Positions 1 through 54,490 of a stretch of 54,490 nucleotides of DNA are shown here, in pieces. This DNA comes from Nitrospirota bacterium (GTDB taxonomy: Bacteria > Nitrospinota > Nitrospinia > SZUA-224), in the NCBI GenBank assembly GCA_003229375.1, contig QIDP01000088.1, positions 1 to 54,490 of the forward strand. The letters are read 5' to 3'. The position numbers and the translations under genes were made by a program. The notes beneath the pieces are model-generated. The model saw only the letters and a list, made by a program, of their open reading frames with translations, was not told the DNA's origin and did no database searches. Within the stretch, counting starts at the first letter, position 1, and each line of letters opens with the position of its first letter.

Positions 1-109
1 TAATTTGTGGTGACCTCGCCAAGAAATTCTTGAAATTACCAAAGGCGAGGCTTGGATGAGCTTTTCTTTTTTTCACTGTCTGAATCACAATGAGTTTGTA
101 TAAATTCCA

Positions 110-137
110 TTGACTTTTCAAAAGAATAGAGTAGAAT
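110..137 (+). promoter_or_regulatory. candidate sigma70-type promoter
   Basis: TTGACT (110-115), 16-nt spacer, TAGAAT (132-137); followed by GGAGGGAGGTGA and a 20-codon ORF at 174-236. Confidence 0.25.
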
Positions 138-279
138 GTTTCCAAACTTCAGGAGGGAGGTGAAACTATAAATATGGCCAAGGCAACCAAATCAAAACAA
201 TTCAGCTTTAGCATGCCAAATAAATTTTCCGGTTAATCTATCCTGATCTCTGACCTCTGTGAACTGTTACCCGGTATCT

Positions 280-1608
280 TCATATCAGATAAGGCGCTTT
301 GGTTTGGGATGTATGACCCTTAATATCCTGGTTTTCGACTGTAAGCAAGTGGGTATTTATAAATTTCTCGAAATCGAGTTCCTCAACATATCTGTTTGGA
401 CCCGATGAGGGCACATTCAATGCCCCATTCAAACCTGTACCACTCTCTTTTATCTTTAAGAGGGTCTTAACCACATTGCTCTCTTCCCTGGATAATTTTT
501 CTAGCCTCTCCACCAGATTCTGCATCTTCTGTATCGGTTCGATAATATCCTCTTTTGCAACACTCTCTGTTTTCTTCAGACCTGGCGACTGGTTTGACAA
601 ATATAATGATAGTTCTTTTAAGTCTTCCGGAGAATAACTTGTCTTTTTCAATTCATTAATGACAAAGGTTTTAAACTTATCGAATCTTCGAGAGGTTTGG
701 GAAGGAGCTGTCCGGGCAGTCTTCTCTTCAACCTTCTTAACAGCAACTTCTGGAATAACATCCGCTTTCTTTTTTGGGCCTACAACAGCCCTCTTCATCA
801 GGTCAAAGGTCCTTTGCCAGAATCCCCTAACACCCTCCCCTTCATAATATGACGTGCCCTCCAGATTGCAGATATTATTTGCCAGATTCGTAATACACCT
901 GCTGGCAGCAGAAGATGGATAGAGAGTGAGAATTAATTTCTGCTGTTTAACCGCATCGGTCATATTCTTATCAGCGAGTACATAACCAAGAGATTCTATA
1001 TCGATCTTCAAAAATTTCTTGACGGCATATGCAAGCTTCTGAAATATCTTCTTTGATTCAGCTTCAGTAGAGACCTGATTTAATAATATCTTAATGTGTC
1101 CCTTAAAATTTTTGGAGACAATCACCTTAATCATGGCATAGGCATCGGTCAGGGATGTCGGCTCGGGTGTGACAATGATCATCACCTCCTCTGAAGCCAG
1201 TACAAAAGAGGTAACATTGGATGATATCCCTGCCGATGTATCTACTAACAGGATATCGGTCCCGCTGTCCAGATTAAGGGAATCCAGTTTGCTCAACAGT
1301 CTTCCCCTCTCTTCTGCACTTAGTTCTGATAACTGTTGAACACCTGAACTCGCAGGGATAATTTTCATCCCTCCGGGCCCCTCCAGGATAATATCCTTCA
1401 ATTCTTTATCACCCAGTATTACATGTTGAAGATCATATTCCGGATTGAGTCCCAATAGTACATTGATATTGGCAAGTCCCAAATCCGCATCAAAGATATA
1501 GACCTTTTTCCCCAACCGGGTAAATGCATAAGCCAGATTTGTGGATATATTAGTCTTGCCAACCCCGCCTTTGCCGCTGGTAACAGTAATTACTCTTGTT
1601 CCTGACAT
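280..1608 (-). CDS. MinD/ParA/FlhG-family P-loop ATPase with ~170-aa C-terminal extension
   Basis: 442-aa ORF; VITVTSGKGGVGKTNISTNLAYAF (deviant Walker A) and DADLGLANINVLLGL as in FlhG/MinD; C-terminal third has no motif I recognise. Confidence 0.85.
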   Translation of the reverse strand: MSGTRVITVTSGKGGVGKTNISTNLAYAFTRLGKKVYIFDADLGLANINVLLGLNPEYDLQHVILGDKELKDIILEGPGGMKIIPASSGVQQLSELSAEERGRLLSKLDSLNLDSGTDILLVDTSAGISSNVTSFVLASEEVMIIVTPEPTSLTDAYAMIKVIVSKNFKGHIKILLNQVSTEAESKKIFQKLAYAVKKFLKIDIESLGYVLADKNMTDAVKQQKLILTLYPSSAASRCITNLANNICNLEGTSYYEGEGVRGFWQRTFDLMKRAVVGPKKKADVIPEVAVKKVEEKTARTAPSQTSRRFDKFKTFVINELKKTSYSPEDLKELSLYLSNQSPGLKKTESVAKEDIIEPIQKMQNLVERLEKLSREESNVVKTLLKIKESGTGLNGALNVPSSGPNRYVEELDFEKFINTHLLTVENQDIKGHTSQTKAPYLI

Positions 1609-1659
1609 AAATGAATCACCTTTTAATTAAATTTAATTGAAACTTACTCATATCACTCT

Positions 1660-3465
1660 TTATACAATAGCCAAAACCTTAGTATGATTGTTCTCTATTA
1701 CAATACTGTATTTAACTGATTCACATCCTATCTTTTCTTTTATGCGAGCTGTATTCTGCACTATAAATTGCAAAAAGAGATTATTTTCCATTCTCTCGGT
1801 AGATTCATTACAGGTTTTCCTTGCCTTTATATAATTTTCAAATAAGTTCTCAACCTCTGATATCTCATTTTTCGGTTCTGATATCCGGGTGCTGCATAAC
1901 TCATTGATATTATCATAGGTATCACGGGCATATGGAAATTCCCGGCCATCATTTTGGTATTCATCTCTGTAAATGATATCCTGAACACGACGTATATCCT
2001 CTTCTGAGGCAAGGTAGTATGTTAGTTTGTAATTGGGCATGCTCTCCTGAAGCTGAACAGCCTCCTCCAGCATATATGTCGGGGAAGAGACTGCAATAGT
2101 CACTTTGTTGTTGTATAAATAGATAGGAACTGCCGAATATTTTTTGGAATAATTCCAGTCAATAATACCGGATAATATCTTCCTGCTCCTTTGAATATTT
2201 GGTAATCCGTCTAACCTGGTAAAAGAGAGATTATATTTATCAGATATAAGATTATTAAACTGTTCTTTGCTGATAGCGCCCTCTTTAAAGTAGAGACCAA
2301 TTTCAAAATCTTTATCAAATTTCCACTGGGGTTTGGAACACCATTTAATGACCGCCGGGGTACTCACAACCCCCAGGTTTTGGGGAAGGATTATCTCTAT
2401 CTTTGACTGAGAGCCGATTATCTTATCTGAAGCGTTCAGGAATTGCTGATCATCTGTCTTCAGCCTGACCCCGTCTATAGAGAGATCCTGGACAATACCA
2501 CGAATCGCTTTTGATGAATCATAGTTCCCGTTTCCATTAGGAAGGAAAAGGTTTATATCCATAGAAACAAACAATCTCGGGGATATCCTTCTCTCAATGC
2601 CTGCTGATTTCATCTTCTTCGATATCTCATTCAGACGATTCTCACAGTAATGACTTATAGTATCCTTAATCATAGGATACTTATCAGTATATCCTTCAAG
2701 ATCGGATTTTTTCAGCTCCAGCAATTCGGAATCCTCTAAAGCCACAACCGATGCTGTGCGGGGTTTACCGGTCAGGAAAGATATCTCTCCAAAAAAGTCA
2801 TCCTCCTTTAAGGTAGCCAGAGCTGTCTCCTGATTATCTGCATCACTAACAAGAATCCTTACCTTACCTGAACTTATGACATAGAGTGAATCGCTAAACT
2901 CCCCTTCTTTTATAATAGAGGACCCCTTAGGAAATTTGTGAAGGGTCATCTTCTTTGCAATCTCGGAGAATTCAGATGGGGTTAAACTGAAAAATATCGG
3001 AAATGAAGAGCGTACCTTGTCCTTATCCATACGAAAGACGGGTCTATCCTTAACCGTGGTTCCCAATCCATGTTTGGAGCAAAATTCGGATAGATCTCTA
3101 CGCAGATCATCAATCTGCTCCCTGGCCCTCTTTCTATCATCTAATCCATGCCTGGCATAGAGCTCGGATAGTTCTTTGTATATAACCTCTTTTGAGGGAT
3201 CGAGACTTACAATAGTCTTATTAATGGCAATGGCCTTGGTTAGAAAACCGTTATTAGCCAGCACATTGGATACATATACATATTCATCTATAGCTGTTTC
3301 AATTGCCCCTTCCTTGACATATAAATCTCCTAATTTTATCCTGAGCTTCAAATTTTTAGGCTCTAACTCTATAAGCTTCTTTAGTTCTATAATAGCCTTG
3401 TCCCAATAGCTCCACCTGCAATACTTTTCAAAATTTTCCTGGATCTGAATTCTGTTTTTGTCCAT
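1660..3465 (-). CDS. multidomain regulator: TPR-like / cNMP-binding / PilZ / PilB-N-terminal-like domain
   Basis: 601-aa ORF; cNMP phosphate-binding cassette FFGEISFLTGKPRTASV; PilZ motifs RRISPR and DLSIDG; YSAVPIYLYNNKVTIAVSSP...YYLASEEDIRRVQDIIY resembles the T2SS-E/PilB N-domain. Confidence 0.8.
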   Translation of the reverse strand: MDKNRIQIQENFEKYCRWSYWDKAIIELKKLIELEPKNLKLRIKLGDLYVKEGAIETAIDEYVYVSNVLANNGFLTKAIAINKTIVSLDPSKEVIYKELSELYARHGLDDRKRAREQIDDLRRDLSEFCSKHGLGTTVKDRPVFRMDKDKVRSSFPIFFSLTPSEFSEIAKKMTLHKFPKGSSIIKEGEFSDSLYVISSGKVRILVSDADNQETALATLKEDDFFGEISFLTGKPRTASVVALEDSELLELKKSDLEGYTDKYPMIKDTISHYCENRLNEISKKMKSAGIERRISPRLFVSMDINLFLPNGNGNYDSSKAIRGIVQDLSIDGVRLKTDDQQFLNASDKIIGSQSKIEIILPQNLGVVSTPAVIKWCSKPQWKFDKDFEIGLYFKEGAISKEQFNNLISDKYNLSFTRLDGLPNIQRSRKILSGIIDWNYSKKYSAVPIYLYNNKVTIAVSSPTYMLEEAVQLQESMPNYKLTYYLASEEDIRRVQDIIYRDEYQNDGREFPYARDTYDNINELCSTRISEPKNEISEVENLFENYIKARKTCNESTERMENNLFLQFIVQNTARIKEKIGCESVKYSIVIENNHTKVLAIV

Positions 3466-3471
3466 GATAAC

Positions 3472-3507
3472 CTATTTAAATTAAAACCACAGAGAACACG
3501 GAGATTT
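3472..3507 (-). promoter_or_regulatory. conserved 36-nt upstream motif (copy 1 of 2)
   Basis: On the minus strand AAATCTCCGTGTTCTCTGTGGTTTTAATTTAAATAG ends 6 nt before the ATG at 3465; near-identical copy at 54374-54409. Confidence 0.4.
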
Positions 3508-3864
3508 TTTACGAAAGAACCATATATATAAATAATATAATATATAACTATTTAATGTCAAGATATACAGCCCTGACAGCCCTGACATGTTTTTCCCTCG
3601 CCCTGCCCCCCAAGTGGAGAGAGAGCCAATACAAGCTCTATGGTCTTATTGTCTCCACACGGTCAAAGAGCCTTGCTTTTAGGTCAGGCACTAATTATAT
3701 TTTCTAATGTAATTATGATTAAAGATACAGTATCAAAAAATCGATCTTATGTCAAATATGCTATGGGGGAACCGTTGTTTTTATTTGGCAATAATGATAT
3801 TATAGCATCGAATTATCGCATATATCGCATAAATATAGTATATTTATATAAAAGAAATTTGGAT

Positions 3865-3894
3865 GGGTGACACGGACAAATAAATTTGTCCGTG
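3865..3894 (+). repeat. REP family 1, divergent copy
   Basis: GGGTGACACGGACAAATAAATTTGTCCGTG versus family consensus GGGTGGCATGGACAAACTTGTTTGTCCGTG; followed by AAATTTTTTAGAGGAAGG and the trxB ATG. Confidence 0.6.
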
Positions 3895-3921
3895 AAATTT
3901 TTTAGAGGAAGGAAAAAAACA

Positions 3922-4848
3922 ATGATGCGAAATATTATTATTATTGGATCCGGTCCTGCAGGACTGACAGCGGCTATCTATGCCTCCAGGGCAAATCTGA
4001 AACCATTAGTGATAGAGGGTCATCAGCCGGGGGGACAACTGACTATTACTACCGAAGTAGAGAATTATCCCGGCTTTCCTGATGGTATCATGGGGCCACA
4101 ACTGATGATGGATATGAAGAGACAGGCGGAACGCCTTGGTACTGAGTTTGTAATGGGATATGTAACATCTGCGGACATCTCAAAGAGACCTTTTGTAATC
4201 TATGTTGGAGAGGATGACAACAGATACGAGGCAAGGGCATTGATAATTGCCTCGGGTGCCTCTGCTAAGCTTCTCGATCTTGAATCAGAGAGGAAGTTGA
4301 TGGGGAAAGGTGTATCTGCTTGTGCAACATGTGACGGGTTTTTCTTCAAAGAGCAGGATGTCATGGTGGTAGGGGGAGGGGATACTGCACTGGAGGAGGC
4401 AATATTCTTGACTAAGTTTGCCGGAAAGGTGACTGTTATACACAGGAGGGATATGTTAAGGGCTACAAAAATATTGCAGGATAAGGCATTTAAGAATGAA
4501 AAGATAGATTTCATATGGGACTCTGTAGTAGAAGATATCCTAGGGGTAGAAGAGGGGAAGGTTACAGGTATAAGGCTAAAAAATGTCAAGACATCAGAGA
4601 TCATTGAGAAGGGTTGTGAAGGCATTTTTATTGCTATCGGTCATTCGCCAAATACGAAGCTGTTTAATAGTCAGATAGAACTGGATGATAAGGGTTACAT
4701 TATTACGAGGGATGGCACTAAAACCAGTGTGCCCGGGGTGTTTGCAGCAGGGGATGCTCAGGATCATGTGTATAAGCAGGCTATTACAGCAGCGGGTACA
4801 GGCTGCATGGCAGCCATAGATGCCGAGAGATTCCTGGGGGAAGAATAA
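3922..4848 (+). CDS. trxB: thioredoxin-disulfide reductase
   Basis: IIIIGSGPAGLTAAIYASRA FAD motif, redox-active CATCDG, VVGGGDTALEEA NADPH motif; start moved to the ATG at 3922 behind AGAGGAAGG (the track ORF starts at a TTG inside the REP). Confidence 0.95.
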   Translation: MMRNIIIIGSGPAGLTAAIYASRANLKPLVIEGHQPGGQLTITTEVENYPGFPDGIMGPQLMMDMKRQAERLGTEFVMGYVTSADISKRPFVIYVGEDDNRYEARALIIASGASAKLLDLESERKLMGKGVSACATCDGFFFKEQDVMVVGGGDTALEEAIFLTKFAGKVTVIHRRDMLRATKILQDKAFKNEKIDFIWDSVVEDILGVEEGKVTGIRLKNVKTSEIIEKGCEGIFIAIGHSPNTKLFNSQIELDDKGYIITRDGTKTSVPGVFAAGDAQDHVYKQAITAAGTGCMAAIDAERFLGEE

Positions 4849-4849
4849 A

Positions 4850-5680
4850 ATGAAGATAAAATTCTGGGGTGTAAGAGGGAGCATTCCAACACCTGGATAT
4901 TCAACCCTCAAGATCGGAGGAAATACCAGTTGTGTTGAGATAAGGGCCGGAGATGAACTGATTATTATTGATGGCGGCAGCGGGCTTAGGTTGCTCGGAG
5001 AAAGTTTATTAAAGGAGATACCCCTTAAGGGGATGTTTCTCTTCAGTCATTATCACTGGGACCATATTCAGGGATTCCCTTTTTTTTCACCTGCATATAT
5101 CAAGGAGAATGAGTTTCAAATCTTCGGGGGAAATGGGTTGAGTTATAGCCTCCAGAAATCTCTCTTCGGACAGATGGACCATCCGAACTTCCCTATTGAA
5201 CTTAAAAACATGGGATCTAAAATGGTATTTCACGAACTCCTTGAGGGGGAGGAAATTATAAAGGGCGGGGTAAAAATATCCAATACCTTTGTGAATCACC
5301 CGAGCAGTTCCCTCGCATATCGCATAGATCATGAGAATAAATCCTTTGTTTATAGTAGTGATACCGAGCATCTTCCTGATGGAGTAGATCAAAAATTACT
5401 GAAGTTTGCAAAAGGCGCTGATATCATTGTATACGATGCGCAGTATACCCCTGAAGAGTATGAGGGAACTCATAAATGGTGGGGATCAAGGAAAGGATGG
5501 GGGCACAGCACCATGATAGAGGGTGTTAAACTGGCAAAAGCGGCTGGCATCAAGAAGCTCGTTCTGTCTCATCACGACCCCTCGCGTGATGATGATGCTA
5601 TAGCAAGGATAGAAAAGGAGGCCCAAAGGCTTTTCCCGAACTCAATAGCAGCCTATGAAGGATTAGAGATATATATATAA
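4850..5680 (+). CDS. MBL-fold metallo-hydrolase
   Basis: MKIKFWGVRGS..., HxHxDH motif SHYHWDHIQG, later SHHDP; ATG at 4850 lies 1 nt after the trxB stop behind GGGGGAAG. Confidence 0.85.
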   Translation: MKIKFWGVRGSIPTPGYSTLKIGGNTSCVEIRAGDELIIIDGGSGLRLLGESLLKEIPLKGMFLFSHYHWDHIQGFPFFSPAYIKENEFQIFGGNGLSYSLQKSLFGQMDHPNFPIELKNMGSKMVFHELLEGEEIIKGGVKISNTFVNHPSSSLAYRIDHENKSFVYSSDTEHLPDGVDQKLLKFAKGADIIVYDAQYTPEEYEGTHKWWGSRKGWGHSTMIEGVKLAKAAGIKKLVLSHHDPSRDDDAIARIEKEAQRLFPNSIAAYEGLEIYI

Positions 5681-5684
5681 TAAG

Positions 5685-7700
5685 ATGAAAGAAAGGCTAA
5701 AAGAAATAGAACAAGAGATGATAAGGAACAAAAGGGCCTTCTGTCTCTTTAACAAAAAGAGACTGGAGCGGGCATTAGAGATGCTCCCGGAAATGACCGG
5801 CCTTGCTTTTCAGGTTATACCATTTCTTATACATACCAATCATAAAGGTTTTCCCGGTTATGTTGATGCCCGGGATACCCCATGTGGAATACATTACTTT
5901 GAGTGGTCAAATAATTTGCAGAGGATAACAAGGGAATTTTTTCCGGAAAAGAAGATCCTCTATAAGGGTGCAATAAAGCTCTTTCCAAATATTCCCTCTA
6001 TCGAATCCTTACTCCTGATGGGGAGCATCGGTACTGTGGCACAGACCGAAAGATCTGATTTCGATTACTGGGTCTGTATAAATGAGGAGAATTTTTCTGA
6101 TAAGAGAAAAAAACTGTTGAGAGAAAAATTGAGGCTAATAGAGGATTGGGGATCTTCCGAGTATGAAATGGAGATCCACTTTTTCATGGCAGATATAAAT
6201 AAGGTCAGGAGAGATGACTTTGGAGAAAGTGACAGTGAGAGTGTTGGGTCTGCCCAAAAAAAACTGCTTAAAGAGGAATTTTACAGGACCCTTATCCTGA
6301 TAGCCGGCAAGATACCACTCTGGTGGATAACACCTATTGATATCTCAGATGAGGAATATTCTGAGTGTATTGATATTCTCAAAAAATCGGTTGAACTTGA
6401 GTATGAGAACTTTATTGACCTTGGAAATATACGTGATCTATCCCCAAACGAATTCTTAGGGGCTACCCTCTGGCACAGGATCAAGGCAATGGATTCCCCT
6501 TATAAATCTACCCTGAAAATGGCACTGGTAGAGAAATTCATGGATCAGGATGTACAATCAGAACCTCTCTGTAATCTCTTTAAAAAGAGTGTGATGAAAT
6601 CGCCGGATAATAGCCAAACAATCGATCCTTATACAATAATGTTTGACACAATACTCGATTATTACCAGAAAAAGGGGAATATGGAGATCCTTGATCTGCT
6701 GAAAAAAAGTTTTTATATAAAAACAGATATAAAAGTGAACAGATCTGATCGTTTCAGGAAGGATTTGACCTATAAAGAGAAGGTACTGGTAGATTACGTT
6801 AAAAAGTGGGGATGGGATCAGGAGGTGCTTGAGGATCTGAATAGCTTCAAAGAATGGGACTTTGATAAAATTATATCCTTAGAAAGGGATATGCATAACT
6901 ACATGATACAGGTCTATAAAAACCTTGCTGATAAACTGAAAAAGGAATCAGGTGGTGAGAATCTGATAAAAGATACAGATTTTCAGATGTTAGGGAGGAA
7001 GTTATCCAGCTTTTATGCAAAAAAGCCGAATAAGGTTGAGTCTCTAAAAAAGGCCTTCTGGGAAAAGTTGCCACAGGAGAACCTTACATTCTTATTTAAC
7101 AATAAAAGGGCTAAGTGGTATTTATACAGGGGACATTCTTCAAAGGAGTTTATATTAACTTCCGGGGATCAACACCTTAAGAGCGCTAAAAATATTCTTG
7201 AACTCCTGATATGGATTGTCCACAACAGACTATGCGATGAGAATACTACCTTTTATCTGACACCTAACCCAAAACCCATTACTTTTGCGGATATTCAGAT
7301 ACTTATTAAGGATCTTCTGGACTTCTTTCCAGCGATAAACACAATCGATCTTAAGACATCTGACCTCCTCGCCCCACCCAGAATAGTTAAATTATATCTG
7401 GTAATAAATTTCTCCCTCCAGAAGTCGTTGAATCAGATTAAAGAAGTCACTATATTCTATACCACCACATGGGGAGAGCTATTTTGTGAGACGTATAATC
7501 ACATGAAAGGGATTAAAGAAGCCATTAAATATATCTCGGAGAATCCTCCGGAAAATATCAATGATATCTCTAACTATTACAGGATATTTATCCCGAAGGG
7601 AGATTTTTCTAAGACCATCTTTTCTAATATTAATAATCTGATAACAAAGGAACTCGGGAGTATGGATGAAGGTCTCTATAATAATACCTACTTTGAATGA
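5685..7700 (+). CDS. cyaA: class I adenylate cyclase (CyaA-like)
   Basis: 671-aa ORF; blocks GSIGTVAQTERSDFDYWVC, KKLLKEEFYRTLILIAGK and EFLGATLWHRIKAMDSPYKSTLKMAL match conserved blocks of enterobacterial CyaA as I recall them. Confidence 0.8.
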   Translation: MKERLKEIEQEMIRNKRAFCLFNKKRLERALEMLPEMTGLAFQVIPFLIHTNHKGFPGYVDARDTPCGIHYFEWSNNLQRITREFFPEKKILYKGAIKLFPNIPSIESLLLMGSIGTVAQTERSDFDYWVCINEENFSDKRKKLLREKLRLIEDWGSSEYEMEIHFFMADINKVRRDDFGESDSESVGSAQKKLLKEEFYRTLILIAGKIPLWWITPIDISDEEYSECIDILKKSVELEYENFIDLGNIRDLSPNEFLGATLWHRIKAMDSPYKSTLKMALVEKFMDQDVQSEPLCNLFKKSVMKSPDNSQTIDPYTIMFDTILDYYQKKGNMEILDLLKKSFYIKTDIKVNRSDRFRKDLTYKEKVLVDYVKKWGWDQEVLEDLNSFKEWDFDKIISLERDMHNYMIQVYKNLADKLKKESGGENLIKDTDFQMLGRKLSSFYAKKPNKVESLKKAFWEKLPQENLTFLFNNKRAKWYLYRGHSSKEFILTSGDQHLKSAKNILELLIWIVHNRLCDENTTFYLTPNPKPITFADIQILIKDLLDFFPAINTIDLKTSDLLAPPRIVKLYLVINFSLQKSLNQIKEVTIFYTTTWGELFCETYNHMKGIKEAIKYISENPPENINDISNYYRIFIPKGDFSKTIFSNINNLITKELGSMDEGLYNNTYFE

Positions 7701-8340
7701 GAAGATTAATTTGGAAAAGACCCTCCCTCATCTTGAAAAGATGGAAGACAAAGAGATAATCATTGTAGACGGAGGAAGCACAGATAATACAGCAAGTGTG
7801 GCAAAGAGATATGCGGATAAACTTCTTTTATCATGTCAGGATAGGGGAATCCAGATGAATACTGCTGCACATAATGCTGAGGGTGACATGCTCCTTTTTC
7901 TGCACGCCGATTCGGAACTCTCTACAGATGGATACAATAAATTGCTTGAGGCTTCAGAGGTGAGAGGTATTGCGGGTGGCGCCTTCTACCTCGCAATAGA
8001 TTCAAAACGATTCCTCCTTAAGTTTATCTCCCTTGCAGCCAATCTCAGATCCAAATTATTCAGAATAGCCTATGGGGACCAGGGGATCTTTGTAAGGCGC
8101 GATATCTTCGTTAAAATAGGAGGATTTAACAATCTCCCTTTATTTGAGGATGCAGACCTCTTCAGACGATTAAAGAGGGAAGGAGAGGTGATCTTCATTA
8201 AAAGTATTCTCACATCTGCACGCAGATGGGATGGAGAAGGTGCATTATATACTACTTTCAGGAATATGATACTTGCCTCCTTCTACTTCCTAGGTTTCTC
8301 ACCACAAACACTGATTAGGTGGTATCCAAATGTGAGGTAA
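7666..8340 (+). CDS. family 2 glycosyltransferase
   Basis: MKVSIIIPTLNE, IIVDGGSTDNT, LLFLHADS; start overlaps the cyaA end by 35 nt. Confidence 0.8.
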   Translation: MKVSIIIPTLNEKINLEKTLPHLEKMEDKEIIIVDGGSTDNTASVAKRYADKLLLSCQDRGIQMNTAAHNAEGDMLLFLHADSELSTDGYNKLLEASEVRGIAGGAFYLAIDSKRFLLKFISLAANLRSKLFRIAYGDQGIFVRRDIFVKIGGFNNLPLFEDADLFRRLKREGEVIFIKSILTSARRWDGEGALYTTFRNMILASFYFLGFSPQTLIRWYPNVR

Positions 8341-8352
8341 GACGATTTAATT

Positions 8353-8388
8353 AGTATTTAGTCGTTAGTATTTTGATGACTAAATACT
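8353..8388. terminator. hairpin between convergent GT2 and aroB
   Basis: AGTATTTAGTC ...14 nt... GACTAAATACT, 11-bp stem in AT-rich context. Confidence 0.35.
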
Positions 8389-8407
8389 ATTCACTAACGA
8401 CCATTCA

Positions 8408-9484
8408 CTATAAAACCTTGCGGAGGATGGCAGGCGATATATCTTCCCCTATTTTTACCTTTCCGATGCCCTCCATCAGTACAAATCTTATCTTATCATT
8501 CCTTGCCTTCTTATCCAGATATATAGAAGCGATTATATCATCCGGTTTCAGATCAGGGAGCTGTGTTGGTAGTCCTATATTACCTAAAAGGGTCTCTATC
8601 CTTGCAGTATCCTCTCTGTCACAGAGTCCCATCTCTTCTGATAGCCGTGCTGCATATATCATCCCTATTGAAACCGCCTCACCATGTCTGAAATCCCTGT
8701 AATGTGTAAGTGTCTCTATAGCATGTCCTATTGTATGACCAAAGTTGAGGATCGCCCTGTAGCCGGTCTCCTTCTCATCTGCCTCTACCACCCTTCCCTT
8801 TATACGACAGGACGTTCTGACAATATATCCTAAAGCATCATGATTCAGAGACAATACTGCCTGTATGTTCCTTTCAAGGTATTCAAATAGATCAACATCA
8901 GCTATGATGCCATACTTGACGATCTCAGCCAGCCCTGCAAGGAGTTCTTCCCGGGGAAGGGTCTTTAGTGTCGCTGTATCAATAAAGACGGCCATGGGTT
9001 GATAGAACACTCCGATCATGTTCTTCCCCTCAGGATGGTTGACTGCTGTCTTACCGCCGACACTACTATCTACCTGAGCCAACAGTGAGGTCGGGATCTG
9101 TATATATGGGATACCCCTCATATATGTAGCGGCAACAAATCCTGCTAAGTCGCCTATAACGCCGCCACCCAGCGCTGCTATAGCTGATCCGCGATCGAGC
9201 TTTAAGGTTATAAGTTCATCGTATAACCTCTCTGCCTCCCTGATGGTCTTGAACTCCTCACCATCAGGAACCTCGACTGTATGTGAATCAAAACCGGCTC
9301 CCCTTAAACCGGAGCTTACGACCCCGCCGTAGAGCTTATTCACAGAAGGATTGGTTATAATTACAACCCTCTTCCAGGCACAGGATCGTAAGATATCACT
9401 TATATTCTTAAGAATATCTGATCCTATATATATCTTGTAGCTTCTCTCCCCGAGATCGATATCTATCGCAGCACTGCTTTTCAT
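8408..9484 (-). CDS. aroB: 3-dehydroquinate synthase
   Basis: GGGVIGDLAGFVAATYMRGIPYIQIPTSLLAQVDSSVGGKTAVNH and NFGHTIGHAIE; ATG at 9484 sits behind GAGGAA, 1 nt after the pilQ stop. Confidence 0.95.
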   Translation of the reverse strand: MKSSAAIDIDLGERSYKIYIGSDILKNISDILRSCAWKRVVIITNPSVNKLYGGVVSSGLRGAGFDSHTVEVPDGEEFKTIREAERLYDELITLKLDRGSAIAALGGGVIGDLAGFVAATYMRGIPYIQIPTSLLAQVDSSVGGKTAVNHPEGKNMIGVFYQPMAVFIDTATLKTLPREELLAGLAEIVKYGIIADVDLFEYLERNIQAVLSLNHDALGYIVRTSCRIKGRVVEADEKETGYRAILNFGHTIGHAIETLTHYRDFRHGEAVSIGMIYAARLSEEMGLCDREDTARIETLLGNIGLPTQLPDLKPDDIIASIYLDKKARNDKIRFVLMEGIGKVKIGEDISPAILRKVL

Positions 9485-9485
9485 C

Positions 9486-11552
9486 CTATTCCTCACTCAT
9501 TACTATCGTTGGTGTTATAAAGACCAGGAGTTCTGAATCCTCATCCTTCCCTATCTTTTCCCTCTTGAATAACCAGCCCAGTACAGGGATATTGTTCAAC
9601 CACGGGATACCGGACATCTCTCCGGATGTTTTGCTCGTATAAAGACCTCCAATGACTGTGGTATCACCGTCCTTTATCAGAAGCTCTGTGGTTGCCTTTT
9701 TCTGCATTATAGTCGGCATACCCGCTGACTGGTTGGCAAAATCTGCCTCGTCCTTGGTGACCTCTACACTCATAGCTACATAGCTATCAGGGGTAATATG
9801 GGGTGTAACAGTCAAGCTTATACTTGCATCCACAAATTGTGTCCGCGTCCCGCTCGCTGAAACACTCTGGTAAGGAATCCTGCGTCCGCTTTCAATTACT
9901 GCTTCTTTATTATTCAATGTAGTAATCTTTGGATTCGACAATATCCTTCCTTTACCAGAGCTTTCCATGGCAGAAAGCTGGATATCCAGTATCTTTGTAT
10001 TGGCTATATTACCCAGAGTTATCCCTATGCCACCTCCTGCTGTACGGGCAATTGCTGCAGGCAGATCTACTACATAGTTCCCTGTGGTAACTTCCTGAAT
10101 ACCGCCATAAACCTGTGAAGGGGCAGTAAGAGCTCCTTTCACACTGGTGCTGGCAGGAAAGCTTTGGCTGCTGGAGTCAGTAGTGTATGTGCCGCCCCAC
10201 TGGATACCCAGTTCCCTGGTATAGTTACGGTTTATCTCCACAATCCTTGCCTCGATCATAACCTGGGGTGTCCTCCTGTCCAGTGTCTTGATAAGGGTCT
10301 TCATTTCCTCCAGCTTGGGCCTGATATCCTTAAGTATCAAGGTGTTTGTACGGACATCTACTGTTACCGATCCCCTCTCACTCTTAAGGGACTCCAGGTT
10401 ATCCTTCATTTCTGATATATCTGCATAACTTATACGGATTATTTCTGTGAGGAGGGGATCTGCCATCTCCTTTACCTTTTTTGCATCTATCTCTGCCTGT
10501 TTACTCTGTGCCTTATCCTGCTGTTCCTTGAGCAGTTCATTAAGGGGGAGTATTCTGATAATATTTCCCTCCTTCTCCATCCCCAATTTGCCGTTCTTCA
10601 ATATAATATCCAGCGCCTGATCCCATGGCACATTTTTTAAACGTAACGTCACCTTCCCCTTTACAGAGCCGGAGGTTATGATGTTATATCCACTTACCTC
10701 TGTAATAAGGCGAAGGATATTCTGAATATTGGCATTCTGAAAATCAAGGGAGATACGTTTGCCCGTATATTGCTTTTTCTCTTTCCCGGCTTTGGATTTC
10801 GCAGCAGTTACTTCCACAACCTCAGGGACCAGATAATCTTTTTTACCGGACTTTGCTTCTGCCTTTATCTCTATCTCTTCTTTTGTCTCTGACAGGACTT
10901 CGGCAGGAGCTTCTACTTCCACTTCTTCCACTTCTTCTATTGCTTCCACTTCTTCTACCTCTATCTCTTCATTTGTTTCTGACATGACCCCGACAGGGGG
11001 TTCTACTTCCTCCACCTCTACTACTTCTTCTACCTCAACGGCATAGGATGGAAGGATATCAGCAGGTTCTTCTAATAGTGGCTCCTCAATCATGGAGGGA
11101 GGATTTTTAATATCAATAAAGATGATATTGTTTTGGGGTCTCAGTATTTCATAGGGGACAATTTGATTCAGCCCTATCTCTATCCTGGCTATATTGCTCT
11201 CAAATTGAACGGGTTTAATCACATTTACTGCCCCTTTGTTTAGCTCGATAGGATCCTGGAATGTCCCTGTCTCTATACCGGGGATATCAAGTATCAATCT
11301 CAGGGGATTATCCATTTTAAAGGCTGTATACTGAATCACACCATCAAGCTCATCAGTCGCTTCAATAGAGATCCCGACACCATCAGGGAGCGTCTCTGAG
11401 TCGATTCTCATTATAGCCGGTATCTTCTGCATCTCTGTTTCAGGTATTTTGGAGACCTTCCTAACTGCACAACCATATAAAGCCATGCTCGCAATCGATA
11501 TAAAGATCAGCGGTATTATCAATATTTGCAATCTTCTCTTTTGTCTTTTCAC
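9486..11552 (-). CDS. pilQ: type IV pilus secretin PilQ (lipoprotein, AMIN-like N-domain)
   Basis: Lipobox LYGC; AMIN-like segment ...NPLRLILDIPG...; Glu/Val-rich linker; secretin C-domain ...GIPWLNNIPVLGWLFK... Confidence 0.9.
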   Translation of the reverse strand: MKRQKRRLQILIIPLIFISIASMALYGCAVRKVSKIPETEMQKIPAIMRIDSETLPDGVGISIEATDELDGVIQYTAFKMDNPLRLILDIPGIETGTFQDPIELNKGAVNVIKPVQFESNIARIEIGLNQIVPYEILRPQNNIIFIDIKNPPSMIEEPLLEEPADILPSYAVEVEEVVEVEEVEPPVGVMSETNEEIEVEEVEAIEEVEEVEVEAPAEVLSETKEEIEIKAEAKSGKKDYLVPEVVEVTAAKSKAGKEKKQYTGKRISLDFQNANIQNILRLITEVSGYNIITSGSVKGKVTLRLKNVPWDQALDIILKNGKLGMEKEGNIIRILPLNELLKEQQDKAQSKQAEIDAKKVKEMADPLLTEIIRISYADISEMKDNLESLKSERGSVTVDVRTNTLILKDIRPKLEEMKTLIKTLDRRTPQVMIEARIVEINRNYTRELGIQWGGTYTTDSSSQSFPASTSVKGALTAPSQVYGGIQEVTTGNYVVDLPAAIARTAGGGIGITLGNIANTKILDIQLSAMESSGKGRILSNPKITTLNNKEAVIESGRRIPYQSVSASGTRTQFVDASISLTVTPHITPDSYVAMSVEVTKDEADFANQSAGMPTIMQKKATTELLIKDGDTTVIGGLYTSKTSGEMSGIPWLNNIPVLGWLFKREKIGKDEDSELLVFITPTIVMSEE

Positions 11553-11556
11553 TCCC

Positions 11557-12261
11557 CTATCCCTCCTCTTTTTGCAGTTTCAAATATACTGTTTCGGTAA
11601 TCACCTTTCCCAGATAATCAACATATTTTTCCTCAACAACAAGGGCAGCACTGATTATATCTCTGACTATCCCGTTATTTCCCCCTAATACCATACCCCT
11701 CTTTATAGTATATCCCCTGCCATCTGCTGTTTCTATAAGTGCATTACTCCCTAACCCGCCCAAAATTATTCCCACCACTTTTAAAGAAAGAAGGTTGACC
11801 CTTGCAAGCGGATGTCTGTGGATCACACCTTTATACTTATTATTCGCACGTACCCTCAAGCTCTTATATTGCTCAATCTCATTCCTTCGCTCCTCGGCAG
11901 TGAGCTCTTTGAATGACTCCAGATCCTTAAAGAAATCTTCATACCTGGTTATTTCTCTGTACATTTCATGATCATTCTTTTTGATATACTCATATGTAGC
12001 TATATCAATCTTGAGATCCTGGAGCTCCTTCTCACTCAATTTGCGAAACCCCTCTGTGGAGAAGCCTATATCGAATAGCAGCGATTTAAATGGATCTCTT
12101 TTTCCTGCAGGATCATATGAATAGACAGGTTCTTCTTTTGCCTCTTCTTCTGCAGCAGAGATGGAGACAGCTCTTAAATTGATAACACCGGAAAGTATTA
12201 CTATAATAGCGATAATAAAAGCAAACCTGATTCCTTTGTTTATTATATCCTGCATCTTCAT
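11557..12261 (-). CDS. pilP: PilP-like pilus assembly protein
   Basis: N-terminal membrane anchor; C-terminal beta-domain LKVVGIILGG..ALIETADGRGYTIKRGMVLGGNNGIVRDI; sits between pilO and pilQ. Confidence 0.65.
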   Translation of the reverse strand: MKMQDIINKGIRFAFIIAIIVILSGVINLRAVSISAAEEEAKEEPVYSYDPAGKRDPFKSLLFDIGFSTEGFRKLSEKELQDLKIDIATYEYIKKNDHEMYREITRYEDFFKDLESFKELTAEERRNEIEQYKSLRVRANNKYKGVIHRHPLARVNLLSLKVVGIILGGLGSNALIETADGRGYTIKRGMVLGGNNGIVRDIISAALVVEEKYVDYLGKVITETVYLKLQKEEG

Positions 12262-12878
12262 TTCTTCTTTTTCTTCTTTTTGGCTGCTGCTGCACCCTCA
12301 ATATACTTAAAAGTAGTGGCTTTACATTTGGTCTCCAGGACAGGTATTTTGTCCTGTGTTTTTACCTTCATCTTTATATCGGTTATATTCACAACCCGTG
12401 TAAGCCTCCTCACCCTGTCAAAGAATGTAGCTATATCATGAAATCTCCCTATAATGTTCATCTCAACAGGGACCTTAGAATAAAAATCTACACGCTTTTC
12501 CGGAAGTGGTTTAAAGAGCATGAATTCCAGGCCTTCCTGCGAGCCTAAATCAGATATCTGCGTCAGCAGTTCCGGTATCTCTTTGCCGTCCGGCAGTTGG
12601 ATGCGGGCAAAGGATAATTCATGGTTCAGTCTCTCTATCTCTTTCTCTAAGGCGGGCTGCTTTTCGATATACCTTTCATGTTTATTGTATTCATCCTCCA
12701 GACCTTTAAGCTTCGTACCCAGGGTCTTTATATCCCTGTCATTTCCCCTGTAAGAAAAGGAATAATATAGCAAAAATATCAGGAGTATTGCCACTCCTGC
12801 TGCCAGCCACCTCTGCCAGACAGGAAACTCCTCTATCCTGTCATATGGTATATTATCAAGAAGATTCCCTATCTCCAT
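12258..12878 (-). CDS. pilO: PilO
   Basis: Single TM, coiled coil, then ...IPELLTQISDLGSQEGLEFMLFKP...VPVEMNIIGRFHDIATFFDRV; 4-nt overlap with pilP. Confidence 0.8.
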   Translation of the reverse strand: MEIGNLLDNIPYDRIEEFPVWQRWLAAGVAILLIFLLYYSFSYRGNDRDIKTLGTKLKGLEDEYNKHERYIEKQPALEKEIERLNHELSFARIQLPDGKEIPELLTQISDLGSQEGLEFMLFKPLPEKRVDFYSKVPVEMNIIGRFHDIATFFDRVRRLTRVVNITDIKMKVKTQDKIPVLETKCKATTFKYIEGAAAAKKKKKKK

Positions 12879-13424
12879 TTATTTCTTCCCCTTTTTCCCG
12901 CAATTGATTACAAACTTCCTTGCCTTTTCACCCTGAACAGATGCCTGTTTGGATTCCTGTAATTCTACATTAGCCAGGTATTTCAATCGCTCAAGATTTT
13001 TCATAAATCTTGCAATGCCCGGATCCGAGAACGAAAATCCTTTGATCTTTATCATGGATGCATCTTCCGAGAAAAATGTAAGCCATATCTCATCAGGAAG
13101 ACTCATATTTATATCATCCATAACACTCGCAGGATTTACCTGATTCTTCTTCAGCCCGGAAATAACCTTAATTATATGCTCTAATCTTTCCTTCTTCTCC
13201 TCAAACTCCTTTACTGTATCTACAGTCTTTTTTATATCATTCAGTTTTTTCTCTGCTTTTTGAATCTCACTATTCATATGCTTTTTTTCATTCTTTTGTA
13301 GATACAAGGAGACCCCTATTACCCCGAGTGATAAGAGCAGCAGGATTACTGACCAGAGGATCTGGCTCTGGATACTGGCGATCTTCTTGGCCTTCCTGTA
13401 ATCTAACAGATTTATCTTTATCAT
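12879..13424 (-). CDS. pilN: PilN
   Basis: MIKINLLDYRK start, TM segment, coiled coil; 4-nt overlap with pilM. Confidence 0.85.
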   Translation of the reverse strand: MIKINLLDYRKAKKIASIQSQILWSVILLLLSLGVIGVSLYLQKNEKKHMNSEIQKAEKKLNDIKKTVDTVKEFEEKKERLEHIIKVISGLKKNQVNPASVMDDINMSLPDEIWLTFFSEDASMIKIKGFSFSDPGIARFMKNLERLKYLANVELQESKQASVQGEKARKFVINCGKKGKK

Positions 13425-14512
13425 CTATCGTCAAATCTCCTCATAGCCAGTCCAATACTTGTTGCAGCTATGGGCGCCATATCTTTTATGTACCCGGGAT
13501 CAAATATATTATAATTTACCTTAATATGCTTAAAGGGATCAACTATCTCAACCGGTAATCCCAGGCTATTGGCTAAAAACCTGTCAATCCCCTCCATAGC
13601 AGCCCAGCCCCCGCTTAGCACAACCTTATCTATCTCCCTATTGGCAGCAGTACTATAAAATTCAAAGGATTTAGCGATCTCCTGTGAAAGACTCTCTGTG
13701 GCCGAGGTTATAATGGGTATTACCTCCTTATGGGAAACCCCTTCTGTCTCTATTCCCATCTTGAGATTTTCAGCCACCTCGGGCCCTACTGTTAATTCAT
13801 TCTGGATTGCATGGGTACACACATTACCCCCTATACTCAGGTCCCTTGTGAAAGAGGTTAACCTCCCCTCAAGGATATTGATATTTGTCAAAGATGCTCC
13901 AATATCAACCAGGGCTACAACCTCCCCTTCCTGGAATCCATAGTTAAACTCATATTCATTTTCAATAGCAAAGACATCCAGATCTATTACAACAGAATGC
14001 AATCCGGCACCATTGATCAAGCTGATGCGTTCTGCAATTACATCCTTCTTAACTGCCACCAGGATCACATCCATCTGGTCTTCAGGTTCTTCCTCTTCCA
14101 ACCCTCCTTCTTTTGGATCCTCTACCCGGGTCTTCTGGATTATCTGAAAATCGATATTGACATCGTCAATATCAAAGGGGATATACTGCTCTGCCTCCAG
14201 CGATATAGATTCGGCCAGCTCTTCATCTGTCATAACAGGAACATTTATCTTTTTTATAATAACGGATTCACCCGATATAGCAGTAACAACATGTTTTGTC
14301 TTTAGCTTTTCACAGGAAACAAGTTTCCTGATTGCCTCTGTTATGTCCTCCGGTTTCTCTATAACCCCATCGACAATAGCATCAGGAGGAACAGGCATGA
14401 TCCCGAAACTCACCAACTGGAAACCCTTTCTTGTCTTGTTGAGACGGGCTAATTTTACAGAATGGGCGCCTATGTCCAATCCGATAACCTCTGTATTCTT
14501 TGTTACAAACAC
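13421..14512 (-). CDS. pilM: PilM (actin-like ATPase fold)
   Basis: IGLDIGAHSVKLARL..., VVALVDIGASLTNINIL, VVLSGGWAAMEGI. Confidence 0.9.
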   Translation of the reverse strand: MFVTKNTEVIGLDIGAHSVKLARLNKTRKGFQLVSFGIMPVPPDAIVDGVIEKPEDITEAIRKLVSCEKLKTKHVVTAISGESVIIKKINVPVMTDEELAESISLEAEQYIPFDIDDVNIDFQIIQKTRVEDPKEGGLEEEEPEDQMDVILVAVKKDVIAERISLINGAGLHSVVIDLDVFAIENEYEFNYGFQEGEVVALVDIGASLTNINILEGRLTSFTRDLSIGGNVCTHAIQNELTVGPEVAENLKMGIETEGVSHKEVIPIITSATESLSQEIAKSFEFYSTAANREIDKVVLSGGWAAMEGIDRFLANSLGLPVEIVDPFKHIKVNYNIFDPGYIKDMAPIAATSIGLAMRRFDDR

Positions 14513-14515
14513 GGC

Positions 14516-14716
14516 TTAATCCTCACAAAATATCTTTTCCCTTTCATTCAACCTGTAGCCTAATGCCATGATAATCTTTCTCTTTGTATCCAATCTGCAA
14601 ATATTTCCCTTTTCTATCCGAATAATAGTCTGTACAGTAACATTTGCTTTACGTGCCAGTTCGGCCTTGCTCATCATTTTTGACTCTCTTATTTTTCTGA
14701 CATTATTCCTCCCCAT
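14516..14716 (-). CDS. XRE-family helix-turn-helix regulator
   Basis: 66 aa; MSKAELARKANVTVQTIIRIEKG; stop lies 3 nt before the pilM start. Confidence 0.75.
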   Translation of the reverse strand: MGRNNVRKIRESKMMSKAELARKANVTVQTIIRIEKGNICRLDTKRKIIMALGYRLNEREKIFCED

Positions 14717-14793
14717 TTTCTACTACCCCCAAAAACGTCTTTCTCATTTTTCTCATAATTTAATAAGAACTTAGCCCCTTACGCAACCATGAT

Positions 14794-14821
14794 CGTAATG
14801 GGTGATGCGTAATGCGTGATG
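14794..14821. repeat. heptanucleotide microsatellite (CGTRATG-like, 4 units)
   Basis: cgtaatg ggtgatg cgtaatg cgtgatg. Confidence 0.6.
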
Positions 14822-14910
14822 GGATAATAATAAGAATTTAGCTCCCCTTCACTACATAGAATATTTTGAATTTTGGATTTCTGTTATTTGATATTGTACT
14901 CTAACAAGTC

Positions 14911-14939
14911 AATATAATCATATAGTTAAATTTTGTCAA
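14911..14939 (-). promoter_or_regulatory. candidate sigma70 promoter for the XRE-pilMNOPQ-aroB operon
   Basis: Minus strand TTGACA (14939-14934), 17-nt spacer, TATATT (14916-14911); about 190 nt upstream of the XRE start. Confidence 0.35.
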
Positions 14940-15179
14940 TATTTATTTTATATTTAATCAAATTTTAATAAATTATAATATAAAAACAGTTGATACGCTT
15001 CTTTATCAAAGTGAGTGAGAACAGGCGAGACGCCTGTCCTACCGGGAAGAGATTGACAATTCAGCCAATCAATAGTAGGTCGGGCGTCTCGCCCGACTAA
15101 AAAATCGCTCAATTTATGTAAAAGATAGAGAGAAAGGCTTTTCTCCTTGACACCCCTCTTTTATTATGTTTAAATAGAT

Positions 15180-15362
15180 GTAACTATTCAGGTGGATAGT
15201 CTATAGGTATTTAGCTGAATAGTGAGGAAGAAATATGCAAGATCATACAAAGCTCAGAGCGTTTGTACTGGCCGATGAAGTTAAAGATTTTTACCTATCG
15301 CGAAACAAAAAATTTTCTGCGCAGTCCTAACAGACTACAGTCTAAACAACCTGAGTAGTTAC
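15180..15362 (+). mobile_element. IVS-like MITE copy 1, carrying a four-helix-bundle gene remnant
   Basis: Terminal inverted repeats GTAACTATTCAGGTGG ... ACCTGAGTAGTTAC; internal GAGGAAGAAAT-ATG followed by MQDHTKLRAFVLADEV... (31 codons, 15235-15330). Confidence 0.75.
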
Positions 15363-15384
15363 GTTTAAATAAATAATAATATAT

Positions 15385-15419
15385 ATCCTGTTCTTTTTAT
15401 CAGCTAAAAAGAACAGGAT
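15385..15419. terminator. perfect 14-bp hairpin
   Basis: ATCCTGTTCTTTTT atcagct AAAAAGAACAGGAT. Confidence 0.3.
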
Positions 15420-15448
15420 CACTCCATAGGGATGAACAAATAGTTTAT

Positions 15449-15479
15449 GGGTGGCATGGACAAACTTGTTTGTCCATGG
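15449..15479 (+). repeat. REP family 1
   Basis: GGGTGGCATGGACAAACTTGTTTGTCCATGG; followed by AGGATTTTTCAG and the ATG at 15492. Confidence 0.9.
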
Positions 15480-15491
15480 AGGATTTTTCAG

Positions 15492-16307
15492 ATGCAAAAG
15501 ATATTGTTACTGACAAAGAGAGGATGTTTATTTCTTTTAACTGTCATGATGTTGACCATTGTGAGCTGCGGCGGCGGTGCCGGCGGCGATAACAATGATG
15601 ACTCCGGAGAGCCGGATATAACTTTAGAGTCAATAGAAATCACCCCGGCCATTCCATCGATTGCCCTGGGTACGAATCAGCAGTTTACGGCTATTGGCAT
15701 ATATAGCGACAACACTGATCAGAATTTAACAGATTCTGTGACATGGGGTTCATCCAATACTGCGGTTGCTGCTATCAGCACTAAAGGCATTGCTCAAGGC
15801 AGCACCGAGGGTACAACCACAATCACTGCTACTAGCTTAGATGGCACAAGCGAGACAACAGAGTTAATAGTCATTCGGTTAACAGAAATTAACGAACTCC
15901 CGGATATTAACCCACAGCATGACACGTACAGCGACAACTCCGACCAGACCGTATCAGATATCATAACCGGCCTTAGATGGCAAAAAAATGATGATAATAC
16001 ACAAAGGATATGGGCAGATGCAATTACTTACTGTGACACCCTGGAGCTTGGCGGTTATACTGACTATACTGACTGGCGACTGCCGACAAAGAAAGAGCTT
16101 ATAACTATTGTCGATTATGGAACAACGTCTCGACCGGTCATAAACCAAGGCTTTTTTCCTAATACAAAGATACTGGATTACTGGTCGTCAACTACATATG
16201 CAGGCAAGCCAAAAACAGCATGGGGTGTGTATTTCGGCAGCGGCATGGTTGATGGCGACAGCAAATTGAAAGAGAAGTATGTACGGTGCGTTCGGGTGGA
16301 CAGTTAG
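15492..16307 (+). CDS. lipoprotein with Big_2-like Ig domain and DUF1566 (Lcl C-terminal-like) domain
   Basis: Signal peptide plus lipobox LTIVSCGG; ITPAIPSIALGTNQQFTAIG...VTWGSSNTAVAAIS; WRLPTKKELITIVDY...YWSSTT...YVRCVR; start moved out of the REP to 15492. Confidence 0.8.
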   Translation: MQKILLLTKRGCLFLLTVMMLTIVSCGGGAGGDNNDDSGEPDITLESIEITPAIPSIALGTNQQFTAIGIYSDNTDQNLTDSVTWGSSNTAVAAISTKGIAQGSTEGTTTITATSLDGTSETTELIVIRLTEINELPDINPQHDTYSDNSDQTVSDIITGLRWQKNDDNTQRIWADAITYCDTLELGGYTDYTDWRLPTKKELITIVDYGTTSRPVINQGFFPNTKILDYWSSTTYAGKPKTAWGVYFGSGMVDGDSKLKEKYVRCVRVDS

Positions 16308-16322
16308 TTGATTCAAAAAACT

Positions 16323-16389
16323 GGTAGCCGCAGGCTTTAGCCTGCGATATTTGCGTGCTTGCGTGCGCAGGCTAAAGCCTGCGGCTACC
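16323..16389. repeat. nested GC-rich palindrome (family 2)
   Basis: GGTAGCCGCAGGCTTTAGCCTGCG ...19 nt... CGCAGGCTAAAGCCTGCGGCTACC; each half is itself a hairpin. Confidence 0.85.
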
Positions 16390-16426
16390 GACACAAGAGA
16401 TTTTTTGCACAAAAACTAAAAGGAGG

Positions 16427-16906
16427 ATGATGAAGATACGGCTCTTATTTATGGTGGCGATAATGCTCCTGTTTACCGGTACTAATGCCATGGCCGGTGC
16501 CTTTTTTACCGATAATGGCGATGGTACTGTGACGGATAATAGGTTTGAACTTATATGGCAGCAAGGTTATGTTGAAGCCCCGACGTGGACGGATGCTGAT
16601 AGCTATTGTGTAAATCTCAAGGTCAATCTTCCTCCCAATTACAATCCCTGGCGGCTTCCCGATATCAAAGAACTGGCATTCCTAACCGACGACACCACAC
16701 ATTCCCCGGCCATAGACACAACCTATTTCCCTGATACAAAGTCATCATTCTACTGGTCATCTACTCCTGTTGTCCGACGTGGGCCCTCAGCGCGGTGGGG
16801 CGTAAACTTCAGTGATGGTAAAGTTTACGGTTACGATTCCGCTGATGAAAACCTAACAGATAATAAGAGATATGTCCGCTGTGTTAGTGAGCCAAGCCCT
16901 CAGTAA
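16427..16906 (+). CDS. secreted DUF1566 domain protein
   Basis: Signal peptide ...TGTNAMAGA; WRLPDIKELAFL, FYWSST, RYVRCV; AGGAGG Shine-Dalgarno sequence. Confidence 0.8.
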   Translation: MMKIRLLFMVAIMLLFTGTNAMAGAFFTDNGDGTVTDNRFELIWQQGYVEAPTWTDADSYCVNLKVNLPPNYNPWRLPDIKELAFLTDDTTHSPAIDTTYFPDTKSSFYWSSTPVVRRGPSARWGVNFSDGKVYGYDSADENLTDNKRYVRCVSEPSPQ

Positions 16907-16936
16907 GGGTGGCATGGACAAACTTGTTTGTCCGTG
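16907..16936 (+). repeat. REP family 1
   Basis: GGGTGGCATGGACAAACTTGTTTGTCCGTG. Confidence 0.9.
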
Positions 16937-16968
16937 CTCCATGGCTTAACACCCTTACAAAAGAAAAG

Positions 16969-17097
16969 GTAACTACTCAGGTTGTTTAGACTGTAGTCTG
17001 TTAGGACTGCGCAAAGAACGAATCAAGGCTCCCAACACCCATATTTCTTCCTCACTATTCAGCTAAATACCTACAGACTATCCACCTGAGTAGTTAC
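16969..17097 (-). mobile_element. IVS-like MITE copy 2
   Basis: GTAACTACTCAGGT ... ACCTGAGTAGTTAC; flanked by the 8-bp direct repeat AAGAAAAG (16961-16968 and 17098-17105). Confidence 0.85.
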
Positions 17098-17167
17098 AAG
17101 AAAAGGTATAATCATCTATACCCTGCCCTATATCGTTGTTTCCTAACTACTTACAAGCTATCTATTA

Positions 17168-17197
17168 CACGGACAAACAAGTTTGTCCGTGCCACCC
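17168..17197 (-). repeat. REP family 1
   Basis: Plus strand reads CACGGACAAACAAGTTTGTCCGTGCCACCC. Confidence 0.9.
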
Positions 17198-17233
17198 GAG
17201 GGAATTAAATCGAAAACAGACATTCGAAACAAC

Positions 17234-20200
17234 CTATCTCTCCCTCCATGAGATTACCTTATTCAATTTGAATGGCGGATCTGTCTGCAGCTTTTCAGAG
17301 CCCCCCCCGGTGGTCTGGGTATAGGGCATTATCTTACCATCCTCTAAAACAAGAAGGCTTATGTCAGAGGGAATACCAATCTGTTCAAGAGGTTTTCTCT
17401 TCCTTACTTTTTTTGTCCCGCTATTTTCAAAGACAGCTTCCTTATATGCCGTGCCGGTCTCATAATACAGGGCATACATGGCCCCCTCTCCTGAACAGGC
17501 TATGCCCTGGGCGCAGATATCAGTATACGGGGCAAATGTGGTAAAGAGGACCAGCCCGCCGAATACCACCGGCTTATTTAACGATCTCTCTGCAGAAAAA
17601 TTGCCATCTACCAGCGTTGCTGAACCCGGTTTCCGTAAATCTATGTACCATCCTTGTTTAGATGCTACAAATTCAATGAGTCCGCTAAAATTATTCACGT
17701 CTGATACATTTTTCACTGTTCCATCTTCGTATACATCCGCCCCTGTTGCATTAAAAAGATTACTTACAGAATTTTTACAGTCTGTAAATACGCCATTATT
17801 CCAACACGGCTCCTTTATACCATAGAAACTCTGTATACTTTTATCTCTCCTGTCATCGCTATTAAAGAACCTGCCGGTACCGAAATATATCCATAGGTTA
17901 TTATGGCTATCCATAGCCACATCCGGCGCAGAGGTTATTGCCTGCTGCTGACTATCACCTGTTTCAAACAGGGTTGATATACTCCACCCGGCAGGATCGG
18001 CATTATCCTTCATCAACACCCTGAGCATCTTGCTTCTCCACTTCTCATTTTCTCTGTAGGTCATACCTATGTAGCACACCTCTGTACCATACCCGCTATC
18101 AACCTTGAGATCAATATCAATACAAACAGGATCTGCCATAAAGGCGTTGTCACTCAGATTAAACCTCTTTTTCATTTCACCTGTCTTTAGATCCAGAACA
18201 AATATGCCGGCATTCTGATCACTGGTACCATCATAATCTGCAGGGCCTGATCCTGCAATCACAAACCACTTATTATCCACCTTTGCCACTTCGGGGTATG
18301 AGGTGGTAAAACCAAGTTCAGGATGTGTAAATTCCCATAATAGTTTTGGAGGATTGGCAGGATTTGTTATGTCGAGCGCAAAATAGGCCGAACTGAAGGT
18401 CTTAGGGGCTCCACTGCCATTAAAATCATCGATTTTCACTCCTTTTCCGCCAAACCTCATTCCGCCGATAAGGACTGTACCCCATCCATTTGGGTGGTCA
18501 TCACCGGCCGTGAATATACTTGCATCTATTACCCGGGGTTTCAGGTCCACATAATAGACATGGGTATAATTCGGGTCGCTCAGCCACTTGAGATGGGGAA
18601 GCAGGTTATAAGGTATATAGGCCCATAACTCCTCACCTATCTTATTACCTTCATACCATCCATACTCCCTTGTACTCTCTGTGCCCGGATCATCACCTTC
18701 ATGGAAAACCCCTGCTCTAAAAGCATGGAGCATCCCATCATTTGCGCCAACATAGACCACTGTTTCCCTCTCATGGTACTGTTTAAGAAACTTATAATAA
18801 CCTGTATCTCCATATCTATAGATATATCTTGCCATTGGCCTCCTCACAACCGCGGGTGTTGAATATATAATATCACCGAGCCGCCACACTGTCCCGGCAT
18901 CATCTATGGTCCTGTCCCTTAAACCGGTTACATCCTCTCCCCTTATGAAGTTTATTATATTCTTTGCTTCTGCATCGTCTGCTGCCCTGAGATATGGTTT
19001 AAGGGTTGAGGCATTGCCCTCTTTAAATTCTGTAAAGCCTGTAGTGCCTTCTATATAGGTATGTATATTCCTGGGATCGGCAGATATATCCCTATCCGCA
19101 AGCATCTTCCCTGCCTCCCAGATGGGACTAATATCATCCAGGGAAACTATCGTAGGTGAATCATTTGCAGGGTTGCCATCATTATCAACATCAACACCGT
19201 ATCTCTTAATCTCGGTTTCTTTAGCATCTTTATTGAATGAGAATTCTATTATCTTATCATTTGCCAGGTCCAGCCTTTTATCACCATTGTCTTCTCTTAG
19301 ATTACCGTATGGATCCACCCATAACGCCTGAAGATAGCCGAGCCAGTTTACCTCTTTTTCATCGATTATCTTTGAGGGCCGAAAATATGCATGGAATGCT
19401 GTCCCGCCACCACCTGAGTTTCCGACCACAACTAATGAGGTGCCGGACGCTGTCTTGATCTGTCTCCGGGTATCATTTATGGCACGTAGTAAGGCCTTTT
19501 CTAATTCCTCCCCGTCATTTGCCTCAAGATATACCCCGCCCCCATTCTCTGCTGCATCCTTAAGGAGTTGTACGGCCCTTTGTTCATCATCCTGCTCCTG
19601 GGAGAAGTTAAGAAATATGGGGAAAAGGATTATGTTCTGGTCTCCCCTGAAATCATCTTCCTTTCTTAAATCATTTGTATGTGCCCAGAGGGCTATATCA
19701 TCGAGCCAGTCAGATCCCTGTCTCTCCTGAATATTACCCGGATAGTCATCATCACTTCCAGGGTCATTCCCATCAATATCATTATCCTTAAAACCCGCTT
19801 CCCTGTCATCAGTAGATTGTCCGTCAGTGATAAATACAATAAAAGAATTACAGCAGGGGACATACTCGATTTCATCATTGTAATAATAAGGATCCCACGA
19901 CTTATTGACTTCAAAATCATCAGGATAATAAACCGGTTTTTCCTGTCGAAAATATCTGACCCCTTCGCGGAATGCCTCTGCCAATGGCGACCATGCCCAA
20001 CCGCTTGGCTCCCCGGGCTTTTGACGCTTCCTTTTCCCCCCCCTCCTATTACTTACCTGCCTCCTTTCTCCTCTGGAATTCCCTTCATAATCCCTGACCA
20101 CACTCTTACCAAACTCTATCCAGGTAACTATATCATCTATATGTGTCGTCTTATTCCCTGACCCATCCGTATATGTCTCATCCCCGAAATCCACCGGCAC

Positions 20201-21118
20201 TACGATCTTGCCGCCATCTGATACTGTGCATCTCCATGTATCTGCCCACTCTCCTTTTTCTGATCTATGCTCAATACCCCTACCGCTATTCGTGCATTCA
20301 TCTCCTGTCTTCCCGTGCCTGTCATGATTCTTACAAGCATGCGCCTCATCACTACAAACTGTCTCAACAGCCTGAACATTAAAAAGCTCGAGACCGAACC
20401 GCACCTTATCACCCATCCTCTGAATAATGCCCAGGGGATTGCCCTGATCATCGTAATCAGTTTTGGGGTCATTTGCTGCTGTAACCTCTATTTTATAAAT
20501 ATCTCCTTTTGTAAAGACCTCTTCTTTATTAATCACATCTGTCTTATTAACCACATACAGGCTGCCATCCTTTACCCCGAACCAAAGATCCAGGGTCTTA
20601 GCCTGATTCTCATAAGATTTTATGAATGCTGCGCCCGGATAATCCGGAGTATCCTTTTCTCCTATCAATATCCTCTGCCCCTCGCCGGAGCGTGTGTTTA
20701 CCTTACCACCTACAAGTACTTTCCTTGCTATATCTATACGCCTCATAGCAATCCAGTTCAGGAGATTTCCCTGCATCCAACCCTCTGTTGTTGTGCTGCC
20801 ATTATTATCCTTTGTAAAGAGGTTAAGGGTAGTGTCATAAAAGTATTTGCCTGCCGGATCCGGATCAAAGTAACCGGAGTAAGGCTCATCTTCCTTAAAT
20901 TTCTCCTGATCACCGCGTATAGGAGCATCGGGATCAGATTCATAATAATTGCCATATGCGGGCAAGAGCATACTCTTTGAGTTATCAAGGATTAGCAGGA
21001 CACTCGGCGTGGATTGACACAGGAAGGGGGGATAAGCAGTATGATCGGGCATGGTCTGAGCCAGGGTGTCAGATGGCAGAATAAGCATAAAGGCTAAAGC
21101 AGTTAAGATATGTTTCAT
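17234..21118 (-). CDS. pilY1: PilY1-like tip adhesin with N-terminal vWA domain (cassette C)
   Basis: Signal peptide; MIDAS LILDNSKSM ... FITDGQST; PilY1 propeller blocks VYVGANDGMLHAF, WAYIPYNLLPHLKWL, GWGTVLIGGMRFGG, SAYFALDIT. Confidence 0.9.
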   Translation of the reverse strand: MKHILTALAFMLILPSDTLAQTMPDHTAYPPFLCQSTPSVLLILDNSKSMLLPAYGNYYESDPDAPIRGDQEKFKEDEPYSGYFDPDPAGKYFYDTTLNLFTKDNNGSTTTEGWMQGNLLNWIAMRRIDIARKVLVGGKVNTRSGEGQRILIGEKDTPDYPGAAFIKSYENQAKTLDLWFGVKDGSLYVVNKTDVINKEEVFTKGDIYKIEVTAANDPKTDYDDQGNPLGIIQRMGDKVRFGLELFNVQAVETVCSDEAHACKNHDRHGKTGDECTNSGRGIEHRSEKGEWADTWRCTVSDGGKIVVPVDFGDETYTDGSGNKTTHIDDIVTWIEFGKSVVRDYEGNSRGERRQVSNRRGGKRKRQKPGEPSGWAWSPLAEAFREGVRYFRQEKPVYYPDDFEVNKSWDPYYYNDEIEYVPCCNSFIVFITDGQSTDDREAGFKDNDIDGNDPGSDDDYPGNIQERQGSDWLDDIALWAHTNDLRKEDDFRGDQNIILFPIFLNFSQEQDDEQRAVQLLKDAAENGGGVYLEANDGEELEKALLRAINDTRRQIKTASGTSLVVVGNSGGGGTAFHAYFRPSKIIDEKEVNWLGYLQALWVDPYGNLREDNGDKRLDLANDKIIEFSFNKDAKETEIKRYGVDVDNDGNPANDSPTIVSLDDISPIWEAGKMLADRDISADPRNIHTYIEGTTGFTEFKEGNASTLKPYLRAADDAEAKNIINFIRGEDVTGLRDRTIDDAGTVWRLGDIIYSTPAVVRRPMARYIYRYGDTGYYKFLKQYHERETVVYVGANDGMLHAFRAGVFHEGDDPGTESTREYGWYEGNKIGEELWAYIPYNLLPHLKWLSDPNYTHVYYVDLKPRVIDASIFTAGDDHPNGWGTVLIGGMRFGGKGVKIDDFNGSGAPKTFSSAYFALDITNPANPPKLLWEFTHPELGFTTSYPEVAKVDNKWFVIAGSGPADYDGTSDQNAGIFVLDLKTGEMKKRFNLSDNAFMADPVCIDIDLKVDSGYGTEVCYIGMTYRENEKWRSKMLRVLMKDNADPAGWSISTLFETGDSQQQAITSAPDVAMDSHNNLWIYFGTGRFFNSDDRRDKSIQSFYGIKEPCWNNGVFTDCKNSVSNLFNATGADVYEDGTVKNVSDVNNFSGLIEFVASKQGWYIDLRKPGSATLVDGNFSAERSLNKPVVFGGLVLFTTFAPYTDICAQGIACSGEGAMYALYYETGTAYKEAVFENSGTKKVRKRKPLEQIGIPSDISLLVLEDGKIMPYTQTTGGGSEKLQTDPPFKLNKVISWRER

Positions 21119-21672
21119 TATAATCCCCCTTCAATCTTCTTGCCGGATTGATAATTAATCTGCACATTGGAGCATGTATTGGCATCTCTGCTGGCTACAG
21201 AATCTATGGTAAATATTTTTACGGCAAACCTCTCGGGTGAGAACCCGGGTGCTATATGCACAAGAACATCTATATCAATATCCACTGGAACAGGACCTAT
21301 ATTGACCTGAATATCAGGATCAGAAATAACATCATCTGCAACAGTTTCGTTCCTGAAGGAAGGATCTTTTATTATATCATCTTTACTATTTACATCTATA
21401 TCTTTCTCTGTGCAATGCTGTATAATGTGGGAATCATGGTTTAGAATCAGGCATTTACTCAACTCGATACAGGCATCTGCCATATAGAAACACTCCTGGG
21501 CCTGTCTGTAATTACCGCTGATCCTGATATCGGTTGCAGTGACCATTATTGCCATTGTACCCAGGATAGTCAAGACCACCATTATGAGAAGGGCTATGAT
21601 CAATGCTGCTCCCCGTTCACCTGACAGAGTATTTTTTGAACTGAAAACCTCCTCTCTAACCCGGACTGTCAT
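21118..21672 (-). CDS. pilX: PilX-like minor pilin (cassette C)
   Basis: ERGAALIIALLIMVVLTILG...TDIRISGNYRQAQECFYMADACIE (PilX N-terminal pattern); AAGGAG Shine-Dalgarno; stop overlaps the pilY1 ATG by 1 nt. Confidence 0.8.
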   Translation of the reverse strand: MTVRVREEVFSSKNTLSGERGAALIIALLIMVVLTILGTMAIMVTATDIRISGNYRQAQECFYMADACIELSKCLILNHDSHIIQHCTEKDIDVNSKDDIIKDPSFRNETVADDVISDPDIQVNIGPVPVDIDIDVLVHIAPGFSPERFAVKIFTIDSVASRDANTCSNVQINYQSGKKIEGGL

Positions 21673-21705
21673 ATAATTTCTCCTTATTCACCTGAAAATC
21701 CCCTC

Positions 21706-21735
21706 CACGGACAAACAAGTTTGTCCATGCCACCC
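21706..21735 (-). repeat. REP family 1
   Basis: CACGGACAAACAAGTTTGTCCATGCCACCC on the plus strand. Confidence 0.9.
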
Positions 21736-21740
21736 ATCAA

Positions 21741-21983
21741 TTAATATGGTTATTGGTTATTGAGTTAACTCCAAAAGAGAGAAATCTTCTCCTCCCCCCT
21801 CACCCTAACCCTCTCCCCACAGGGGAGAGGGGATTAATTAATTAACTCCCTCCCCAAGGAGAGAGAGGAGATACAAGATGCCTTTTATTACCTCCTCTCC
21901 CCCCGGGGAGAGGATTGAGGTGAGGGGGACCTGTGAATCGGCATTCCACAAAAATTTCGGAATTAACTCAATAACCATATTAA
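21741..21983. mobile_element. second MITE type (21-nt TIRs, GC-rich hairpin core)
   Basis: TTAATATGGTTATTG[GTTATTG]AGTTAA ... TTAACTCAATAACCATATTAA; core holds three hairpins such as CCCTCTCCCCacaGGGGAGAGGG; right TIR contains the pilW-C stop codon. Confidence 0.65.
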
Positions 21984-22732
21984 TCTATACCCAGATTCCT
22001 CAGTTTCACATTAGCCGTGAGGGTTCTGCAACGAAACCCTGCGGGACAGTTGGGATCCATTACTGTCCAGTTGGGATCCGGCCTTGCTGTCCTGGCAGTA
22101 ATGGAGATTCTGACAAGAACGAGATAATCGTTTATAGTACCGGTTCCGCCCAACGCGGCAATAGTACCGGCTACAGTGTCACCAGGAACGTTGAAGACCC
22201 ACTCGTCATCATCCGGGATTGCCCCAATTTCAGTTATTATATCTCCATTAACATCAGGTCCATTAACATCAAGTCCATACATAAACTGCAACCCTATAAT
22301 ATTTTCTGCTAAAGGTTGTATCCTTTGCTTCCTGTTGCAGTCATTTCTGTTACCCAAAAAATTAGTTCGAAATATTGTGTTATTCGCAAAAGAAAAGGTA
22401 ATATCTTCATTGGGATCGCATGTATCCCCATCTGACACAAGCTCTCTTTGATTATTATACAGATCAGAATAAAAATGGATTGATGTGTTGTTTGTATTAT
22501 TTGGGTCAATTTGGGGTTGGGGGGATGTCTGATGGCCCGCCATCCTGACCTCCCGTATCATCAGATCCATTGCTGCCCTTGCGTTCTGATGCATCTCTAC
22601 TACCTGGTCCTGAACCGAATATGCCCTCTGCTGGGATATGAATACATCATAGGCCACCACGATAATGACCGCGCTAAGGGCAATTGCAACCATCAATTCT
22701 ATAAGGGTAAACCCCCTTTCATCCTGTATCAT
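21980..22732 (-). CDS. pilW: PilW-like minor pilin (cassette C)
   Basis: MIQDERGFTLIELMVAIAL...QQRAYSVQDQVVEMHQNARAAMDLMIREVRMAG. Confidence 0.85.
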   Translation of the reverse strand: MIQDERGFTLIELMVAIALSAVIIVVAYDVFISQQRAYSVQDQVVEMHQNARAAMDLMIREVRMAGHQTSPQPQIDPNNTNNTSIHFYSDLYNNQRELVSDGDTCDPNEDITFSFANNTIFRTNFLGNRNDCNRKQRIQPLAENIIGLQFMYGLDVNGPDVNGDIITEIGAIPDDDEWVFNVPGDTVAGTIAALGGTGTINDYLVLVRISITARTARPDPNWTVMDPNCPAGFRCRTLTANVKLRNLGID

Positions 22733-23193
22733 AATTCATCGCCTCCGGATAGCATGGTGGTTAATGTCACAACGTGAGCCCTCTGTATCCCCTGCCATCC
22801 TACTTCAATATCTATCCTCTTGCAGTCTCCAAAATCTTCTACTTCCCACTCTCTACGAAACAACCCATTAATTGGATTGTTAATATCTGTATGTTGATTT
22901 GGAGTAAGGTCATTGGCCGTATCAAAACGCAAAGCCATCAACTCCTCCATCTTATCCTGGGCCAGTATCGTGGCTGTGGTCATCTTATTACTGAAGGCAT
23001 TACCCCTTATCACACTCGTAACAAGGGATAATACAGACATCAGACCTATGATAAGAATAACAAGGGCTACCATGACTTCTAATAATGTAAAGCCCTTTTC
23101 CTCCTGTTTAGGGAAATTTTTTGTTTCGCGATAGGTAAAAATCGCAACTTCATCGGCCAGTACAAACGCTCTGAGCTTTGTATGATCTCGCAT
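22729..23193 (-). CDS. pilV: PilV-like minor pilin with a chimeric 34-aa leader (cassette C)
   Basis: Mature part FTLLEVMVALVILIIGLMSVLSLVTSVIRGNAFSNKMTTATILAQDKMEEL; leader MRDHTKLRAFVLADEVAIFTYRETKNFPKQEEKG is encoded by a MITE/four-helix-bundle gene fragment. Confidence 0.7.
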   Translation of the reverse strand: MRDHTKLRAFVLADEVAIFTYRETKNFPKQEEKGFTLLEVMVALVILIIGLMSVLSLVTSVIRGNAFSNKMTTATILAQDKMEELMALRFDTANDLTPNQHTDINNPINGLFRREWEVEDFGDCKRIDIEVGWQGIQRAHVVTLTTMLSGGDEL

Positions 23194-23246
23194 ATTTCTT
23201 CCTCACTATTCAGCTAAATACCTATAGACTAAATACCTGAGTTTAC
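23114..23246 (-). mobile_element. IVS-like MITE copy 3 (truncated, one TIR only)
   Basis: Degenerate TIR ACCTGAGTTTAC; internal part including GAGGAAGAAAT-ATG and about 80 nt of the four-helix-bundle ORF nearly identical to copy 1. Confidence 0.75.
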
Positions 23247-23292
23247 TAAAAATCAACAATAAAAAGAAAAAAGACCAAAGATATAAATATAC

Positions 23293-23307
23293 GCAAAATA
23301 TGTGCCC
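23293..23307 (-). promoter_or_regulatory. sigma54 -24/-12 promoter, cassette C
   Basis: Minus strand GGGCACATATTTTGC (GG-N10-GC); about 100 nt upstream of the ATG at 23193. Confidence 0.6.
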
Positions 23308-23644
23308 TCAATACACCTTTTCATCTGCAAAGGGGATGAGCCGGAATGGATATCTCCCTTTCTCTGCGGATTTCCCGACATGTCCCCTGTTATATCTATT
23401 TGTATTTACTATATAAAATGCGATTATTACAATAAACGCATTATAAATCTTGACGTGTCAGCAATATCCCCACCCTGCCTGATCCGGCAGGCGAGACATG
23501 CTTTTTATTTTAACAGATTGTGCAATTTGTTTCATACAACTATGAAACGAATTGCACACTGTATACTTTTTTGAATTTAGTCAGGTATTATTATTTTAAT
23601 TTAGAATTCAGAAATAATTAATTATACCACATAAGGCAGGAATA

Positions 23645-23694
23645 GGGAAGAAAAAAAGAAAAAAAGAAATTGTAAGCGTTCACAGAACGCTTAC
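23645..23694 (-). terminator. rho-independent terminator after the DUF4124 gene
   Basis: GTAAGCGTTC / GAACGCTTAC 10-bp stem overlapping the stop codon, followed on the minus strand by AATTTCTTTTTTTCTTTTTTTCTT. Confidence 0.65.
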
Positions 23695-24389
23695 TGATAC
23701 CCCTTCCACGTGATAAAGTATTTATATGATTTGACCTTTGTGAGGGGGGTGAAGGTCTCAATATTAAATTTTCCGGTCTCACCACCTGCCAGTACCCCCT
23801 CCTGCTTTGCCCCTGCAACCGGTTCATAGACCACATCTATGGTCCTGCCTGCAGAATCATAAAGGTGAAAGGTAATCTCGATATCACTCAAGGTATATCC
23901 GGTATTATTCTTTACCTTTCCGGACAAGAGGGCATTTCCGGATTTGTCCACCCCTGGAGACATCCCCTTGATTAGTGTAACCGCTCTGTTATCCGTGATA
24001 TCCTCGATATCGCCAATGTCCCCTGGCAAAAATTCTGTTCCCCGGGACGACTGATCCATTGTATTTACAGAGGTATCGCCTTCTTTATCCAGCACCTCTT
24101 TTTCAGGAGTCTCAACGGATCCGGATTGCGGCCGGCTGATCCCTTGTCTCTCTCCATTATTAGATGAAGGTGTATCCTTTATCTTGCTGCGGTATCTCTC
24201 CGGGATACCATAATAATCATCTGAATAATGGATATTCCCCTGATCATCAACCCATTTGTAGATATCAGAATAGACCGGGGATGAAAGAGAGATAATCAAT
24301 AGGGCAATAGTCAGGATGATATACGAAATTCGAAATTCGAAATTCGAAATTCGAAAATAACTTAATATCCTCTTCACGATCATGACCAT
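23691..24389 (-). CDS. secreted DUF4124-like protein with FxLYD-like C-terminal domain
   Basis: Signal peptide; IYKWVDDQGNIHYSDDY (DUF4124 pattern); ITFHLYDSAGR; N-terminus shared with the neighbouring pilY1 leader. Confidence 0.75.
   Translation of the reverse strand: MVMIVKRILSYFRISNFEFRISYIILTIALLIISLSSPVYSDIYKWVDDQGNIHYSDDYYGIPERYRSKIKDTPSSNNGERQGISRPQSGSVETPEKEVLDKEGDTSVNTMDQSSRGTEFLPGDIGDIEDITDNRAVTLIKGMSPGVDKSGNALLSGKVKNNTGYTLSDIEITFHLYDSAGRTIDVVYEPVAGAKQEGVLAGGETGKFNIETFTPLTKVKSYKYFITWKGYQ
24324..24358. repeat. heptanucleotide microsatellite (CGAAATT x4 plus 1 imperfect) inside signal-peptide coding sequence
   Basis: cgaaatt cgaaatt cgaaatt cgaaatt cgaaaat; encodes ...FRISNFEFRIS... 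Confidence 0.9.
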
Positions 24390-24577
24390 CCCTTTCTGAT
24401 TTGAAACTACCTTTTCAAAATTAGTTGATTAAGTTGATTAGTTGAAACTCTTTTCATTTTTTTTCTAATTTCCAATTTCAGTGTTCTGTGAACGCTTACA
24501 ATAAAATCTATTAACATACTCAACCAATCAACATTCTCCTATCTATTTCTCCTTCCACGAGATTACCCTGCTGTTTG
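24386..24577 (-). repeat. 192-nt leader block, copy 1
   Basis: About 96% identical (6 substitutions, 1 indel by eye) to 28352-28542; spans a pilY1 3' end, the intergenic region and the first codons of the next gene. Confidence 0.85.
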
Positions 24578-27500
24578 TGTTAATGGCTGTTCCCAGTGTC
24601 TGTTGCGTAATCTGTCCGGAACCGCCCTGAATAAATCCTGTCAGCCTTGATCCTGATCCGTTTGCAGCACCTCCACACGATACATCCAATGCCCCTGCAC
24701 CTCCGCCTCCGCCCCCAAGGGTCTCGCCGGTTCCCATGTGCAGACCTACCTGGGATGGGCTACCGGATCCCAGGGAGACCTTACTCAAAACCTTTTCATC
24801 ACCATCCGCATTTACAGTTCCAGGATCAGTACCCATGATAGATTCCTCATAGGCAGTACCTGTCTCATAATATAGGGCATACAGGTATCCGTCTCCGCCA
24901 TAGCTGCAGATATTGGTATCGGGCACAAAGGTGGTAAAGAGGACCATGCCACCGAACATCACCGGCTTGGTCAATGATCTCTCTCCTGATAGAGAAAAAT
25001 CTATATACCATCCATCCCCTGCTGCTATATCGTTAATAAGATCGTTAAAATTACCACCTGTACTTACTTCCCCGCCTTCGTATACAACCACATTTGATGA
25101 GTCATAAAGAGCGGTTATCGTATCAGTACAGGCAAATATGCTTCCATTCCAGCACTTCTCCTTTATACCGTAAAAGCTCTGACCATTTGTGTCTGTCTTA
25201 TCATCCGTGCTCAGGAACCTGCCTGTCCCGAAATATACCCATAGATCCTTATTACTATTCATGGCTGTTGTCGGGGCAGCGGTTATAGACTTACCGGTAC
25301 CTGTATCGTATAGAGTTGATACATCCCAGTTGGCAGGACTGGAATCATCCTCCATCGATATCCTGAACATCTTTCCCTTCCATGCCCCGCTCTCTTTATA
25401 TGTCTCACCTATGTAGGCCACCTCTGTAGCATAGCTTCCACCCACATCATTTATCTTGAGATCAACATCGACAGTAATAGGATCTGCCATAAAGGCATTG
25501 CTCTCTGTTCGATCAAATCTCCGTTTGAGTTCACCTGTCTTCAGATCGACTATAAAGATATGACCGGTCTGATCACTGGTACCGTCATAATCTGTAGGGC
25601 CTGACCCGACAATCACAAACCAATTATTATCCACCTTTGCCACCGCAGGGTATGACATGGTAAAGCCAAGATCAGGGTCTGTAAATCTCCAGAGAAATTT
25701 GGGACTCGATGGCACTGTTATATCGAGTGCAAAGTAGGCTGACCTGAATGTCCTTGCACTGCCGCTATTATTGAAATTGTTTATTGTTAATTCCCCTCCG
25801 CCAAACCTCATACCGGCAATAAGCACTGTACCCCATCCACCTGGATGTACACTACTATCAGGCGTAAATATCTTTGCATCTAATACCTTAGGGTTCAGAT
25901 CAACATAATAGACATGGCTGTAGTATTTATTGGTCAGCCATTTGAGATGAGGGAGGAGGTCGTAAGGGATATATGCCCATAGCTCCTCTCCTCTCTTATT
26001 ATTGCTATCCTCATACCATCCATACTCTGTCTCGCTGGTTCCGGATTTATCCCCTGCATGATAGATCCCTGCCCTGAAAGCATGAAGCATACCATCATTT
26101 GCACCAACATAGACCACTGTCTCTCTATCTTTATATAGGTTGCGGAAGTCTAAATAATCTTTGTCAGCATATATAAAGTCCATATTCTCCATGGGTCTGC
26201 CTACCACAGTTGGTGTTGAGTATATGATGTCACCAAGTCTCCACTCGCCGGCACCTATTGTTCTGTTCCGTAAACCGCTTATATCCCCTCCTCTGATGAA
26301 GTTTATTATATTATCTGCTGTATATAGCCCTGTATCATCTGCCCTGAGATAGGGTTTAAGGGTTGAGGCATTGGTATCTTTAAATTCTATAAAGTCTCCT
26401 CCATCTCCTGATGAACATGCTGCCCAGGCAGGCTTGCACCAATTATCCTCATTGGCATCAACAAAGGTATATATATTCCTGGGACTGGCAGATACGTCCC
26501 TCTCTGCAAGCTTCTTCCCTGCCTCCCAGATAGGACTAATAGCATCCAGAGATATCTCCTCGGGGGTACCGTCCGGAACACCATCACCATCACTGTCTCC
26601 ATATCTATTTATCTTCCCTGTAGTGTTATCAAATATTATGATTTTATCCTCGGTTAGTATCTGTTTCCCGTCGCCATTACTATCCTCACGAAGATTTCCC
26701 CCCGGGTCTACCCACAATGCCTGAAGATAACCCAGCCAGGCTACCCCATCCTTAGACGGCATAAAGTATGCCTGAAACACGGATCCCTCTCCACCTCCTG
26801 AAGCCGTTACAACAGAGGCAGAGCCTGACGATGCGCTTCGTTTAAAGATATCATCTATAGCGCTTAAGATAGCGGCCTCTAACATATCCCCTTCCTGCGC
26901 CTCAAGATATGTGTCCGGTATGCCGTCATTATCTGCATCCCATTCACTCTGAAGGTCGGGTGTATTAGTACTATTTTCATCAATGAAACCACCGTTCTTT
27001 GCAGCATCCTTGAGGAGCTGGGAACCTGAACCAAATGCAAATACGGCATAAAGGGTTATGTTCTGTTCTTCCGGATTAAGATCACTTCTCAGATCAGTGG
27101 TATGTGCCCAGAGGGCAACATCATCCAGGTAATCCGAACCATTACTACTATAAGAACCAGGGTCATTGCTATCGCCATCATAGTTCTGCTTAGCGGCCGG
27201 TATGGCTAAATCCTGTGTAGATTCCCCATCTGTAATCATAATGACAAAACTCTCGCAGCATGAAACTGTTGCCCCAATATCTGTAAAATAGTAAGGATCC
27301 TTGTATGAATCCGAACTAAGATCATAATCAGTCGTAAAATACTCTTGAGGATTATTCTGTTTAAAATACATTGCCCCTTCATAAAGGGACTCTGCTAATG
27401 GAGTCCATGTCTCTGGATGAAGGTTTTCTATACTATATACAAGATGCTTGATATGGGTTTGAGTTAAACCGTTATCTGTATATACAAAATCATCAAAATT

Positions 27501-28355
27501 AATATACTTTTCAATCCTTCCTCCCTGATCAAGGTTAAATACCTCCAGACCAAATCTTACCTTATCACCCATCTTTTGGATGATCCCCTCCGGCGGGCTT
27601 GAGCCAACCTCAACTATGATATTGTATATGTTTGCAGCGCCACTACCATCCCCGCAATTTTTCCATCCACCCATACCGCCCATACCGCCCATCATACCAC
27701 CCATACCATCATAACAGTCATCCTTATCCATACCCATACGTCTTCCATGTCCCCCTCCATATATATTAAATGGCATGCTGGTATTATCTACGTATATCTT
27801 GCCGTCAGCATATACGCCATAATATGTACCATTATATTGTTTCACAAATGTCCTGCAGCAGGCGCCATTGTCAGGAGGAACCTCTCCCTCTAATGCATAG
27901 TTTACTCCGGCTCCGGGGGACCTTGTTACAGCCTTACCTCCTGCCAGTACCTTTCTTGATATGTCTATCCTCCTCATGGTAACCCAGTTAAGAAAATTCC
28001 CGCTCCACGCTCCCGGGCCTGATGAATAAAAACAGCCCTTACCGCCGCATGCGGGTCTGGTACCGCTGCTGTCATAGTCATATTTGAGCAAAGGATCAAA
28101 ATAGCCATAGTAGGTTTTAGTAGAGTCAAAACCGTTATCTGTGGTCTTATAATCATCGTCATTGTCGTATGCCGGCATGTTCATGCTCCCCGAGTTATCC
28201 TGTATAATCAGGACATTGGGTGTTGCAGAGGGCATTATAAATGGAGGATATGCAGTATAGTCTGCCATTGTCTGAGCTGATATATGTGCGGTCTGCAGCC
28301 CGCCCGAAAATAAAACGGCTAATATTATTAATATCTTCTTCATAATCATCACCAT
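24543..28355 (-). CDS. pilY1: PilY1-like vWA adhesin (cassette B, distal copy)
   Basis: LIIQDNSGSM ... MITDGESTQD; VYVGANDGMLHAF; WAYIPYDLLPHLKWL; contains a Met/Gly-rich insert. Confidence 0.9.
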   Translation of the reverse strand: MVMIMKKILIILAVLFSGGLQTAHISAQTMADYTAYPPFIMPSATPNVLIIQDNSGSMNMPAYDNDDDYKTTDNGFDSTKTYYGYFDPLLKYDYDSSGTRPACGGKGCFYSSGPGAWSGNFLNWVTMRRIDISRKVLAGGKAVTRSPGAGVNYALEGEVPPDNGACCRTFVKQYNGTYYGVYADGKIYVDNTSMPFNIYGGGHGRRMGMDKDDCYDGMGGMMGGMGGMGGWKNCGDGSGAANIYNIIVEVGSSPPEGIIQKMGDKVRFGLEVFNLDQGGRIEKYINFDDFVYTDNGLTQTHIKHLVYSIENLHPETWTPLAESLYEGAMYFKQNNPQEYFTTDYDLSSDSYKDPYYFTDIGATVSCCESFVIMITDGESTQDLAIPAAKQNYDGDSNDPGSYSSNGSDYLDDVALWAHTTDLRSDLNPEEQNITLYAVFAFGSGSQLLKDAAKNGGFIDENSTNTPDLQSEWDADNDGIPDTYLEAQEGDMLEAAILSAIDDIFKRSASSGSASVVTASGGGEGSVFQAYFMPSKDGVAWLGYLQALWVDPGGNLREDSNGDGKQILTEDKIIIFDNTTGKINRYGDSDGDGVPDGTPEEISLDAISPIWEAGKKLAERDVSASPRNIYTFVDANEDNWCKPAWAACSSGDGGDFIEFKDTNASTLKPYLRADDTGLYTADNIINFIRGGDISGLRNRTIGAGEWRLGDIIYSTPTVVGRPMENMDFIYADKDYLDFRNLYKDRETVVYVGANDGMLHAFRAGIYHAGDKSGTSETEYGWYEDSNNKRGEELWAYIPYDLLPHLKWLTNKYYSHVYYVDLNPKVLDAKIFTPDSSVHPGGWGTVLIAGMRFGGGELTINNFNNSGSARTFRSAYFALDITVPSSPKFLWRFTDPDLGFTMSYPAVAKVDNNWFVIVGSGPTDYDGTSDQTGHIFIVDLKTGELKRRFDRTESNAFMADPITVDVDLKINDVGGSYATEVAYIGETYKESGAWKGKMFRISMEDDSSPANWDVSTLYDTGTGKSITAAPTTAMNSNKDLWVYFGTGRFLSTDDKTDTNGQSFYGIKEKCWNGSIFACTDTITALYDSSNVVVYEGGEVSTGGNFNDLINDIAAGDGWYIDFSLSGERSLTKPVMFGGMVLFTTFVPDTNICSYGGDGYLYALYYETGTAYEESIMGTDPGTVNADGDEKVLSKVSLGSGSPSQVGLHMGTGETLGGGGGGAGALDVSCGGAANGSGSRLTGFIQGGSGQITQQTLGTAINTNSRVISWKEK

Positions 28356-28542
28356 CCCTTTCTGATTTGAAACTACCTTTTCAAAATTAGTTGATTAAGT
28401 TGATTAGTTGAAACTCTTTTCATTTTTTTCTAATTTCTAATTTCAGTGTTCTGTGAACGCTTACAATAAAATCTATTGACATAATCAACCAATCAACATT
28501 CTCCTATCTATCTCTCCTTCCATGAGATCACCCTGCTGTTTG
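28352..28542 (-). repeat. leader block, copy 2
   Basis: See 24386-24577. Confidence 0.85.
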
Positions 28543-31500
28543 GACTGAGGGCTGTCTCTATTGTTTGTTGTGTGATCTGACCTGAACTGCCCTGCATAAA
28601 TGCCGTTATCTTTGATCCTGATGAATTTGCAACGCTTCCACACGACACATCCAATACACCGATACCTCCACTACCTCCGCCCGCAAGGGTCTCTTCGGTT
28701 CCGATGTGCAGCCCCACAGAAGATGGGATGCCGACTCCAAGGGGTACCTTAATAAGTACCTTTTCCTTACCTGCTTCAGCATCACTCTCGGTACCAAATA
28801 TAGATTCCTTATAGGCGGTTCCTGTCTCATAATACAGGGCATACAGGTATCCATCTCCGCCATCTCCGCAAATGTTGGTATTGGGTGCAAAGGTGGTAAA
28901 GAGTACCATACCGCCGAATATCACCGGTTTACTCAATACCCTCTCTCCTGATACAGAGAAATCTATGCGCCATCCATCATAATCGGTCTTTACCTTAGTG
29001 ACAAGTTCATCAAGAGTGCCGCCGGCTTTTAACTCTCCACCTTCATATACAACCACATTGGTTGAGTCATAAAGATTGCCCGCAGAGCTATAACACCCAT
29101 TGGTCCATTGCTGGTTAACATTATCCCAGCAGTTCTCCATGATACCGTAAAAGCTCTGGACATTTGTATCTGTCTTATCGTTCCGGCCCAAGAACTTGCC
29201 TGTCCCAAAATATACCCAGAGGTTCTGATTACCATCCATAGCCACAGCCGGGGCAGTGCTTATAGACTGACCCGGATTTGTTTCGTAGAGGGATGATACC
29301 TCCCATGTAGAATTATCCGTCTTCGATATCCTGAGCATCTTTCCCTTCCAGACTCCACTCTCTTTATATGTCTCACCTATGTATATCACATCTGTAGCAT
29401 AGCTTCCGTTTACGTCATCTATTTTAAGATCAACATCGACAGTGATGGGATTTGCCATAAAGGCATTGCTCTCAACGAGATTATAAACCTTTACAGCTTC
29501 GTTTACAGCCAGTTTTCGGCCTGTCCTGAGATTCAGGACGAATATGCTGGCAGTCTGATCGCTGGTACCGTTATAGTCTGTAGGCCCTGACCCGACAAAT
29601 ACATACCAATTATTGGTATTAGCCCCTATCTTTGCCACTGCAGGGTATGACATGGTAAAAGCAAGATCAGGATGTGTAAATCTCCACAGGAATCTTGGAC
29701 TCGATGGCACTGTTATATCGAGTGCAAAGTAGGCTGATCTGAATGTCCTTGCACTGCCACTGCCATTGAAATTGTTTATTGTTAATTCCCCTCCTCCAAA
29801 TCTCATACCACCAACAAGTACTGTACCCCATCCACCCGGATGGTCCGCATCAGAGTCGAATATCTTTGCATCCAATACCTTGGTCTTCAGGTCAACATAG
29901 TACACATGGGTATAATTTGGATCGGTAAGCCACTTAAGATGAGGCAGGAGATCATAAGGTATATATGCCCATAACTCCTCCCCTCTATTATCATTGCTAT
30001 CCTCATACCATCCATACTCCTTCTCGTCTGTACCCGGATCATCACCTGTATGGTAGACACCTGCCCTGAAGGCATGGAGCATACCATCATTTGCGCCGGC
30101 ATATACCACGGTCTCTCTATCTCTGTACTTGTTATAGAATTCTAAATAATCTTCATCAGCGTATATAAAATCCATATTTTCCATGGGTCTGCCTACTACT
30201 GTTGGTGTTGAGTATACAATATCACCGAGTCTCCACACCTTAGCTGTCCCATCAACATCTACTGTCCTGTCCCTCAAACCGCTTACACCTTCTCCTCTGA
30301 TGAAGTTTATTATATTATCTGCTGTATATAGTCCTGTACCATCTGCCCTCAGATAGGGTTTAAGGGTTGAGGCATTGGTATCTTTAAATTCTATAAATTC
30401 CCCTTCTCCCTGAGAACATGGCGCCCAGGTATTCTTGCACCAACCATCCTCATTGGTATCGACAACGGCATATATCTTCCTGGCAGATACGTTCATATTA
30501 GCAAGCTTTTTCCCTGCCTCCCAGATAGGGATAATATCATACAGAGGGCCCTTTTGAGGGCTGCCGTCCGGAACCCCATCTCCATTGCTGTCCTGATATT
30601 TCCATACCTCTGTCTCCCCTTTATCATTAACTACCAACTCTACGATTTTATCCTCGGTTAGTATCTGTTTCCCGTCGCAATCACTGTCCTCACGGAGATT
30701 TCCCCCCGGGTCCACCCACAATGCCTGAAGATAACCCAGCCAGTCTACCCCATCCTTAGATGGCATAAAATATGCCTGAAAGAGAGAGCCTTCCCCGCTT
30801 CCTGAGGTTGTTACAACAGAGGTAGAGGCAGAGGACATTGTTTGTTTAATGATACTATCTATAGCGCCTAAGATAGAGGCCTCTAATGCCTCCCCTTCCT
30901 GTGCCTCAAAAAATTTCCCGCCTCCATTATCTGCTGCATCCTGCAGGAGCTGGGAACCTGCGCCAAAGGCAGATATGGTATAAAGTGTTAGATTTTGTTC
31001 TCCGTCAAGTGCTCTCAGATCAGTGGTATATGCCCAGGATGCAACAGCAGGAAGGTCGCTTCCCACAGGTATATTGTCATCCTCTGTAGACTCGCCGTCT
31101 GTAATCATGATGACAAAACTCTCGCAGCATGAGACCTTTCCCCCGATATCCGTAAAGTAATAAGGATCCTTGTATGTATTCGCATCGATCTCATAATCGG
31201 ACGGAGTATTAACTGTATAATAGGGGGACTTCTGACTGAAATACCTTGCCCCCTCATAAAGAGATTCTCCCAGGGGAGTCCATGTCTTAGGATGGAGGTT
31301 TTCTACACTATCTACAAGATGTTCAATATGGGTTTTATTGTCTGTATATACATAATCACCAAAATTAATATACCTTTCAATCCTCCCTCCCTCTGTATCA
31401 TTAAATACCTCAAGACCAAACCTTACATTATTCCCCATCTTTTGAATAATCCCGAGCGGGGTTGAGTCAATCTGAACCCTGATGTTATGTATCCCTGTTG

Positions 31501-32173
31501 TGCCTGCACATGGCTGATATGTATTATCCTTATTTTTTCCCCTGCATCCTCCGCTATATATAGTTGATGCTGAAGGGTCCACAGCAATCTTCCCCTCTTG
31601 CACACAATAATAGTAATTACCATTATGCGGGGTATATATAGCTCCTGCGTCGTTATATTGTTTTATAAATTGCCTGCAGCAGGCGCCATTGTCAGGAGGA
31701 GCTTCTCCTGTTAATGCATAGGGATCGGCCCCGGGGGATCTTGTTACAGCTTTACCTCCCACCAATACCTTTCTTGCTATGTCTATCCTCCTCATGGTAA
31801 CCCAGTTAAGAAAATTCCCGCTCCACTGTCCCGGGCCTGAAGGGTAAAAACAGTCTTCGCCTCCGCATCCTGCAATACCGCTGCCATAGGCATATTTACT
31901 GAAAGGATCAAAATAGCCATAGTAAGTTTTATTCGGGTCAAAATCATTATCTATAGTCGTATAATCATCGTCGTTATCGTATGCCGGTCTGTTCATACTC
32001 CCCGAATTATCCTGTATTATCAGGATATTCGGTGTCGCAGATGACATCATAAATGGAGGATATGCAGTATAGTCTGTCATTGTCTGGGCTGATATATGTG
32101 CTGTCCGCAATCCGCCTAAAAGTAAAACAGTCAATATTATTAATATTCTCTTCATAATCATAATCATCACCAA
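28508..32173 (-). CDS. pilY1: PilY1-like vWA adhesin (cassette B, proximal copy)
   Basis: Same motif set; N-terminal 100 aa closely match the distal copy. Confidence 0.9.
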   Translation of the reverse strand: MVMIMIMKRILIILTVLLLGGLRTAHISAQTMTDYTAYPPFMMSSATPNILIIQDNSGSMNRPAYDNDDDYTTIDNDFDPNKTYYGYFDPFSKYAYGSGIAGCGGEDCFYPSGPGQWSGNFLNWVTMRRIDIARKVLVGGKAVTRSPGADPYALTGEAPPDNGACCRQFIKQYNDAGAIYTPHNGNYYYCVQEGKIAVDPSASTIYSGGCRGKNKDNTYQPCAGTTGIHNIRVQIDSTPLGIIQKMGNNVRFGLEVFNDTEGGRIERYINFGDYVYTDNKTHIEHLVDSVENLHPKTWTPLGESLYEGARYFSQKSPYYTVNTPSDYEIDANTYKDPYYFTDIGGKVSCCESFVIMITDGESTEDDNIPVGSDLPAVASWAYTTDLRALDGEQNLTLYTISAFGAGSQLLQDAADNGGGKFFEAQEGEALEASILGAIDSIIKQTMSSASTSVVTTSGSGEGSLFQAYFMPSKDGVDWLGYLQALWVDPGGNLREDSDCDGKQILTEDKIVELVVNDKGETEVWKYQDSNGDGVPDGSPQKGPLYDIIPIWEAGKKLANMNVSARKIYAVVDTNEDGWCKNTWAPCSQGEGEFIEFKDTNASTLKPYLRADGTGLYTADNIINFIRGEGVSGLRDRTVDVDGTAKVWRLGDIVYSTPTVVGRPMENMDFIYADEDYLEFYNKYRDRETVVYAGANDGMLHAFRAGVYHTGDDPGTDEKEYGWYEDSNDNRGEELWAYIPYDLLPHLKWLTDPNYTHVYYVDLKTKVLDAKIFDSDADHPGGWGTVLVGGMRFGGGELTINNFNGSGSARTFRSAYFALDITVPSSPRFLWRFTHPDLAFTMSYPAVAKIGANTNNWYVFVGSGPTDYNGTSDQTASIFVLNLRTGRKLAVNEAVKVYNLVESNAFMANPITVDVDLKIDDVNGSYATDVIYIGETYKESGVWKGKMLRISKTDNSTWEVSSLYETNPGQSISTAPAVAMDGNQNLWVYFGTGKFLGRNDKTDTNVQSFYGIMENCWDNVNQQWTNGCYSSAGNLYDSTNVVVYEGGELKAGGTLDELVTKVKTDYDGWRIDFSVSGERVLSKPVIFGGMVLFTTFAPNTNICGDGGDGYLYALYYETGTAYKESIFGTESDAEAGKEKVLIKVPLGVGIPSSVGLHIGTEETLAGGGSGGIGVLDVSCGSVANSSGSKITAFMQGSSGQITQQTIETALSPNSRVISWKER

Positions 32174-32202
32174 ACCTCTCTCAAATCGAAAATTAATACA
32201 GA

Positions 32203-32784
32203 CTATCCCCCTATTCCTATTACATACTCATACATGGTTTCTATGTTAGAGATGGCATTGGATCCCCTGCCTACAGAATCTATACGGAATCTCATTGCAC
32301 CACCGCCGCTAGCTAATCCTCCTCCAATTCCCTCGTAACCTGATAAAAACTCCATGGCAGAACCTTCACGAACAATGGTCTCAGAAACACGATCCACATC
32401 TACATCCACGGCAAGCAGATTTATGTTAGTCCGGATATCAGGGGCAAAGTTAGCATCACCTGCAGTAACATTATCAGGATCATCAATTATACTAATTATT
32501 TCTGTTACGAAATTGAGATCCTGTATAATATACTGATCAGCAGCGGAGACGTTACGATCATCCAAGGTGCGGTTTATAAGGCAGTTGCACAGTTCGCTTC
32601 CACCATCTGCTGCATAGAATGTCTCCTGGGCCTGTCTGTAATTGCCACCAATACTGATATCAGTGGAAGAGACCATCAGCGCGGTTGCGCCTAATACCCC
32701 CAGAGCTACCATTATAAGAAGGGAGACGATTATTGCCACACCACTCTCATTTGCAATGACCTGCTTAACACGATTTATCAACAT
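32203..32784 (-). CDS. pilX: PilX-like minor pilin (cassette B)
   Basis: SGVAIIVSLLIMVALGVLG...TDISIGGNYRQAQETFYAADGGSE; AAGGAGG Shine-Dalgarno. Confidence 0.8.
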   Translation of the reverse strand: MLINRVKQVIANESGVAIIVSLLIMVALGVLGATALMVSSTDISIGGNYRQAQETFYAADGGSELCNCLINRTLDDRNVSAADQYIIQDLNFVTEIISIIDDPDNVTAGDANFAPDIRTNINLLAVDVDVDRVSETIVREGSAMEFLSGYEGIGGGLASGGGAMRFRIDSVGRGSNAISNIETMYEYVIGIGG

Positions 32785-32828
32785 AATCTATCCTCCTTAA
32801 AATCGAATTTTTCCTCTGAAAGTCCCCC

Positions 32829-32858
32829 CGCGGACAAACAAGTTTGTCCGTGCCACCC
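32829..32858 (-). repeat. REP family 1
   Basis: CGCGGACAAACAAGTTTGTCCGTGCCACCC on the plus strand. Confidence 0.9.
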
Positions 32859-32909
32859 ACCCATAGAGACTCATTTCGTGTATTCCTCCAACCGCAGCAC
32901 TGTTTTTCA

Positions 32910-33545
32910 TTATAATCCAAGATTTCTTGGTCTGATATTAACGGTGAGGGATCTTATACGATACCCGCCGCCGGGTGCGCCGTTAATATCAAATCCCTGC
33001 CAATTGGAATCTTCCCTCTCTGTCCTGGCAATAACAGTAAGAGATACCTGTCTTATATCATTACGATTGTTCTGTTCCACGGGAAAAACCCCATCAATGT
33101 CAGCATAAGGAATTTGATTCCCGTTTGCATCGAAATAAACGAATGCAAGATTAACAATATTCTCTGACAGAGGCTGGGCAACCCCGTCAACAGCATCTGT
33201 TCTGGCAATCATATTGTTTACAAGGGTGAAGGTAATATCCTCATGTTGATCAGCGGTATCTCCGTCTTCATTCAGATCAGCCCGTATCTGGACTGATGTT
33301 TGGATTGCTGTGATAATCTCATCAAATCCTGTGGTCAGTTGATCATATCCTGCCATCCTGATCTCACGCATCATAAGGTCCATGGCTACCCTTACATTCT
33401 GCTGCATAGCTGCCACCTGTTCCTGAGCCGAATATGTCCTCTGCTGTGAGATAAATATATCATAGGCCCCAATAGTAGCAATCGCACTTATAACTATGGC
33501 AACCATTACCTCTATAAGTGTAAAACCTCTATTATCTGCTTGCAT
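32910..33545 (-). CDS. pilW: PilW-like minor pilin (cassette B)
   Basis: MQADNRGFTLIEVMVAIVIS...QQRTYSAQEQVAAMQQNVRVAMDLMMREIRMAG. Confidence 0.85.
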   Translation of the reverse strand: MQADNRGFTLIEVMVAIVISAIATIGAYDIFISQQRTYSAQEQVAAMQQNVRVAMDLMMREIRMAGYDQLTTGFDEIITAIQTSVQIRADLNEDGDTADQHEDITFTLVNNMIARTDAVDGVAQPLSENIVNLAFVYFDANGNQIPYADIDGVFPVEQNNRNDIRQVSLTVIARTEREDSNWQGFDINGAPGGGYRIRSLTVNIRPRNLGL

Positions 33546-33587
33546 AATTTATTACCTCTTCTCTGAAAATACCCTTTCACCCTAACC

Positions 33588-33617
33588 CACGGACAAACAA
33601 GTTTGTCCATGCCACCC
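33588..33617 (-). repeat. REP family 1
   Basis: CACGGACAAACAAGTTTGTCCATGCCACCC. Confidence 0.9.
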
Positions 33618-33629
33618 TGTGCCTTTCAC

Positions 33630-34223
33630 CTAACTAATACTAACCTCGGTCGAGAGTTTCACTGTGTGAATCCTCCTGTTACCATCTATCCAGCTGACCA
33701 TAACGACTACAGTCTTACGGGTTGTATCTGCCTGAGTTGGAGCGTTATTCCATACATTCCAGATCCTCCAGAAACCCCCAAGCTGGACATTAGCAATATT
33801 ACCGGCATTATCTATATCTATTGGATTAATGATGTTGTTAGGTGCAGGGGTTTCAGAGTTTATATGGTCAAAAGAAATATTTGCATCTACTACATTATCA
33901 CCATCCTTATCCGCATCAAAAAAATCAGGGATACCATCACCATCACCATCATTATCATTATTATCTATCATATTATCTCCGCTGGAATCCCAATTCCTGG
34001 CAGTCCACGCATCCCCTGTTAACTGTGCATCAGTAAAGGCCAGATTTTCCAGCTCCTCCAGCTTGTCCTGTGCCAATATTGTGGCTGTGGTCAGCTTATC
34101 GCTAAAGACATTACCCTGTATCATACTCACGGTCAGGGATGATAACCCCAGCAGACCTACAGCAATAATGACAAGTGATACCATGACCTCTAACAATGTA
34201 AAACCTTTATTGTTAATCAACAT
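33630..34223 (-). CDS. pilV: PilV-like minor pilin with Asp-rich insert (cassette B)
   Basis: MLINNKGFTLLEVMVSLVIIAVGLLG...IQGNVFSDKLTTATILAQDKLEEL; DNNDNDGDGDGIPDFFDADKDGDNVVD. Confidence 0.85.
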   Translation of the reverse strand: MLINNKGFTLLEVMVSLVIIAVGLLGLSSLTVSMIQGNVFSDKLTTATILAQDKLEELENLAFTDAQLTGDAWTARNWDSSGDNMIDNNDNDGDGDGIPDFFDADKDGDNVVDANISFDHINSETPAPNNIINPIDIDNAGNIANVQLGGFWRIWNVWNNAPTQADTTRKTVVVMVSWIDGNRRIHTVKLSTEVSIS

Positions 34224-34258
34224 ATTAATCTTCCCTTCTTCTTTAAATCGAAATTTAA

Positions 34259-34846
34259 TTAATTCCAGCTATTTCTATTCGCGTCGTAACTCCAAACCCT
34301 TATCCTGCCTGCAACGGTTGTTGACACCGCCCTCATGCGGTCCCGACGTCCGGGAGCAATATCATTTGCGGGGATTAAATAAACCGCCCCATTTTCATTA
34401 ATGATTCCCCTGGACGCGAAGCTAACGGTATTGGCAATAGTATTATAAGAAATATTAACAATAGGATTCTCATTCAATACGCCATCAGGATTACCAGCAC
34501 TTCCATACCCTATCCCGAGGCAGGAGACTGATATATTTATTGTCCTGCTTGTCTCTGCACCATCTTGAACATTATTATTATTATCATCATCGATTATGGT
34601 ATATGTATTATTCCCTGCATTAAACTGGATTAGATAGTTATTATTCTCCCTCACAGCCGTCATCCTTGCCAGATGCATCTCTGAGGCAAGCTCCCTTGCA
34701 CAGGAGTTTACCCTTATCCTTGGCATCCATTCAACGATATTCGGGATCGCGATTGAAACCATAATAGCGATCATGGCCAATACAACCATTACCTCTGTTA
34801 ATGTAAAACCCTTTTGACTCTTAAGTGGATTGCTTGTATTGTTCAT
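34259..34846 (-). CDS. fimT: FimT/GspH-like minor pilin (cassette B)
   Basis: KSQKGFTLTEVMVVLAMIAIMVSIAIPNIVEWMPRIRVNSCARELASEMHLARMTAV. Confidence 0.8.
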   Translation of the reverse strand: MNNTSNPLKSQKGFTLTEVMVVLAMIAIMVSIAIPNIVEWMPRIRVNSCARELASEMHLARMTAVRENNNYLIQFNAGNNTYTIIDDDNNNNVQDGAETSRTINISVSCLGIGYGSAGNPDGVLNENPIVNISYNTIANTVSFASRGIINENGAVYLIPANDIAPGRRDRMRAVSTTVAGRIRVWSYDANRNSWN

Positions 34847-34875
34847 TGTTAAATCCTTTCATTTGAAAATCCCCT

Positions 34876-34905
34876 CACGGACAAACAAGTTTGTCCATGC
34901 CACCC
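34876..34905 (-). repeat. REP family 1
   Basis: CACGGACAAACAAGTTTGTCCATGCCACCC; lies in the predicted 5' UTR of fimT-B. Confidence 0.9.
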
Positions 34906-34948
34906 ATCAATCGAAAATCTACATTCAAAAATCGTAAATAGTTAAAGA

Positions 34949-34963
34949 GCAATATGTATGCCA
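34949..34963 (-). promoter_or_regulatory. sigma54 -24/-12 promoter, cassette B
   Basis: Minus strand TGGCATACATATTGC (TGGCAT-N5-TTGC); about 100 nt upstream of the fimT-B ATG. Confidence 0.7.
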
Positions 34964-35150
34964 CTGATCGGCTCTCTATGCTGATAAAGTCAGATACAGG
35001 GGTATCAACAAACAGGAATCATCCTTTATTAACAGAATCATATCCTCTGCTTAACGTCATAACTATTTGTTTTCAATATCATTAATTAATCAAAAAATCT
35101 AAAGGAAAGCTGGCTTGCCTTAGCAAATTGCGGGTTTAGGGGTTGTGAGC

Positions 35151-35178
35151 TGCGGTTTGCGGTTTGCAGATTGCGGGT
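35151..35178. repeat. heptanucleotide microsatellite (TGCGGTT-like, 4 units)
   Basis: tgcggtt tgcggtt tgcagat tgcgggt. Confidence 0.6.
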
Positions 35179-35294
35179 GGCGATATGAATAAATTACATA
35201 TTCTAAACCGTGCAACCAATTTCATGGTTGTCAGGAATATTATACTATATAGTATCTGAATCTTGCACCGCTTCCGTGCAAAAAATCTTTCATG

Positions 35295-35353
35295 CCGGCA
35301 GCCGCAGCCTTCAGGCTGCGATTTTACGCAGGCTTAAAGCCTGCGGCTGCCGG
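35295..35353. repeat. nested GC-rich palindrome (family 2)
   Basis: CCGGCAGCCGCAGCCTTCAGGCTGCG ... CGCAGGCTTAAAGCCTGCGGCTGCCGG; 14 nt downstream of the pilY1-A stop. Confidence 0.85.
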
Positions 35354-35367
35354 TTTTGTATCAGACG

Positions 35368-38300
35368 CTATCTGTTCTCCATCCAGTACAGCAGCCCTGA
35401 CTTTACAGAAAATGGCAGTACCGGCAAATCAATCTTAATAATTTTACCGGTGGTTGTCTGGATGTATGCCGTAGCCCCTTCCTCATCTCCCAGATGCATG
35501 CTTATACCCGAGGAAGCGCCATCCCCTAAATCTGTGGATCTAAGAACAATAGACCCATTTAAGCCTATAACGTCTTCCTTCCATGCAGTACCTGTTGTAA
35601 AAAAAGTGGCATACAGCTTTCCTGTTCCGCCAAAATTACAGGGATTACTATCAGGGGTAAAGGTATTAAAGAAGACCATCCCCGCTAATATGCTTGGCTT
35701 ATTAAGCGATCTCTCAGCAGGCTCGGAAGTACCACTTCCAGGAAGATCTATATACCATCCATCATAATTGGTCTTTATATTGGTATTGAGGTCGTCAAGA
35801 GTAGCACTAGCGCCTCCTGTCCCGCCCAAATCTCCACCTACAGATACAACCACACTGGTTGAGTCATAGAGATTACTCGCAATGTCAGTACATCCATCGG
35901 TCCATTTCAGGCTGACATTATCCCAGCACTTCTCCTTGATACCATAAAAGCTCTGTCCTTTGGTATCCAATTTATCCAGATCATTATAATATCTTCCTGT
36001 GCCGAAATATACCCATAGATCATATTTAAGACATGATGGCTGCAGACACCCGGGTGGTAAGGCAATAGCAGCAGCAGGGGCAGCAGTAACAGGCTGTTCT
36101 TTGGTTCCAACGGCAGTATTATAAAATTCTGAGGATATCCAGGAAACAGGATCGTCCTTTCCCTCCATTGCCACTCTAAGCATTTTTCCTTTCCATTCAG
36201 GGGCCGCTTTAGTGCCTATATTGTAGGTCATTCCCATGTAACCTGCCTCTGTAGTATAACTATTATTTATATCCACAGTAATGGTGCTTCCCATAAAGGC
36301 TTTCCCATCAGTGAAATCAAACTCTTTTCTGAGGTTACCTGTATCGAGATCCAGGACAAATATGTGGGCGTTTTGATCACTGTTTACATCATAATCTGTG
36401 GGACCGGATCCGATAATCACAAACCAGTTGTCATTGACCTTAGCTATAGAAGGATATGAGGCAGTGAAGCCGAGATCAGGGGCTGTAAATTCCCATAGCA
36501 GTCTCGGGGGATTGGCAGTGTTTGTTATATCGAGCGCAAAATAGGCCGATCTGAATGTCTTCGGGCTGCCGCTGCCATTGAAATCATTTATTGTCAATTC
36601 TCCGCCCCCTAACCTCATTCCGCCTATAAGGATCGTGCCCCAGCATTTACCGGTGGTACCATTTTTACCTACATAGACAGGGTTAGCGCCGGTATCACAT
36701 TCAAAGATCTGTGCATCTGTGATCTTGGGTTTCATGTCTACATAGTATACATGTGTGTAGTCTTCGCCGGTCAACCACTTGAGATGGGGGAGAAGATTGT
36801 AAGGTATGTATGCCCATATCTCGGTCCCCGGCTCTGCTGCGCTCCCAGAAGGGGTATTGCCGGTTCCGTCGGCAATCTTATACTTCTTATTCTCTTTATC
36901 GTAAAATCCGGCAGTAAATGCATGGAGCATCCCGTCATTTGCACCCACATATACTATAGTCTCTCTATTATTATTATATCTCTTATAAAAGTCGCGATAG
37001 GTATCATCCCGATATCTGAGGTGGTATTTCTCCATTGGTCTTCCTACAACCGTAGGTGTTGAGTATACAATATCACCGAGTCTCCATACTGTTCCATTAT
37101 CTATTTTTCTCTTCCTTAAACCGGTTACATCCTCGCTCTCACCCCTGATGAATTTGATTATATTCTCTGCTGTATATAGCCCTGTATCATCTGCCCTTAG
37201 ATAGGGTTTAAGGGTGGAGGCATTGCCCTCCGTAAAATATTTAAAGTCCCCTTCTCCCGGTGCACATGGTGTTTTGCTGACATTGCACGCATGATCCTCA
37301 TTGCTGTCAACAAAGGTGTATATATTCCTGGGATCGGCAGATATATCCCTATCTGCAAGCATCTTCCCTGCCTCCCAGAGTGATTTCAGATCATCCAGAT
37401 CAACGCCTGTCTCATACGGCGCATCTTCCGGCAGACCATTGCTTTGAACATGGTATCTATTGATTTTGGTCTTATTCTCTAATGGATCGAATACAAACTT
37501 TATTATATCGTCATTGTTATCAGTATCTAACTGCATATCACCATCCGAATCCTCCCTCAGATTACCATACGAATCTATCCAGAGCGCCTGTAGATAGCCC
37601 GGCCACTCTACTCCCTCCCTGGATGGCAGAAAATATGCCTGAAAGACAGATCCCTCACCCTCTCCTGCGGTCGTTACAACAGAGAGAGAGGTAGAGGTCA
37701 TTGTTTGTTGAAGGATACTATTTATAGCGTTTAAGATAGCAGCCTCTAAATCATCCCCTTCCTCTGCCGCACTATATGTGTCCGGTATATTATCACCATC
37801 TGCATCCCATTCAATCTGAAGATCAGGGATATCATTATCATTATCATCAATGAAACCGCCGTTCTTTGCAGCGTCATAAAGGAGCTGGGAACCTGCGCCA
37901 AATGCAAATATGGTGTATAGTGTTATATTCTGTTCTCCGGCAATCTCCTTATCACCGGCGGGCCTCATATCAGTGGTATGTGCCCAGAGGGCGACATCAT
38001 CAAGGTAATCCGAGCCATCAGAACTATAAGTGCCCGGGTCATTGCTATCGCTATCATAATCCTTAAGATTGTCCGGTATATCTAAATCTTTTGTAGATTC
38101 CCCATCTGTAATCATAATGATAAAACCCTTGCTGCATGAGAGTGTTTCTTCAACAATTGTGGAATAGTAAGGATCATTACCATTGCCCGTAACAGAATAA
38201 TCGGTCGAAAGATAATATGGGTCAACCTGCCTAAAATAGTTTACCCCCTCATAAAAGGACTCTGCCAGGGGGGTCCATGTCTCAGGATGCAGATTTTCTA

Positions 38301-39084
38301 TATTAGTTACAATGGCACCTGTATTGCCGGATTTTATATAGTTTACAATCCTTCCTCCCTGTCTAATATTAAATACCTCCAGACCGAATCTTACCTTATC
38401 ATCCATCTTTTGAATGATCCCCTCCGGCGGGGCAGAGCCAATCTCAACCCTGATGTTGTATCTTCCATGCCATCCGGAAAATGGCGAATCATCATCATCC
38501 ACGTATATCATTCCATCCTCATATACGCCATAATAATAATCACCGGAATATGGGGTCATGCCTGTACCGTTATGTTGTTTCTTGAATTCTCTGCAGCAGG
38601 CGCCATTGTCAGGAGGGACCTCTCCTGCTAATGCATATGGATCGGGTTCAGGGGATCTCCCTACGGTTTTACCTCCCACCAACACCTTTTTTGCTATGTC
38701 TATCCTCCTCATGCTAACCCAGTTAAGAAAATTCCCATCCCACTCTCCTGAGCCTGAAGGGTAAAAACAGTCTTTACCTCCGCATCCGTCAATACCGCTG
38801 CCATAGGCATATTTGAGCAAAGAATCAAAATACCCGTAGTATGTCTTATTCGAGTCGAAACCGCTACTGTATGCCTCCATGTTCATACTCCCCGAGTTAT
38901 CCAGTATTATCAGGATACTTGGTGTCACAGATATGGTCATAAATGGGGGATATGCAGTATAATCAGCTATTGTTTGAGCTGATATGTGTGCGGTCCGCAA
39001 CCCACCCAAAAGTAAAACAGTCAATATTATGAATATCCTCTTCATATAATTCGAAATTCGAAAATAACTTAATATCCTTTTCAT
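35368..39084 (-). CDS. pilY1: PilY1-like vWA adhesin (cassette A)
   Basis: LIILDNSGSM ... MITDGESTKD; VYVGANDGMLHAF; WAYIPYNLLPHLKWL; start is either the ATG at 39084 (ATGA overlap with the upstream ORF) or the ATG at 39045 (MKRIFIILTVLLLGG). Confidence 0.88.
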   Translation of the reverse strand: MKRILSYFRISNYMKRIFIILTVLLLGGLRTAHISAQTIADYTAYPPFMTISVTPSILIILDNSGSMNMEAYSSGFDSNKTYYGYFDSLLKYAYGSGIDGCGGKDCFYPSGSGEWDGNFLNWVSMRRIDIAKKVLVGGKTVGRSPEPDPYALAGEVPPDNGACCREFKKQHNGTGMTPYSGDYYYGVYEDGMIYVDDDDSPFSGWHGRYNIRVEIGSAPPEGIIQKMDDKVRFGLEVFNIRQGGRIVNYIKSGNTGAIVTNIENLHPETWTPLAESFYEGVNYFRQVDPYYLSTDYSVTGNGNDPYYSTIVEETLSCSKGFIIMITDGESTKDLDIPDNLKDYDSDSNDPGTYSSDGSDYLDDVALWAHTTDMRPAGDKEIAGEQNITLYTIFAFGAGSQLLYDAAKNGGFIDDNDNDIPDLQIEWDADGDNIPDTYSAAEEGDDLEAAILNAINSILQQTMTSTSLSVVTTAGEGEGSVFQAYFLPSREGVEWPGYLQALWIDSYGNLREDSDGDMQLDTDNNDDIIKFVFDPLENKTKINRYHVQSNGLPEDAPYETGVDLDDLKSLWEAGKMLADRDISADPRNIYTFVDSNEDHACNVSKTPCAPGEGDFKYFTEGNASTLKPYLRADDTGLYTAENIIKFIRGESEDVTGLRKRKIDNGTVWRLGDIVYSTPTVVGRPMEKYHLRYRDDTYRDFYKRYNNNRETIVYVGANDGMLHAFTAGFYDKENKKYKIADGTGNTPSGSAAEPGTEIWAYIPYNLLPHLKWLTGEDYTHVYYVDMKPKITDAQIFECDTGANPVYVGKNGTTGKCWGTILIGGMRLGGGELTINDFNGSGSPKTFRSAYFALDITNTANPPRLLWEFTAPDLGFTASYPSIAKVNDNWFVIIGSGPTDYDVNSDQNAHIFVLDLDTGNLRKEFDFTDGKAFMGSTITVDINNSYTTEAGYMGMTYNIGTKAAPEWKGKMLRVAMEGKDDPVSWISSEFYNTAVGTKEQPVTAAPAAAIALPPGCLQPSCLKYDLWVYFGTGRYYNDLDKLDTKGQSFYGIKEKCWDNVSLKWTDGCTDIASNLYDSTSVVVSVGGDLGGTGGASATLDDLNTNIKTNYDGWYIDLPGSGTSEPAERSLNKPSILAGMVFFNTFTPDSNPCNFGGTGKLYATFFTTGTAWKEDVIGLNGSIVLRSTDLGDGASSGISMHLGDEEGATAYIQTTTGKIIKIDLPVLPFSVKSGLLYWMENR
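39046..39065. repeat. short CGAAATT-type heptamer tract between two in-frame pilY1-A start codons
   Basis: ataatt cgaaatt cgaaaat; bracketed by the direct repeats ATGAA(A/G)AGGATATT. Confidence 0.7.
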
Positions 39085-39422
39085 TGTCTTGCCTCCTCCC
39101 ATGCTATGATTTCTTCTACAATATTGTTGATAACAATCAACTTCACCATAGAATGTATTGCAATATCCTTCTTTTCTATAGCGTTATCCCTGTAAGTCAC
39201 CCTCACAGAGGGCGAGACATTGAAGGAAGAGAGAATATCAGTTTTGCTGTCAACAATACTCACTCTATCCTCCTTAAAGCCTGCAAAAAATCCCTCATGT
39301 GTCTCTATAATTCCATAATGTGAAGACTCATTACCAAACAGACTGGAATGACCCGCATCCATGCTCATAAAGGATATAACCATGACTATAATCATAAAAA
39401 TCATAAATCTATTGCTTTGCAT
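39081..39422 (-). CDS. small secreted hypothetical protein
   Basis: 113-aa ORF, signal-like FMIFMIIVMVISFMSMDA; sits between pilX-A and pilY1-A; no motif recognised. Confidence 0.5.
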   Translation of the reverse strand: MQSNRFMIFMIIVMVISFMSMDAGHSSLFGNESSHYGIIETHEGFFAGFKEDRVSIVDSKTDILSSFNVSPSVRVTYRDNAIEKKDIAIHSMVKLIVINNIVEEIIAWEEARQ

Positions 39423-39446
39423 ACCATACTCCTTTCTACCCTGTTA

Positions 39447-39499
39447 GTAACTATTCAGCTATTCAGGTCTCCCCCTTTTCCAAAAACCTGAATAGTTAC
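39447..39499. mobile_element. minimal IVS-like MITE (TIRs only)
   Basis: GTAACTATTCAG...ACCTGAATAGTTAC; 8-bp target duplication CCCTGTTA at 39439-39446 and 39500-39507. Confidence 0.8.
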
Positions 39500-39504
39500 C
39501 CCTG

Positions 39505-40125
39505 TTAATATATCTTCCGGAACTCGGCCCCCAGGATTGACCTTGCAATAGAGCCGCCCGCCCGTACCCCGGAGTTTACGCGATAAAAGTTGGCCTGCCC
39601 CCCATCCGAGCCGGACCCTATCCCCTCATAGCCGCCGGCAAACTCCGGGGAGAAACCCACAAGTATCCTCGGGGTAACATCTATATCTATTAATACCTGT
39701 ATATTCCTAAGGGGAATTACAACATCTACAAACAGGGGTAGTTCCATATCAGGATCCGCACTCGGACTACCACCGTCATTACTATCATTATGATCATAAT
39801 CGTTATCAGTTACCCGTGGTTCCATGGGAAAAAGCAGATCTCTGACAAAGACCGTATCAGTATTAGCATCAACCCCGCCATCACTATCATTGATGGCACG
39901 CTCTATTATCCCTTTTACCATTTCAATACCGCCCTCTGCACCGTAAAATATCTCCTGGGATGTCTTATAATTACCACTGATCTGTATATCTGTTGAAGAA
40001 GTTATCATCCCCCCTGTGCCCAGGACAGTCACCGCTACCATCAGGAGAAGGGCAACGATCAATGCAGCGCCTCTCTCTTCTGACAGATATTCCTTAACAC
40101 CCTTTGGTCTCATAATCTCTTTCAC
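39505..40125 (-). CDS. pilX: PilX-like minor pilin (cassette A)
   Basis: ERGAALIVALLLMVAVTVLG...TDIQISGNYKTSQEIFYGAEGGIE. Confidence 0.8.
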   Translation of the reverse strand: MKEIMRPKGVKEYLSEERGAALIVALLLMVAVTVLGTGGMITSSTDIQISGNYKTSQEIFYGAEGGIEMVKGIIERAINDSDGGVDANTDTVFVRDLLFPMEPRVTDNDYDHNDSNDGGSPSADPDMELPLFVDVVIPLRNIQVLIDIDVTPRILVGFSPEFAGGYEGIGSGSDGGQANFYRVNSGVRAGGSIARSILGAEFRKIY

Positions 40126-40155
40126 CTTACACCTCCCGCATTACCCAATTTGTTA

Positions 40156-40185
40156 CACGGACAAACAAGTTTGTCCATGCCACCC
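40156..40185 (-). repeat. REP family 1
   Basis: CACGGACAAACAAGTTTGTCCATGCCACCC. Confidence 0.9.
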
Positions 40186-40253
40186 ACCCATAGAGACTCA
40201 TTTCATGCATTACCCCAACCGCAACACTTGCAGCACCGCAGCACTGTTTTTCA

Positions 40254-40982
40254 TTATAATCCAAGATTTCTTGGCCTTGCAAATGAATTCAAAACCCTCA
40301 ATCTGAAGCCACCACAGCCATTACCACAGCAGGTTCCGGCTGCATTACACAGATTAGTCATATTTGGATCCGGTCTGGCTGATATAACACGAATAGTTAT
40401 CCGGACAAGATTGAGAGAATCATTTATAGTACCGTTTCCACCAAACGCGGCAATAGTACCGGCTATAGTATCACCATTAAAGTTGAAGACCCACTCGTCA
40501 TCATTTGCAGCGGTCCCCTGTGTAAATATAGCTCCATCTCCATTAACATCGAGTCCATACACAAATTGCAAATCTAAGATATTCACTGCTATGGGTTGTG
40601 CAATCCCATCAACAGCATCTGTTCTGGTAATCGTATTGTTTACAAAAGCAAAGGTAATATCCTCATTTAGACCGGCAGTATTTCCATCCCCGTTCAGATC
40701 AGCCCGGATTTGGATTGTATTTTGGGTTGCTGTTACAATATCTTGTATGCCAACCTCTGCCGGATCACAACCCGCTGTCCTGATCTCCCGTGTTATCAGA
40801 TCCATCGCTACCCTTGCATTCTGCTGCATATCTGATATCTGTGCCTGAACAGAATAGGCATGATTCTGAGAAATATATACATCATAGGCCCCCATAGCAG
40901 CGATAATGCTGATAACCATTGCCACCATTAACTCTACAAGGGTAAAACCTTTTTTATTCTCTTTATATAGATACCTTTTCAC
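40254..40982 (-). CDS. pilW: PilW-like minor pilin (cassette A)
   Basis: GTG start; ...ENKKGFTLVELMVAMVIS...QNHAYSVQAQISDMQQNARVAMDLITREIRTAG. Confidence 0.85.
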   Translation of the reverse strand: MKRYLYKENKKGFTLVELMVAMVISIIAAMGAYDVYISQNHAYSVQAQISDMQQNARVAMDLITREIRTAGCDPAEVGIQDIVTATQNTIQIRADLNGDGNTAGLNEDITFAFVNNTITRTDAVDGIAQPIAVNILDLQFVYGLDVNGDGAIFTQGTAANDDEWVFNFNGDTIAGTIAAFGGNGTINDSLNLVRITIRVISARPDPNMTNLCNAAGTCCGNGCGGFRLRVLNSFARPRNLGL

Positions 40983-41092
40983 TTTACACTCACCTTCCTC
41001 TGAAAATCCCCCTTAATCCTCCCTTTTTCAAAAGGGGGGGCGGGTGGGATTAGATTTTAATTCTCCTCTTCCACTCCCACACTATACGGTTG

Positions 41093-41677
41093 TTATATAT
41101 TGGATCTAACAGTGGATACAACCACACTATGCAGGCCTGTATCATCGGTCCAGCCAACCATAACAACTATTGTTTTGTTCTCAGCATCGGCATTGAGGGC
41201 ATTATTATTCCATACATTCCAGACCCTCCAGAAACCTCCGATTTGGACTGTAACAACATTGCCATTATCATTTATATCTATTGGATTGCCGGGAGCAATC
41301 ACAATATTTGCGCCAGAATTTATATAGTCAAAAACCTCATTAGCTATTACACCGTCACCATCATCATCTATATCGAAAAAATCAGAGATGCCATCATTAT
41401 CATTATCATTATCATTCGCATCTACCATAAAATCTCCATTGGAATCCCAATTCATGACATTCCAGTTAGCACCGTTTAACTGTGGATTATTAAAATTGAG
41501 ATTCCTTAGTTCCTCAAGCCTGTCCTGGGCAAGTATCAAGGCTGTGGTCATCTTGTCACTAAAGGAGTTACCCCTTATCACGGATGTGGATAATTCCGCA
41601 ATCCCGAGCAGACCTACGGCAATAACAACAAGGGATATCATTACCTCTAATAGTGTAAAACCTCTTTTATTGTTCAC
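41093..41677 (-). CDS. pilV: PilV-like minor pilin with Asp-rich insert (cassette A)
   Basis: GTG at 41677 behind GGGGGGA; (M)NNKRGFTLLEVMISLVVIAVGLLG...IRGNSFSDKMTTALILAQDRLEEL; DANDNDNDNDGISDFFDIDDDGDGV. Confidence 0.85.
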   Translation of the reverse strand: MNNKRGFTLLEVMISLVVIAVGLLGIAELSTSVIRGNSFSDKMTTALILAQDRLEELRNLNFNNPQLNGANWNVMNWDSNGDFMVDANDNDNDNDGISDFFDIDDDGDGVIANEVFDYINSGANIVIAPGNPIDINDNGNVVTVQIGGFWRVWNVWNNNALNADAENKTIVVMVGWTDDTGLHSVVVSTVRSNI

Positions 41678-41689
41678 CTGAAATCCCCC

Positions 41690-41719
41690 CACGGACAAAC
41701 AAGTTTGTCCATGCCACCC
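41690..41719 (-). repeat. REP family 1
   Basis: CACGGACAAACAAGTTTGTCCATGCCACCC; its G-rich flank supplies the Shine-Dalgarno sequence of pilV-A. Confidence 0.9.
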
Positions 41720-41792
41720 ACATATAGAGACTCATTTCATCTATTCCACCAACCGCAGCACTCCTTTTCATTTTCTCCCGGACAAAAAAAAT

Positions 41793-41808
41793 TGCATTAT
41801 ATGTACCA
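41793..41808 (-). promoter_or_regulatory. sigma54-like -24/-12 promoter, cassette A
   Basis: Minus strand TGGTACATATAATGCA (GG-N10-GC, weaker match); about 115 nt upstream of the pilV-A start. Confidence 0.45.
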
Positions 41809-42147
41809 TAGCTAGTCTATCCATACAAAGGGGGCCGGGACAAAGGGGAATTACAGATGGGCCCGGCTTATTCTAAAGGTCATATCTATATGTTTTAATT
41901 ATCATTATTAAAAAGATATACCTATCAAAAAAAGAGTTTTTTCCTGTCACGATTTTTAAGAGGAGCTTTGATAGAAAAGAGAAATTCTTGTGCAAAAGTT
42001 ATAAAACAGTATTCATGGCGTATACCATATTATACACAGCATATCGGGAGCATTACCTAAGAGACAATGTGTCGCAATATATTAATGAGTTACATGAGAT
42101 TTCAAATAAAGGTTGCAAGGTAAAAACATGTGTATTGTATATAATTA

Positions 42148-42176
42148 TTGACACCTATCCATTGACCCTATATAAT
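42148..42176 (+). promoter_or_regulatory. consensus sigma70 promoter upstream of pyrE
   Basis: TTGACA (42148-42153), 17-nt spacer, TATAAT (42171-42176). Confidence 0.55.
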
Positions 42177-42285
42177 ACCATTAACTTTAGGCGCTATTTA
42201 CTTAAGAAATGGGTAACTGTTCACGGTTTACAGTTAACAGGTGATGAAAACAGAAAGTAAAAGGAAATTGAAAAAACAGTAAACT

Positions 42286-42921
42286 GTGAACGGATACAGA
42301 AATGGTATGATGAATAGTAATAGTCAGAAAAGATTATTAGAACTACTCTTTGAAAAATCCTTCCAGTACAATGAAAAGCCGATATTCTGTCTGGCCTCGG
42401 GGAAGATGAGCAACTATTATTTTAACTGTAAAAAGGTTACATTCAGCCCGGAGGGTAAGTACTTGATAGGAAATATCCTCTTTGAGATGATCTCGGATCT
42501 CGGGATAGATGCTGTTGGCGGCCTGACCCTTGGGGCAGACCCTATTGCAAACGCAATTTCTTTGATAAGTTACATCTCTGCGGGTTGCGGGTTAAAAACG
42601 AAAATCAAAAATCAAAAATCAAAAATCATTAAGTCCTTCTGTATAAGAAAGAGACCCAAAAAACATGGGCTTAAGCTGCCTGTTGAGGGTGACGTAAATG
42701 AGAATGACAGGGTGGTTATACTTGATGATGTGGTTACAACAGGTCAATCCACCATAGAGGCTATAGATGCTGCAAGGGATTTTAAATTAAATGTTGTAAA
42801 GGCAATCGCCCTTATCGACAGGGAAGAGGGAGGAAGGGAGAATATAGAGAAAAGGGACGTGGAGTTTGAATCCCTGTTTAGGAAGAGGGATTTTATTCAT
42901 GGGATGCAGGTAGCAAAATAG
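42286..42921 (+). CDS. pyrE: orotate phosphoribosyltransferase
   Basis: ...GKMSNYYFNCKK..., DAVGGLTLGADPIANAISL, IRKRPKKHG, PRPP motif VVILDDVVTTGQS; start uncertain (GTG 42286 or ATG 42307). Confidence 0.85.
   Translation: MNGYRNGMMNSNSQKRLLELLFEKSFQYNEKPIFCLASGKMSNYYFNCKKVTFSPEGKYLIGNILFEMISDLGIDAVGGLTLGADPIANAISLISYISAGCGLKTKIKNQKSKIIKSFCIRKRPKKHGLKLPVEGDVNENDRVVILDDVVTTGQSTIEAIDAARDFKLNVVKAIALIDREEGGRENIEKRDVEFESLFRKRDFIHGMQVAK
42580..42628. repeat. heptamer microsatellites inside pyrE coding sequence
   Basis: gcgggtt gcgggtt aaaaacg aaaatca aaaatca aaaatca aaaatca; encodes AGCGLKTKIKNQKSKI. Confidence 0.9.
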
Positions 42922-42932
42922 CTCCACACTCT

Positions 42933-43039
42933 CGTTCCCAAGCTCCTGCTTGGGAACGTAATTTGGTAAAAGCTCCTGCTTTTATTATAGAAGCAGAGCT
43001 TCTATAGCAAATGTGTTGCTAAGCAAGAGCTTAGCAACA
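42933..43039. terminator. array of four related hairpins between convergent pyrE and fimT-A
   Basis: CGTTCCCAAGCtcctGCTTGGGAACG; TAAAAGCtcctGCTTTTA; TATAGAAGCagaGCTTCTATA; TGTTGCTAAGCaagaGCTTAGCAACA. Confidence 0.5.
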
Positions 43040-43066
43040 AGAGGAAATTTAAAAGTAAAATTATTC

Positions 43067-50357: not shown

Positions 50358-51923
50358 TTAGCATGTCTCCTTCACAGGAATCATTATCTCAAACCTAGTC
50401 CCCTCACCTTTTTGGGCAGAGACGCTTATCCTCCCTCCCATATCTTCTATAATCCTGTGGCATATAGAGAGACCAAGTCCTGTCCCTTTTCCGGGTTCCT
50501 TTGTGGTGAAGAACGGATCGAATATCCTGGGGACATCCTCTTCACGTATGCCCGCTCCTGTATCTGAAAAGGTTAACCTGACCTGTCTCCCATCATTGCC
50601 GAATCTATCTTCAGGTATATGATTTGTCAGTTCACTGGAGACAGCCATGCTCCCTCCTCTATTTTCTATCATGGCATCTGCCGAGTTCAGCAAGAGGTTT
50701 ATTGCAACCTGCTCCATCTTATGACCATCAAGTCTCAGAGGAGGAATCTCATCCGACAGGTTAAGAGATATCTCTATATTACGAAATGCCTTTTGATTGT
50801 GCAGCAGTTCGACAGAATCCCTAAGAATTTGATTTATATCCACATCTGTTATGATACCCCTGGGGGGTGTAGCAAGATTCAATAACCCTCTTACTATCTC
50901 GTCTATCCTGTCAACCTCCCTCTCAACCCTCCTAAGGGAGTCTATATCCTCTGATGTTCTCTCTTTAGCATTAGACAGGACATTGATATATCCATTTATC
51001 GCTCCTAAGGGATTACCTATCTCATGAGCAACCCCTGCTGCCATTCTCCCGATAGCTGCCAGCCTTTCAGAACGCATAACCTCATCCCTTGCCTCTCTCA
51101 ACTCTATATTTCTCTTCTTGAGGAGTTCTATATGTTTTTCAAGACTTTCTGTCTTATCTCTCAACCTTTCTGTCATCTGGTTAAATGCATAAGAGAGTCT
51201 CCCTATCTCATTATCACTTTCCACTTTTACCTTATGGCCAAGATCGCCATCAGAGACCCTCTCTGTCGCCTCAACCAATCTCTGAATAGGTTTTACTACA
51301 GTCTTTGAAAGGAGAAAGCTGCCAAATATCACCAATATCAGTGCATCGACAGTTATATAGAGAAATGTCAATCCACGCATCTTCAGAAGGATACCTCTCG
51401 GATCGAGTAGTGACATTTCACCACTGATACCACCAACAATTCGTCCTTCAATATATATGGGTGATGTAATGATGAGTTTATCTGTTTTATTCAGAAAAAA
51501 AGAACTTTCTTTCCCTTTCTCTTCTCTGATATCAAATATCCCATTATTAATGCATTTCAGTAAAAATGGATCTTTAAGTGTCTTGCCTGTAAGTTCACTC
51601 CTTGAGGATGCAAGCACCTTCAATCCCTTATCAACTATAGACAGCTCGCTGAATCCCCCTTCTCTGGTATAGAGACCTATCAATTTTGTAATACCGGATT
51701 CCTTCATAATATCCGGGAAGAGAATCGGATCATTTTTCATCATAATAGAGATGCTGTTTTCTATAGAGGAGACCATTACTCTGGTGTTTTGGGACCTGTA
51801 CTCGGTGAAAAGGTGTTTGGTTACCTTTAACAGGATGATACCGATCAGCAGCAGCGCAGCTACCAGAAGGACAGTTATATCAGCTATTATCTCTTTTCTT
51901 AAGCCTTTCTTAATCTTTTTCAT
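50358..51923 (-). CDS. sensor histidine kinase (2 TM, periplasmic sensor, HAMP, HisKA, HATPase)
   Basis: TM helices near aa 15-35 and 185-205; HAMP; H-box AAGVAHEIGNPL; G-boxes DTGAGI, GTGLGLSI. Confidence 0.9.
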   Translation of the reverse strand: MKKIKKGLRKEIIADITVLLVAALLLIGIILLKVTKHLFTEYRSQNTRVMVSSIENSISIMMKNDPILFPDIMKESGITKLIGLYTREGGFSELSIVDKGLKVLASSRSELTGKTLKDPFLLKCINNGIFDIREEKGKESSFFLNKTDKLIITSPIYIEGRIVGGISGEMSLLDPRGILLKMRGLTFLYITVDALILVIFGSFLLSKTVVKPIQRLVEATERVSDGDLGHKVKVESDNEIGRLSYAFNQMTERLRDKTESLEKHIELLKKRNIELREARDEVMRSERLAAIGRMAAGVAHEIGNPLGAINGYINVLSNAKERTSEDIDSLRRVEREVDRIDEIVRGLLNLATPPRGIITDVDINQILRDSVELLHNQKAFRNIEISLNLSDEIPPLRLDGHKMEQVAINLLLNSADAMIENRGGSMAVSSELTNHIPEDRFGNDGRQVRLTFSDTGAGIREEDVPRIFDPFFTTKEPGKGTGLGLSICHRIIEDMGGRISVSAQKGEGTRFEIMIPVKETC

Positions 51924-51982
51924 GATTCAGAGGAGAGCTCTAAAGTGATCTAAAGTTATGGATAATAAAGAATTTTACAATA

Positions 51983-52014
51983 ACTTTAGGCACTTCAAAC
52001 TTTAGGCACTTCAA
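51983..52014. repeat. perfect tandem 16-nt direct repeat upstream of the kinase gene
   Basis: ACTTTAGGCACTTCAA x2. Confidence 0.8.
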
Positions 52015-52060
52015 TCGATAATTGAATAAATATCTTTCTAAATTCAGTTTGAACTTACAA

Positions 52061-54274
52061 TCAGATTACCCTATCTCCTCCCATTATAGAGATCTTCTTG
52101 TCAGCCTCGTTTAACCTTGAAATCAGAGAATTGACTATACGAATAGCGATTTCCGGATAGTTCTCAATAGTTTCTTTCAGCTTATCCCCCGGAAAGACCT
52201 TAACTACACTCTTCCCATTCGATTTGACAGTAGCGGTTCTTGCTACATCCATAAGTGCGCTCATCTCGCCAAAATAGTCTCCCGGCTGGGTTATCTCTCC
52301 TACCTTTATGTCATACTTATATATCTCCACGGCTCCCTGAATCAATTGATAGAAATTCTTGTCTGTATTCCCTTCCTTGATTATCACGTCACCATTCTCA
52401 AAGATCAGTTCATCCGGATTCAGGAGATATGCAGGGAGTGCCTCTTTTACCATCACCGTATTCCTCAACACCTCATATATGGTAGTAACCCCCTCCCTGA
52501 TCTTATGCAGCCCTTCCTGACGCAAGGTAGACATGCCCTCCTTTATGGCAATCTTTCTCAACTGCTCCTGAGGAACCTGTGATGTGATTGCCTCCTTAAT
52601 AGTCTCGGGGATCTCCATTATCTCATAGACTGCCACTCTTCCCTTGTACCCTGTGCCGGCACATTTCGGGCACCCCTTGCCTTCAAAGATTTTCAGGCTA
52701 TCAAATTCGTCAGAGGTAAACCCTGCCTCAATCAATTCCCTCTTGTTGGGTTTTACCTCCTCTTTGCAATTGGTACAGATGCGGCGTAAAAGTCTCTGGG
52801 CAATAACCATTGTCAGAGAGGAGGCAATCATATAACCGGGTATGCCTATATCCAGAAGCCTCCATACAGTAGATGGACAGTCATTCGTATGAACTGTGCT
52901 GAATACCAGATGACCTGTCATGGCAGCCTTTATTGCAATCTCGGCTGTTTCCATATCTCTGATCTCACCAACAAGGATGATCTCGGGATCTTGTCTCAAG
53001 AAGGCCCGTAATGCATTTGCAAAGGTCATTCCGATCTCTGTCTTGACATGGACCTGATTGATCCCGGGAAAGTTGAACTCTACAGGGTCCTCTACGGTCA
53101 GGATCTTGGTTTCGACATTATTTAAGGCATTTATCGCAGAATAGAGGGTCGTTGTCTTCCCGCTCCCGGTAGGGCCTGTCACAAGAATCTGACCGAATGG
53201 CCGTTTTATGGTCTTCATAAATTTATCCAATCCCTCTTGTGTAAAACCGAGTTTTGTAAGATCGACATTCAGGGTAGATTTATCCAGAATACGAAGGACT
53301 ATAGACTCTCCAAATAAGGTAGGAAGTGTGGAGACCCTGAAATCAACGGTTCTATTTCTTCCTACCTTCAATTTTATACGTCCGTCCTGAGGGATACGCC
53401 TCTCTGCTATATTCAGATTTGCCAGTATCTTGAACCTGGAAATCAGCGCATTCTTAATCTGTATAGGGAGGTTAAGTGATCTATGGAGGGTGCCGTCAAG
53501 GCGATATCTTACCTGAAAGGTACTTTCAAAGGGCTCTATATGTATATCACTAACACCCATTTTTATCGCCTTTGTCAGGATACTGTTCACCAGTTTGATA
53601 ATAGGGGCATCGCCTGCCGAGTATAGATCTTCTCCGATATCCTTATCATCAGGTTCATTGTCAACAGCTATCTCATCTGTTGCCTCGGAGACAAGTGAGC
53701 CAATATCATCGATATCCTTTATCTCCAATGATTTATCATCGCCTCCACTATCTATCTTCTTGAAGAATCCCTTGTATTCTTCATCACTTATATGGTAATA
53801 GCTCTTATAGGCATCGATTATATCCTTCTCTTGTGAAACCGCGGCCTTTATTGAGAGCTTTGTCATGGTCTGAATATCTTCTATGGTAGTGTTGTTTGTA
53901 GGATCACACATAGCGAGTGTCAATACATTGTTAGCCACCCTAACCGGAAATATCATATGCTCCTTTGCAACTTCATAGGGTAATACCTTGACCGTCTCAG
54001 GGTTAATCTTAAGATCTGTTATCTTTATCGTACTATACCCATACTGCCTGCTCAGGAAATTGATAATGGTATCCTCATCTATAAAACCCATCCTAACCAG
54101 GATTGAACCTATACGACTTTTATTCTTCCTTTGAACGGCTAATGCCTCATCTAACTGGGATTTGGTAATTAGTCCGTCTTTCCTGAGCATATCTCCCAGT
54201 TTTTCATGTTTTATCCCGCCCTTTATTGTCTTTTTAAAAGCTGATTTCTTTTCTGCTAGCTGCACTTGTGCCAT
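52061..54274 (-). CDS. pilB: type IV pilus extension ATPase PilB with C-terminal cNMP-binding domain
   Basis: T2SS-E N-domain, Walker A GPTGSGKTTT, tetracysteine CTNC...CPKC; extra C-terminal ~130 aa with ...GDYFGEMSALMDVARTATV. Confidence 0.9.
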   Translation of the reverse strand: MAQVQLAEKKSAFKKTIKGGIKHEKLGDMLRKDGLITKSQLDEALAVQRKNKSRIGSILVRMGFIDEDTIINFLSRQYGYSTIKITDLKINPETVKVLPYEVAKEHMIFPVRVANNVLTLAMCDPTNNTTIEDIQTMTKLSIKAAVSQEKDIIDAYKSYYHISDEEYKGFFKKIDSGGDDKSLEIKDIDDIGSLVSEATDEIAVDNEPDDKDIGEDLYSAGDAPIIKLVNSILTKAIKMGVSDIHIEPFESTFQVRYRLDGTLHRSLNLPIQIKNALISRFKILANLNIAERRIPQDGRIKLKVGRNRTVDFRVSTLPTLFGESIVLRILDKSTLNVDLTKLGFTQEGLDKFMKTIKRPFGQILVTGPTGSGKTTTLYSAINALNNVETKILTVEDPVEFNFPGINQVHVKTEIGMTFANALRAFLRQDPEIILVGEIRDMETAEIAIKAAMTGHLVFSTVHTNDCPSTVWRLLDIGIPGYMIASSLTMVIAQRLLRRICTNCKEEVKPNKRELIEAGFTSDEFDSLKIFEGKGCPKCAGTGYKGRVAVYEIMEIPETIKEAITSQVPQEQLRKIAIKEGMSTLRQEGLHKIREGVTTIYEVLRNTVMVKEALPAYLLNPDELIFENGDVIIKEGNTDKNFYQLIQGAVEIYKYDIKVGEITQPGDYFGEMSALMDVARTATVKSNGKSVVKVFPGDKLKETIENYPEIAIRIVNSLISRLNEADKKISIMGGDRVI

Positions 54275-54353
54275 ATTAAATCTTGCCCCTCTTTACTTAA
54301 AACATAAATAAACGTCTCTGAGATTCTACAATATTTTCAGTGGTTTAATATTT

Positions 54354-54409
54354 AACCACAGAAGACACTGAGTAAATCTCTGTGTTCTCTGTGGTTTTAA
54401 TTTAAATAG
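54354..54409 (+). promoter_or_regulatory. hairpin plus conserved 36-nt motif (copy 2)
   Basis: AACCACAGAAGACACTGAG taaat CTCTGTGTTCTCTGTGGTT (16/19 pairing); AAATCTCTGTGTTCTCTGTGGTTTTAATTTAAATAG ends 2 nt before an ATG at 54412. Confidence 0.4.
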
Positions 54410-54490
54410 TTATGAATAAGAGGTACCACAAACGGCTATTTATCTATATAATTTATCTATATAAAATAAGCTATTATTATAATTATGTCA

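What the first reader, a model, noticed from the sequence alone, without database searches (positions are those of the whole stretch)
280..3465. One protein combining TPR, cNMP-binding, PilZ and a PilB-N-like domain, paired with an extended MinD/FlhG-type ATPase
The 601-aa ORF has an intact cNMP cassette (FFGEISFLTGKPRTASV) and both PilZ c-di-GMP motifs (RRISPR, DLSIDG). It also has a segment resembling the N-terminal domain of PilB/GspE ATPases (YSAVPIYLYNNKVTIAVSSP...YYLASEEDIRRVQDIIY). It could therefore read two second messengers and mimic or compete with the PilB N-domain. A MinD/FlhG-type ATPase with an unrecognisable ~170-aa tail follows 51 nt downstream on the same strand. That ATPase class spatially positions flagella and pili. 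The pair looks like a candidate localisation/licensing module for the pilus motor.
Basis: partly seen in the sequence, partly recalled or inferred. Interest (0 to 1): 0.7.

Follow-up and report, generated by a model that had tools for sequence, protein, structure and literature searches.

The report
Dual-messenger "headless PilB" adaptor plus MinD-type ATPase
A rare Nitrospinota protein joins likely cAMP and c-di-GMP sensor domains to the non-catalytic end domains of a pilus motor ATPase, and its pairing with a tailed MinD/FlhG-like ATPase is an undescribed conserved two-gene unit that may control where or when pili are built, though no target has been shown.

Summary
On the minus strand, a 601-aa gene (3465..1660) and a 442-aa gene (1608..280) lie 51 nt apart.

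The 601-aa protein has five parts:
- an SgmX-type N-terminal TPR
- a canonical cNMP domain
- a PilZ domain (conserved RRxxxR and DxSxxG; Pfam just below threshold)
- the α/β subdomain (ND1/MshEN_C) of PilB/GspE N-domains (Pfam above threshold; Foldseek probability 1.00)

The last two parts form a module found in ATPase-less proteins. It is also found split across the two ends of some PilB-like ATPases, so it resembles a PilB without its ATPase core. Relatives sense c-di-GMP through MshE-type helix motifs; here PilZ sits in that position.

In eight loci from five lineages the module gene is directly followed by a MinD/FlhG-like ATPase. Complete copies lack FlhG's N-terminal activator, keep the amphipathic helix, and mostly end in an LDFE-x-aromatic motif.

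A class I adenylate cyclase, an Apyc1-like phosphodiesterase, a large pilus cluster and a cNMP-tailed PilB share the window.

Pilus licensing is plausible but unproven: no distant cassette lies beside pilus genes.

The parts
1660..3465 (-). geneA: 601-aa multidomain adaptor (SgmX-N-like TPR, cNMP, PilZ, ND1/MshEN_C, MXAN_5187_C)
   Evidence: ORF. Domains. Only 3 full-length homologues among 5.8 billion clusters, plus one truncated locus.
3127..3465 (-). Residues 1-113: three TPR-like hairpins, co-linear with the N-terminus of SgmX-type pilus activators
   Evidence: NCBIfam SgmX model positions 1-112, E 1.1e-11. BLASTP aligns residues 1-113 to 1-113 of the SgmX-like proteins P0035 and P0037, E about 1e-17. 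AF2 pLDDT is 75-91.
2611..3018 (-). Residues 150-285: cyclic-nucleotide-binding domain with intact phosphate-binding cassette (224-240)
   Evidence: Pfam PF00027, 85.3 bits. PDB hits to PKG, PKA-R and CRP, E down to 1e-25. Confident AF2 β-roll.
2290..2604 (-). Residues 288-392: PilZ domain with RRISPR (292-297) and DLSIDG (327-332)
   Evidence: Pfam PilZ 19.5 bits, below the 22.5 cut-off. All 4 clade members and P0180 hit at E about 1e-3. Both motifs are invariant in 5 sequences. The fold was not confirmed (pLDDT below 50).
1966..2268 (-). Residues 400-500: ND1/MshEN_C α/β domain of PilB/GspE-type ATPases, without the c-di-GMP helix motifs
   Evidence: Pfam MshEN 25.7 bits against 23.1. Foldseek probability 1.00 to 8pkz, 5htl, 7lkm and 2d27. 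No 24-residue MshEN_N motif by regex and no NF053729 hit. Only the helix tail EQFNNLISDK remains.
1663..1905 (-). Residues 521-601: MXAN_5187_C domain, predicted β-α-α-β-β, function unknown
   Evidence: NF041621 46.6 bits against 30. AF2 pLDDT 85-94. No significant PDB fold match. Also found at the C-terminus of PilB-like P0184 and P0204 with a non-circular HMM.
280..1608 (-). geneB: 442-aa MinD/FlhG-type ATPase with C-terminal extension, 51 nt downstream of geneA
   Evidence: ORF. ParA, AAA_31 and CbiA hits; minD_arch 137.7 bits, below cut-off. About 50% identical to FlhG-annotated proteins over the core.
844..1608 (-). geneB residues 1-255: ATPase core with deviant Walker A (GKGGVGKT, residues 12-19); no N-terminal FlhG activator extension
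   Evidence: Alignment with FlhG-like P0084 and P0093, which have 35-45 extra N-terminal residues including DQAMTLR.
778..831 (-). geneB residues 260-277: GFWQRTFDLMKRAV, the segment aligned with the C-terminal membrane-targeting helix of FlhG-like proteins
   Evidence: Conserved FW-containing segment in all partner ATPases and FlhG-like proteins. Membrane binding is inferred by analogy with MinD/FlhG membrane-targeting sequences. It is not among the six strongest amphipathic windows by hydrophobic moment.
361..378 (-). geneB residues 411-416: LDFEKF, a conserved short motif near the end of an otherwise unalignable tail
   Evidence: [LIVM]DFE.[FWY] is present in geneB, L005, P0062, L009, L010 and L013/14, with variant LNFEEF in P0061. 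At most 3 of 20,000 tail shuffles contain it. Among 120 FlhG-like hits only geneB itself and its tailed homologue P0062 carry it.
3532..3561 (-). Promoter-like site about 70 nt upstream of geneA (TTGACA, 16-18 nt spacer, TATATT/TATTAT)
   Evidence: 11 of 12 consensus matches. This is a consensus match only. No terminator-like site was found between geneA and geneB.
3886..8340 (+). Divergent operon: trxB, Apyc1-like MBL phosphodiesterase (4820-5680), class I adenylate cyclase (5685-7700), glycosyltransferase
   Evidence: Pfam and NCBIfam hits. PF23023 Apyc1 hits on the orthologues in L005 and L006. The arrangement is fully kept in L005; L004 has ORFs of matching size and order that were not annotated; L006 keeps trxB and the MBL gene before its contig ends. 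It is not kept in L001.
52061..54274 (-). PilB with MshE-type c-di-GMP motif (25-77), MshEN, ATPase core and C-terminal cNMP domain (625-706): candidate partner or target that reads the same two messengers
   Evidence: TIGR02538 745.7 bits against 675.65. NF053729 65.4 bits against 38. PF00027 54.1 bits.
9486..14512 (-). pilM-N-O-P-Q (PilM 13421-14512; PilQ 9486-11552): candidate docking platform
   Evidence: PilM_2 244 bits. PilQ was identified only by reading its translation. The three ORFs between are labelled pilN-O-P from size and position alone. aroB follows at 8408-9496.

Best explanation
geneA and geneB form a co-transcribed signalling cassette.

**What geneA is.** It is a cytoplasmic adaptor with no enzymatic domain.
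- Its C-terminal half (ND1/MshEN_C plus MXAN_5187_C) reproduces the two non-catalytic end domains of a PilB-type ATPase without the motor core.
- Its N-terminal half adds an SgmX-type TPR interaction surface and two ligand sensors. The cNMP domain most likely binds cAMP made by the adjacent class I cyclase and removed by the adjacent Apyc1-like phosphodiesterase. The canonical PilZ domain would bind c-di-GMP.

**What geneB is.** It is a MinD/FlhG-type ATPase. As an ATP-bound dimer it probably sits on the membrane through its amphipathic helix. It would hold or release geneA through its dimer face or through the conserved LDFE-x-aromatic peptide at the end of its flexible tail.

**Proposed action.** Ligand occupancy changes how the PilZ domain packs against the ND1-like domain. 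That change exposes or hides the surfaces that, in real PilB and GspE, dock onto PilM/GspL and PilZ. The complex then licenses or blocks engagement of the pilus motor at a defined place.

**Shown:** the domain anatomy, the conserved gene pairing, the replacement of MshEN_N by PilZ, and the neighbouring cAMP genes.

**Inferred:** ligand binding, the geneA-geneB contact, membrane binding, and the type IV pilus machine as the target.
For: - Domain calls for geneA and geneB.
- A confident model of residues 386-601, whose first domain matches PilF, MshE, PilB and XpsE N-domains at probability 1.00.
- The module recurs in ATPase-less proteins that carry 1-4 MshE-type c-di-GMP motifs. It is preceded instead by cNMP plus PilZ in P0180 and geneA, so c-di-GMP input is a conserved property of the family.
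- The MXAN_5187_C domain lies at the C-terminus of PilB-like P0184 (72 bits) and P0204 (41 bits) and in none of 178 controls.
- The gene pair is found in the window, L001, L005, L006, L007, L009, L010-12 and L013/14.
- The partner ATPases share a missing N-terminal extension, the FW helix and the LDFE motif.
- The N-terminus is co-linear with SgmX-like proteins. TPR1-8 of SgmX form the pilus-activating domain (PMC9811614).
- ND1 binds PilZ and, on a separate face, PilM/GspL homologues (PMC8389850).
- The same window holds cyaA, a cNMP phosphodiesterase, pilMNOPQ and a PilB carrying both a c-di-GMP motif and a cNMP domain.
Against: - No pilus structural gene lies within 8 kb of any distant cassette. 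Those sit among REC-REC regulators, HDOD/HD proteins and histidine kinases.
- L008 has the module protein without a ParA-type partner.
- In the window, five genes separate the pair from pilQ, four of them on the other strand. In L001 the cyaA side is replaced.
- PilZ scores below Pfam's threshold and its fold could not be modelled.
- The Thr after the cassette Arg (PRTASV) and the best PDB matches to cGMP-dependent kinases leave cGMP open.
- The ATPase core is closest to FlhG, a flagellar regulator.
- TPR-cNMP-cNMP relatives show no pilus context.
Confidence: 0.4

Rival explanations
1. The cassette is a general c-di-GMP-responsive positioning or assembly module whose cargo is not the type IV pilus. 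Candidates are a flagellum, a chemosensory array, a type II secretion system or a polysaccharide secretion machine. Its place in a pilus-rich window would then be coincidental.
For: - The ATPase core is most similar to FlhG.
- Distant cassettes sit next to two-component and HDOD/HD genes, and L008 sits next to a che cluster, never next to pil genes.
- ND1 domains are shared by T2SS GspE.
- MinD/ParA ATPases position many different cargoes (10.1101/2020.04.03.021790; PMC7439463).
Against: - geneB lacks the FlhF-activating N-terminus.
- No flagellar, che or gsp genes were seen among the window ORFs I examined. Only some were run through domain searches; the rest were inspected from their first 70 residues, and ORFs under 120 aa beyond 12 kb were not listed.
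- The extra N-terminal part of geneA is specifically SgmX-like.
- The only T2SSE-family ATPase found among the window ORFs scanned scores above the PilB equivalog cut-off and shares both predicted ligands.
Confidence: 0.3
2. geneA is mainly a decoy inhibitor. Its ND1-like domain occupies the PilM site that PilB needs. cAMP or c-di-GMP relieves or imposes this block, and geneB only sequesters geneA at the membrane.
For: - geneA has the ND1 fold without an ATPase core.
- ND1-GspL/PilM docking is documented (PMC8389850).
- PilB in the same window has its own ND1.
Against: - geneA ND1 and PilB ND1 share only about 20% identity, so equivalent binding is not assured.
- The SgmX-like N-terminus points to activation rather than inhibition.
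- No data here distinguish the sign of the effect.
Confidence: 0.15
3. The pair is part of a cyclic-nucleotide anti-phage system of the Pycsar type: cyclase, cNMP-binding effector and Apyc1-like enzyme.
For: PADLOC hits of geneA to PycTIR and effector models. An Apyc1-family phosphodiesterase and a cyclase lie nearby.
Against: - The PADLOC hits cover only the cNMP domain (residues 167-289); geneA has no TIR, transmembrane or other effector domain.
- The cyclase is a class I CyaA, not a PycC-type enzyme, and neither it nor the MBL protein hits PADLOC.
- The cassette exists without any cyclase in distant lineages.
Confidence: 0.03

Closest known systems
FimX-PilZ-PilB complex of Xanthomonas and Pseudomonas (PMC8389850)
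   Same: A c-di-GMP input reaches the pilus extension motor through a PilZ-fold protein that packs against the ND1 subdomain of PilB. geneA places a PilZ domain directly next to an ND1-like domain.
   Different: In Xanthomonas, PilZ is a separate protein that does not bind c-di-GMP, and ND1 belongs to the real ATPase. In geneA the PilZ keeps both binding motifs and the ND1 is on an ATPase-less protein. There is no FimX, and there is a cNMP domain and a MinD-type partner.
MshEN c-di-GMP receptor domain of MshE/PilB and ATPase-less MshEN proteins (PMC5013675)
   Same: Same α/β MshEN_C fold. The wider family of module proteins carries canonical MshEN_N motifs.
   Different: geneA lacks MshEN_N and has PilZ in its place. 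The companion MXAN_5187_C domain and the ParA-type partner are not described in that paper.
SgmX, the Myxococcus pilus activator (PMC9811614, PMC7519303)
   Same: The first 113 residues are co-linear with the SgmX N-terminus, which lies within the pilus-activating TPR1-8 region.
   Different: Only about 3 of 14 TPRs are present. There are no MglA- or FrzS-binding TPRs. The score is far below the equivalog cut-off (43.9 against 1800 bits).
BcsE-BcsQ(R) of enterobacterial cellulose secretion (PMC7439463)
   Same: A c-di-GMP-binding adaptor recruits a MinD-family ATPase to regulate an envelope nanomachine.
   Different: The sensor domains are unrelated (degenerate REC-GGDEF) and the machine is different. 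BcsQ has a 10-residue tail rather than a long one.
Archaeal MinD4 and bacterial TadZ/CpaE (10.1101/2020.04.03.021790; PMC13170226)
   Same: MinD/ParA-type ATPases that position type-IV-filament-like machines. MinD4 has a long C-terminal extension ending in a conserved segment needed for localisation.
   Different: In MinD4 the membrane-targeting helix is at the very end. In geneB it directly follows the core and the tail ends in an LDFE-x-aromatic motif. TadZ has an N-terminal receiver-like domain. Neither has a second-messenger-binding partner gene.
FlhG/FleN
   Same: About 50% identity over the ATPase core, the deviant Walker A, and the FW amphipathic helix.
   Different: There is no N-terminal DQAxxLR-type activator segment. 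No flhF was seen among the window ORFs I examined. There is an extra tail of about 165 aa.

Membership tests
Cyclic-nucleotide-binding domain (PF00027) | HMM score above the gathering threshold | tested here: met
   85.3 bits against 27.5.
Cyclic-nucleotide-binding domain (PF00027) | Phosphate-binding cassette with Gly-Glu and Arg-Thr/Ser | tested here: met
   FFGEISFLTGKPRTASV at 224-240. G226, E227 and R236 are invariant in 15 sequences.
Cyclic-nucleotide-binding domain (PF00027) | Actual binding of cAMP or cGMP, and which one | not testable with these tools
   The adjacent cyaA favours cAMP. The RT dipeptide and PKG-like best hits leave cGMP possible.
PilZ domain (PF07238) | HMM score above the gathering threshold | tested here: not met
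   19.5 bits against 22.5. P0180 scores 20.6. All 4 clade members hit at E 5e-4 to 1e-3.
PilZ domain (PF07238) | RxxxR and (D/N)xSxxG c-di-GMP motifs at canonical spacing | tested here: met
   RRISPR at 292-297 and DLSIDG at 327-332, invariant in 5 sequences down to 36% identity.
PilZ domain (PF07238) | Six-stranded β-barrel fold | tested here: inconclusive
   AF2 pLDDT is below 50 across 290-390 because only 4 sequences cover it. A PDB sequence-profile search found nothing.
MshEN / T2SSE_N domain (PF05157) | HMM score above the gathering threshold | tested here: met
   25.7 bits against 23.1. All 4 clade members match, best E 1e-6.
MshEN / T2SSE_N domain (PF05157) | α/β MshEN_C (ND1) fold | tested here: met
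   Foldseek probability 1.00 to 8pkz, 8pdk, 5htl, 7lkm and 6ejf, and 0.98 to 2d27, on a model with pLDDT of about 85-91 in this domain.
MshEN / T2SSE_N domain (PF05157) | Two tandem 24-residue MshEN_N motifs that bind c-di-GMP | tested here: not met
   No match to the published relaxed motif, and no NF053729 hit in geneA or its close homologues. The window PilB and relatives P0181 and P0187 do match.
PilB/GspE secretion ATPase (PF00437, TIGR02538) | T2SSE ATPase core | tested here: not met
   No PF00437 hit. The TIGR02538 match covers model positions 35-142 only.
SgmX (NF052243) | Equivalog score and full 14-TPR architecture with the MglA/FrzS-binding C-terminal TPRs | tested here: not met
   43.9 bits against 1800. 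Only model positions 1-112 are matched.
MXAN_5187 C-terminal domain (NF041621) | Domain model score above cut-off | tested here: met
   46.6 bits against 30, residues 537-596. No paper mentions MXAN_5187.
FlhG | N-terminal FlhF-activating segment (DQAxxLR type) | tested here: not met
   geneB starts 4 residues before the P-loop strand. FlhG-like P0084 has the extension with DQAMTLR.
FlhG | Flagellar gene neighbourhood (flhF, fliA) | tested here: inconclusive
   None was seen among the window ORFs or in L001-L016. Many window ORFs were judged only from their first 70 residues rather than by domain search, and the rest of the genome is unknown.
MinD (TIGR01968) | Equivalog score, with minC/minE partners | tested here: not met
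   101.9 bits against 212.9, and minD_arch 137.7 against 201.75. No minC or minE lies next to it.
Pycsar defence system | PycC-type cyclase plus a cNMP-binding effector with a TIR or TM killing domain | tested here: not met
   PADLOC hits are restricted to the cNMP domain. CyaA and the MBL protein have no PADLOC hit.

The most novel reading that the evidence does not exclude
The pair defines a new class of pilus-motor licensing system. An ATPase-less copy of the PilB end domains (ND1 plus MXAN_5187_C) integrates cAMP and c-di-GMP. A dedicated MinD-type ATPase delivers it to the PilM platform through a tethering LDFE-x-aromatic peptide. Together they decide where and when the dual-messenger PilB can engage. 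The wider family of MshEN-module plus tailed-ParA cassettes would then be a widespread, unrecognised c-di-GMP output pathway for type-IV-filament machines.
Probability: 0.2. Interest if true: 0.85.

Novelty: new variant of a known kind. Interest (0 to 1): 0.62.

Why it matters
How extension ATPases of type IV pili are recruited and gated is an open question. In the 2024 review I searched by keyword (PMC11656802), the cofactors that came up were PilZ/FimX and phage- or host-encoded inhibitory peptides, and every cAMP passage placed it in transcriptional control through Vfr.

This locus offers three new things:
- a protein that would read cAMP and c-di-GMP on one polypeptide and output through PilB-derived docking domains
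- a conserved partnership with a MinD/FlhG-type ATPase. The terms MinD, FlhG and TadZ do not occur in that review, so it gives no such partner for type IVa pili
- a PilB that itself carries both ligand sites

If the link to pili holds, second-messenger control of pilus placement becomes testable with defined parts. If it does not hold, the conserved cassette of MshEN module plus tailed ParA is still an uncharacterised c-di-GMP effector pair that warrants a name and a phenotype.

Tried and rejected
- **Word-index search with residues 387-601.** It found nothing, not even the 96% homologue, so it was uninformative. The exhaustive HMMER search replaced it.
- **Full-length AlphaFold on 15 sequences.** It failed beyond residue 290. 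A trimmed 17-sequence module alignment resolved residues 386-601, but the PilZ region remains unmodelled.
- **PDB sequence-profile search for the PilZ region.** No hits.
- **GTDB genome scan.** Only 2 loci, both short contigs.
- **Metagenome scans.** With the close-clade alignment it returned only unrelated cNMP proteins. A proper co-occurrence count with pilus genes could therefore not be made.
- **MXAN_5187 as FrgA.** Rejected: FrgA is MXAN_3225, and MXAN_5187 is absent from the library and from the supplements of the MshEN paper.
- **Upstream regulators as PatA-type.** I first read the upstream regulators of the distant cassettes as PatA-type. NCBIfam shows double-REC proteins with only a weak PatA_N hit, so I dropped that argument.
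- **Pycsar defence reading.** Rejected.
- **Recent duplication from PilB.** Rejected for both the cNMP domain (29% identity) and the ND1 domain (20% identity).
- **Literature search combining MshEN, ParA and MinD.** Swamped by unrelated word matches, so it says nothing either way.

Full report
**1. The observation**

Two ORFs lie on the minus strand: geneA (3465..1660, 601 aa) and geneB (1608..280, 442 aa), 51 nt apart. A strong sigma-70-like site sits about 70 nt upstream of geneA (3561-3532, 11 of 12 consensus positions). No terminator-like site separates the genes. Co-transcription is therefore likely, though this is inferred from consensus matches only. Window GC content is about 0.42. The closest homologues are annotated as Nitrospinota MAG proteins.

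**2. Domain anatomy of geneA**

Pfam and NCBIfam give five parts.

- **TPR (residues 1-113).** Pfam TPR hits are weak (residues 21-60). NCBIfam's SgmX model matches residues 1-114 to model positions 1-112 (E 1.1e-11), far better than generic TPR models (E 2e-4 or worse). BLASTP aligns residues 1-113 to positions 1-113 of long TPR proteins whose own best family is SgmX. TPR1-8 of SgmX is the pilus-activating domain, by a still unknown mechanism (PMC9811614). geneA scores far below the SgmX cut-off and has only about three repeats. It shares an N-terminal module with SgmX-type proteins and is not an SgmX.
- **cNMP domain.** It scores 85.3 bits, has an intact phosphate-binding cassette at 224-240, and gives a confident AF2 β-roll.
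- **PilZ (residues 291-379).** It scores 19.5 bits, below the 22.5 cut-off. RRxxxR and DxSxxG are invariant in five sequences down to 36% identity, and each of those sequences hits PilZ at E of about 1e-3. I accept PilZ on motif conservation plus sub-threshold HMM hits. The fold itself could not be confirmed.
- **MshEN (residues 433-501).** It scores 25.7 bits against a cut-off of 23.1.
- **MXAN_5187_C (residues 537-596).** It scores 46.6 bits against a cut-off of 30.

**3. The C-terminal half is a recurring module derived from PilB-type ATPases**

An exhaustive HMMER search of 1.84 billion representative proteins with residues 286-601 found only 33 proteins.

- About a dozen (231-467 aa) align across the whole ND1 plus MXAN_5187_C unit. 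Their N-termini carry one to four MshE-type c-di-GMP helix motifs (NF053729).
- P0180 has cNMP plus PilZ plus the module, without a TPR.
- In the trimmed alignment (A3), the relatives show the second MshEN_N motif (xLGxxLxxxGxIxxxQLxxxLSxQ). At that position geneA and P0180 keep only the helix tail (EQFNNLISDK). The glycine-containing start of the motif is taken over by the last PilZ strand.
- A regex for the published relaxed motif finds none in geneA, but finds motifs in the window's PilB and in P0181 and P0187.

So c-di-GMP input is conserved across the family, while the sensor was exchanged from MshEN_N to PilZ.

With the 17-sequence alignment, AlphaFold models residues 386-601 at mean pLDDT 81.6, as two domains.

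- The first domain matches Thermus PilF GSPII-B/A, V. cholerae MshE-N, X. citri PilB-N and XpsE-N at Foldseek probability 0.98-1.00.
- The second domain (β-α-α-β-β) has no significant PDB match.

An HMM built only from ATPase-less proteins detects this second domain at the extreme C-terminus of two PilB/GspE-like ATPases: P0184 (residues 704-780 of 782, 72 bits) and P0204 (41 bits). It detects the domain in none of 178 control proteins. The geneA module therefore corresponds to the N- and C-terminal accessory domains of such an ATPase with the motor core left out.

In X. citri, ND1 is the PilB surface that binds PilZ. A separate face corresponds to the site where GspE/EpsE bind GspL/EpsL, the PilM homologues (PMC8389850).

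**4. geneB and the conserved pairing**

The geneB core (residues 1-255) is 50-52% identical to roughly 300-aa proteins annotated as FlhG. It differs from them in three ways.

- geneB begins directly at the P-loop strand. It lacks the 35-45-residue N-terminal extension that holds the DQAxxLR-type segment in FlhG-like proteins.
- It keeps the FW-containing segment that aligns with the FlhG C-terminal helix.
- It then continues for about 165 residues rich in K, E, L and S.

The pairing was checked locus by locus.

- Close relatives keep it: L001, L005 and L006.
- P0180 is followed after 19 nt by a fragment 68% identical to geneB.
- P0186, P0193 and P0187 are 19-22% identical to geneA over the module. 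Each is followed within 3-102 nt by a ParA/MinD-type ATPase of 363-391 aa.
- One module protein, P0181, has no such neighbour.

The partner ATPases are 40-44% identical to geneB over the core. They share the missing N-terminus and the FW segment. Their tails are otherwise unalignable, yet they end in [LIVM]DFE.[FWY], 6-26 residues from the C-terminus. At most 3 of 20,000 shuffles of each tail contain that motif. It is present in four independent lineages. Among the 120 FlhG-like hits, only geneB itself and its tailed homologue P0062 carry it.

**5. Surroundings**

- **Divergent operon.** Running away from geneA are trxB, an MBL-fold enzyme, a 671-aa class I adenylate cyclase and a glycosyltransferase. 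The orthologues of the MBL enzyme hit Pfam Anti-Pycsar_Apyc1, a cyclic-nucleotide phosphodiesterase family. The arrangement is fully kept in L005. L004 has ORFs of matching size and order, which were not annotated. L006 keeps trxB and the MBL gene before its contig ends. L001 does not keep it.
- **Pilus genes.** Next come aroB, pilQ and pilM with three ORFs between them that are pilN-O-P by position, then four paralogous sets of minor pilins with PilY1-like proteins. A sigma-54 two-component pair follows.
- **PilB.** The window's PilB combines an MshE-type c-di-GMP motif, MshEN, the ATPase core and a C-terminal cNMP domain. PilB and geneA would thus read the same two messengers.
- **Not recent duplicates.** geneA and PilB share 29% identity in the cNMP domain and 20% in ND1.

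**6. Mechanism**

- **Shown:** the domain anatomy, the sensor exchange, the conserved gene pair and the neighbouring cAMP genes.
- **Inferred:** cAMP and c-di-GMP binding; ATP-dependent membrane association of geneB; the geneA-geneB contact, possibly through the LDFE peptide; and docking of the ND1 and TPR surfaces onto the pilus base.
- **Sign of the effect:** activation or decoy inhibition cannot be decided from these data.
- **Main weakness:** no pilus gene lies near the distant cassettes. Those sit among double-REC regulators, HDOD/HD proteins and histidine kinases. Contigs of the close clade are too short to test linkage. A different cargo therefore remains a serious rival.
- **Defence reading:** excluded by domain content.

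**7. Comparison with what is known**

The closest analogues are:
- FimX-PilZ-PilB
- MshEN receptors
- SgmX
- BcsE-BcsQ, a c-di-GMP adaptor with a MinD-family ATPase (PMC7439463)
- MinD4, which has a long C-terminal extension with a conserved end and positions archaella (10.1101/2020.04.03.021790)
- TadZ/CpaE

In the 2024 review of PilB cofactors, the terms MinD, FlhG and TadZ do not occur. Every cAMP passage returned concerns Pil-Chp/Vfr transcriptional control (PMC11656802). No paper mentions MXAN_5187.

The full geneA architecture is rare. It has three full-length homologues among 5.8 billion protein clusters and two loci among 185,579 GTDB species genomes.

**8. Verdict**

The feature is real and correctly observed. 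It is made of known domains in an undescribed combination, and it belongs to an undescribed conserved two-gene cassette. I rate it a new variant of a known kind: a second-messenger adaptor paired with a MinD/ParA-type ATPase that controls an envelope machine. Pilus licensing is the best-supported function but remains unproven.

Noticed in passing
window 52061-54274 (-): PilB carries both an MshE-type c-di-GMP motif (residues 25-77) and a C-terminal cNMP-binding domain (625-706). This suggests direct cyclic-nucleotide control of a pilus extension ATPase. Similar architectures exist in metagenomes (P0043, P0047). The cAMP passages of the 2024 PilB review all place it in transcriptional control through Vfr.
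   Followed up: partly
window 3886-8340 (+): Apparent operon of trxB, an Apyc1-like MBL phosphodiesterase, a short (671-aa) class I adenylate cyclase and a glycosyltransferase. It amounts to a compact cAMP make-and-break unit. It is fully kept in L005 and appears kept in L004 (matching ORF sizes only); L006 keeps the first two genes.
   Followed up: partly
window 361-378 (-), and L009, L010, L013 partner ATPases: The tails of the partner ATPases end in a conserved [LIVM]DFE.[FWY] peptide after a non-conserved linker. Its shape (acidic or amide residue, aromatic, Glu, any residue, aromatic) recalls, from memory, the NWETF tether of chemoreceptors. Its binding partner is unknown.
   Followed up: partly
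window 17234-21118, 24543-28355, 28508-32173, 35368-39102 (-): Four paralogous PilY1-like proteins of about 1220-1290 aa, each preceded by its own set of minor-pilin-like genes. That is an unusually large repertoire of pilus tip or priming complexes in one locus.
   Followed up: no
P0004-P0027 (e.g. L016 8001-9245): A family of about 400-aa proteins in Holophagales and other groups has an SgmX-like N-terminal TPR followed by two cNMP domains. It is the apparent parent of geneA's N-terminal half. No pilus or MinD context appeared in the two loci examined.
   Followed up: partly
P0184 (L015 155-2503), P0204: PilB/GspE-like ATPases of about 780 aa carry an MXAN_5187_C-like domain at the extreme C-terminus. 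This is the same position where the window's PilB carries a cNMP domain.
   Followed up: partly
window 110-236 (+): A 20-codon ORF (MAKATKSKQFSFSMPNKFSG) has a GGAGG ribosome-binding site and a promoter-like site (TTGACT, 16 nt spacer, TAGAAT). It runs convergently towards the 3' end of geneB.
   Followed up: no
window 43664-44296 (-) and 44633-47581 (-): An IS200/Y1-type transposase-like gene lies inside the pilus cluster. Next to it is a 982-aa protein with a signal-peptide-like N-terminus and no Pfam hit.
   Followed up: no
L009, L010, L013/L014: The distant cassettes are flanked by double-REC response regulators, HDOD/HD proteins and histidine kinases. This suggests that phosphorelay and c-di-GMP turnover feed the same module.
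   Followed up: partly

What the first reader, a model, noticed from the sequence alone, without database searches (positions are those of the whole stretch)
280..54274. System-level hypothesis: a T4P locus wired to cAMP, c-di-GMP and sigma54 at once
The same 54 kb holds a cyclase, two cNMP-receptor domains (one on PilB itself), PilZ and MshEN-type c-di-GMP sites, and a sigma54 activator with its kinase. It also holds three sigma54-promoted pilus-tip cassettes with four PilY1 paralogs. In Pseudomonas, PilY1 and minor pilins feed surface sensing into cAMP signalling through separate, dispersed components. Here synthesis, reception and output appear physically clustered and partly fused. This is an inference from co-localisation only.
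Basis: inference. Interest (0 to 1): 0.7.

Follow-up and report, generated by a model that had tools for sequence, protein, structure and literature searches.

The report
Pilus gene cluster with cyclic-nucleotide sensors
A 54-kb stretch of a Nitrospinota genome gathers type IV pilus genes with a cAMP-making enzyme, cyclic-nucleotide and c-di-GMP sensor domains (one fused to the pilus extension motor PilB) and three sigma-54-type pilus-tip operons; the fused motor is conserved across the phylum, but the large gene cluster is not.

Summary
The window encodes a short class I adenylate cyclase, a PilB with an N-terminal tandem MshEN c-di-GMP motif and a C-terminal cNMP-binding domain, and a 601-aa TPR/cNMP/PilZ protein. 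It also has pilMNOPQ, an NtrC-family kinase/activator pair, and three paralogous minor-pilin/PilY1 cassettes holding four PilY1 genes. Each cassette sits about 100 nt downstream of a -24/-12 site. One call was wrong: the "MshEN" stretch of the 601-aa protein lacks the c-di-GMP motif.

The PilB-cNMP fusion appears in all 120 best homologues (57-99% identity; Nitrospinota and some "Deltaproteobacteria"), with F, G, E and R of the phosphate-binding cassette invariant and the following A near-invariant (117/120). That is good evidence for direct cyclic-nucleotide input to the motor.

The 54-kb co-localisation is not conserved. In relatives, pilB-cNMP lies among housekeeping genes, and cyaA travels only with a trxB-like gene and a glycosyltransferase. 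Only the closest relatives keep the receptor gene beside cyaA. Sigma-54-type sites ahead of PilY1 cassettes, and adjacent NtrC-type pairs, recur in other phyla.

No evidence bears on a PilY1-to-cAMP feedback loop. I rate this a new variant of a known kind, of moderate interest.

The parts
280..1608 (-). ParA/MinD-family ATPase (442 aa) with a long C-terminal extension. It is the conserved downstream partner of the 601-aa receptor gene.
   Evidence: Pfam ParA/AAA_31/CbiA. The best NCBIfam hits are MinD-like but below cut-off. The same pairing is seen in L007 and L074.
1660..3465 (-). 601-aa multidomain receptor. Domains: SgmX-like TPR (1-105), cNMP-binding (155-286), PilZ barrel (about 300-395, RxxxR and DxSxxG present), PilB-N-terminal-like alpha/beta domain (424-502, no c-di-GMP motif), MXAN_5187_C domain (537-596).
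   Evidence: Only three full-length homologues were found (96, 78 and 73% identity).
3886..4848 (+). Thioredoxin-reductase-like flavoprotein, first gene of the cyaA operon, divergent from the receptor gene.
   Evidence: Pfam Pyr_redox_2 at 180 bits. It is the neighbour of cyaA in L006, L063 and L074, and of the receptor gene in L007 and L008.
4820..5680 (+). Metallo-beta-lactamase-fold hydrolase with an intact HxHxDH motif (likely true start near 4850). It is a candidate cyclic-nucleotide phosphodiesterase, but support is weak.
   Evidence: Pfam Lactamase_B_2. NF041851 'cyclic nucleotide-degrading phosphodiesterase' matches full length at E 7e-14 but far below its cut-off. Orthologues carry precomputed PF23023 Apyc1 hits. 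A profile search against PDB puts RNase Z first and Apyc1 only at E 0.05-0.2.
5685..7700 (+). Short-form class I adenylate cyclase (671 aa).
   Evidence: PF12633 and PF01295. NF006981 aligns 15-631 of 638 positions at 565 bits, below its cut-off of 802. Homologues of about 660 aa occur in Nitrospinota, 'Deltaproteobacteria' and Alteromonadales.
7666..8340 (+). Family-2 glycosyltransferase overlapping the 3' end of cyaA. It is the conserved partner of cyaA.
   Evidence: The cyaA-GT2 pair is seen in L005, L006, L063 and L074.
9486..14512 (-). pilM-pilN-pilO-pilP-pilQ alignment and secretin genes of a type IVa pilus. aroB lies downstream (8408-9496) and a small HTH_3 gene upstream (14516-14716).
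   Evidence: Pfam PilM_2, PilN, PilO, PilP, Secretin/AMIN; HTH_3.
17234..23405 (-). Cassette A: PilV-like (22729-23193), PilW-like (21980-22732), PilX (21118-21672) and PilY1 (17234-21118). Its -24/-12 site is at 23292-23307 and the upstream conserved block at 23389-23405.
24543..35072 (-). Cassette B: GspH/FimU-like (34259-34846), PilV-like (33630-34223), PilW-like (32910-33545), PilX (32203-32784) and two PilY1 genes (28508-32173 and 24543-28355). Its -24/-12 site at 34948-34963 is the best in the window. The conserved block is at 35056-35072.
35368..41895 (-). Cassette C: PilV-like (41093-41698), PilW-like (40254-40982), PilX (39505-40125), a 113-aa ORF (39081-39422) and PilY1 (35368-39102). 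Its -24/-12 site is at 41793-41808 and the conserved block at 41879-41895.
43067..43564 (-). Orphan GspH/FimT-like minor pilin.
   Evidence: Pfam GspH; 41% identical to B1.
48760..50139 (-). NtrC-family sigma-54 activator (receiver, AAA+, HTH_8). Its sigma-54 contact loop reads GAFTDA rather than GAFTGA.
50358..51923 (-). Histidine kinase with two predicted transmembrane segments, a periplasmic region of about 150 aa, HAMP, HisKA and HATPase domains. It does not have the PilS architecture.
52061..54274 (-). PilB extension ATPase with an N-terminal tandem MshEN c-di-GMP motif (residues 25-77) and a C-terminal cNMP-binding domain (625-706).
   Evidence: TIGR02538 at 746 bits (cut-off 676). NF053729 at 65 bits (cut-off 38). 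PF00027 at 54 bits. F-G-E and R of the phosphate-binding cassette are invariant in 120/120 homologues and the following A is present in 117/120.

Best explanation
The window is a type IVa pilus supercluster of an uncultured Nitrospinota bacterium. Three regulatory layers act on the pilus, but they were assembled here by lineage-specific gene order rather than as one conserved unit.

(1) Motor level. PilB is a three-part protein. Its N-terminal MshEN motif is expected to bind c-di-GMP, as in MshE and Myxococcus PilB. Its C-terminal CRP/PKA-type domain is expected to bind a cyclic mononucleotide. The most likely ligand is cAMP made by the class I cyclase encoded in the same window. Pilus extension would then respond to both messengers post-translationally.

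(2) Accessory level. This layer is confined to this genus-level lineage. A 601-aa protein combines an SgmX-like TPR head, a cNMP domain, a canonical PilZ domain and a PilB-N-terminal-like domain. It is paired with a ParA/MinD ATPase and transcribed divergently from trxB-MBL-cyaA-GT2. It probably acts as a messenger-controlled adaptor or positioning factor for the pilus machine.

(3) Transcription level. Three paralogous minor-pilin/PilY1 cassettes are each driven by a sigma-54-type promoter with a shared upstream element centred about 104-126 nt before the inferred transcription start. They are probably activated by the neighbouring NtrC-family kinase/activator pair. This would give alternative or additive pilus-tip complexes, as with the three cassettes of Myxococcus xanthus.

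Shown: domain content, motif integrity, conservation of the PilB fusion, paralogy of the cassettes, and the shared promoter architecture.

Inferred: ligand identity, effect on ATPase activity, which activator serves the promoters, and any cross-talk between the layers.
For: - Domain and motif calls.
- PilB fusion: present in all 120 best homologues. F, G, E and R of the phosphate-binding cassette are invariant and the A is near-invariant at 117/120.
- Absence elsewhere: PilB-like ATPases next to PilY1 cassettes in other phyla lack the tail.
- Cyclase: conserved in the same phylum.
- Co-occurrence: pilB-cNMP and cyaA both occur in assembly ERZ26661914 at similar coverage.
- Receptor/cyclase divergent arrangement: conserved in L008, L063 and L074.
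- The 601-aa protein: AlphaFold model with confident TPR and CNB domains and a beta-barrel at the PilZ position. Foldseek top hits are cAMP-bound CRP and GlxR. NCBIfam shows local similarity to the SgmX N-terminus, the PilB N-terminus and the MXAN_5187_C domain.
- Cassettes: paralogous at 36-65% identity.
- Promoters: three -24/-12 sites at matching distances from the start codons, plus a unique shared 17-nt block.
- Other lineages: sigma-54-type site 55-160 nt upstream of the prepilin gene heading PilY1 cassettes in 8 other loci, and a kinase/activator pair adjacent to cassettes in L018, L036 and L048.
- Independent assemblies: local gene orders confirmed.
Against: - The large-scale linkage is not conserved, so co-localisation itself carries little weight.
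- No binding or expression data exist.
- The ligand of either cNMP domain is unknown. The residue after the invariant Arg varies (T, N, S or A) across the PilB family.
- The activator has GAFTDA instead of the canonical GAFTGA. By analogy with NtrC G219 mutants (my recollection of the literature, not checked here), this could weaken sigma-54 activation. A sister assembly has GAFTGA.
- The kinase is not PilS-like. No pilA, pilC, pilT, pilD or rpoN gene is in the window.
- The PilZ Pfam score is below its cut-off.
- The promoter for cassette A scores only 12.1 and starts GGG rather than TGG.
- Contiguity of the whole 54 kb rests on a single assembly.
Confidence: 0.55

Rival explanations
1. Coincidental neighbourhood. 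The pilus genes, the cAMP module and the two-component system are functionally independent, and rearrangement in this lineage placed them side by side. Under this reading cAMP made by CyaA mainly serves other targets, for example the co-transcribed glycosyltransferase pathway or CRP-type regulators elsewhere. The 601-aa/ParA pair would serve a non-pilus process.
For: - In relatives, cyaA keeps only trxB-like and GT2 neighbours and has no pilus genes within 10 kb.
- pilB-cNMP sits among housekeeping genes in L003, L004 and L065.
- The window carries 11 REP-like elements and a RAYT-type transposase that could promote rearrangement.
- A small stand-alone cNMP-binding protein lies near cyaA in L005.
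Against: - The PilB-cNMP fusion links a cyclic nucleotide to the pilus motor regardless of gene order.
- The 601-aa protein has local similarity to the N-termini of SgmX and PilB.
- Cyclase and fused PilB share the same phylum-level distribution.
Confidence: 0.25
2. The cNMP-type domains do not sense cAMP. They bind another ligand (cGMP, another cyclic mononucleotide or a non-nucleotide) or act only as structural or oligomerisation modules. The 'cAMP wiring' would then be nominal.
For: - CRP/FNR-type domains are known to bind diverse ligands (general knowledge).
- The residue after the conserved Arg varies (T 47, N 27, S 25, A 13 of 120).
- An MBL hydrolase related to broad-specificity cyclic-nucleotide phosphodiesterases sits next to cyaA.
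Against: - F-G-E and R-x-A of the phosphate-binding cassette, which contact the ribose phosphate in PKA and CRP, are invariant or near-invariant in 120 homologues and in the 601-aa orthologues.
- A class I cyclase is encoded beside one receptor and is conserved in the phylum.
- The closest structural matches are cAMP-bound CRP and GlxR.
Confidence: 0.15
3. The three cassettes are redundant or decaying duplicates. The -24/-12 matches would be inherited sequence without present function, and expression would depend on other promoters.
For: - Cassette A's first pilin has an odd 33-residue leader and is shorter than its paralogues.
- REP elements are inserted between cassette genes.
- The activator has a non-canonical GAFTDA loop.
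- The cassette A site scores low.
Against: - All four PilY1 genes and all minor pilin genes are intact open reading frames at 36-65% identity, i.e. old duplicates maintained.
- The promoter and the upstream block stay conserved while flanking DNA has diverged.
- The same promoter-to-prepilin layout is found in distant lineages.
Confidence: 0.1

Closest known systems
MshE / PilB c-di-GMP-binding secretion ATPases (Vibrio cholerae MshE, Myxococcus xanthus PilB; Wang et al. 2016, PMC5013675)
   Same: It has the same ATPase family and the same tandem 24-residue N-terminal motif with a 5-residue spacer. It scores above the NCBIfam cut-offs for PilB and for the MshE-type motif.
   Different: It carries an extra C-terminal CRP/PKA-type cNMP-binding domain. 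This domain is not mentioned in that paper or in any paper my searches found.
Pseudomonas aeruginosa surface-sensing circuit (Pil-Chp, CyaB, cAMP-Vfr, fimU-pilVWXY1E, PilY1, SadC; general knowledge)
   Same: It involves cAMP, c-di-GMP, minor pilins and a PilY1 with an N-terminal vWA-type DxSxS motif (invariant D54-N55-S56-x-S58 in all four paralogues).
   Different: - Here the cyclase is class I, not the class III CyaB.
- Reception is fused to PilB rather than to a Vfr-type transcription factor.
- The cassettes have sigma-54-type promoters rather than Vfr/AlgR control.
- No Pil-Chp genes are in the window.
- No evidence exists for PilY1 feeding back to the cyclase.
Myxococcus xanthus three minor-pilin/PilY1 clusters and the polar activator SgmX (PMC8833165, PMC7519303)
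   Same: It also has three paralogous sets of minor pilins plus PilY1. It also has a TPR protein with local similarity to the SgmX N-terminus (E 1e-11).
   Different: - The cassettes here are contiguous, and one holds two PilY1 genes.
- The SgmX-like head is short (about 105 aa against 1065 aa for SgmX) and is fused to cNMP and PilZ domains.
- No MglA or FrzS is in the window.
PilS-PilR control of pilin genes via sigma-54 (Pseudomonas, Myxococcus, Geobacter; general knowledge)
   Same: It has an NtrC-family activator next to pilB, and -24/-12 promoters ahead of pilin-type genes.
   Different: - The targets appear to be minor-pilin/PilY1 cassettes, and no major pilin gene is nearby.
- The kinase has a periplasmic domain plus HAMP instead of the six-helix PilS sensor.
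- The activator loop reads GAFTDA.

Membership tests
Type IVa pilus extension ATPase PilB | Full-length match to the PilB equivalog model above its curated cut-off | tested here: met
   TIGR02538 scores 745.7 bits against a cut-off of 675.65, covering residues 25-607.
Type IVa pilus extension ATPase PilB | Walker A box and tetracysteine zinc motif | tested here: met
   GPTGSGKT and CTNC...CPKC can be read directly in the translation.
MshEN c-di-GMP receptor domain | Tandem 24-residue motif [RK]hGxxhhxxGhhxxxxhxxxhxxQ with a 5-residue spacer | tested here: met
   PilB has KLGDMLRKDGLITKSQLDEALAVQ-RKNKS-RIGSILVRMGFIDEDTIINFLSRQ. NF053729 scores 65.4 bits against a cut-off of 38. For the 601-aa protein the same test is not met: there is no motif and only the C-terminal subdomain matches.
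MshEN c-di-GMP receptor domain | Measured c-di-GMP binding | not testable with these tools
   Needs purified protein.
CRP/PKA-type cyclic-nucleotide-binding domain | Pfam PF00027 above its gathering score, with a phosphate-binding cassette FGE...R[ST]A | tested here: met
   PilB scores 54.1 bits and the 601-aa protein 85.3 bits, against a cut-off of 27.5. The cassettes are FGEMSALMDVARTA and FGEISFLTGKPRTA. F, G, E and R are invariant and A is present in 117/120 PilB homologues.
CRP/PKA-type cyclic-nucleotide-binding domain | Ligand identity (cAMP versus cGMP or other) | not testable with these tools
   Sequence does not decide it. The residue after Arg varies in the family.
PilZ c-di-GMP receptor domain | Pfam PF07238 above its gathering score | tested here: not met
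   19.5 bits against a cut-off of 22.5.
PilZ c-di-GMP receptor domain | RxxxR and [DN]xSxxG motifs on a beta-barrel | tested here: met
   RISPR and DLSIDG are conserved in 4 orthologues. The AlphaFold model has beta strands over residues 302-392 at pLDDT about 65-78.
Class I adenylate cyclase (CyaA type) | N-terminal and catalytic Pfam domains above their cut-offs | tested here: met
   PF12633 scores 189.5 bits and PF01295 scores 218.9 bits.
Class I adenylate cyclase (CyaA type) | Equivalog-level match, and the C-terminal regulatory domain of enterobacterial CyaA | tested here: not met
   The best NCBIfam model, NF006981 (short form, 638 positions), gives 565 bits against a cut-off of 802. The protein is 671 aa and matches only the first ~560-580 positions of the 841-956-position NCBIfam class I models (e.g. 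14-561 of 841).
Sigma-54-dependent promoter with bacterial enhancer-binding protein | GG-N10-GC element at the right distance and orientation ahead of the operon | tested here: met
   Three sites, each about 96-100 nt before the first start codon. The PWM used is my own approximation of the published consensus.
Sigma-54-dependent promoter with bacterial enhancer-binding protein | Activator with a canonical GAFTGA loop, and rpoN present | tested here: inconclusive
   The loop reads GAFTDA in the window and in L076, and GAFTGA in sister assembly L075. rpoN is not in the window.
PilS-PilR two-component system | PilS-type sensor with six transmembrane helices and no periplasmic domain; major pilin gene as adjacent target | tested here: not met
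   The kinase has two hydrophobic segments flanking about 150 residues, then HAMP. No pilA-like gene lies between 47581 and 48760. The best NCBIfam matches are AtoS/AtoC-like and below cut-off.
PilY1 tip adhesin with minor-pilin priming complex | PilY1 beta-propeller domain, preceded by GspH/PilV/PilW/PilX-type prepilins | tested here: met
   PF05567 scores 62-94 bits in all four proteins. N_methyl, PilX_N and GspH hits are found in the upstream genes.

The most novel reading that the evidence does not exclude
PilB of Nitrospinota would be a two-messenger coincidence detector. Extension would require or integrate c-di-GMP at the N-terminus and cAMP at the C-terminus. In this lineage a second dual receptor, the 601-aa SgmX-like TPR/cNMP/PilZ protein, would be positioned by its ParA/MinD partner. 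It would dock on the pilus base through its PilB-N-like domain to decide where or whether pili are made. Cyclic-nucleotide control of a type IV pilus would then act directly on the motor rather than through a CRP/Vfr transcription factor.
Probability: 0.25. Interest if true: 0.7.

Novelty: new variant of a known kind. Interest (0 to 1): 0.5.

Why it matters
Second-messenger control of type IV pili is well studied. c-di-GMP is known to act on MshE and PilB, and cAMP acts through Vfr/CRP-type transcription factors. A PilB with its own cyclic-mononucleotide sensor, conserved across an environmentally important nitrite-oxidising phylum and some Desulfobacterota, would be a direct post-translational cAMP input to the extension motor. 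It would also be a natural system for asking how two messengers are integrated in one ATPase. This is directly testable with recombinant protein. The sigma-54-type promoters ahead of PilY1/minor-pilin cassettes in several phyla also suggest a widespread and little-described way of switching pilus-tip complexes.

Tried and rejected
- The first genome-contig scan with CyaA as a single protein found nothing. I used the second scan for a PilY1 alignment instead.
- I looked for an NtrC-type palindrome, TGCAC-N7-GTGCA, as a common enhancer. There is one exact copy upstream of cassette B (35264-35280). The count in the window is no higher than in shuffles, and cassettes A and C have none. I rejected it as a shared element.
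- I tried to pin down the MBL hydrolase as an Apyc1-type cyclic-nucleotide phosphodiesterase. The local Pfam copy gives only generic MBL hits and a non-significant class II phosphodiesterase hit. PDB sequence and profile searches put RNase Z first and Apyc1 at E 0.05-0.2. It stays a candidate only.
- The exhaustive search with the PilB tail could not size the fusion family. At 50% clustering it collapses into a few representatives, and multi-cNMP eukaryotic proteins crowd the list.
- Many PWM hits in related loci fall inside the PilY1 coding sequence, at the conserved DGMLHAF peptide encoded as GGCATGCTNCATGC. I discounted these as false positives.
- Rfam found no riboswitch or other RNA family.
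- There is no solved structure of a class I cyclase to check catalytic residues against.
- Literature searches found no description of a PilB-cNMP fusion. The library is incomplete, so this is absence of evidence only.

Full report
**What is in the window**

Pfam and NCBIfam scans of all ORFs of at least 100 aa give the following map.

- **Left end, minus strand.** A ParA/MinD-family ATPase (280-1608) and a 601-aa multidomain protein (1660-3465).
- **Divergent operon, plus strand.** A thioredoxin-reductase-like gene (3886-4848), an MBL-fold hydrolase (4820-5680), a 671-aa class I adenylate cyclase (5685-7700) and a family-2 glycosyltransferase overlapping its end (7666-8340).
- **Pilus base, minus strand.** aroB, then pilQ-P-O-N-M (9486-14512), with a small HTH gene upstream.
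- **Two Lcl_C-domain proteins** on the plus strand (15447-16906).
- **Three minor-pilin/PilY1 cassettes, minus strand.** Together they span 17234 to 41698.
- **Further right.** pyrE, an orphan GspH-type pilin, an IS200/Y1-type transposase, a 982-aa protein with no family, and a toxin-antitoxin remnant.
- **Right end, minus strand.** An NtrC-family activator (48760-50139), a HAMP histidine kinase (50358-51923) and pilB (52061-54274).

No tRNA and no Rfam family is present.

**Check of the observation**

- **PilB.** It passes the PilB equivalog model (746 bits, cut-off 676) and the MshE-type c-di-GMP motif model (65 bits, cut-off 38).
- **PilB motif.** The tandem motif KLGDMLRKDGLITKSQLDEALAVQ-RKNKS-RIGSILVRMGFIDEDTIINFLSRQ can be read directly.
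- **PilB C-terminus.** Residues 625-706 are a cNMP-binding domain (54 bits) with the cassette FGEMSALMDVARTATV.
- **601-aa protein, cNMP domain.** It is strong (85 bits, cassette FGEISFLTGKPRTASV).
- **601-aa protein, PilZ region.** It falls just under the Pfam cut-off. It still has RISPR and DLSIDG, conserved in all four orthologues.
- **601-aa protein, "MshEN".** This covers only the C-terminal subdomain of the profile and has no c-di-GMP motif.

The four PilY1 proteins (1221-1294 aa) all match PF05567. They share an invariant N-terminal D-N-S-x-S, a vWA-type metal-site motif. The cassettes are true paralogues: PilV-, PilW-, PilX- and PilY1-like members are 36-65% identical.

**Promoters**

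I scored the window with a position weight matrix that I built from memory of the published sigma-54 consensus. It is my approximation, not a curated matrix.

- The best site in the window (16.3 bits, TGGCATACATATTGCT) lies upstream of cassette B.
- Sites scoring 13.1 (TGGTACATATAATGCA) and 12.1 (GGGCACATATTTTGCG) lie upstream of cassettes C and A.
- Among the ten best sites these are the only intergenic ones. Each lies 96-100 nt before the first start codon and points the right way.
- Sites scoring at least 12 number 10, against 3.0 in shuffles.

Alignment of the three upstream regions shows a 17-nt block, AAACAWATAGWTATRAC. It contains the near-palindrome CAWATAG-WTATG and lies 70-92 nt upstream of each -24 element. 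It occurs nowhere else in the window (0.11 expected). Its centre falls about 104-126 nt before the inferred start, where enhancer-binding proteins usually bind. This placement is an inference.

The protein genes have diverged to 36-60% identity while these DNA elements stayed alike. I therefore take the promoter architecture to be functional.

**Organism and relatives**

- PilB has a 99% identical homologue annotated from a Nitrospinota MAG.
- All 120 best homologues (57-99% identity) carry MshEN, T2SSE and cNMP_binding. They are labelled Nitrospinota/Nitrospinae, "Deltaproteobacteria" or Candidatus Adiutricales.
- Across these 120, F, G, E and R of the phosphate-binding cassette are invariant and the following A is present in 117. 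This argues that ligand binding is under selection.
- PilB-like ATPases next to PilY1 cassettes in other phyla stop at the end of the ATPase and lack the tail.
- I found no paper describing this fusion. The searchable library is incomplete.

**Comparative test of the linkage**

*pilB-cNMP.*
- In relatives at 71%, 67% and 63% identity it sits alone among housekeeping genes (L004, L003, L065-L073).
- At 60% identity it is followed by a 528-aa gene and a sigma-54 activator, with no PilY1 or cyaA within 10 kb (L001).

*The cyclase.*
- It belongs to a short (about 660 aa) class I family found in Nitrospinota, "Deltaproteobacteria" and Alteromonadales.
- In L005 and L006 it keeps the glycosyltransferase, and in L006 also the trxB-like gene. 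No pilus genes are nearby.
- Assembly ERZ26661914 holds both a cyaA contig and a pilB-cNMP contig at similar coverage (10.7x and 11.3x). The two genes probably co-occur unlinked in one genome.

*The 601-aa protein.*
- It has only three full-length homologues (96, 78 and 73% identity).
- Its pairing with the ParA-like gene and the divergent trxB-like gene is conserved.
- The full arrangement, receptor divergent from trxB-MBL-cyaA-GT2, is seen in L063 and L074, with L008 consistent as far as its contig reaches (trxB-MBL). It is absent from the 73% relative L007, where trxB is followed by a carbamoyltransferase.

*Independent assembly.* A sister MAG (GCA_048054665.1) confirms the local orders GT2-cyaA-MBL-trxB / receptor-ParA-leuA and glgC-...-pilB-kinase-activator. 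Its contigs end where the window continues, so the 54-kb contiguity rests on one assembly.

**PilY1 cassettes elsewhere**

A genome scan with the four-paralogue alignment returned 54 loci. They come mostly from Nitrospirota, Thermodesulfovibrionia and Desulfobacterota.

- Several hold two or three PilY1 genes within about 20 kb (L014, L026, L037, L039, L042).
- A kinase/activator pair 42-48% identical to the window's activator lies directly beside the cassette in L018, L036 and L048.
- In eight loci a sigma-54-type site lies 55-160 nt upstream of a prepilin gene heading the cassette (L014, L021, L023, L044, L048, L049, L050, L061).

Sigma-54 control of tip cassettes by an adjacent NtrC-type system is therefore a recurring theme.

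**The 601-aa protein**

- **AlphaFold model.** Built from a shallow alignment (mean pLDDT 66). It gives a confident TPR head (1-105) and a disordered linker. These are followed by a confident CNB domain (155-286) and a beta-barrel at the PilZ position (about 300-395). An alpha/beta domain (424-502) and a helical C-terminus complete the model.
- **Foldseek.** Top hits are cAMP-bound CRP and GlxR.
- **NCBIfam.** Residues 1-114 resemble the N-terminus of the Myxococcus pilus activator SgmX (E 1e-11). Residues 392-505 resemble PilB residues 35-142. Residues 537-596 match the MXAN_5187_C domain above its cut-off.

These are local similarities, not membership of the SgmX family.

**Mechanism I consider most likely**

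1. PilB integrates c-di-GMP (N-terminus) and a cyclic mononucleotide (C-terminus), probably cAMP from the class I cyclase.
2. In this lineage a second dual receptor with a ParA/MinD partner modulates or positions the machine.
3. The three cassettes are alternative tip complexes, switched on through sigma-54 by the adjacent kinase/activator in response to an extracytoplasmic signal. The kinase has a periplasmic domain of about 150 residues plus HAMP and is not PilS-like.

Domain content, motif integrity, conservation and promoter architecture are shown. Ligand identity, the effect on the motor, the identity of the activator for these promoters and any cross-talk are inferred.

**Caveats**

- The activator's sigma-54 contact loop reads GAFTDA in the window and in one other assembly, but GAFTGA in the sister MAG. 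GSFTDA occurs in an Adiutricales homologue. From my recollection of NtrC genetics, changes at this glycine impair activation. The variant therefore deserves testing.
- No pilA, pilC, pilT, pilD, rpoN or Pil-Chp gene is in the window.
- Nothing here addresses whether PilY1 signals to the cyclase, which is the Pseudomonas-like part of the hypothesis.

**Comparison with known systems, and novelty**

The parts belong to known families:
- MshE/PilB-type c-di-GMP receptors (PMC5013675);
- CRP/PKA-type cNMP domains;
- PilZ;
- class I cyclases;
- NtrC-type activators;
- PilY1/minor-pilin priming complexes, including three alternative clusters in M. xanthus (PMC8833165);
- the TPR activator SgmX (PMC7519303).

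Two things are new. One is the combination, above all the phylum-wide PilB-cNMP fusion. The other, in this lineage, is a TPR/cNMP/PilZ/PilB-N-like receptor beside the cyclase. I rate this a new variant of a known kind.

The system-level claim that synthesis, reception and output form one conserved physical unit is not upheld. The narrower claim survives: cyclic nucleotides and c-di-GMP converge directly on the pilus motor.

Noticed in passing
window 15452, 16910, 17168, 21706, 32829, 33588, 34876, 40156, 41690, 43688, 47692 (27-nt cores); ORF 43664-44296(-): There are eleven copies of a REP-like palindromic element, TGGCATGGACAAACTTGTTTGTCCGTG (0 expected by chance). Some have 90-nt conserved flanks. 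Most lie 20-110 nt upstream of a start codon, in the same orientation as the gene, and their G-rich 3' flank sits where a ribosome-binding site would be. An IS200/Y1-type transposase gene (a probable RAYT) carries one copy at its 3' end. The core folds into a 10-bp hairpin.
   Followed up: partly
window 49503 region (activator residues about 212-217); L075, L076, L018: The sigma-54 contact loop of the activator reads GAFTDA in the window and in L076. It reads GAFTGA in the near-identical sister MAG (L075). GSFTDA occurs in an Adiutricales homologue next to a PilY1 cassette. This is a natural polymorphism at a residue thought to matter for activation.
   Followed up: partly
window 4820-5680(+): An MBL-fold hydrolase with an intact HxHxDH motif is wedged between the trxB-like gene and cyaA. 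Its orthologues carry precomputed Apyc1 (anti-Pycsar cyclic-nucleotide phosphodiesterase) Pfam hits. It could be the degrading arm of the cAMP module. However, PDB and NCBIfam evidence is weak and RNase Z is the best sequence match.
   Followed up: partly
window 5685-8340(+); L005, L006, L063, L074: cyaA and a 224-aa family-2 glycosyltransferase overlap by 35 nt. The pair stays together in all four relatives examined, often with a trxB-like gene upstream. The functional reason for a cyclase-glycosyltransferase pair is unexplained.
   Followed up: partly
window 23095-23193(-): The first pilin of cassette A has a 33-residue leader (MRDHTKLRAFVLADEVAIFTYRETKNFPKQEEKG|FTLLE). By my reading it resembles the N-terminus of 'four-helix-bundle / 23S rRNA intervening sequence' proteins. 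No alternative start codon lies nearer the cleavage site, and the mature part is shorter than in its paralogues.
   Followed up: no
window 44633-47581(-): A 982-aa protein has a signal-peptide-like N-terminus and an HEYGH (HExxH-type) motif but matches no Pfam or NCBIfam family. It lies between the transposase and the activator gene.
   Followed up: no
window 14516-14716(-): A 66-aa XRE-type HTH_3 protein gene abuts the start of pilM on the same strand. It is a possible local regulator of pilMNOPQ.
   Followed up: no
window 35264-35280: An exact NtrC-type palindrome, TGCACCGCTTCCGTGCA, lies about 300 nt upstream of the cassette B promoter. It is not shared by cassettes A and C, and the motif is not enriched in the window.
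   Followed up: yes
window 48412-48808(+); L076 5538-6050: A UPF0175 antitoxin gene is followed by a truncated DUF3368 (PIN-like) ORF of 51 aa. The related assembly L076 has a 108-aa DUF3368 gene at the same place, so the toxin looks decayed in the window.
   Followed up: partly
window 15447-16906(+) and 23691-24389(-): Two secreted Lcl_C (DUF1566) domain proteins, one with a Big_2 domain, lie next to pilM. A DUF4124/FxLYD-domain protein lies between cassettes A and B. They are possible surface or adhesion accessories of unknown role.
   Followed up: no

What the first reader, a model, noticed from the sequence alone, without database searches (positions are those of the whole stretch)
52061..54274. 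PilB motor ATPase fused to a C-terminal cyclic-nucleotide-binding domain, with tandem MshEN-type motifs at the N-terminus
The ORF is 737 aa, roughly 150 aa longer than typical PilB/GspE ATPases. The canonical part looks complete: N-domain, Walker A GPTGSGKTTT, tetracysteine CTNC...CPKC, then ...GVTTIYEVLRNTV. The frame then continues about 130 aa with a CAP-effector-domain pattern (IFENGDVIIKEGNTDKNFYQLIQGAVEIY ... PGDYFGEMSALMDVARTATV). That pattern keeps the Gly-Glu and Arg-Thr-Ala of a phosphate-binding cassette. At the N-terminus, two consecutive 24-aa segments (KLGDMLRKDGLITKSQLDEALAVQ and RIGSILVRMGFIDEDTIINFLSRQ) fit the MshEN c-di-GMP-binding motif. Known cAMP control of type IV pili (CRP/Vfr type) is transcriptional. 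A pilus motor that itself carries a cNMP receptor would be a direct post-translational route, and I do not know of a characterised example.
Basis: partly seen in the sequence, partly recalled or inferred. Interest (0 to 1): 0.8.

Follow-up and report, generated by a model that had tools for sequence, protein, structure and literature searches.

The report
Pilus motor ATPase with cAMP-sensor tail
This gene encodes a type IV pilus assembly motor (PilB) that carries a c-di-GMP-binding module at its start and an intact cyclic-nucleotide (probably cAMP) receptor domain at its end. The fusion is conserved in over a hundred environmental bacterial lineages, I found no paper describing it, and it suggests that second messengers can act directly on the motor rather than only through gene expression.

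Summary
ORF 52061-54274 (- strand, 737 aa) scores as a type IVa PilB (TIGR02538, 745.7 bits, above its cutoff). It has an N-terminal MshE-type c-di-GMP motif (NF053729, 65.4 bits) and a C-terminal cNMP_binding domain (PF00027, 54.1 bits, E 1.6e-14).

It is not a frameshift or assembly artefact. All 120 closest protein clusters, down to 57% identity, have the same three-domain order. They come from Nitrospinota, Thermodesulfobacteriota and Ca. Adiutricales, including the cultured Desulforhopalus singaporensis DSM 12130.

The phosphate-binding cassette residues F-G-E and R are invariant in 121/121 members. The beta-barrel is as conserved as the ATPase core. The 15-residue linker joining the two is the most conserved segment of the protein.

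The predicted tail fold matches Vfr/CRP, HCN and SthK cNMP domains. It ends after a CRP-like C-helix and has no DNA-binding domain.

The window also encodes a class I adenylate cyclase, and several MAGs appear to carry both genes.

No paper in the searchable library describes the fusion. Two reviews of pilus control (2024 and 2026) mention cAMP only as acting through the transcription factor Vfr.

Verdict: a real, conserved, uncharacterised variant of PilB. It most likely works as a motor gated directly by cAMP, and probably also by c-di-GMP. Ligand identity and the effect on the motor are inferred, not shown.

The parts
52061..54274 (-). Whole pilB-CNB gene (737 codons plus stop)
   Evidence: TIGR02538 745.7 bits, above cutoff
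54203..54274 (-). Residues 1-24: N-terminal extension with the family-conserved basic motif (K/R)KSSFKKTI. Not present in MshE or Myxococcus PilB.
   Evidence: consensus; alignment to 3jc8 PilB starts at residue 25; pLDDT below 50
54044..54202 (-). Residues 25-77: MshEN_N, two 24-aa c-di-GMP motifs with a 5-aa spacer
   Evidence: NF053729 65.4 bits, cutoff 38; per-position conservation; motif definition from PMC5013675
53780..54043 (-). Residues 78-165: MshEN C-subdomain (GSPII-type N1 domain)
   Evidence: PF05157 61.9 bits; aligns to PilF, PilB and MshE structures
52463..53617 (-). Residues 220-604: N2D plus C-terminal ATPase core (T2SSE)
   Evidence: PF00437 460 bits; Foldseek to Geobacter PilB 5tsh/5zfr, 55-56% identity, TM 0.81-0.92
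53147..53176 (-). Walker A GPTGSGKTTT (residues 367-376)
   Evidence: 367-374 and 376 are invariant in the 49-sequence alignment
52661..52777 (-). Tetracysteine zinc motif C500, C503, C535, C538
   Evidence: invariant
52415..52459 (-). Residues 606-620: interdomain linker TVMVKEALPAYLLNP. It is the most conserved segment of the family and replaces the N-terminal helix of ordinary CNB domains.
   Evidence: 78% mean pairwise identity, with T606, P614 and Y616 in 121/121 members; pLDDT below 50 for 610-618 in the monomer model; about 10-residue gap relative to the other CNB protein of the window
52064..52414 (-). Residues 621-737: cyclic-nucleotide-binding domain (8-strand beta-barrel, phosphate-binding cassette (PBC) helix, B and C helices). 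No domain follows it.
   Evidence: PF00027 54.1 bits; PDB sequence hits PKG, PKA-R, HCN and SthK; AF2 pLDDT 85-90; Foldseek to Vfr 7ff9, CRP 1g6n, HCN2 and SthK, query TM 0.65-0.75
52229..52273 (-). Phosphate-binding cassette FGEMSALMDVARTAT (residues 668-682)
   Evidence: F668, G669, E670 and R679 in 121/121 members; A681 in 117/121; position 680 varies T/S/N/A; E670, R679 and T680 align to CRP E72, R82 and S83
52067..52156 (-). Residues 707-736: long C-helix with a/d-spaced hydrophobic residues (714, 717, 721, 724, 728, 731) and near-invariant R720, which aligns with CRP R123
   Evidence: DSSP helix 707-736; R720 in 120/121 members; hhalign register to CRP
5685..7700 (+). Class I adenylate cyclase (671 aa): a candidate source of the ligand in the same genome
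   Evidence: PF01295+PF12633; NF006981 564.8 bits, below its equivalog cutoff of 802; homologues common in Nitrospinae and Deltaproteobacteria MAGs; same-MAG co-occurrence inferred from accession neighbours
50358..51923 (-). HAMP-HisKA-HATPase sensor kinase immediately downstream of pilB (PilS position)
   Evidence: 86% identical syntenic copy in L001
48760..50139 (-). Sigma-54-dependent response regulator (PilR position)
   Evidence: sigma-54 regulators lie next to pilB-CNB in many related loci

Best explanation
The gene encodes a functional type IVa pilus extension ATPase (PilB) with two second-messenger receptor modules on the same polypeptide: an N-terminal MshEN domain for c-di-GMP and a C-terminal CAP/PKA-type cyclic-nucleotide-binding (CNB) domain.

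Proposed mechanism, all inferred:
- A 3',5'-cyclic mononucleotide, most likely cAMP made by the organism's class I adenylate cyclase, binds the canonical phosphate-binding cassette (G669-E670...R679-T680-A681) and R720 on the C-helix.
- As in other CNB domains, binding repositions the cassette helix and the B/C helices.
- The CNB barrel is joined to the last helix of the ATPase C-terminal domain by a short, extremely conserved linker that replaces the usual N-terminal helical element. The movement is therefore passed to the motor.
- The outcome is either relief or imposition of autoinhibition of ATP turnover or hexamer conformational cycling, or C-helix pairing between neighbouring protomers.

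The result would be direct, post-translational gating of pilus extension by cAMP, integrated with c-di-GMP sensed at the other end of the protein.

Shown here: the domain composition, the conservation of ligand-contact residues, the fold, the family distribution, the pilus-gene context and the presence of a cyclase.
Inferred: ligand binding, ligand identity, and the direction and target of regulation.
For: - PilB identity: TIGR02538 above its equivalog cutoff, while the GspE model falls below its own. The core is 55-56% identical to Geobacter PilB structures, TM 0.81-0.92. Walker A, the catalytic boxes and the tetracysteine motif are invariant. The gene lies in a pilus super-locus with pilMNOPQ, a PilS/PilR-like pair, minor pilins and four PilY1 paralogues.
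- CNB domain: PF00027 at E 1.6e-14. Best PDB sequence matches are ligand-binding CNB domains of PKG, PKA-R, HCN and SthK. Confident AF2 barrel. Foldseek hits to Vfr, CRP, HCN and SthK. E670, R679, T680 and R720 align with the CRP positions E72, R82, S83 and R123, which I recall as cAMP contacts.
- Purifying selection on the ligand site: F668, G669, E670 and R679 are invariant in 121/121 members. Barrel identity (66%) equals that of the ATPase C-terminal domain (67%). The linker is highest at 78%.
- Real and widespread: all 120 best clusters share the architecture. It occurs in 27 GTDB species genomes, one of them cultured. More divergent clusters also have T2SSE+cNMP_binding.
- Ligand supply: a class I adenylate cyclase lies in the window. 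The cyclase family is common in the same phyla. GenBank accession neighbours place both genes in the same MAGs, for example MBW1709603/MBW1709550, MBW2140075/MBW2140513 and MBI4378898/MBI4379040.
- Position 680 varies T/S/N/A, which argues against a strictly cGMP-selective Thr.
Against: - No binding or activity data exist.
- The monomer AF2 model gives no confident placement of the CNB domain relative to the ATPase (pTM 0.48, linker pLDDT below 50), so the coupling route is conjecture.
- The adenylate cyclase is not syntenic with pil genes in other genomes. Its conserved neighbour is a GT2 glycosyltransferase. The cyclase-pilus adjacency in this window may be coincidence.
- Co-occurrence was not tested against a background frequency.
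- CNB-fold domains in bacteria can bind other ligands (2-oxoglutarate in NtcA appears among the Foldseek hits).
- Two divergent clusters have altered cassette residues: P0133 has G->C and R->H, and P0134 has E->L. Ligand binding is therefore not universal across all fusions.
- For c-di-GMP, motif I has non-canonical residues. Position 1 is K rather than R, position 7 is R, and the family consensus has Q at position 11.
Confidence: 0.6

Rival explanations
1. The CNB domain binds a cyclic nucleotide, but the regulated output is not motor chemistry. Ligand binding would instead control where PilB sits or whom it binds, for example docking to PilM/PilC or to a polar hub.
For: - Known PilB regulators mostly act through recruitment or partner binding, and c-di-GMP did not change the ATPase rate of Clostridium PilB2 in vitro (review PMC11656802).
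- The window encodes another cNMP-binding protein whose N-terminus resembles the Myxococcus SgmX model annotated as a type IV pili formation protein, next to a ParA/MinD-type ATPase.
- The very conserved linker is disordered in the monomer model, as expected for an interface that forms only in a complex.
Against: Nothing distinguishes this from direct allostery with the present data. The covalent attachment through a short, rigidly conserved linker to the last ATPase helix fits intramolecular coupling at least as well.
Confidence: 0.2
2. The tail is a genuine receptor, but for a ligand other than cAMP: cGMP, another 3',5'-cNMP, or a non-nucleotide effector as in some CRP/FNR-family sensors.
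For: - The window protein has R-T-A, as in PKG and HCN, and the best single PDB sequence match is the cGMP-binding CNB-D of Plasmodium PKG.
- SthK and HCN hits bind both cAMP and cGMP.
- NtcA (2-oxoglutarate) shares the fold.
Against: - The Thr is not conserved (T46/S27/N27/A13 of 121), unlike what is expected for cGMP selectivity.
- The invariant G-E...R-x-A cassette is the ribose-phosphate clamp specific to cyclic nucleotides.
- An adenylate cyclase is present in the window, and no guanylate cyclase was seen there.
Confidence: 0.12
3. The CNB domain is a ligand-independent structural or oligomerisation module (a pseudo-receptor). It would, for example, pair C-helices to stabilise the hexamer.
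For: - The C-helix has coiled-coil-like a/d spacing and resembles the CRP dimerisation helix.
- Two divergent clusters have lost cassette residues yet keep the domain.
Against: Absolute invariance of F-G-E and R in 121/121 main-family members is hard to explain without ligand binding. A purely structural role would not constrain exactly the ligand-contact residues.
Confidence: 0.06
4. The long ORF is an assembly or frameshift artefact that joins a normal pilB to a separate small cNMP-binding gene.
For: None found.
Against: - The same continuous ORF occurs in at least 120 independent 90%-identity clusters from NCBI, JGI, ENA, Logan and Tara assemblies and in 27 species genomes, including an isolate.
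- The junction is the most conserved part of the protein.
Confidence: 0.01

Closest known systems
c-di-GMP-binding pilus extension ATPases: Vibrio cholerae MshE, Myxococcus xanthus PilB, Thermus PilF, Clostridium PilB2
   Same: Same motor family, and the same N-terminal MshEN module with tandem 24-aa motifs and a 5-aa spacer. The N-domain aligns over 137 residues with M. xanthus PilB (100.5 bits) and with MshE 5htl (62.5 bits). These are second-messenger receptors built into the motor.
   Different: None of these carries a C-terminal domain after the ATPase. Here a second, unrelated receptor (CNB) is added, together with a conserved 24-aa N-terminal extension. Motif I is slightly non-canonical.
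Geobacter metallireducens / G. sulfurreducens PilB (PDB 5tsh, 5zfr, 6olj)
   Same: Closest solved core: 55-56% identity, TM 0.81-0.92. The N-domain also aligns. Similar gene neighbourhood logic, with pilB followed by pilS and pilR.
   Different: The Geobacter constructs are 582-588 aa and, like other PilBs (about 565-590 aa), end after the ATPase domain. Here pilT and pilC do not lie between pilB and pilS.
CRP / Vfr: cAMP receptor transcription factors that control pilus genes
   Same: Same effector-domain fold, including the long C-helix (Foldseek query TM 0.74-0.75). Positions aligned to CRP E72, R82, S83 and R123 are conserved. Both link cAMP to type IV pili.
   Different: There is no helix-turn-helix domain, because the protein ends after the C-helix. 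The output would be post-translational, on the motor, rather than transcriptional.
CNB domains fused directly to enzymes or channels: mycobacterial cAMP-regulated acetyltransferase Pat, PKG/PKA-R, Epac, HCN, SthK, MloK1
   Same: The same logic: a canonical CNB domain allosterically gates a covalently attached effector. Best sequence and structure matches are to these CNB domains.
   Different: The effector here is a hexameric secretion-superfamily AAA+ motor. The CNB domain is C-terminal, and its N-terminal helical bundle is reduced to a short conserved linker.
Trans-acting PilB cofactors: PilZ-FimX in Xanthomonas and Pseudomonas, SgmX/MglA in Myxococcus
   Same: They deliver second-messenger or polarity information to PilB post-translationally (review PMC11656802).
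   Different: Those are separate proteins. Here the sensor is part of the motor polypeptide, and the messenger is a cyclic mononucleotide.

Membership tests
Type IVa pilus assembly ATPase PilB (TIGR02538) | Full-length match to the equivalog model above its trusted cutoff | tested here: met
   745.7 bits against cutoff 675.65, residues 25-607. The GspE model TIGR02533 scores 590.6, below its cutoff of 630.25.
Type IVa pilus assembly ATPase PilB (TIGR02538) | Intact Walker A, Walker B/Asp box, His box and tetracysteine zinc motif | tested here: met
   GPTGSGKTTT 367-376, DPEIILVGEIRD 429-440, T460/H462, and C500/C503/C535/C538 are all present, and nearly all of their positions are invariant or nearly invariant columns.
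Type IVa pilus assembly ATPase PilB (TIGR02538) | N2D plus CTD fold of the PilB hexamer subunit | tested here: met
   Foldseek to 5tsh, 5zfr, 5oiu and 6olj, target TM 0.81-0.92. Hexamer formation itself could not be tested.
Type IVa pilus assembly ATPase PilB (TIGR02538) | Genomic association with type IVa pilus genes | tested here: met
   The window holds pilMNOPQ, minor pilins, PilX_N proteins, four PilY1 paralogues and a PilS/PilR-like pair. In some relatives the gene is an orphan.
Type IVa pilus assembly ATPase PilB (TIGR02538) | Drives pilus extension | not testable with these tools
   Needs genetics or biochemistry.
MshEN c-di-GMP receptor domain | [quoted passage not shown] | tested here: met
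   Residues 25-48, 49-53 and 54-77. Motif II fits fully. NF053729 scores 65.4 bits against cutoff 38.
MshEN c-di-GMP receptor domain | High-affinity c-di-GMP binding | not testable with these tools
   Inferred only. The family consensus at motif I positions 7 and 11 is non-hydrophobic, so affinity is uncertain.
Cyclic nucleotide-binding domain (PF00027, CAP/PKA type) | HMM match above the gathering threshold | tested here: met
   54.1 bits against 27.5, E 1.6e-14, residues 625-706, profile positions 4-89 of 89.
Cyclic nucleotide-binding domain (PF00027, CAP/PKA type) | Phosphate-binding cassette with G-E and R-[ST]-A | tested here: met
   FGEMSALMDVARTAT. G669, E670 and R679 occur in 121/121 members and A681 in 117/121. 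They align to CRP E72, R82 and S83.
Cyclic nucleotide-binding domain (PF00027, CAP/PKA type) | Eight-stranded beta-barrel followed by B/C helices | tested here: met
   AF2 pLDDT 85-90. Foldseek to Vfr, CRP, HCN2 and SthK.
Cyclic nucleotide-binding domain (PF00027, CAP/PKA type) | Binds cAMP or cGMP | not testable with these tools
   Needs ITC, DRaCALA or thermal shift on residues 603-737.
CRP/FNR transcription factors | C-terminal helix-turn-helix DNA-binding domain after the C-helix | tested here: not met
   The protein ends at residue 737, at the end of the C-helix. The CRP model matches only profile positions 15-137 of 214. It is not a member; it shares only the effector domain.

The most novel reading that the evidence does not exclude
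The pilus extension motor is itself a two-input coincidence detector. c-di-GMP at the N-terminal MshEN domain and cAMP at the C-terminal CNB domain would jointly set the conformational cycle of the hexamer, with CNB domains pairing through their CRP-like C-helices between protomers. This would be the first secretion-superfamily ATPase gated directly by cAMP, and a transcription-independent route from cAMP to pilus dynamics. It would be part of a wider cAMP/c-di-GMP module in this locus that also includes a TPR-CNB-PilZ protein and a class I adenylate cyclase.
Probability: 0.3. Interest if true: 0.8.

Novelty: new variant of a known kind. Interest (0 to 1): 0.62.

Why it matters
In the best-studied systems (Pseudomonas Vfr, cyanobacterial SyCRP1), cAMP control of type IV pili acts through transcription. 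Direct second-messenger control of the motor is known only for c-di-GMP.

A PilB with its own cNMP receptor would give a fast, transcription-independent link from cAMP to pilus extension. It would also place two messenger inputs on one machine.

The family is large, is under clear purifying selection at the ligand site, and occurs in at least one cultured bacterium, Desulforhopalus singaporensis DSM 12130. The idea is therefore directly testable.

The finding also flags an annotation gap: every database name seen for these proteins is plain 'PilB'.

Tried and rejected
- Frameshift or assembly artefact: rejected.
- Conserved synteny between the class I adenylate cyclase and pilus genes: not found. 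In two other cyclase loci the conserved neighbour is a GT2 glycosyltransferase and there are no pil genes. No cyclase lies within 10 kb of pilB-CNB in 27 related loci. The adjacency in the window is not used as evidence of linkage.
- The MBL-fold gene 4820-5680, directly upstream of the cyclase, as a cAMP phosphodiesterase. Homologues at about 40% identity lie 5-6 kb from pilB-CNB in L003, L014 and L044. The class II PDE match is sub-threshold (13.9 bits, E 0.03) and the best solved relatives are RNase Z. Left as an unexplained co-location.
- Literature: seven searches with different term combinations found no description of a PilB/GspE-CNB fusion.
- A conserved neighbourhood for pilB-CNB: only a sigma-54 regulator recurs, and sometimes pilM. 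In several genomes the gene is isolated.
- Whether these genomes also carry a second, ordinary pilB: could not be determined, because only flanks of 10 kb or less were available.
- Interdomain geometry from the monomer AF2 model: uninformative (pTM 0.48, linker pLDDT below 50).
Full report
**1.

The minus-strand ORF 52061..54274 encodes 737 aa and has a good ribosome-binding site upstream.

- Pfam finds MshEN (78-164, 61.9 bits), T2SSE (220-604, 460.3 bits) and cNMP_binding (625-706, 54.1 bits against a gathering threshold of 27.5, E 1.6e-14).
- NCBIfam places the protein above the equivalog cutoff for type IV-A PilB (TIGR02538, 745.7 against 675.65) and below that for GspE.
- NCBIfam also detects the 53-residue MshE-type c-di-GMP motif at residues 25-77 (NF053729, 65.4 against 38).
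- Walker A, the catalytic boxes and the tetracysteine motif are present, and nearly all of their positions are invariant or nearly invariant among relatives.

**2. It is not an artefact, and not a one-off**

- A full-length search returned 120 listed clusters, from 99% down to 57% identity. All have the architecture PF05157+PF00437+PF00027. They come from NCBI, JGI, ENA, Logan and Tara assemblies, and every source name is simply 'PilB'.
- A scan of one genome per GTDB species found the complete ATPase-to-tail junction in 27 species. These were Nitrospinota (some labelled Nitrospirae), Thermodesulfobacteriota/Desulfobulbaceae, Ca. Adiutricales and unclassified Deltaproteobacteria. They include the isolate Desulforhopalus singaporensis DSM 12130.
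- In a library clustered at 50% identity, a junction-spanning query (residues 541-737) found about ten clusters covering both halves. The more divergent ones (37-42% identity) also carry T2SSE+cNMP_binding.
- The closest relatives of the window are groundwater Nitrospinota-type MAGs (L001 and L002, 86-91% identity).

**3. The tail is a well-preserved cyclic-nucleotide receptor**

- Its best solved-sequence matches are true ligand-binding CNB domains of PKG, PKA regulatory subunits, HCN and SthK.
- AlphaFold2 predicts the barrel and helices at pLDDT 85-90, both in the full-length model and in the tail alone.
- Foldseek matches Vfr (7ff9), CRP (1g6n), M. tuberculosis CRP, HCN2/4 and SthK with query TM 0.65-0.75.
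- Across 121 family members, F668, G669, E670 and R679 of the phosphate-binding cassette are invariant, and A681 is present in 117.
- Position 680 varies (T/S/N/A), which does not suggest strict cGMP selectivity.
- A profile alignment to E. coli CRP pairs E670, R679, T680 and R720 with CRP E72, R82, S83 and R123. It pairs A724/D725 with T127/S128.
- The protein ends after a 30-residue C-helix. It has no DNA-binding domain and is not a CRP-family regulator.

**4. Conservation suggests functional coupling**

- Mean pairwise identity by segment: N2D 73%, ATPase C-terminal domain 67%, CNB barrel 66%, CNB helices 52%, MshEN_N 54%.
- The 15-residue linker 606-620 (TVxxKEALPAYLLNP) is highest at 78%, with T606, P614 and Y616 invariant.
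- That linker has pLDDT below 50 in the monomer model. I read this as a segment that becomes ordered only in the hexamer or in one ligand state.
- Compared with the other CNB protein in the window, the PilB tail lacks about 10 residues of the usual N-terminal helix. The linker therefore occupies the place of the element that normally relays ligand binding.
- The C-helix has a/d-spaced hydrophobic residues, like the CRP dimerisation helix. CNB pairing between protomers is therefore possible. This is inference.

**5. The N-terminal module**

- Residues 25-161 align end to end with M. xanthus PilB (100.5 bits). The domain also aligns with Geobacter PilB, Thermus PilF and V. cholerae MshE 5htl.
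- Motif II is canonical.
- Motif I has K at position 1 and R at position 7. The family consensus has K/R/V at position 1, R/C/K/S at position 7 and Q at position 11 (motif definition in PMC5013675).
- c-di-GMP binding is likely but less secure than cNMP binding.
- A conserved basic extension (consensus KKSSFKKTI) precedes the domain.

**6. Context**

- The window is a type IVa pilus super-locus: aroB-pilQ-pilP-pilO/N-pilM, four PilY1-propeller paralogues with PilX/minor-pilin genes, and a GspH/FimU-like pilin.
- Directly downstream of pilB lie a HAMP histidine kinase and a sigma-54 response regulator.
- The window also encodes a class I adenylate cyclase (5685-7700).
- A 601-aa protein (1660-3465) combines weak TPR matches, a strong cNMP_binding domain (85 bits), a sub-threshold PilZ match with visible RxxxR and DxSxxG motifs, an MshEN C-subdomain, and N-terminal similarity to the pilus-formation protein SgmX.
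- Short class I cyclases are common in Nitrospinae and Deltaproteobacteria MAGs.
- GenBank accession neighbours indicate that cyclase and pilB-CNB sit in the same MAG in at least five cases. This rests on the fact that accessions are issued serially within a submission.
- The cyclase is not syntenic with pil genes elsewhere. I therefore use it only as evidence that the ligand can be made.

**7. Mechanism**

- Best explanation, confidence about 0.6: this is a working PilB whose extension activity is gated post-translationally by a cyclic mononucleotide, probably cAMP. The ligand would bind the C-terminal CNB domain, and the change would pass through the conserved linker and/or C-helix pairing. 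c-di-GMP would be sensed at the N-terminus.
- Rivals: ligand-controlled localisation or partner choice rather than catalysis; a different ligand; a ligand-independent structural role.
- The artefact explanation is excluded.

**8. Comparison with what is known**

- The motor and the MshEN module are standard (MshE, M. xanthus PilB, PilF, Geobacter PilB).
- The CNB domain is standard as a domain.
- The combination is what is new: I found no description of a secretion-superfamily ATPase with a CNB domain.
- Seven full-text searches found no such description.
- The 2024 review of PilB control and a 2026 pilus review mention cAMP only as acting through the regulator Vfr.
- The nearest functional analogues are CNB-enzyme and CNB-channel fusions (mycobacterial Pat, PKG, Epac, HCN/SthK) and trans-acting PilB cofactors (PilZ-FimX, SgmX).

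**9. Caveats**

- There are no biochemical data.
- Interdomain geometry is unknown.
- Cyclase co-occurrence was not tested against a background frequency.
- Some divergent fusion clusters have degenerate cassette residues (P0133, P0134) or a degenerate Walker A (P0138).
- I could not determine whether these genomes also hold an ordinary pilB.

**10. Verdict**

This is a real, conserved and uncharacterised variant of PilB. Interest is moderate to high (0.62). The architecture is already visible in databases and CNB fusions are a common theme. Even so, a pilus motor gated directly by cAMP would be new biology, and it is readily testable.

Noticed in passing
window 1660-3465 (-), with 280-1608 (-): A 601-aa protein combines weak TPR matches, a strong cNMP_binding domain (85 bits, residues 176-259), a sub-threshold PilZ match (19.5 bits, with RxxxR and DxSxxG visible at about 291-335), an MshEN C-subdomain (25.7 bits) and an MXAN_5187 C-terminal domain. 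Its first 114 residues hit the N-terminus of the Myxococcus pilus-formation protein SgmX. It would be a second candidate cAMP plus c-di-GMP integrator in the same pilus locus. It sits next to a ParA/MinD-type ATPase.
   Followed up: partly
window 5685-7700 (+), 7666-8340 (+): A short (671 aa) class I adenylate cyclase is followed by a GT2 glycosyltransferase, and the cyclase-GT2 pair is conserved in other Nitrospinota loci (L047, L048). Class I cyclases are best known from Gammaproteobacteria, yet here they are common in Nitrospinae and Deltaproteobacteria MAGs.
   Followed up: partly
window 17234-21118, 24543-28355, 28508-32173, 35368-39102 (all -): Four large (1221-1294 aa) PilY1-propeller paralogues lie in a row, each accompanied by PilX_N or N-methyl minor-pilin genes. 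This is an unusual multiplicity of pilus-tip modules in one locus.
   Followed up: no
window 51940-52013 (between pilB stop and the kinase start): A perfect 16-nt tandem direct repeat (AACTTTAGGCACTTCA x2, 51982-52013) has 10-nt inverted partial copies at 51940-51959. It may be a regulator binding site ahead of the kinase gene. No terminator-like site was found.
   Followed up: no
window 54344-54406 and 54438-54463 (upstream of pilB): A 29-nt imperfect inverted repeat (76% complementary, 5-nt loop) lies 70-130 nt upstream of the pilB start, and a 13-nt perfect tandem repeat lies further upstream. These could be a leader hairpin or an operator.
   Followed up: no
window 54203-54274 (-), PilB residues 1-24: The family-conserved basic N-terminal extension (consensus MAxxxxKKSSFKKTI) precedes the MshEN motif. 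It is absent from M. xanthus PilB and from MshE. Its function is unknown, and it is disordered in the model.
   Followed up: partly
window 4820-5680 (+); L003 15517-16341, L014 14306-15133, L044 17564-18373: An MBL-fold hydrolase gene ends 5 nt before the cyclase start. Homologues at about 40% identity lie 5-6 kb downstream of pilB-CNB in three other Nitrospinota loci, and in the two of these that were annotated (L044; L049, the same contig as L003) they sit next to an HDOD-HD protein. The best solved relatives are RNase Z, and the class II cAMP phosphodiesterase match is sub-threshold. The recurrent co-location is unexplained.
   Followed up: partly
window 44633-47581 (-): A 982-aa protein with an N-terminal hydrophobic segment has no Pfam or NCBIfam match and contains an HExxH motif (GHEYGHY). 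It may be a secreted metalloprotease embedded in the pilus locus.
   Followed up: no
window 43664-44296 (-), 48412-48666 (+): An IS200-like Y1 transposase and a UPF0175 antitoxin-like gene are inserted among the pilus genes. No major pilin gene follows the PilR-like regulator.
   Followed up: no
P0133, P0134, P0138 (divergent fusion clusters): Some distant PilB-CNB relatives have degenerate cassette residues (P0133 FFCE...HTA; P0134 FGL...RST). P0138 has an altered Walker A (GPRDSGKT) and His box. This suggests secondary loss of ligand binding or of ATPase activity in side lineages.
   Followed up: partly
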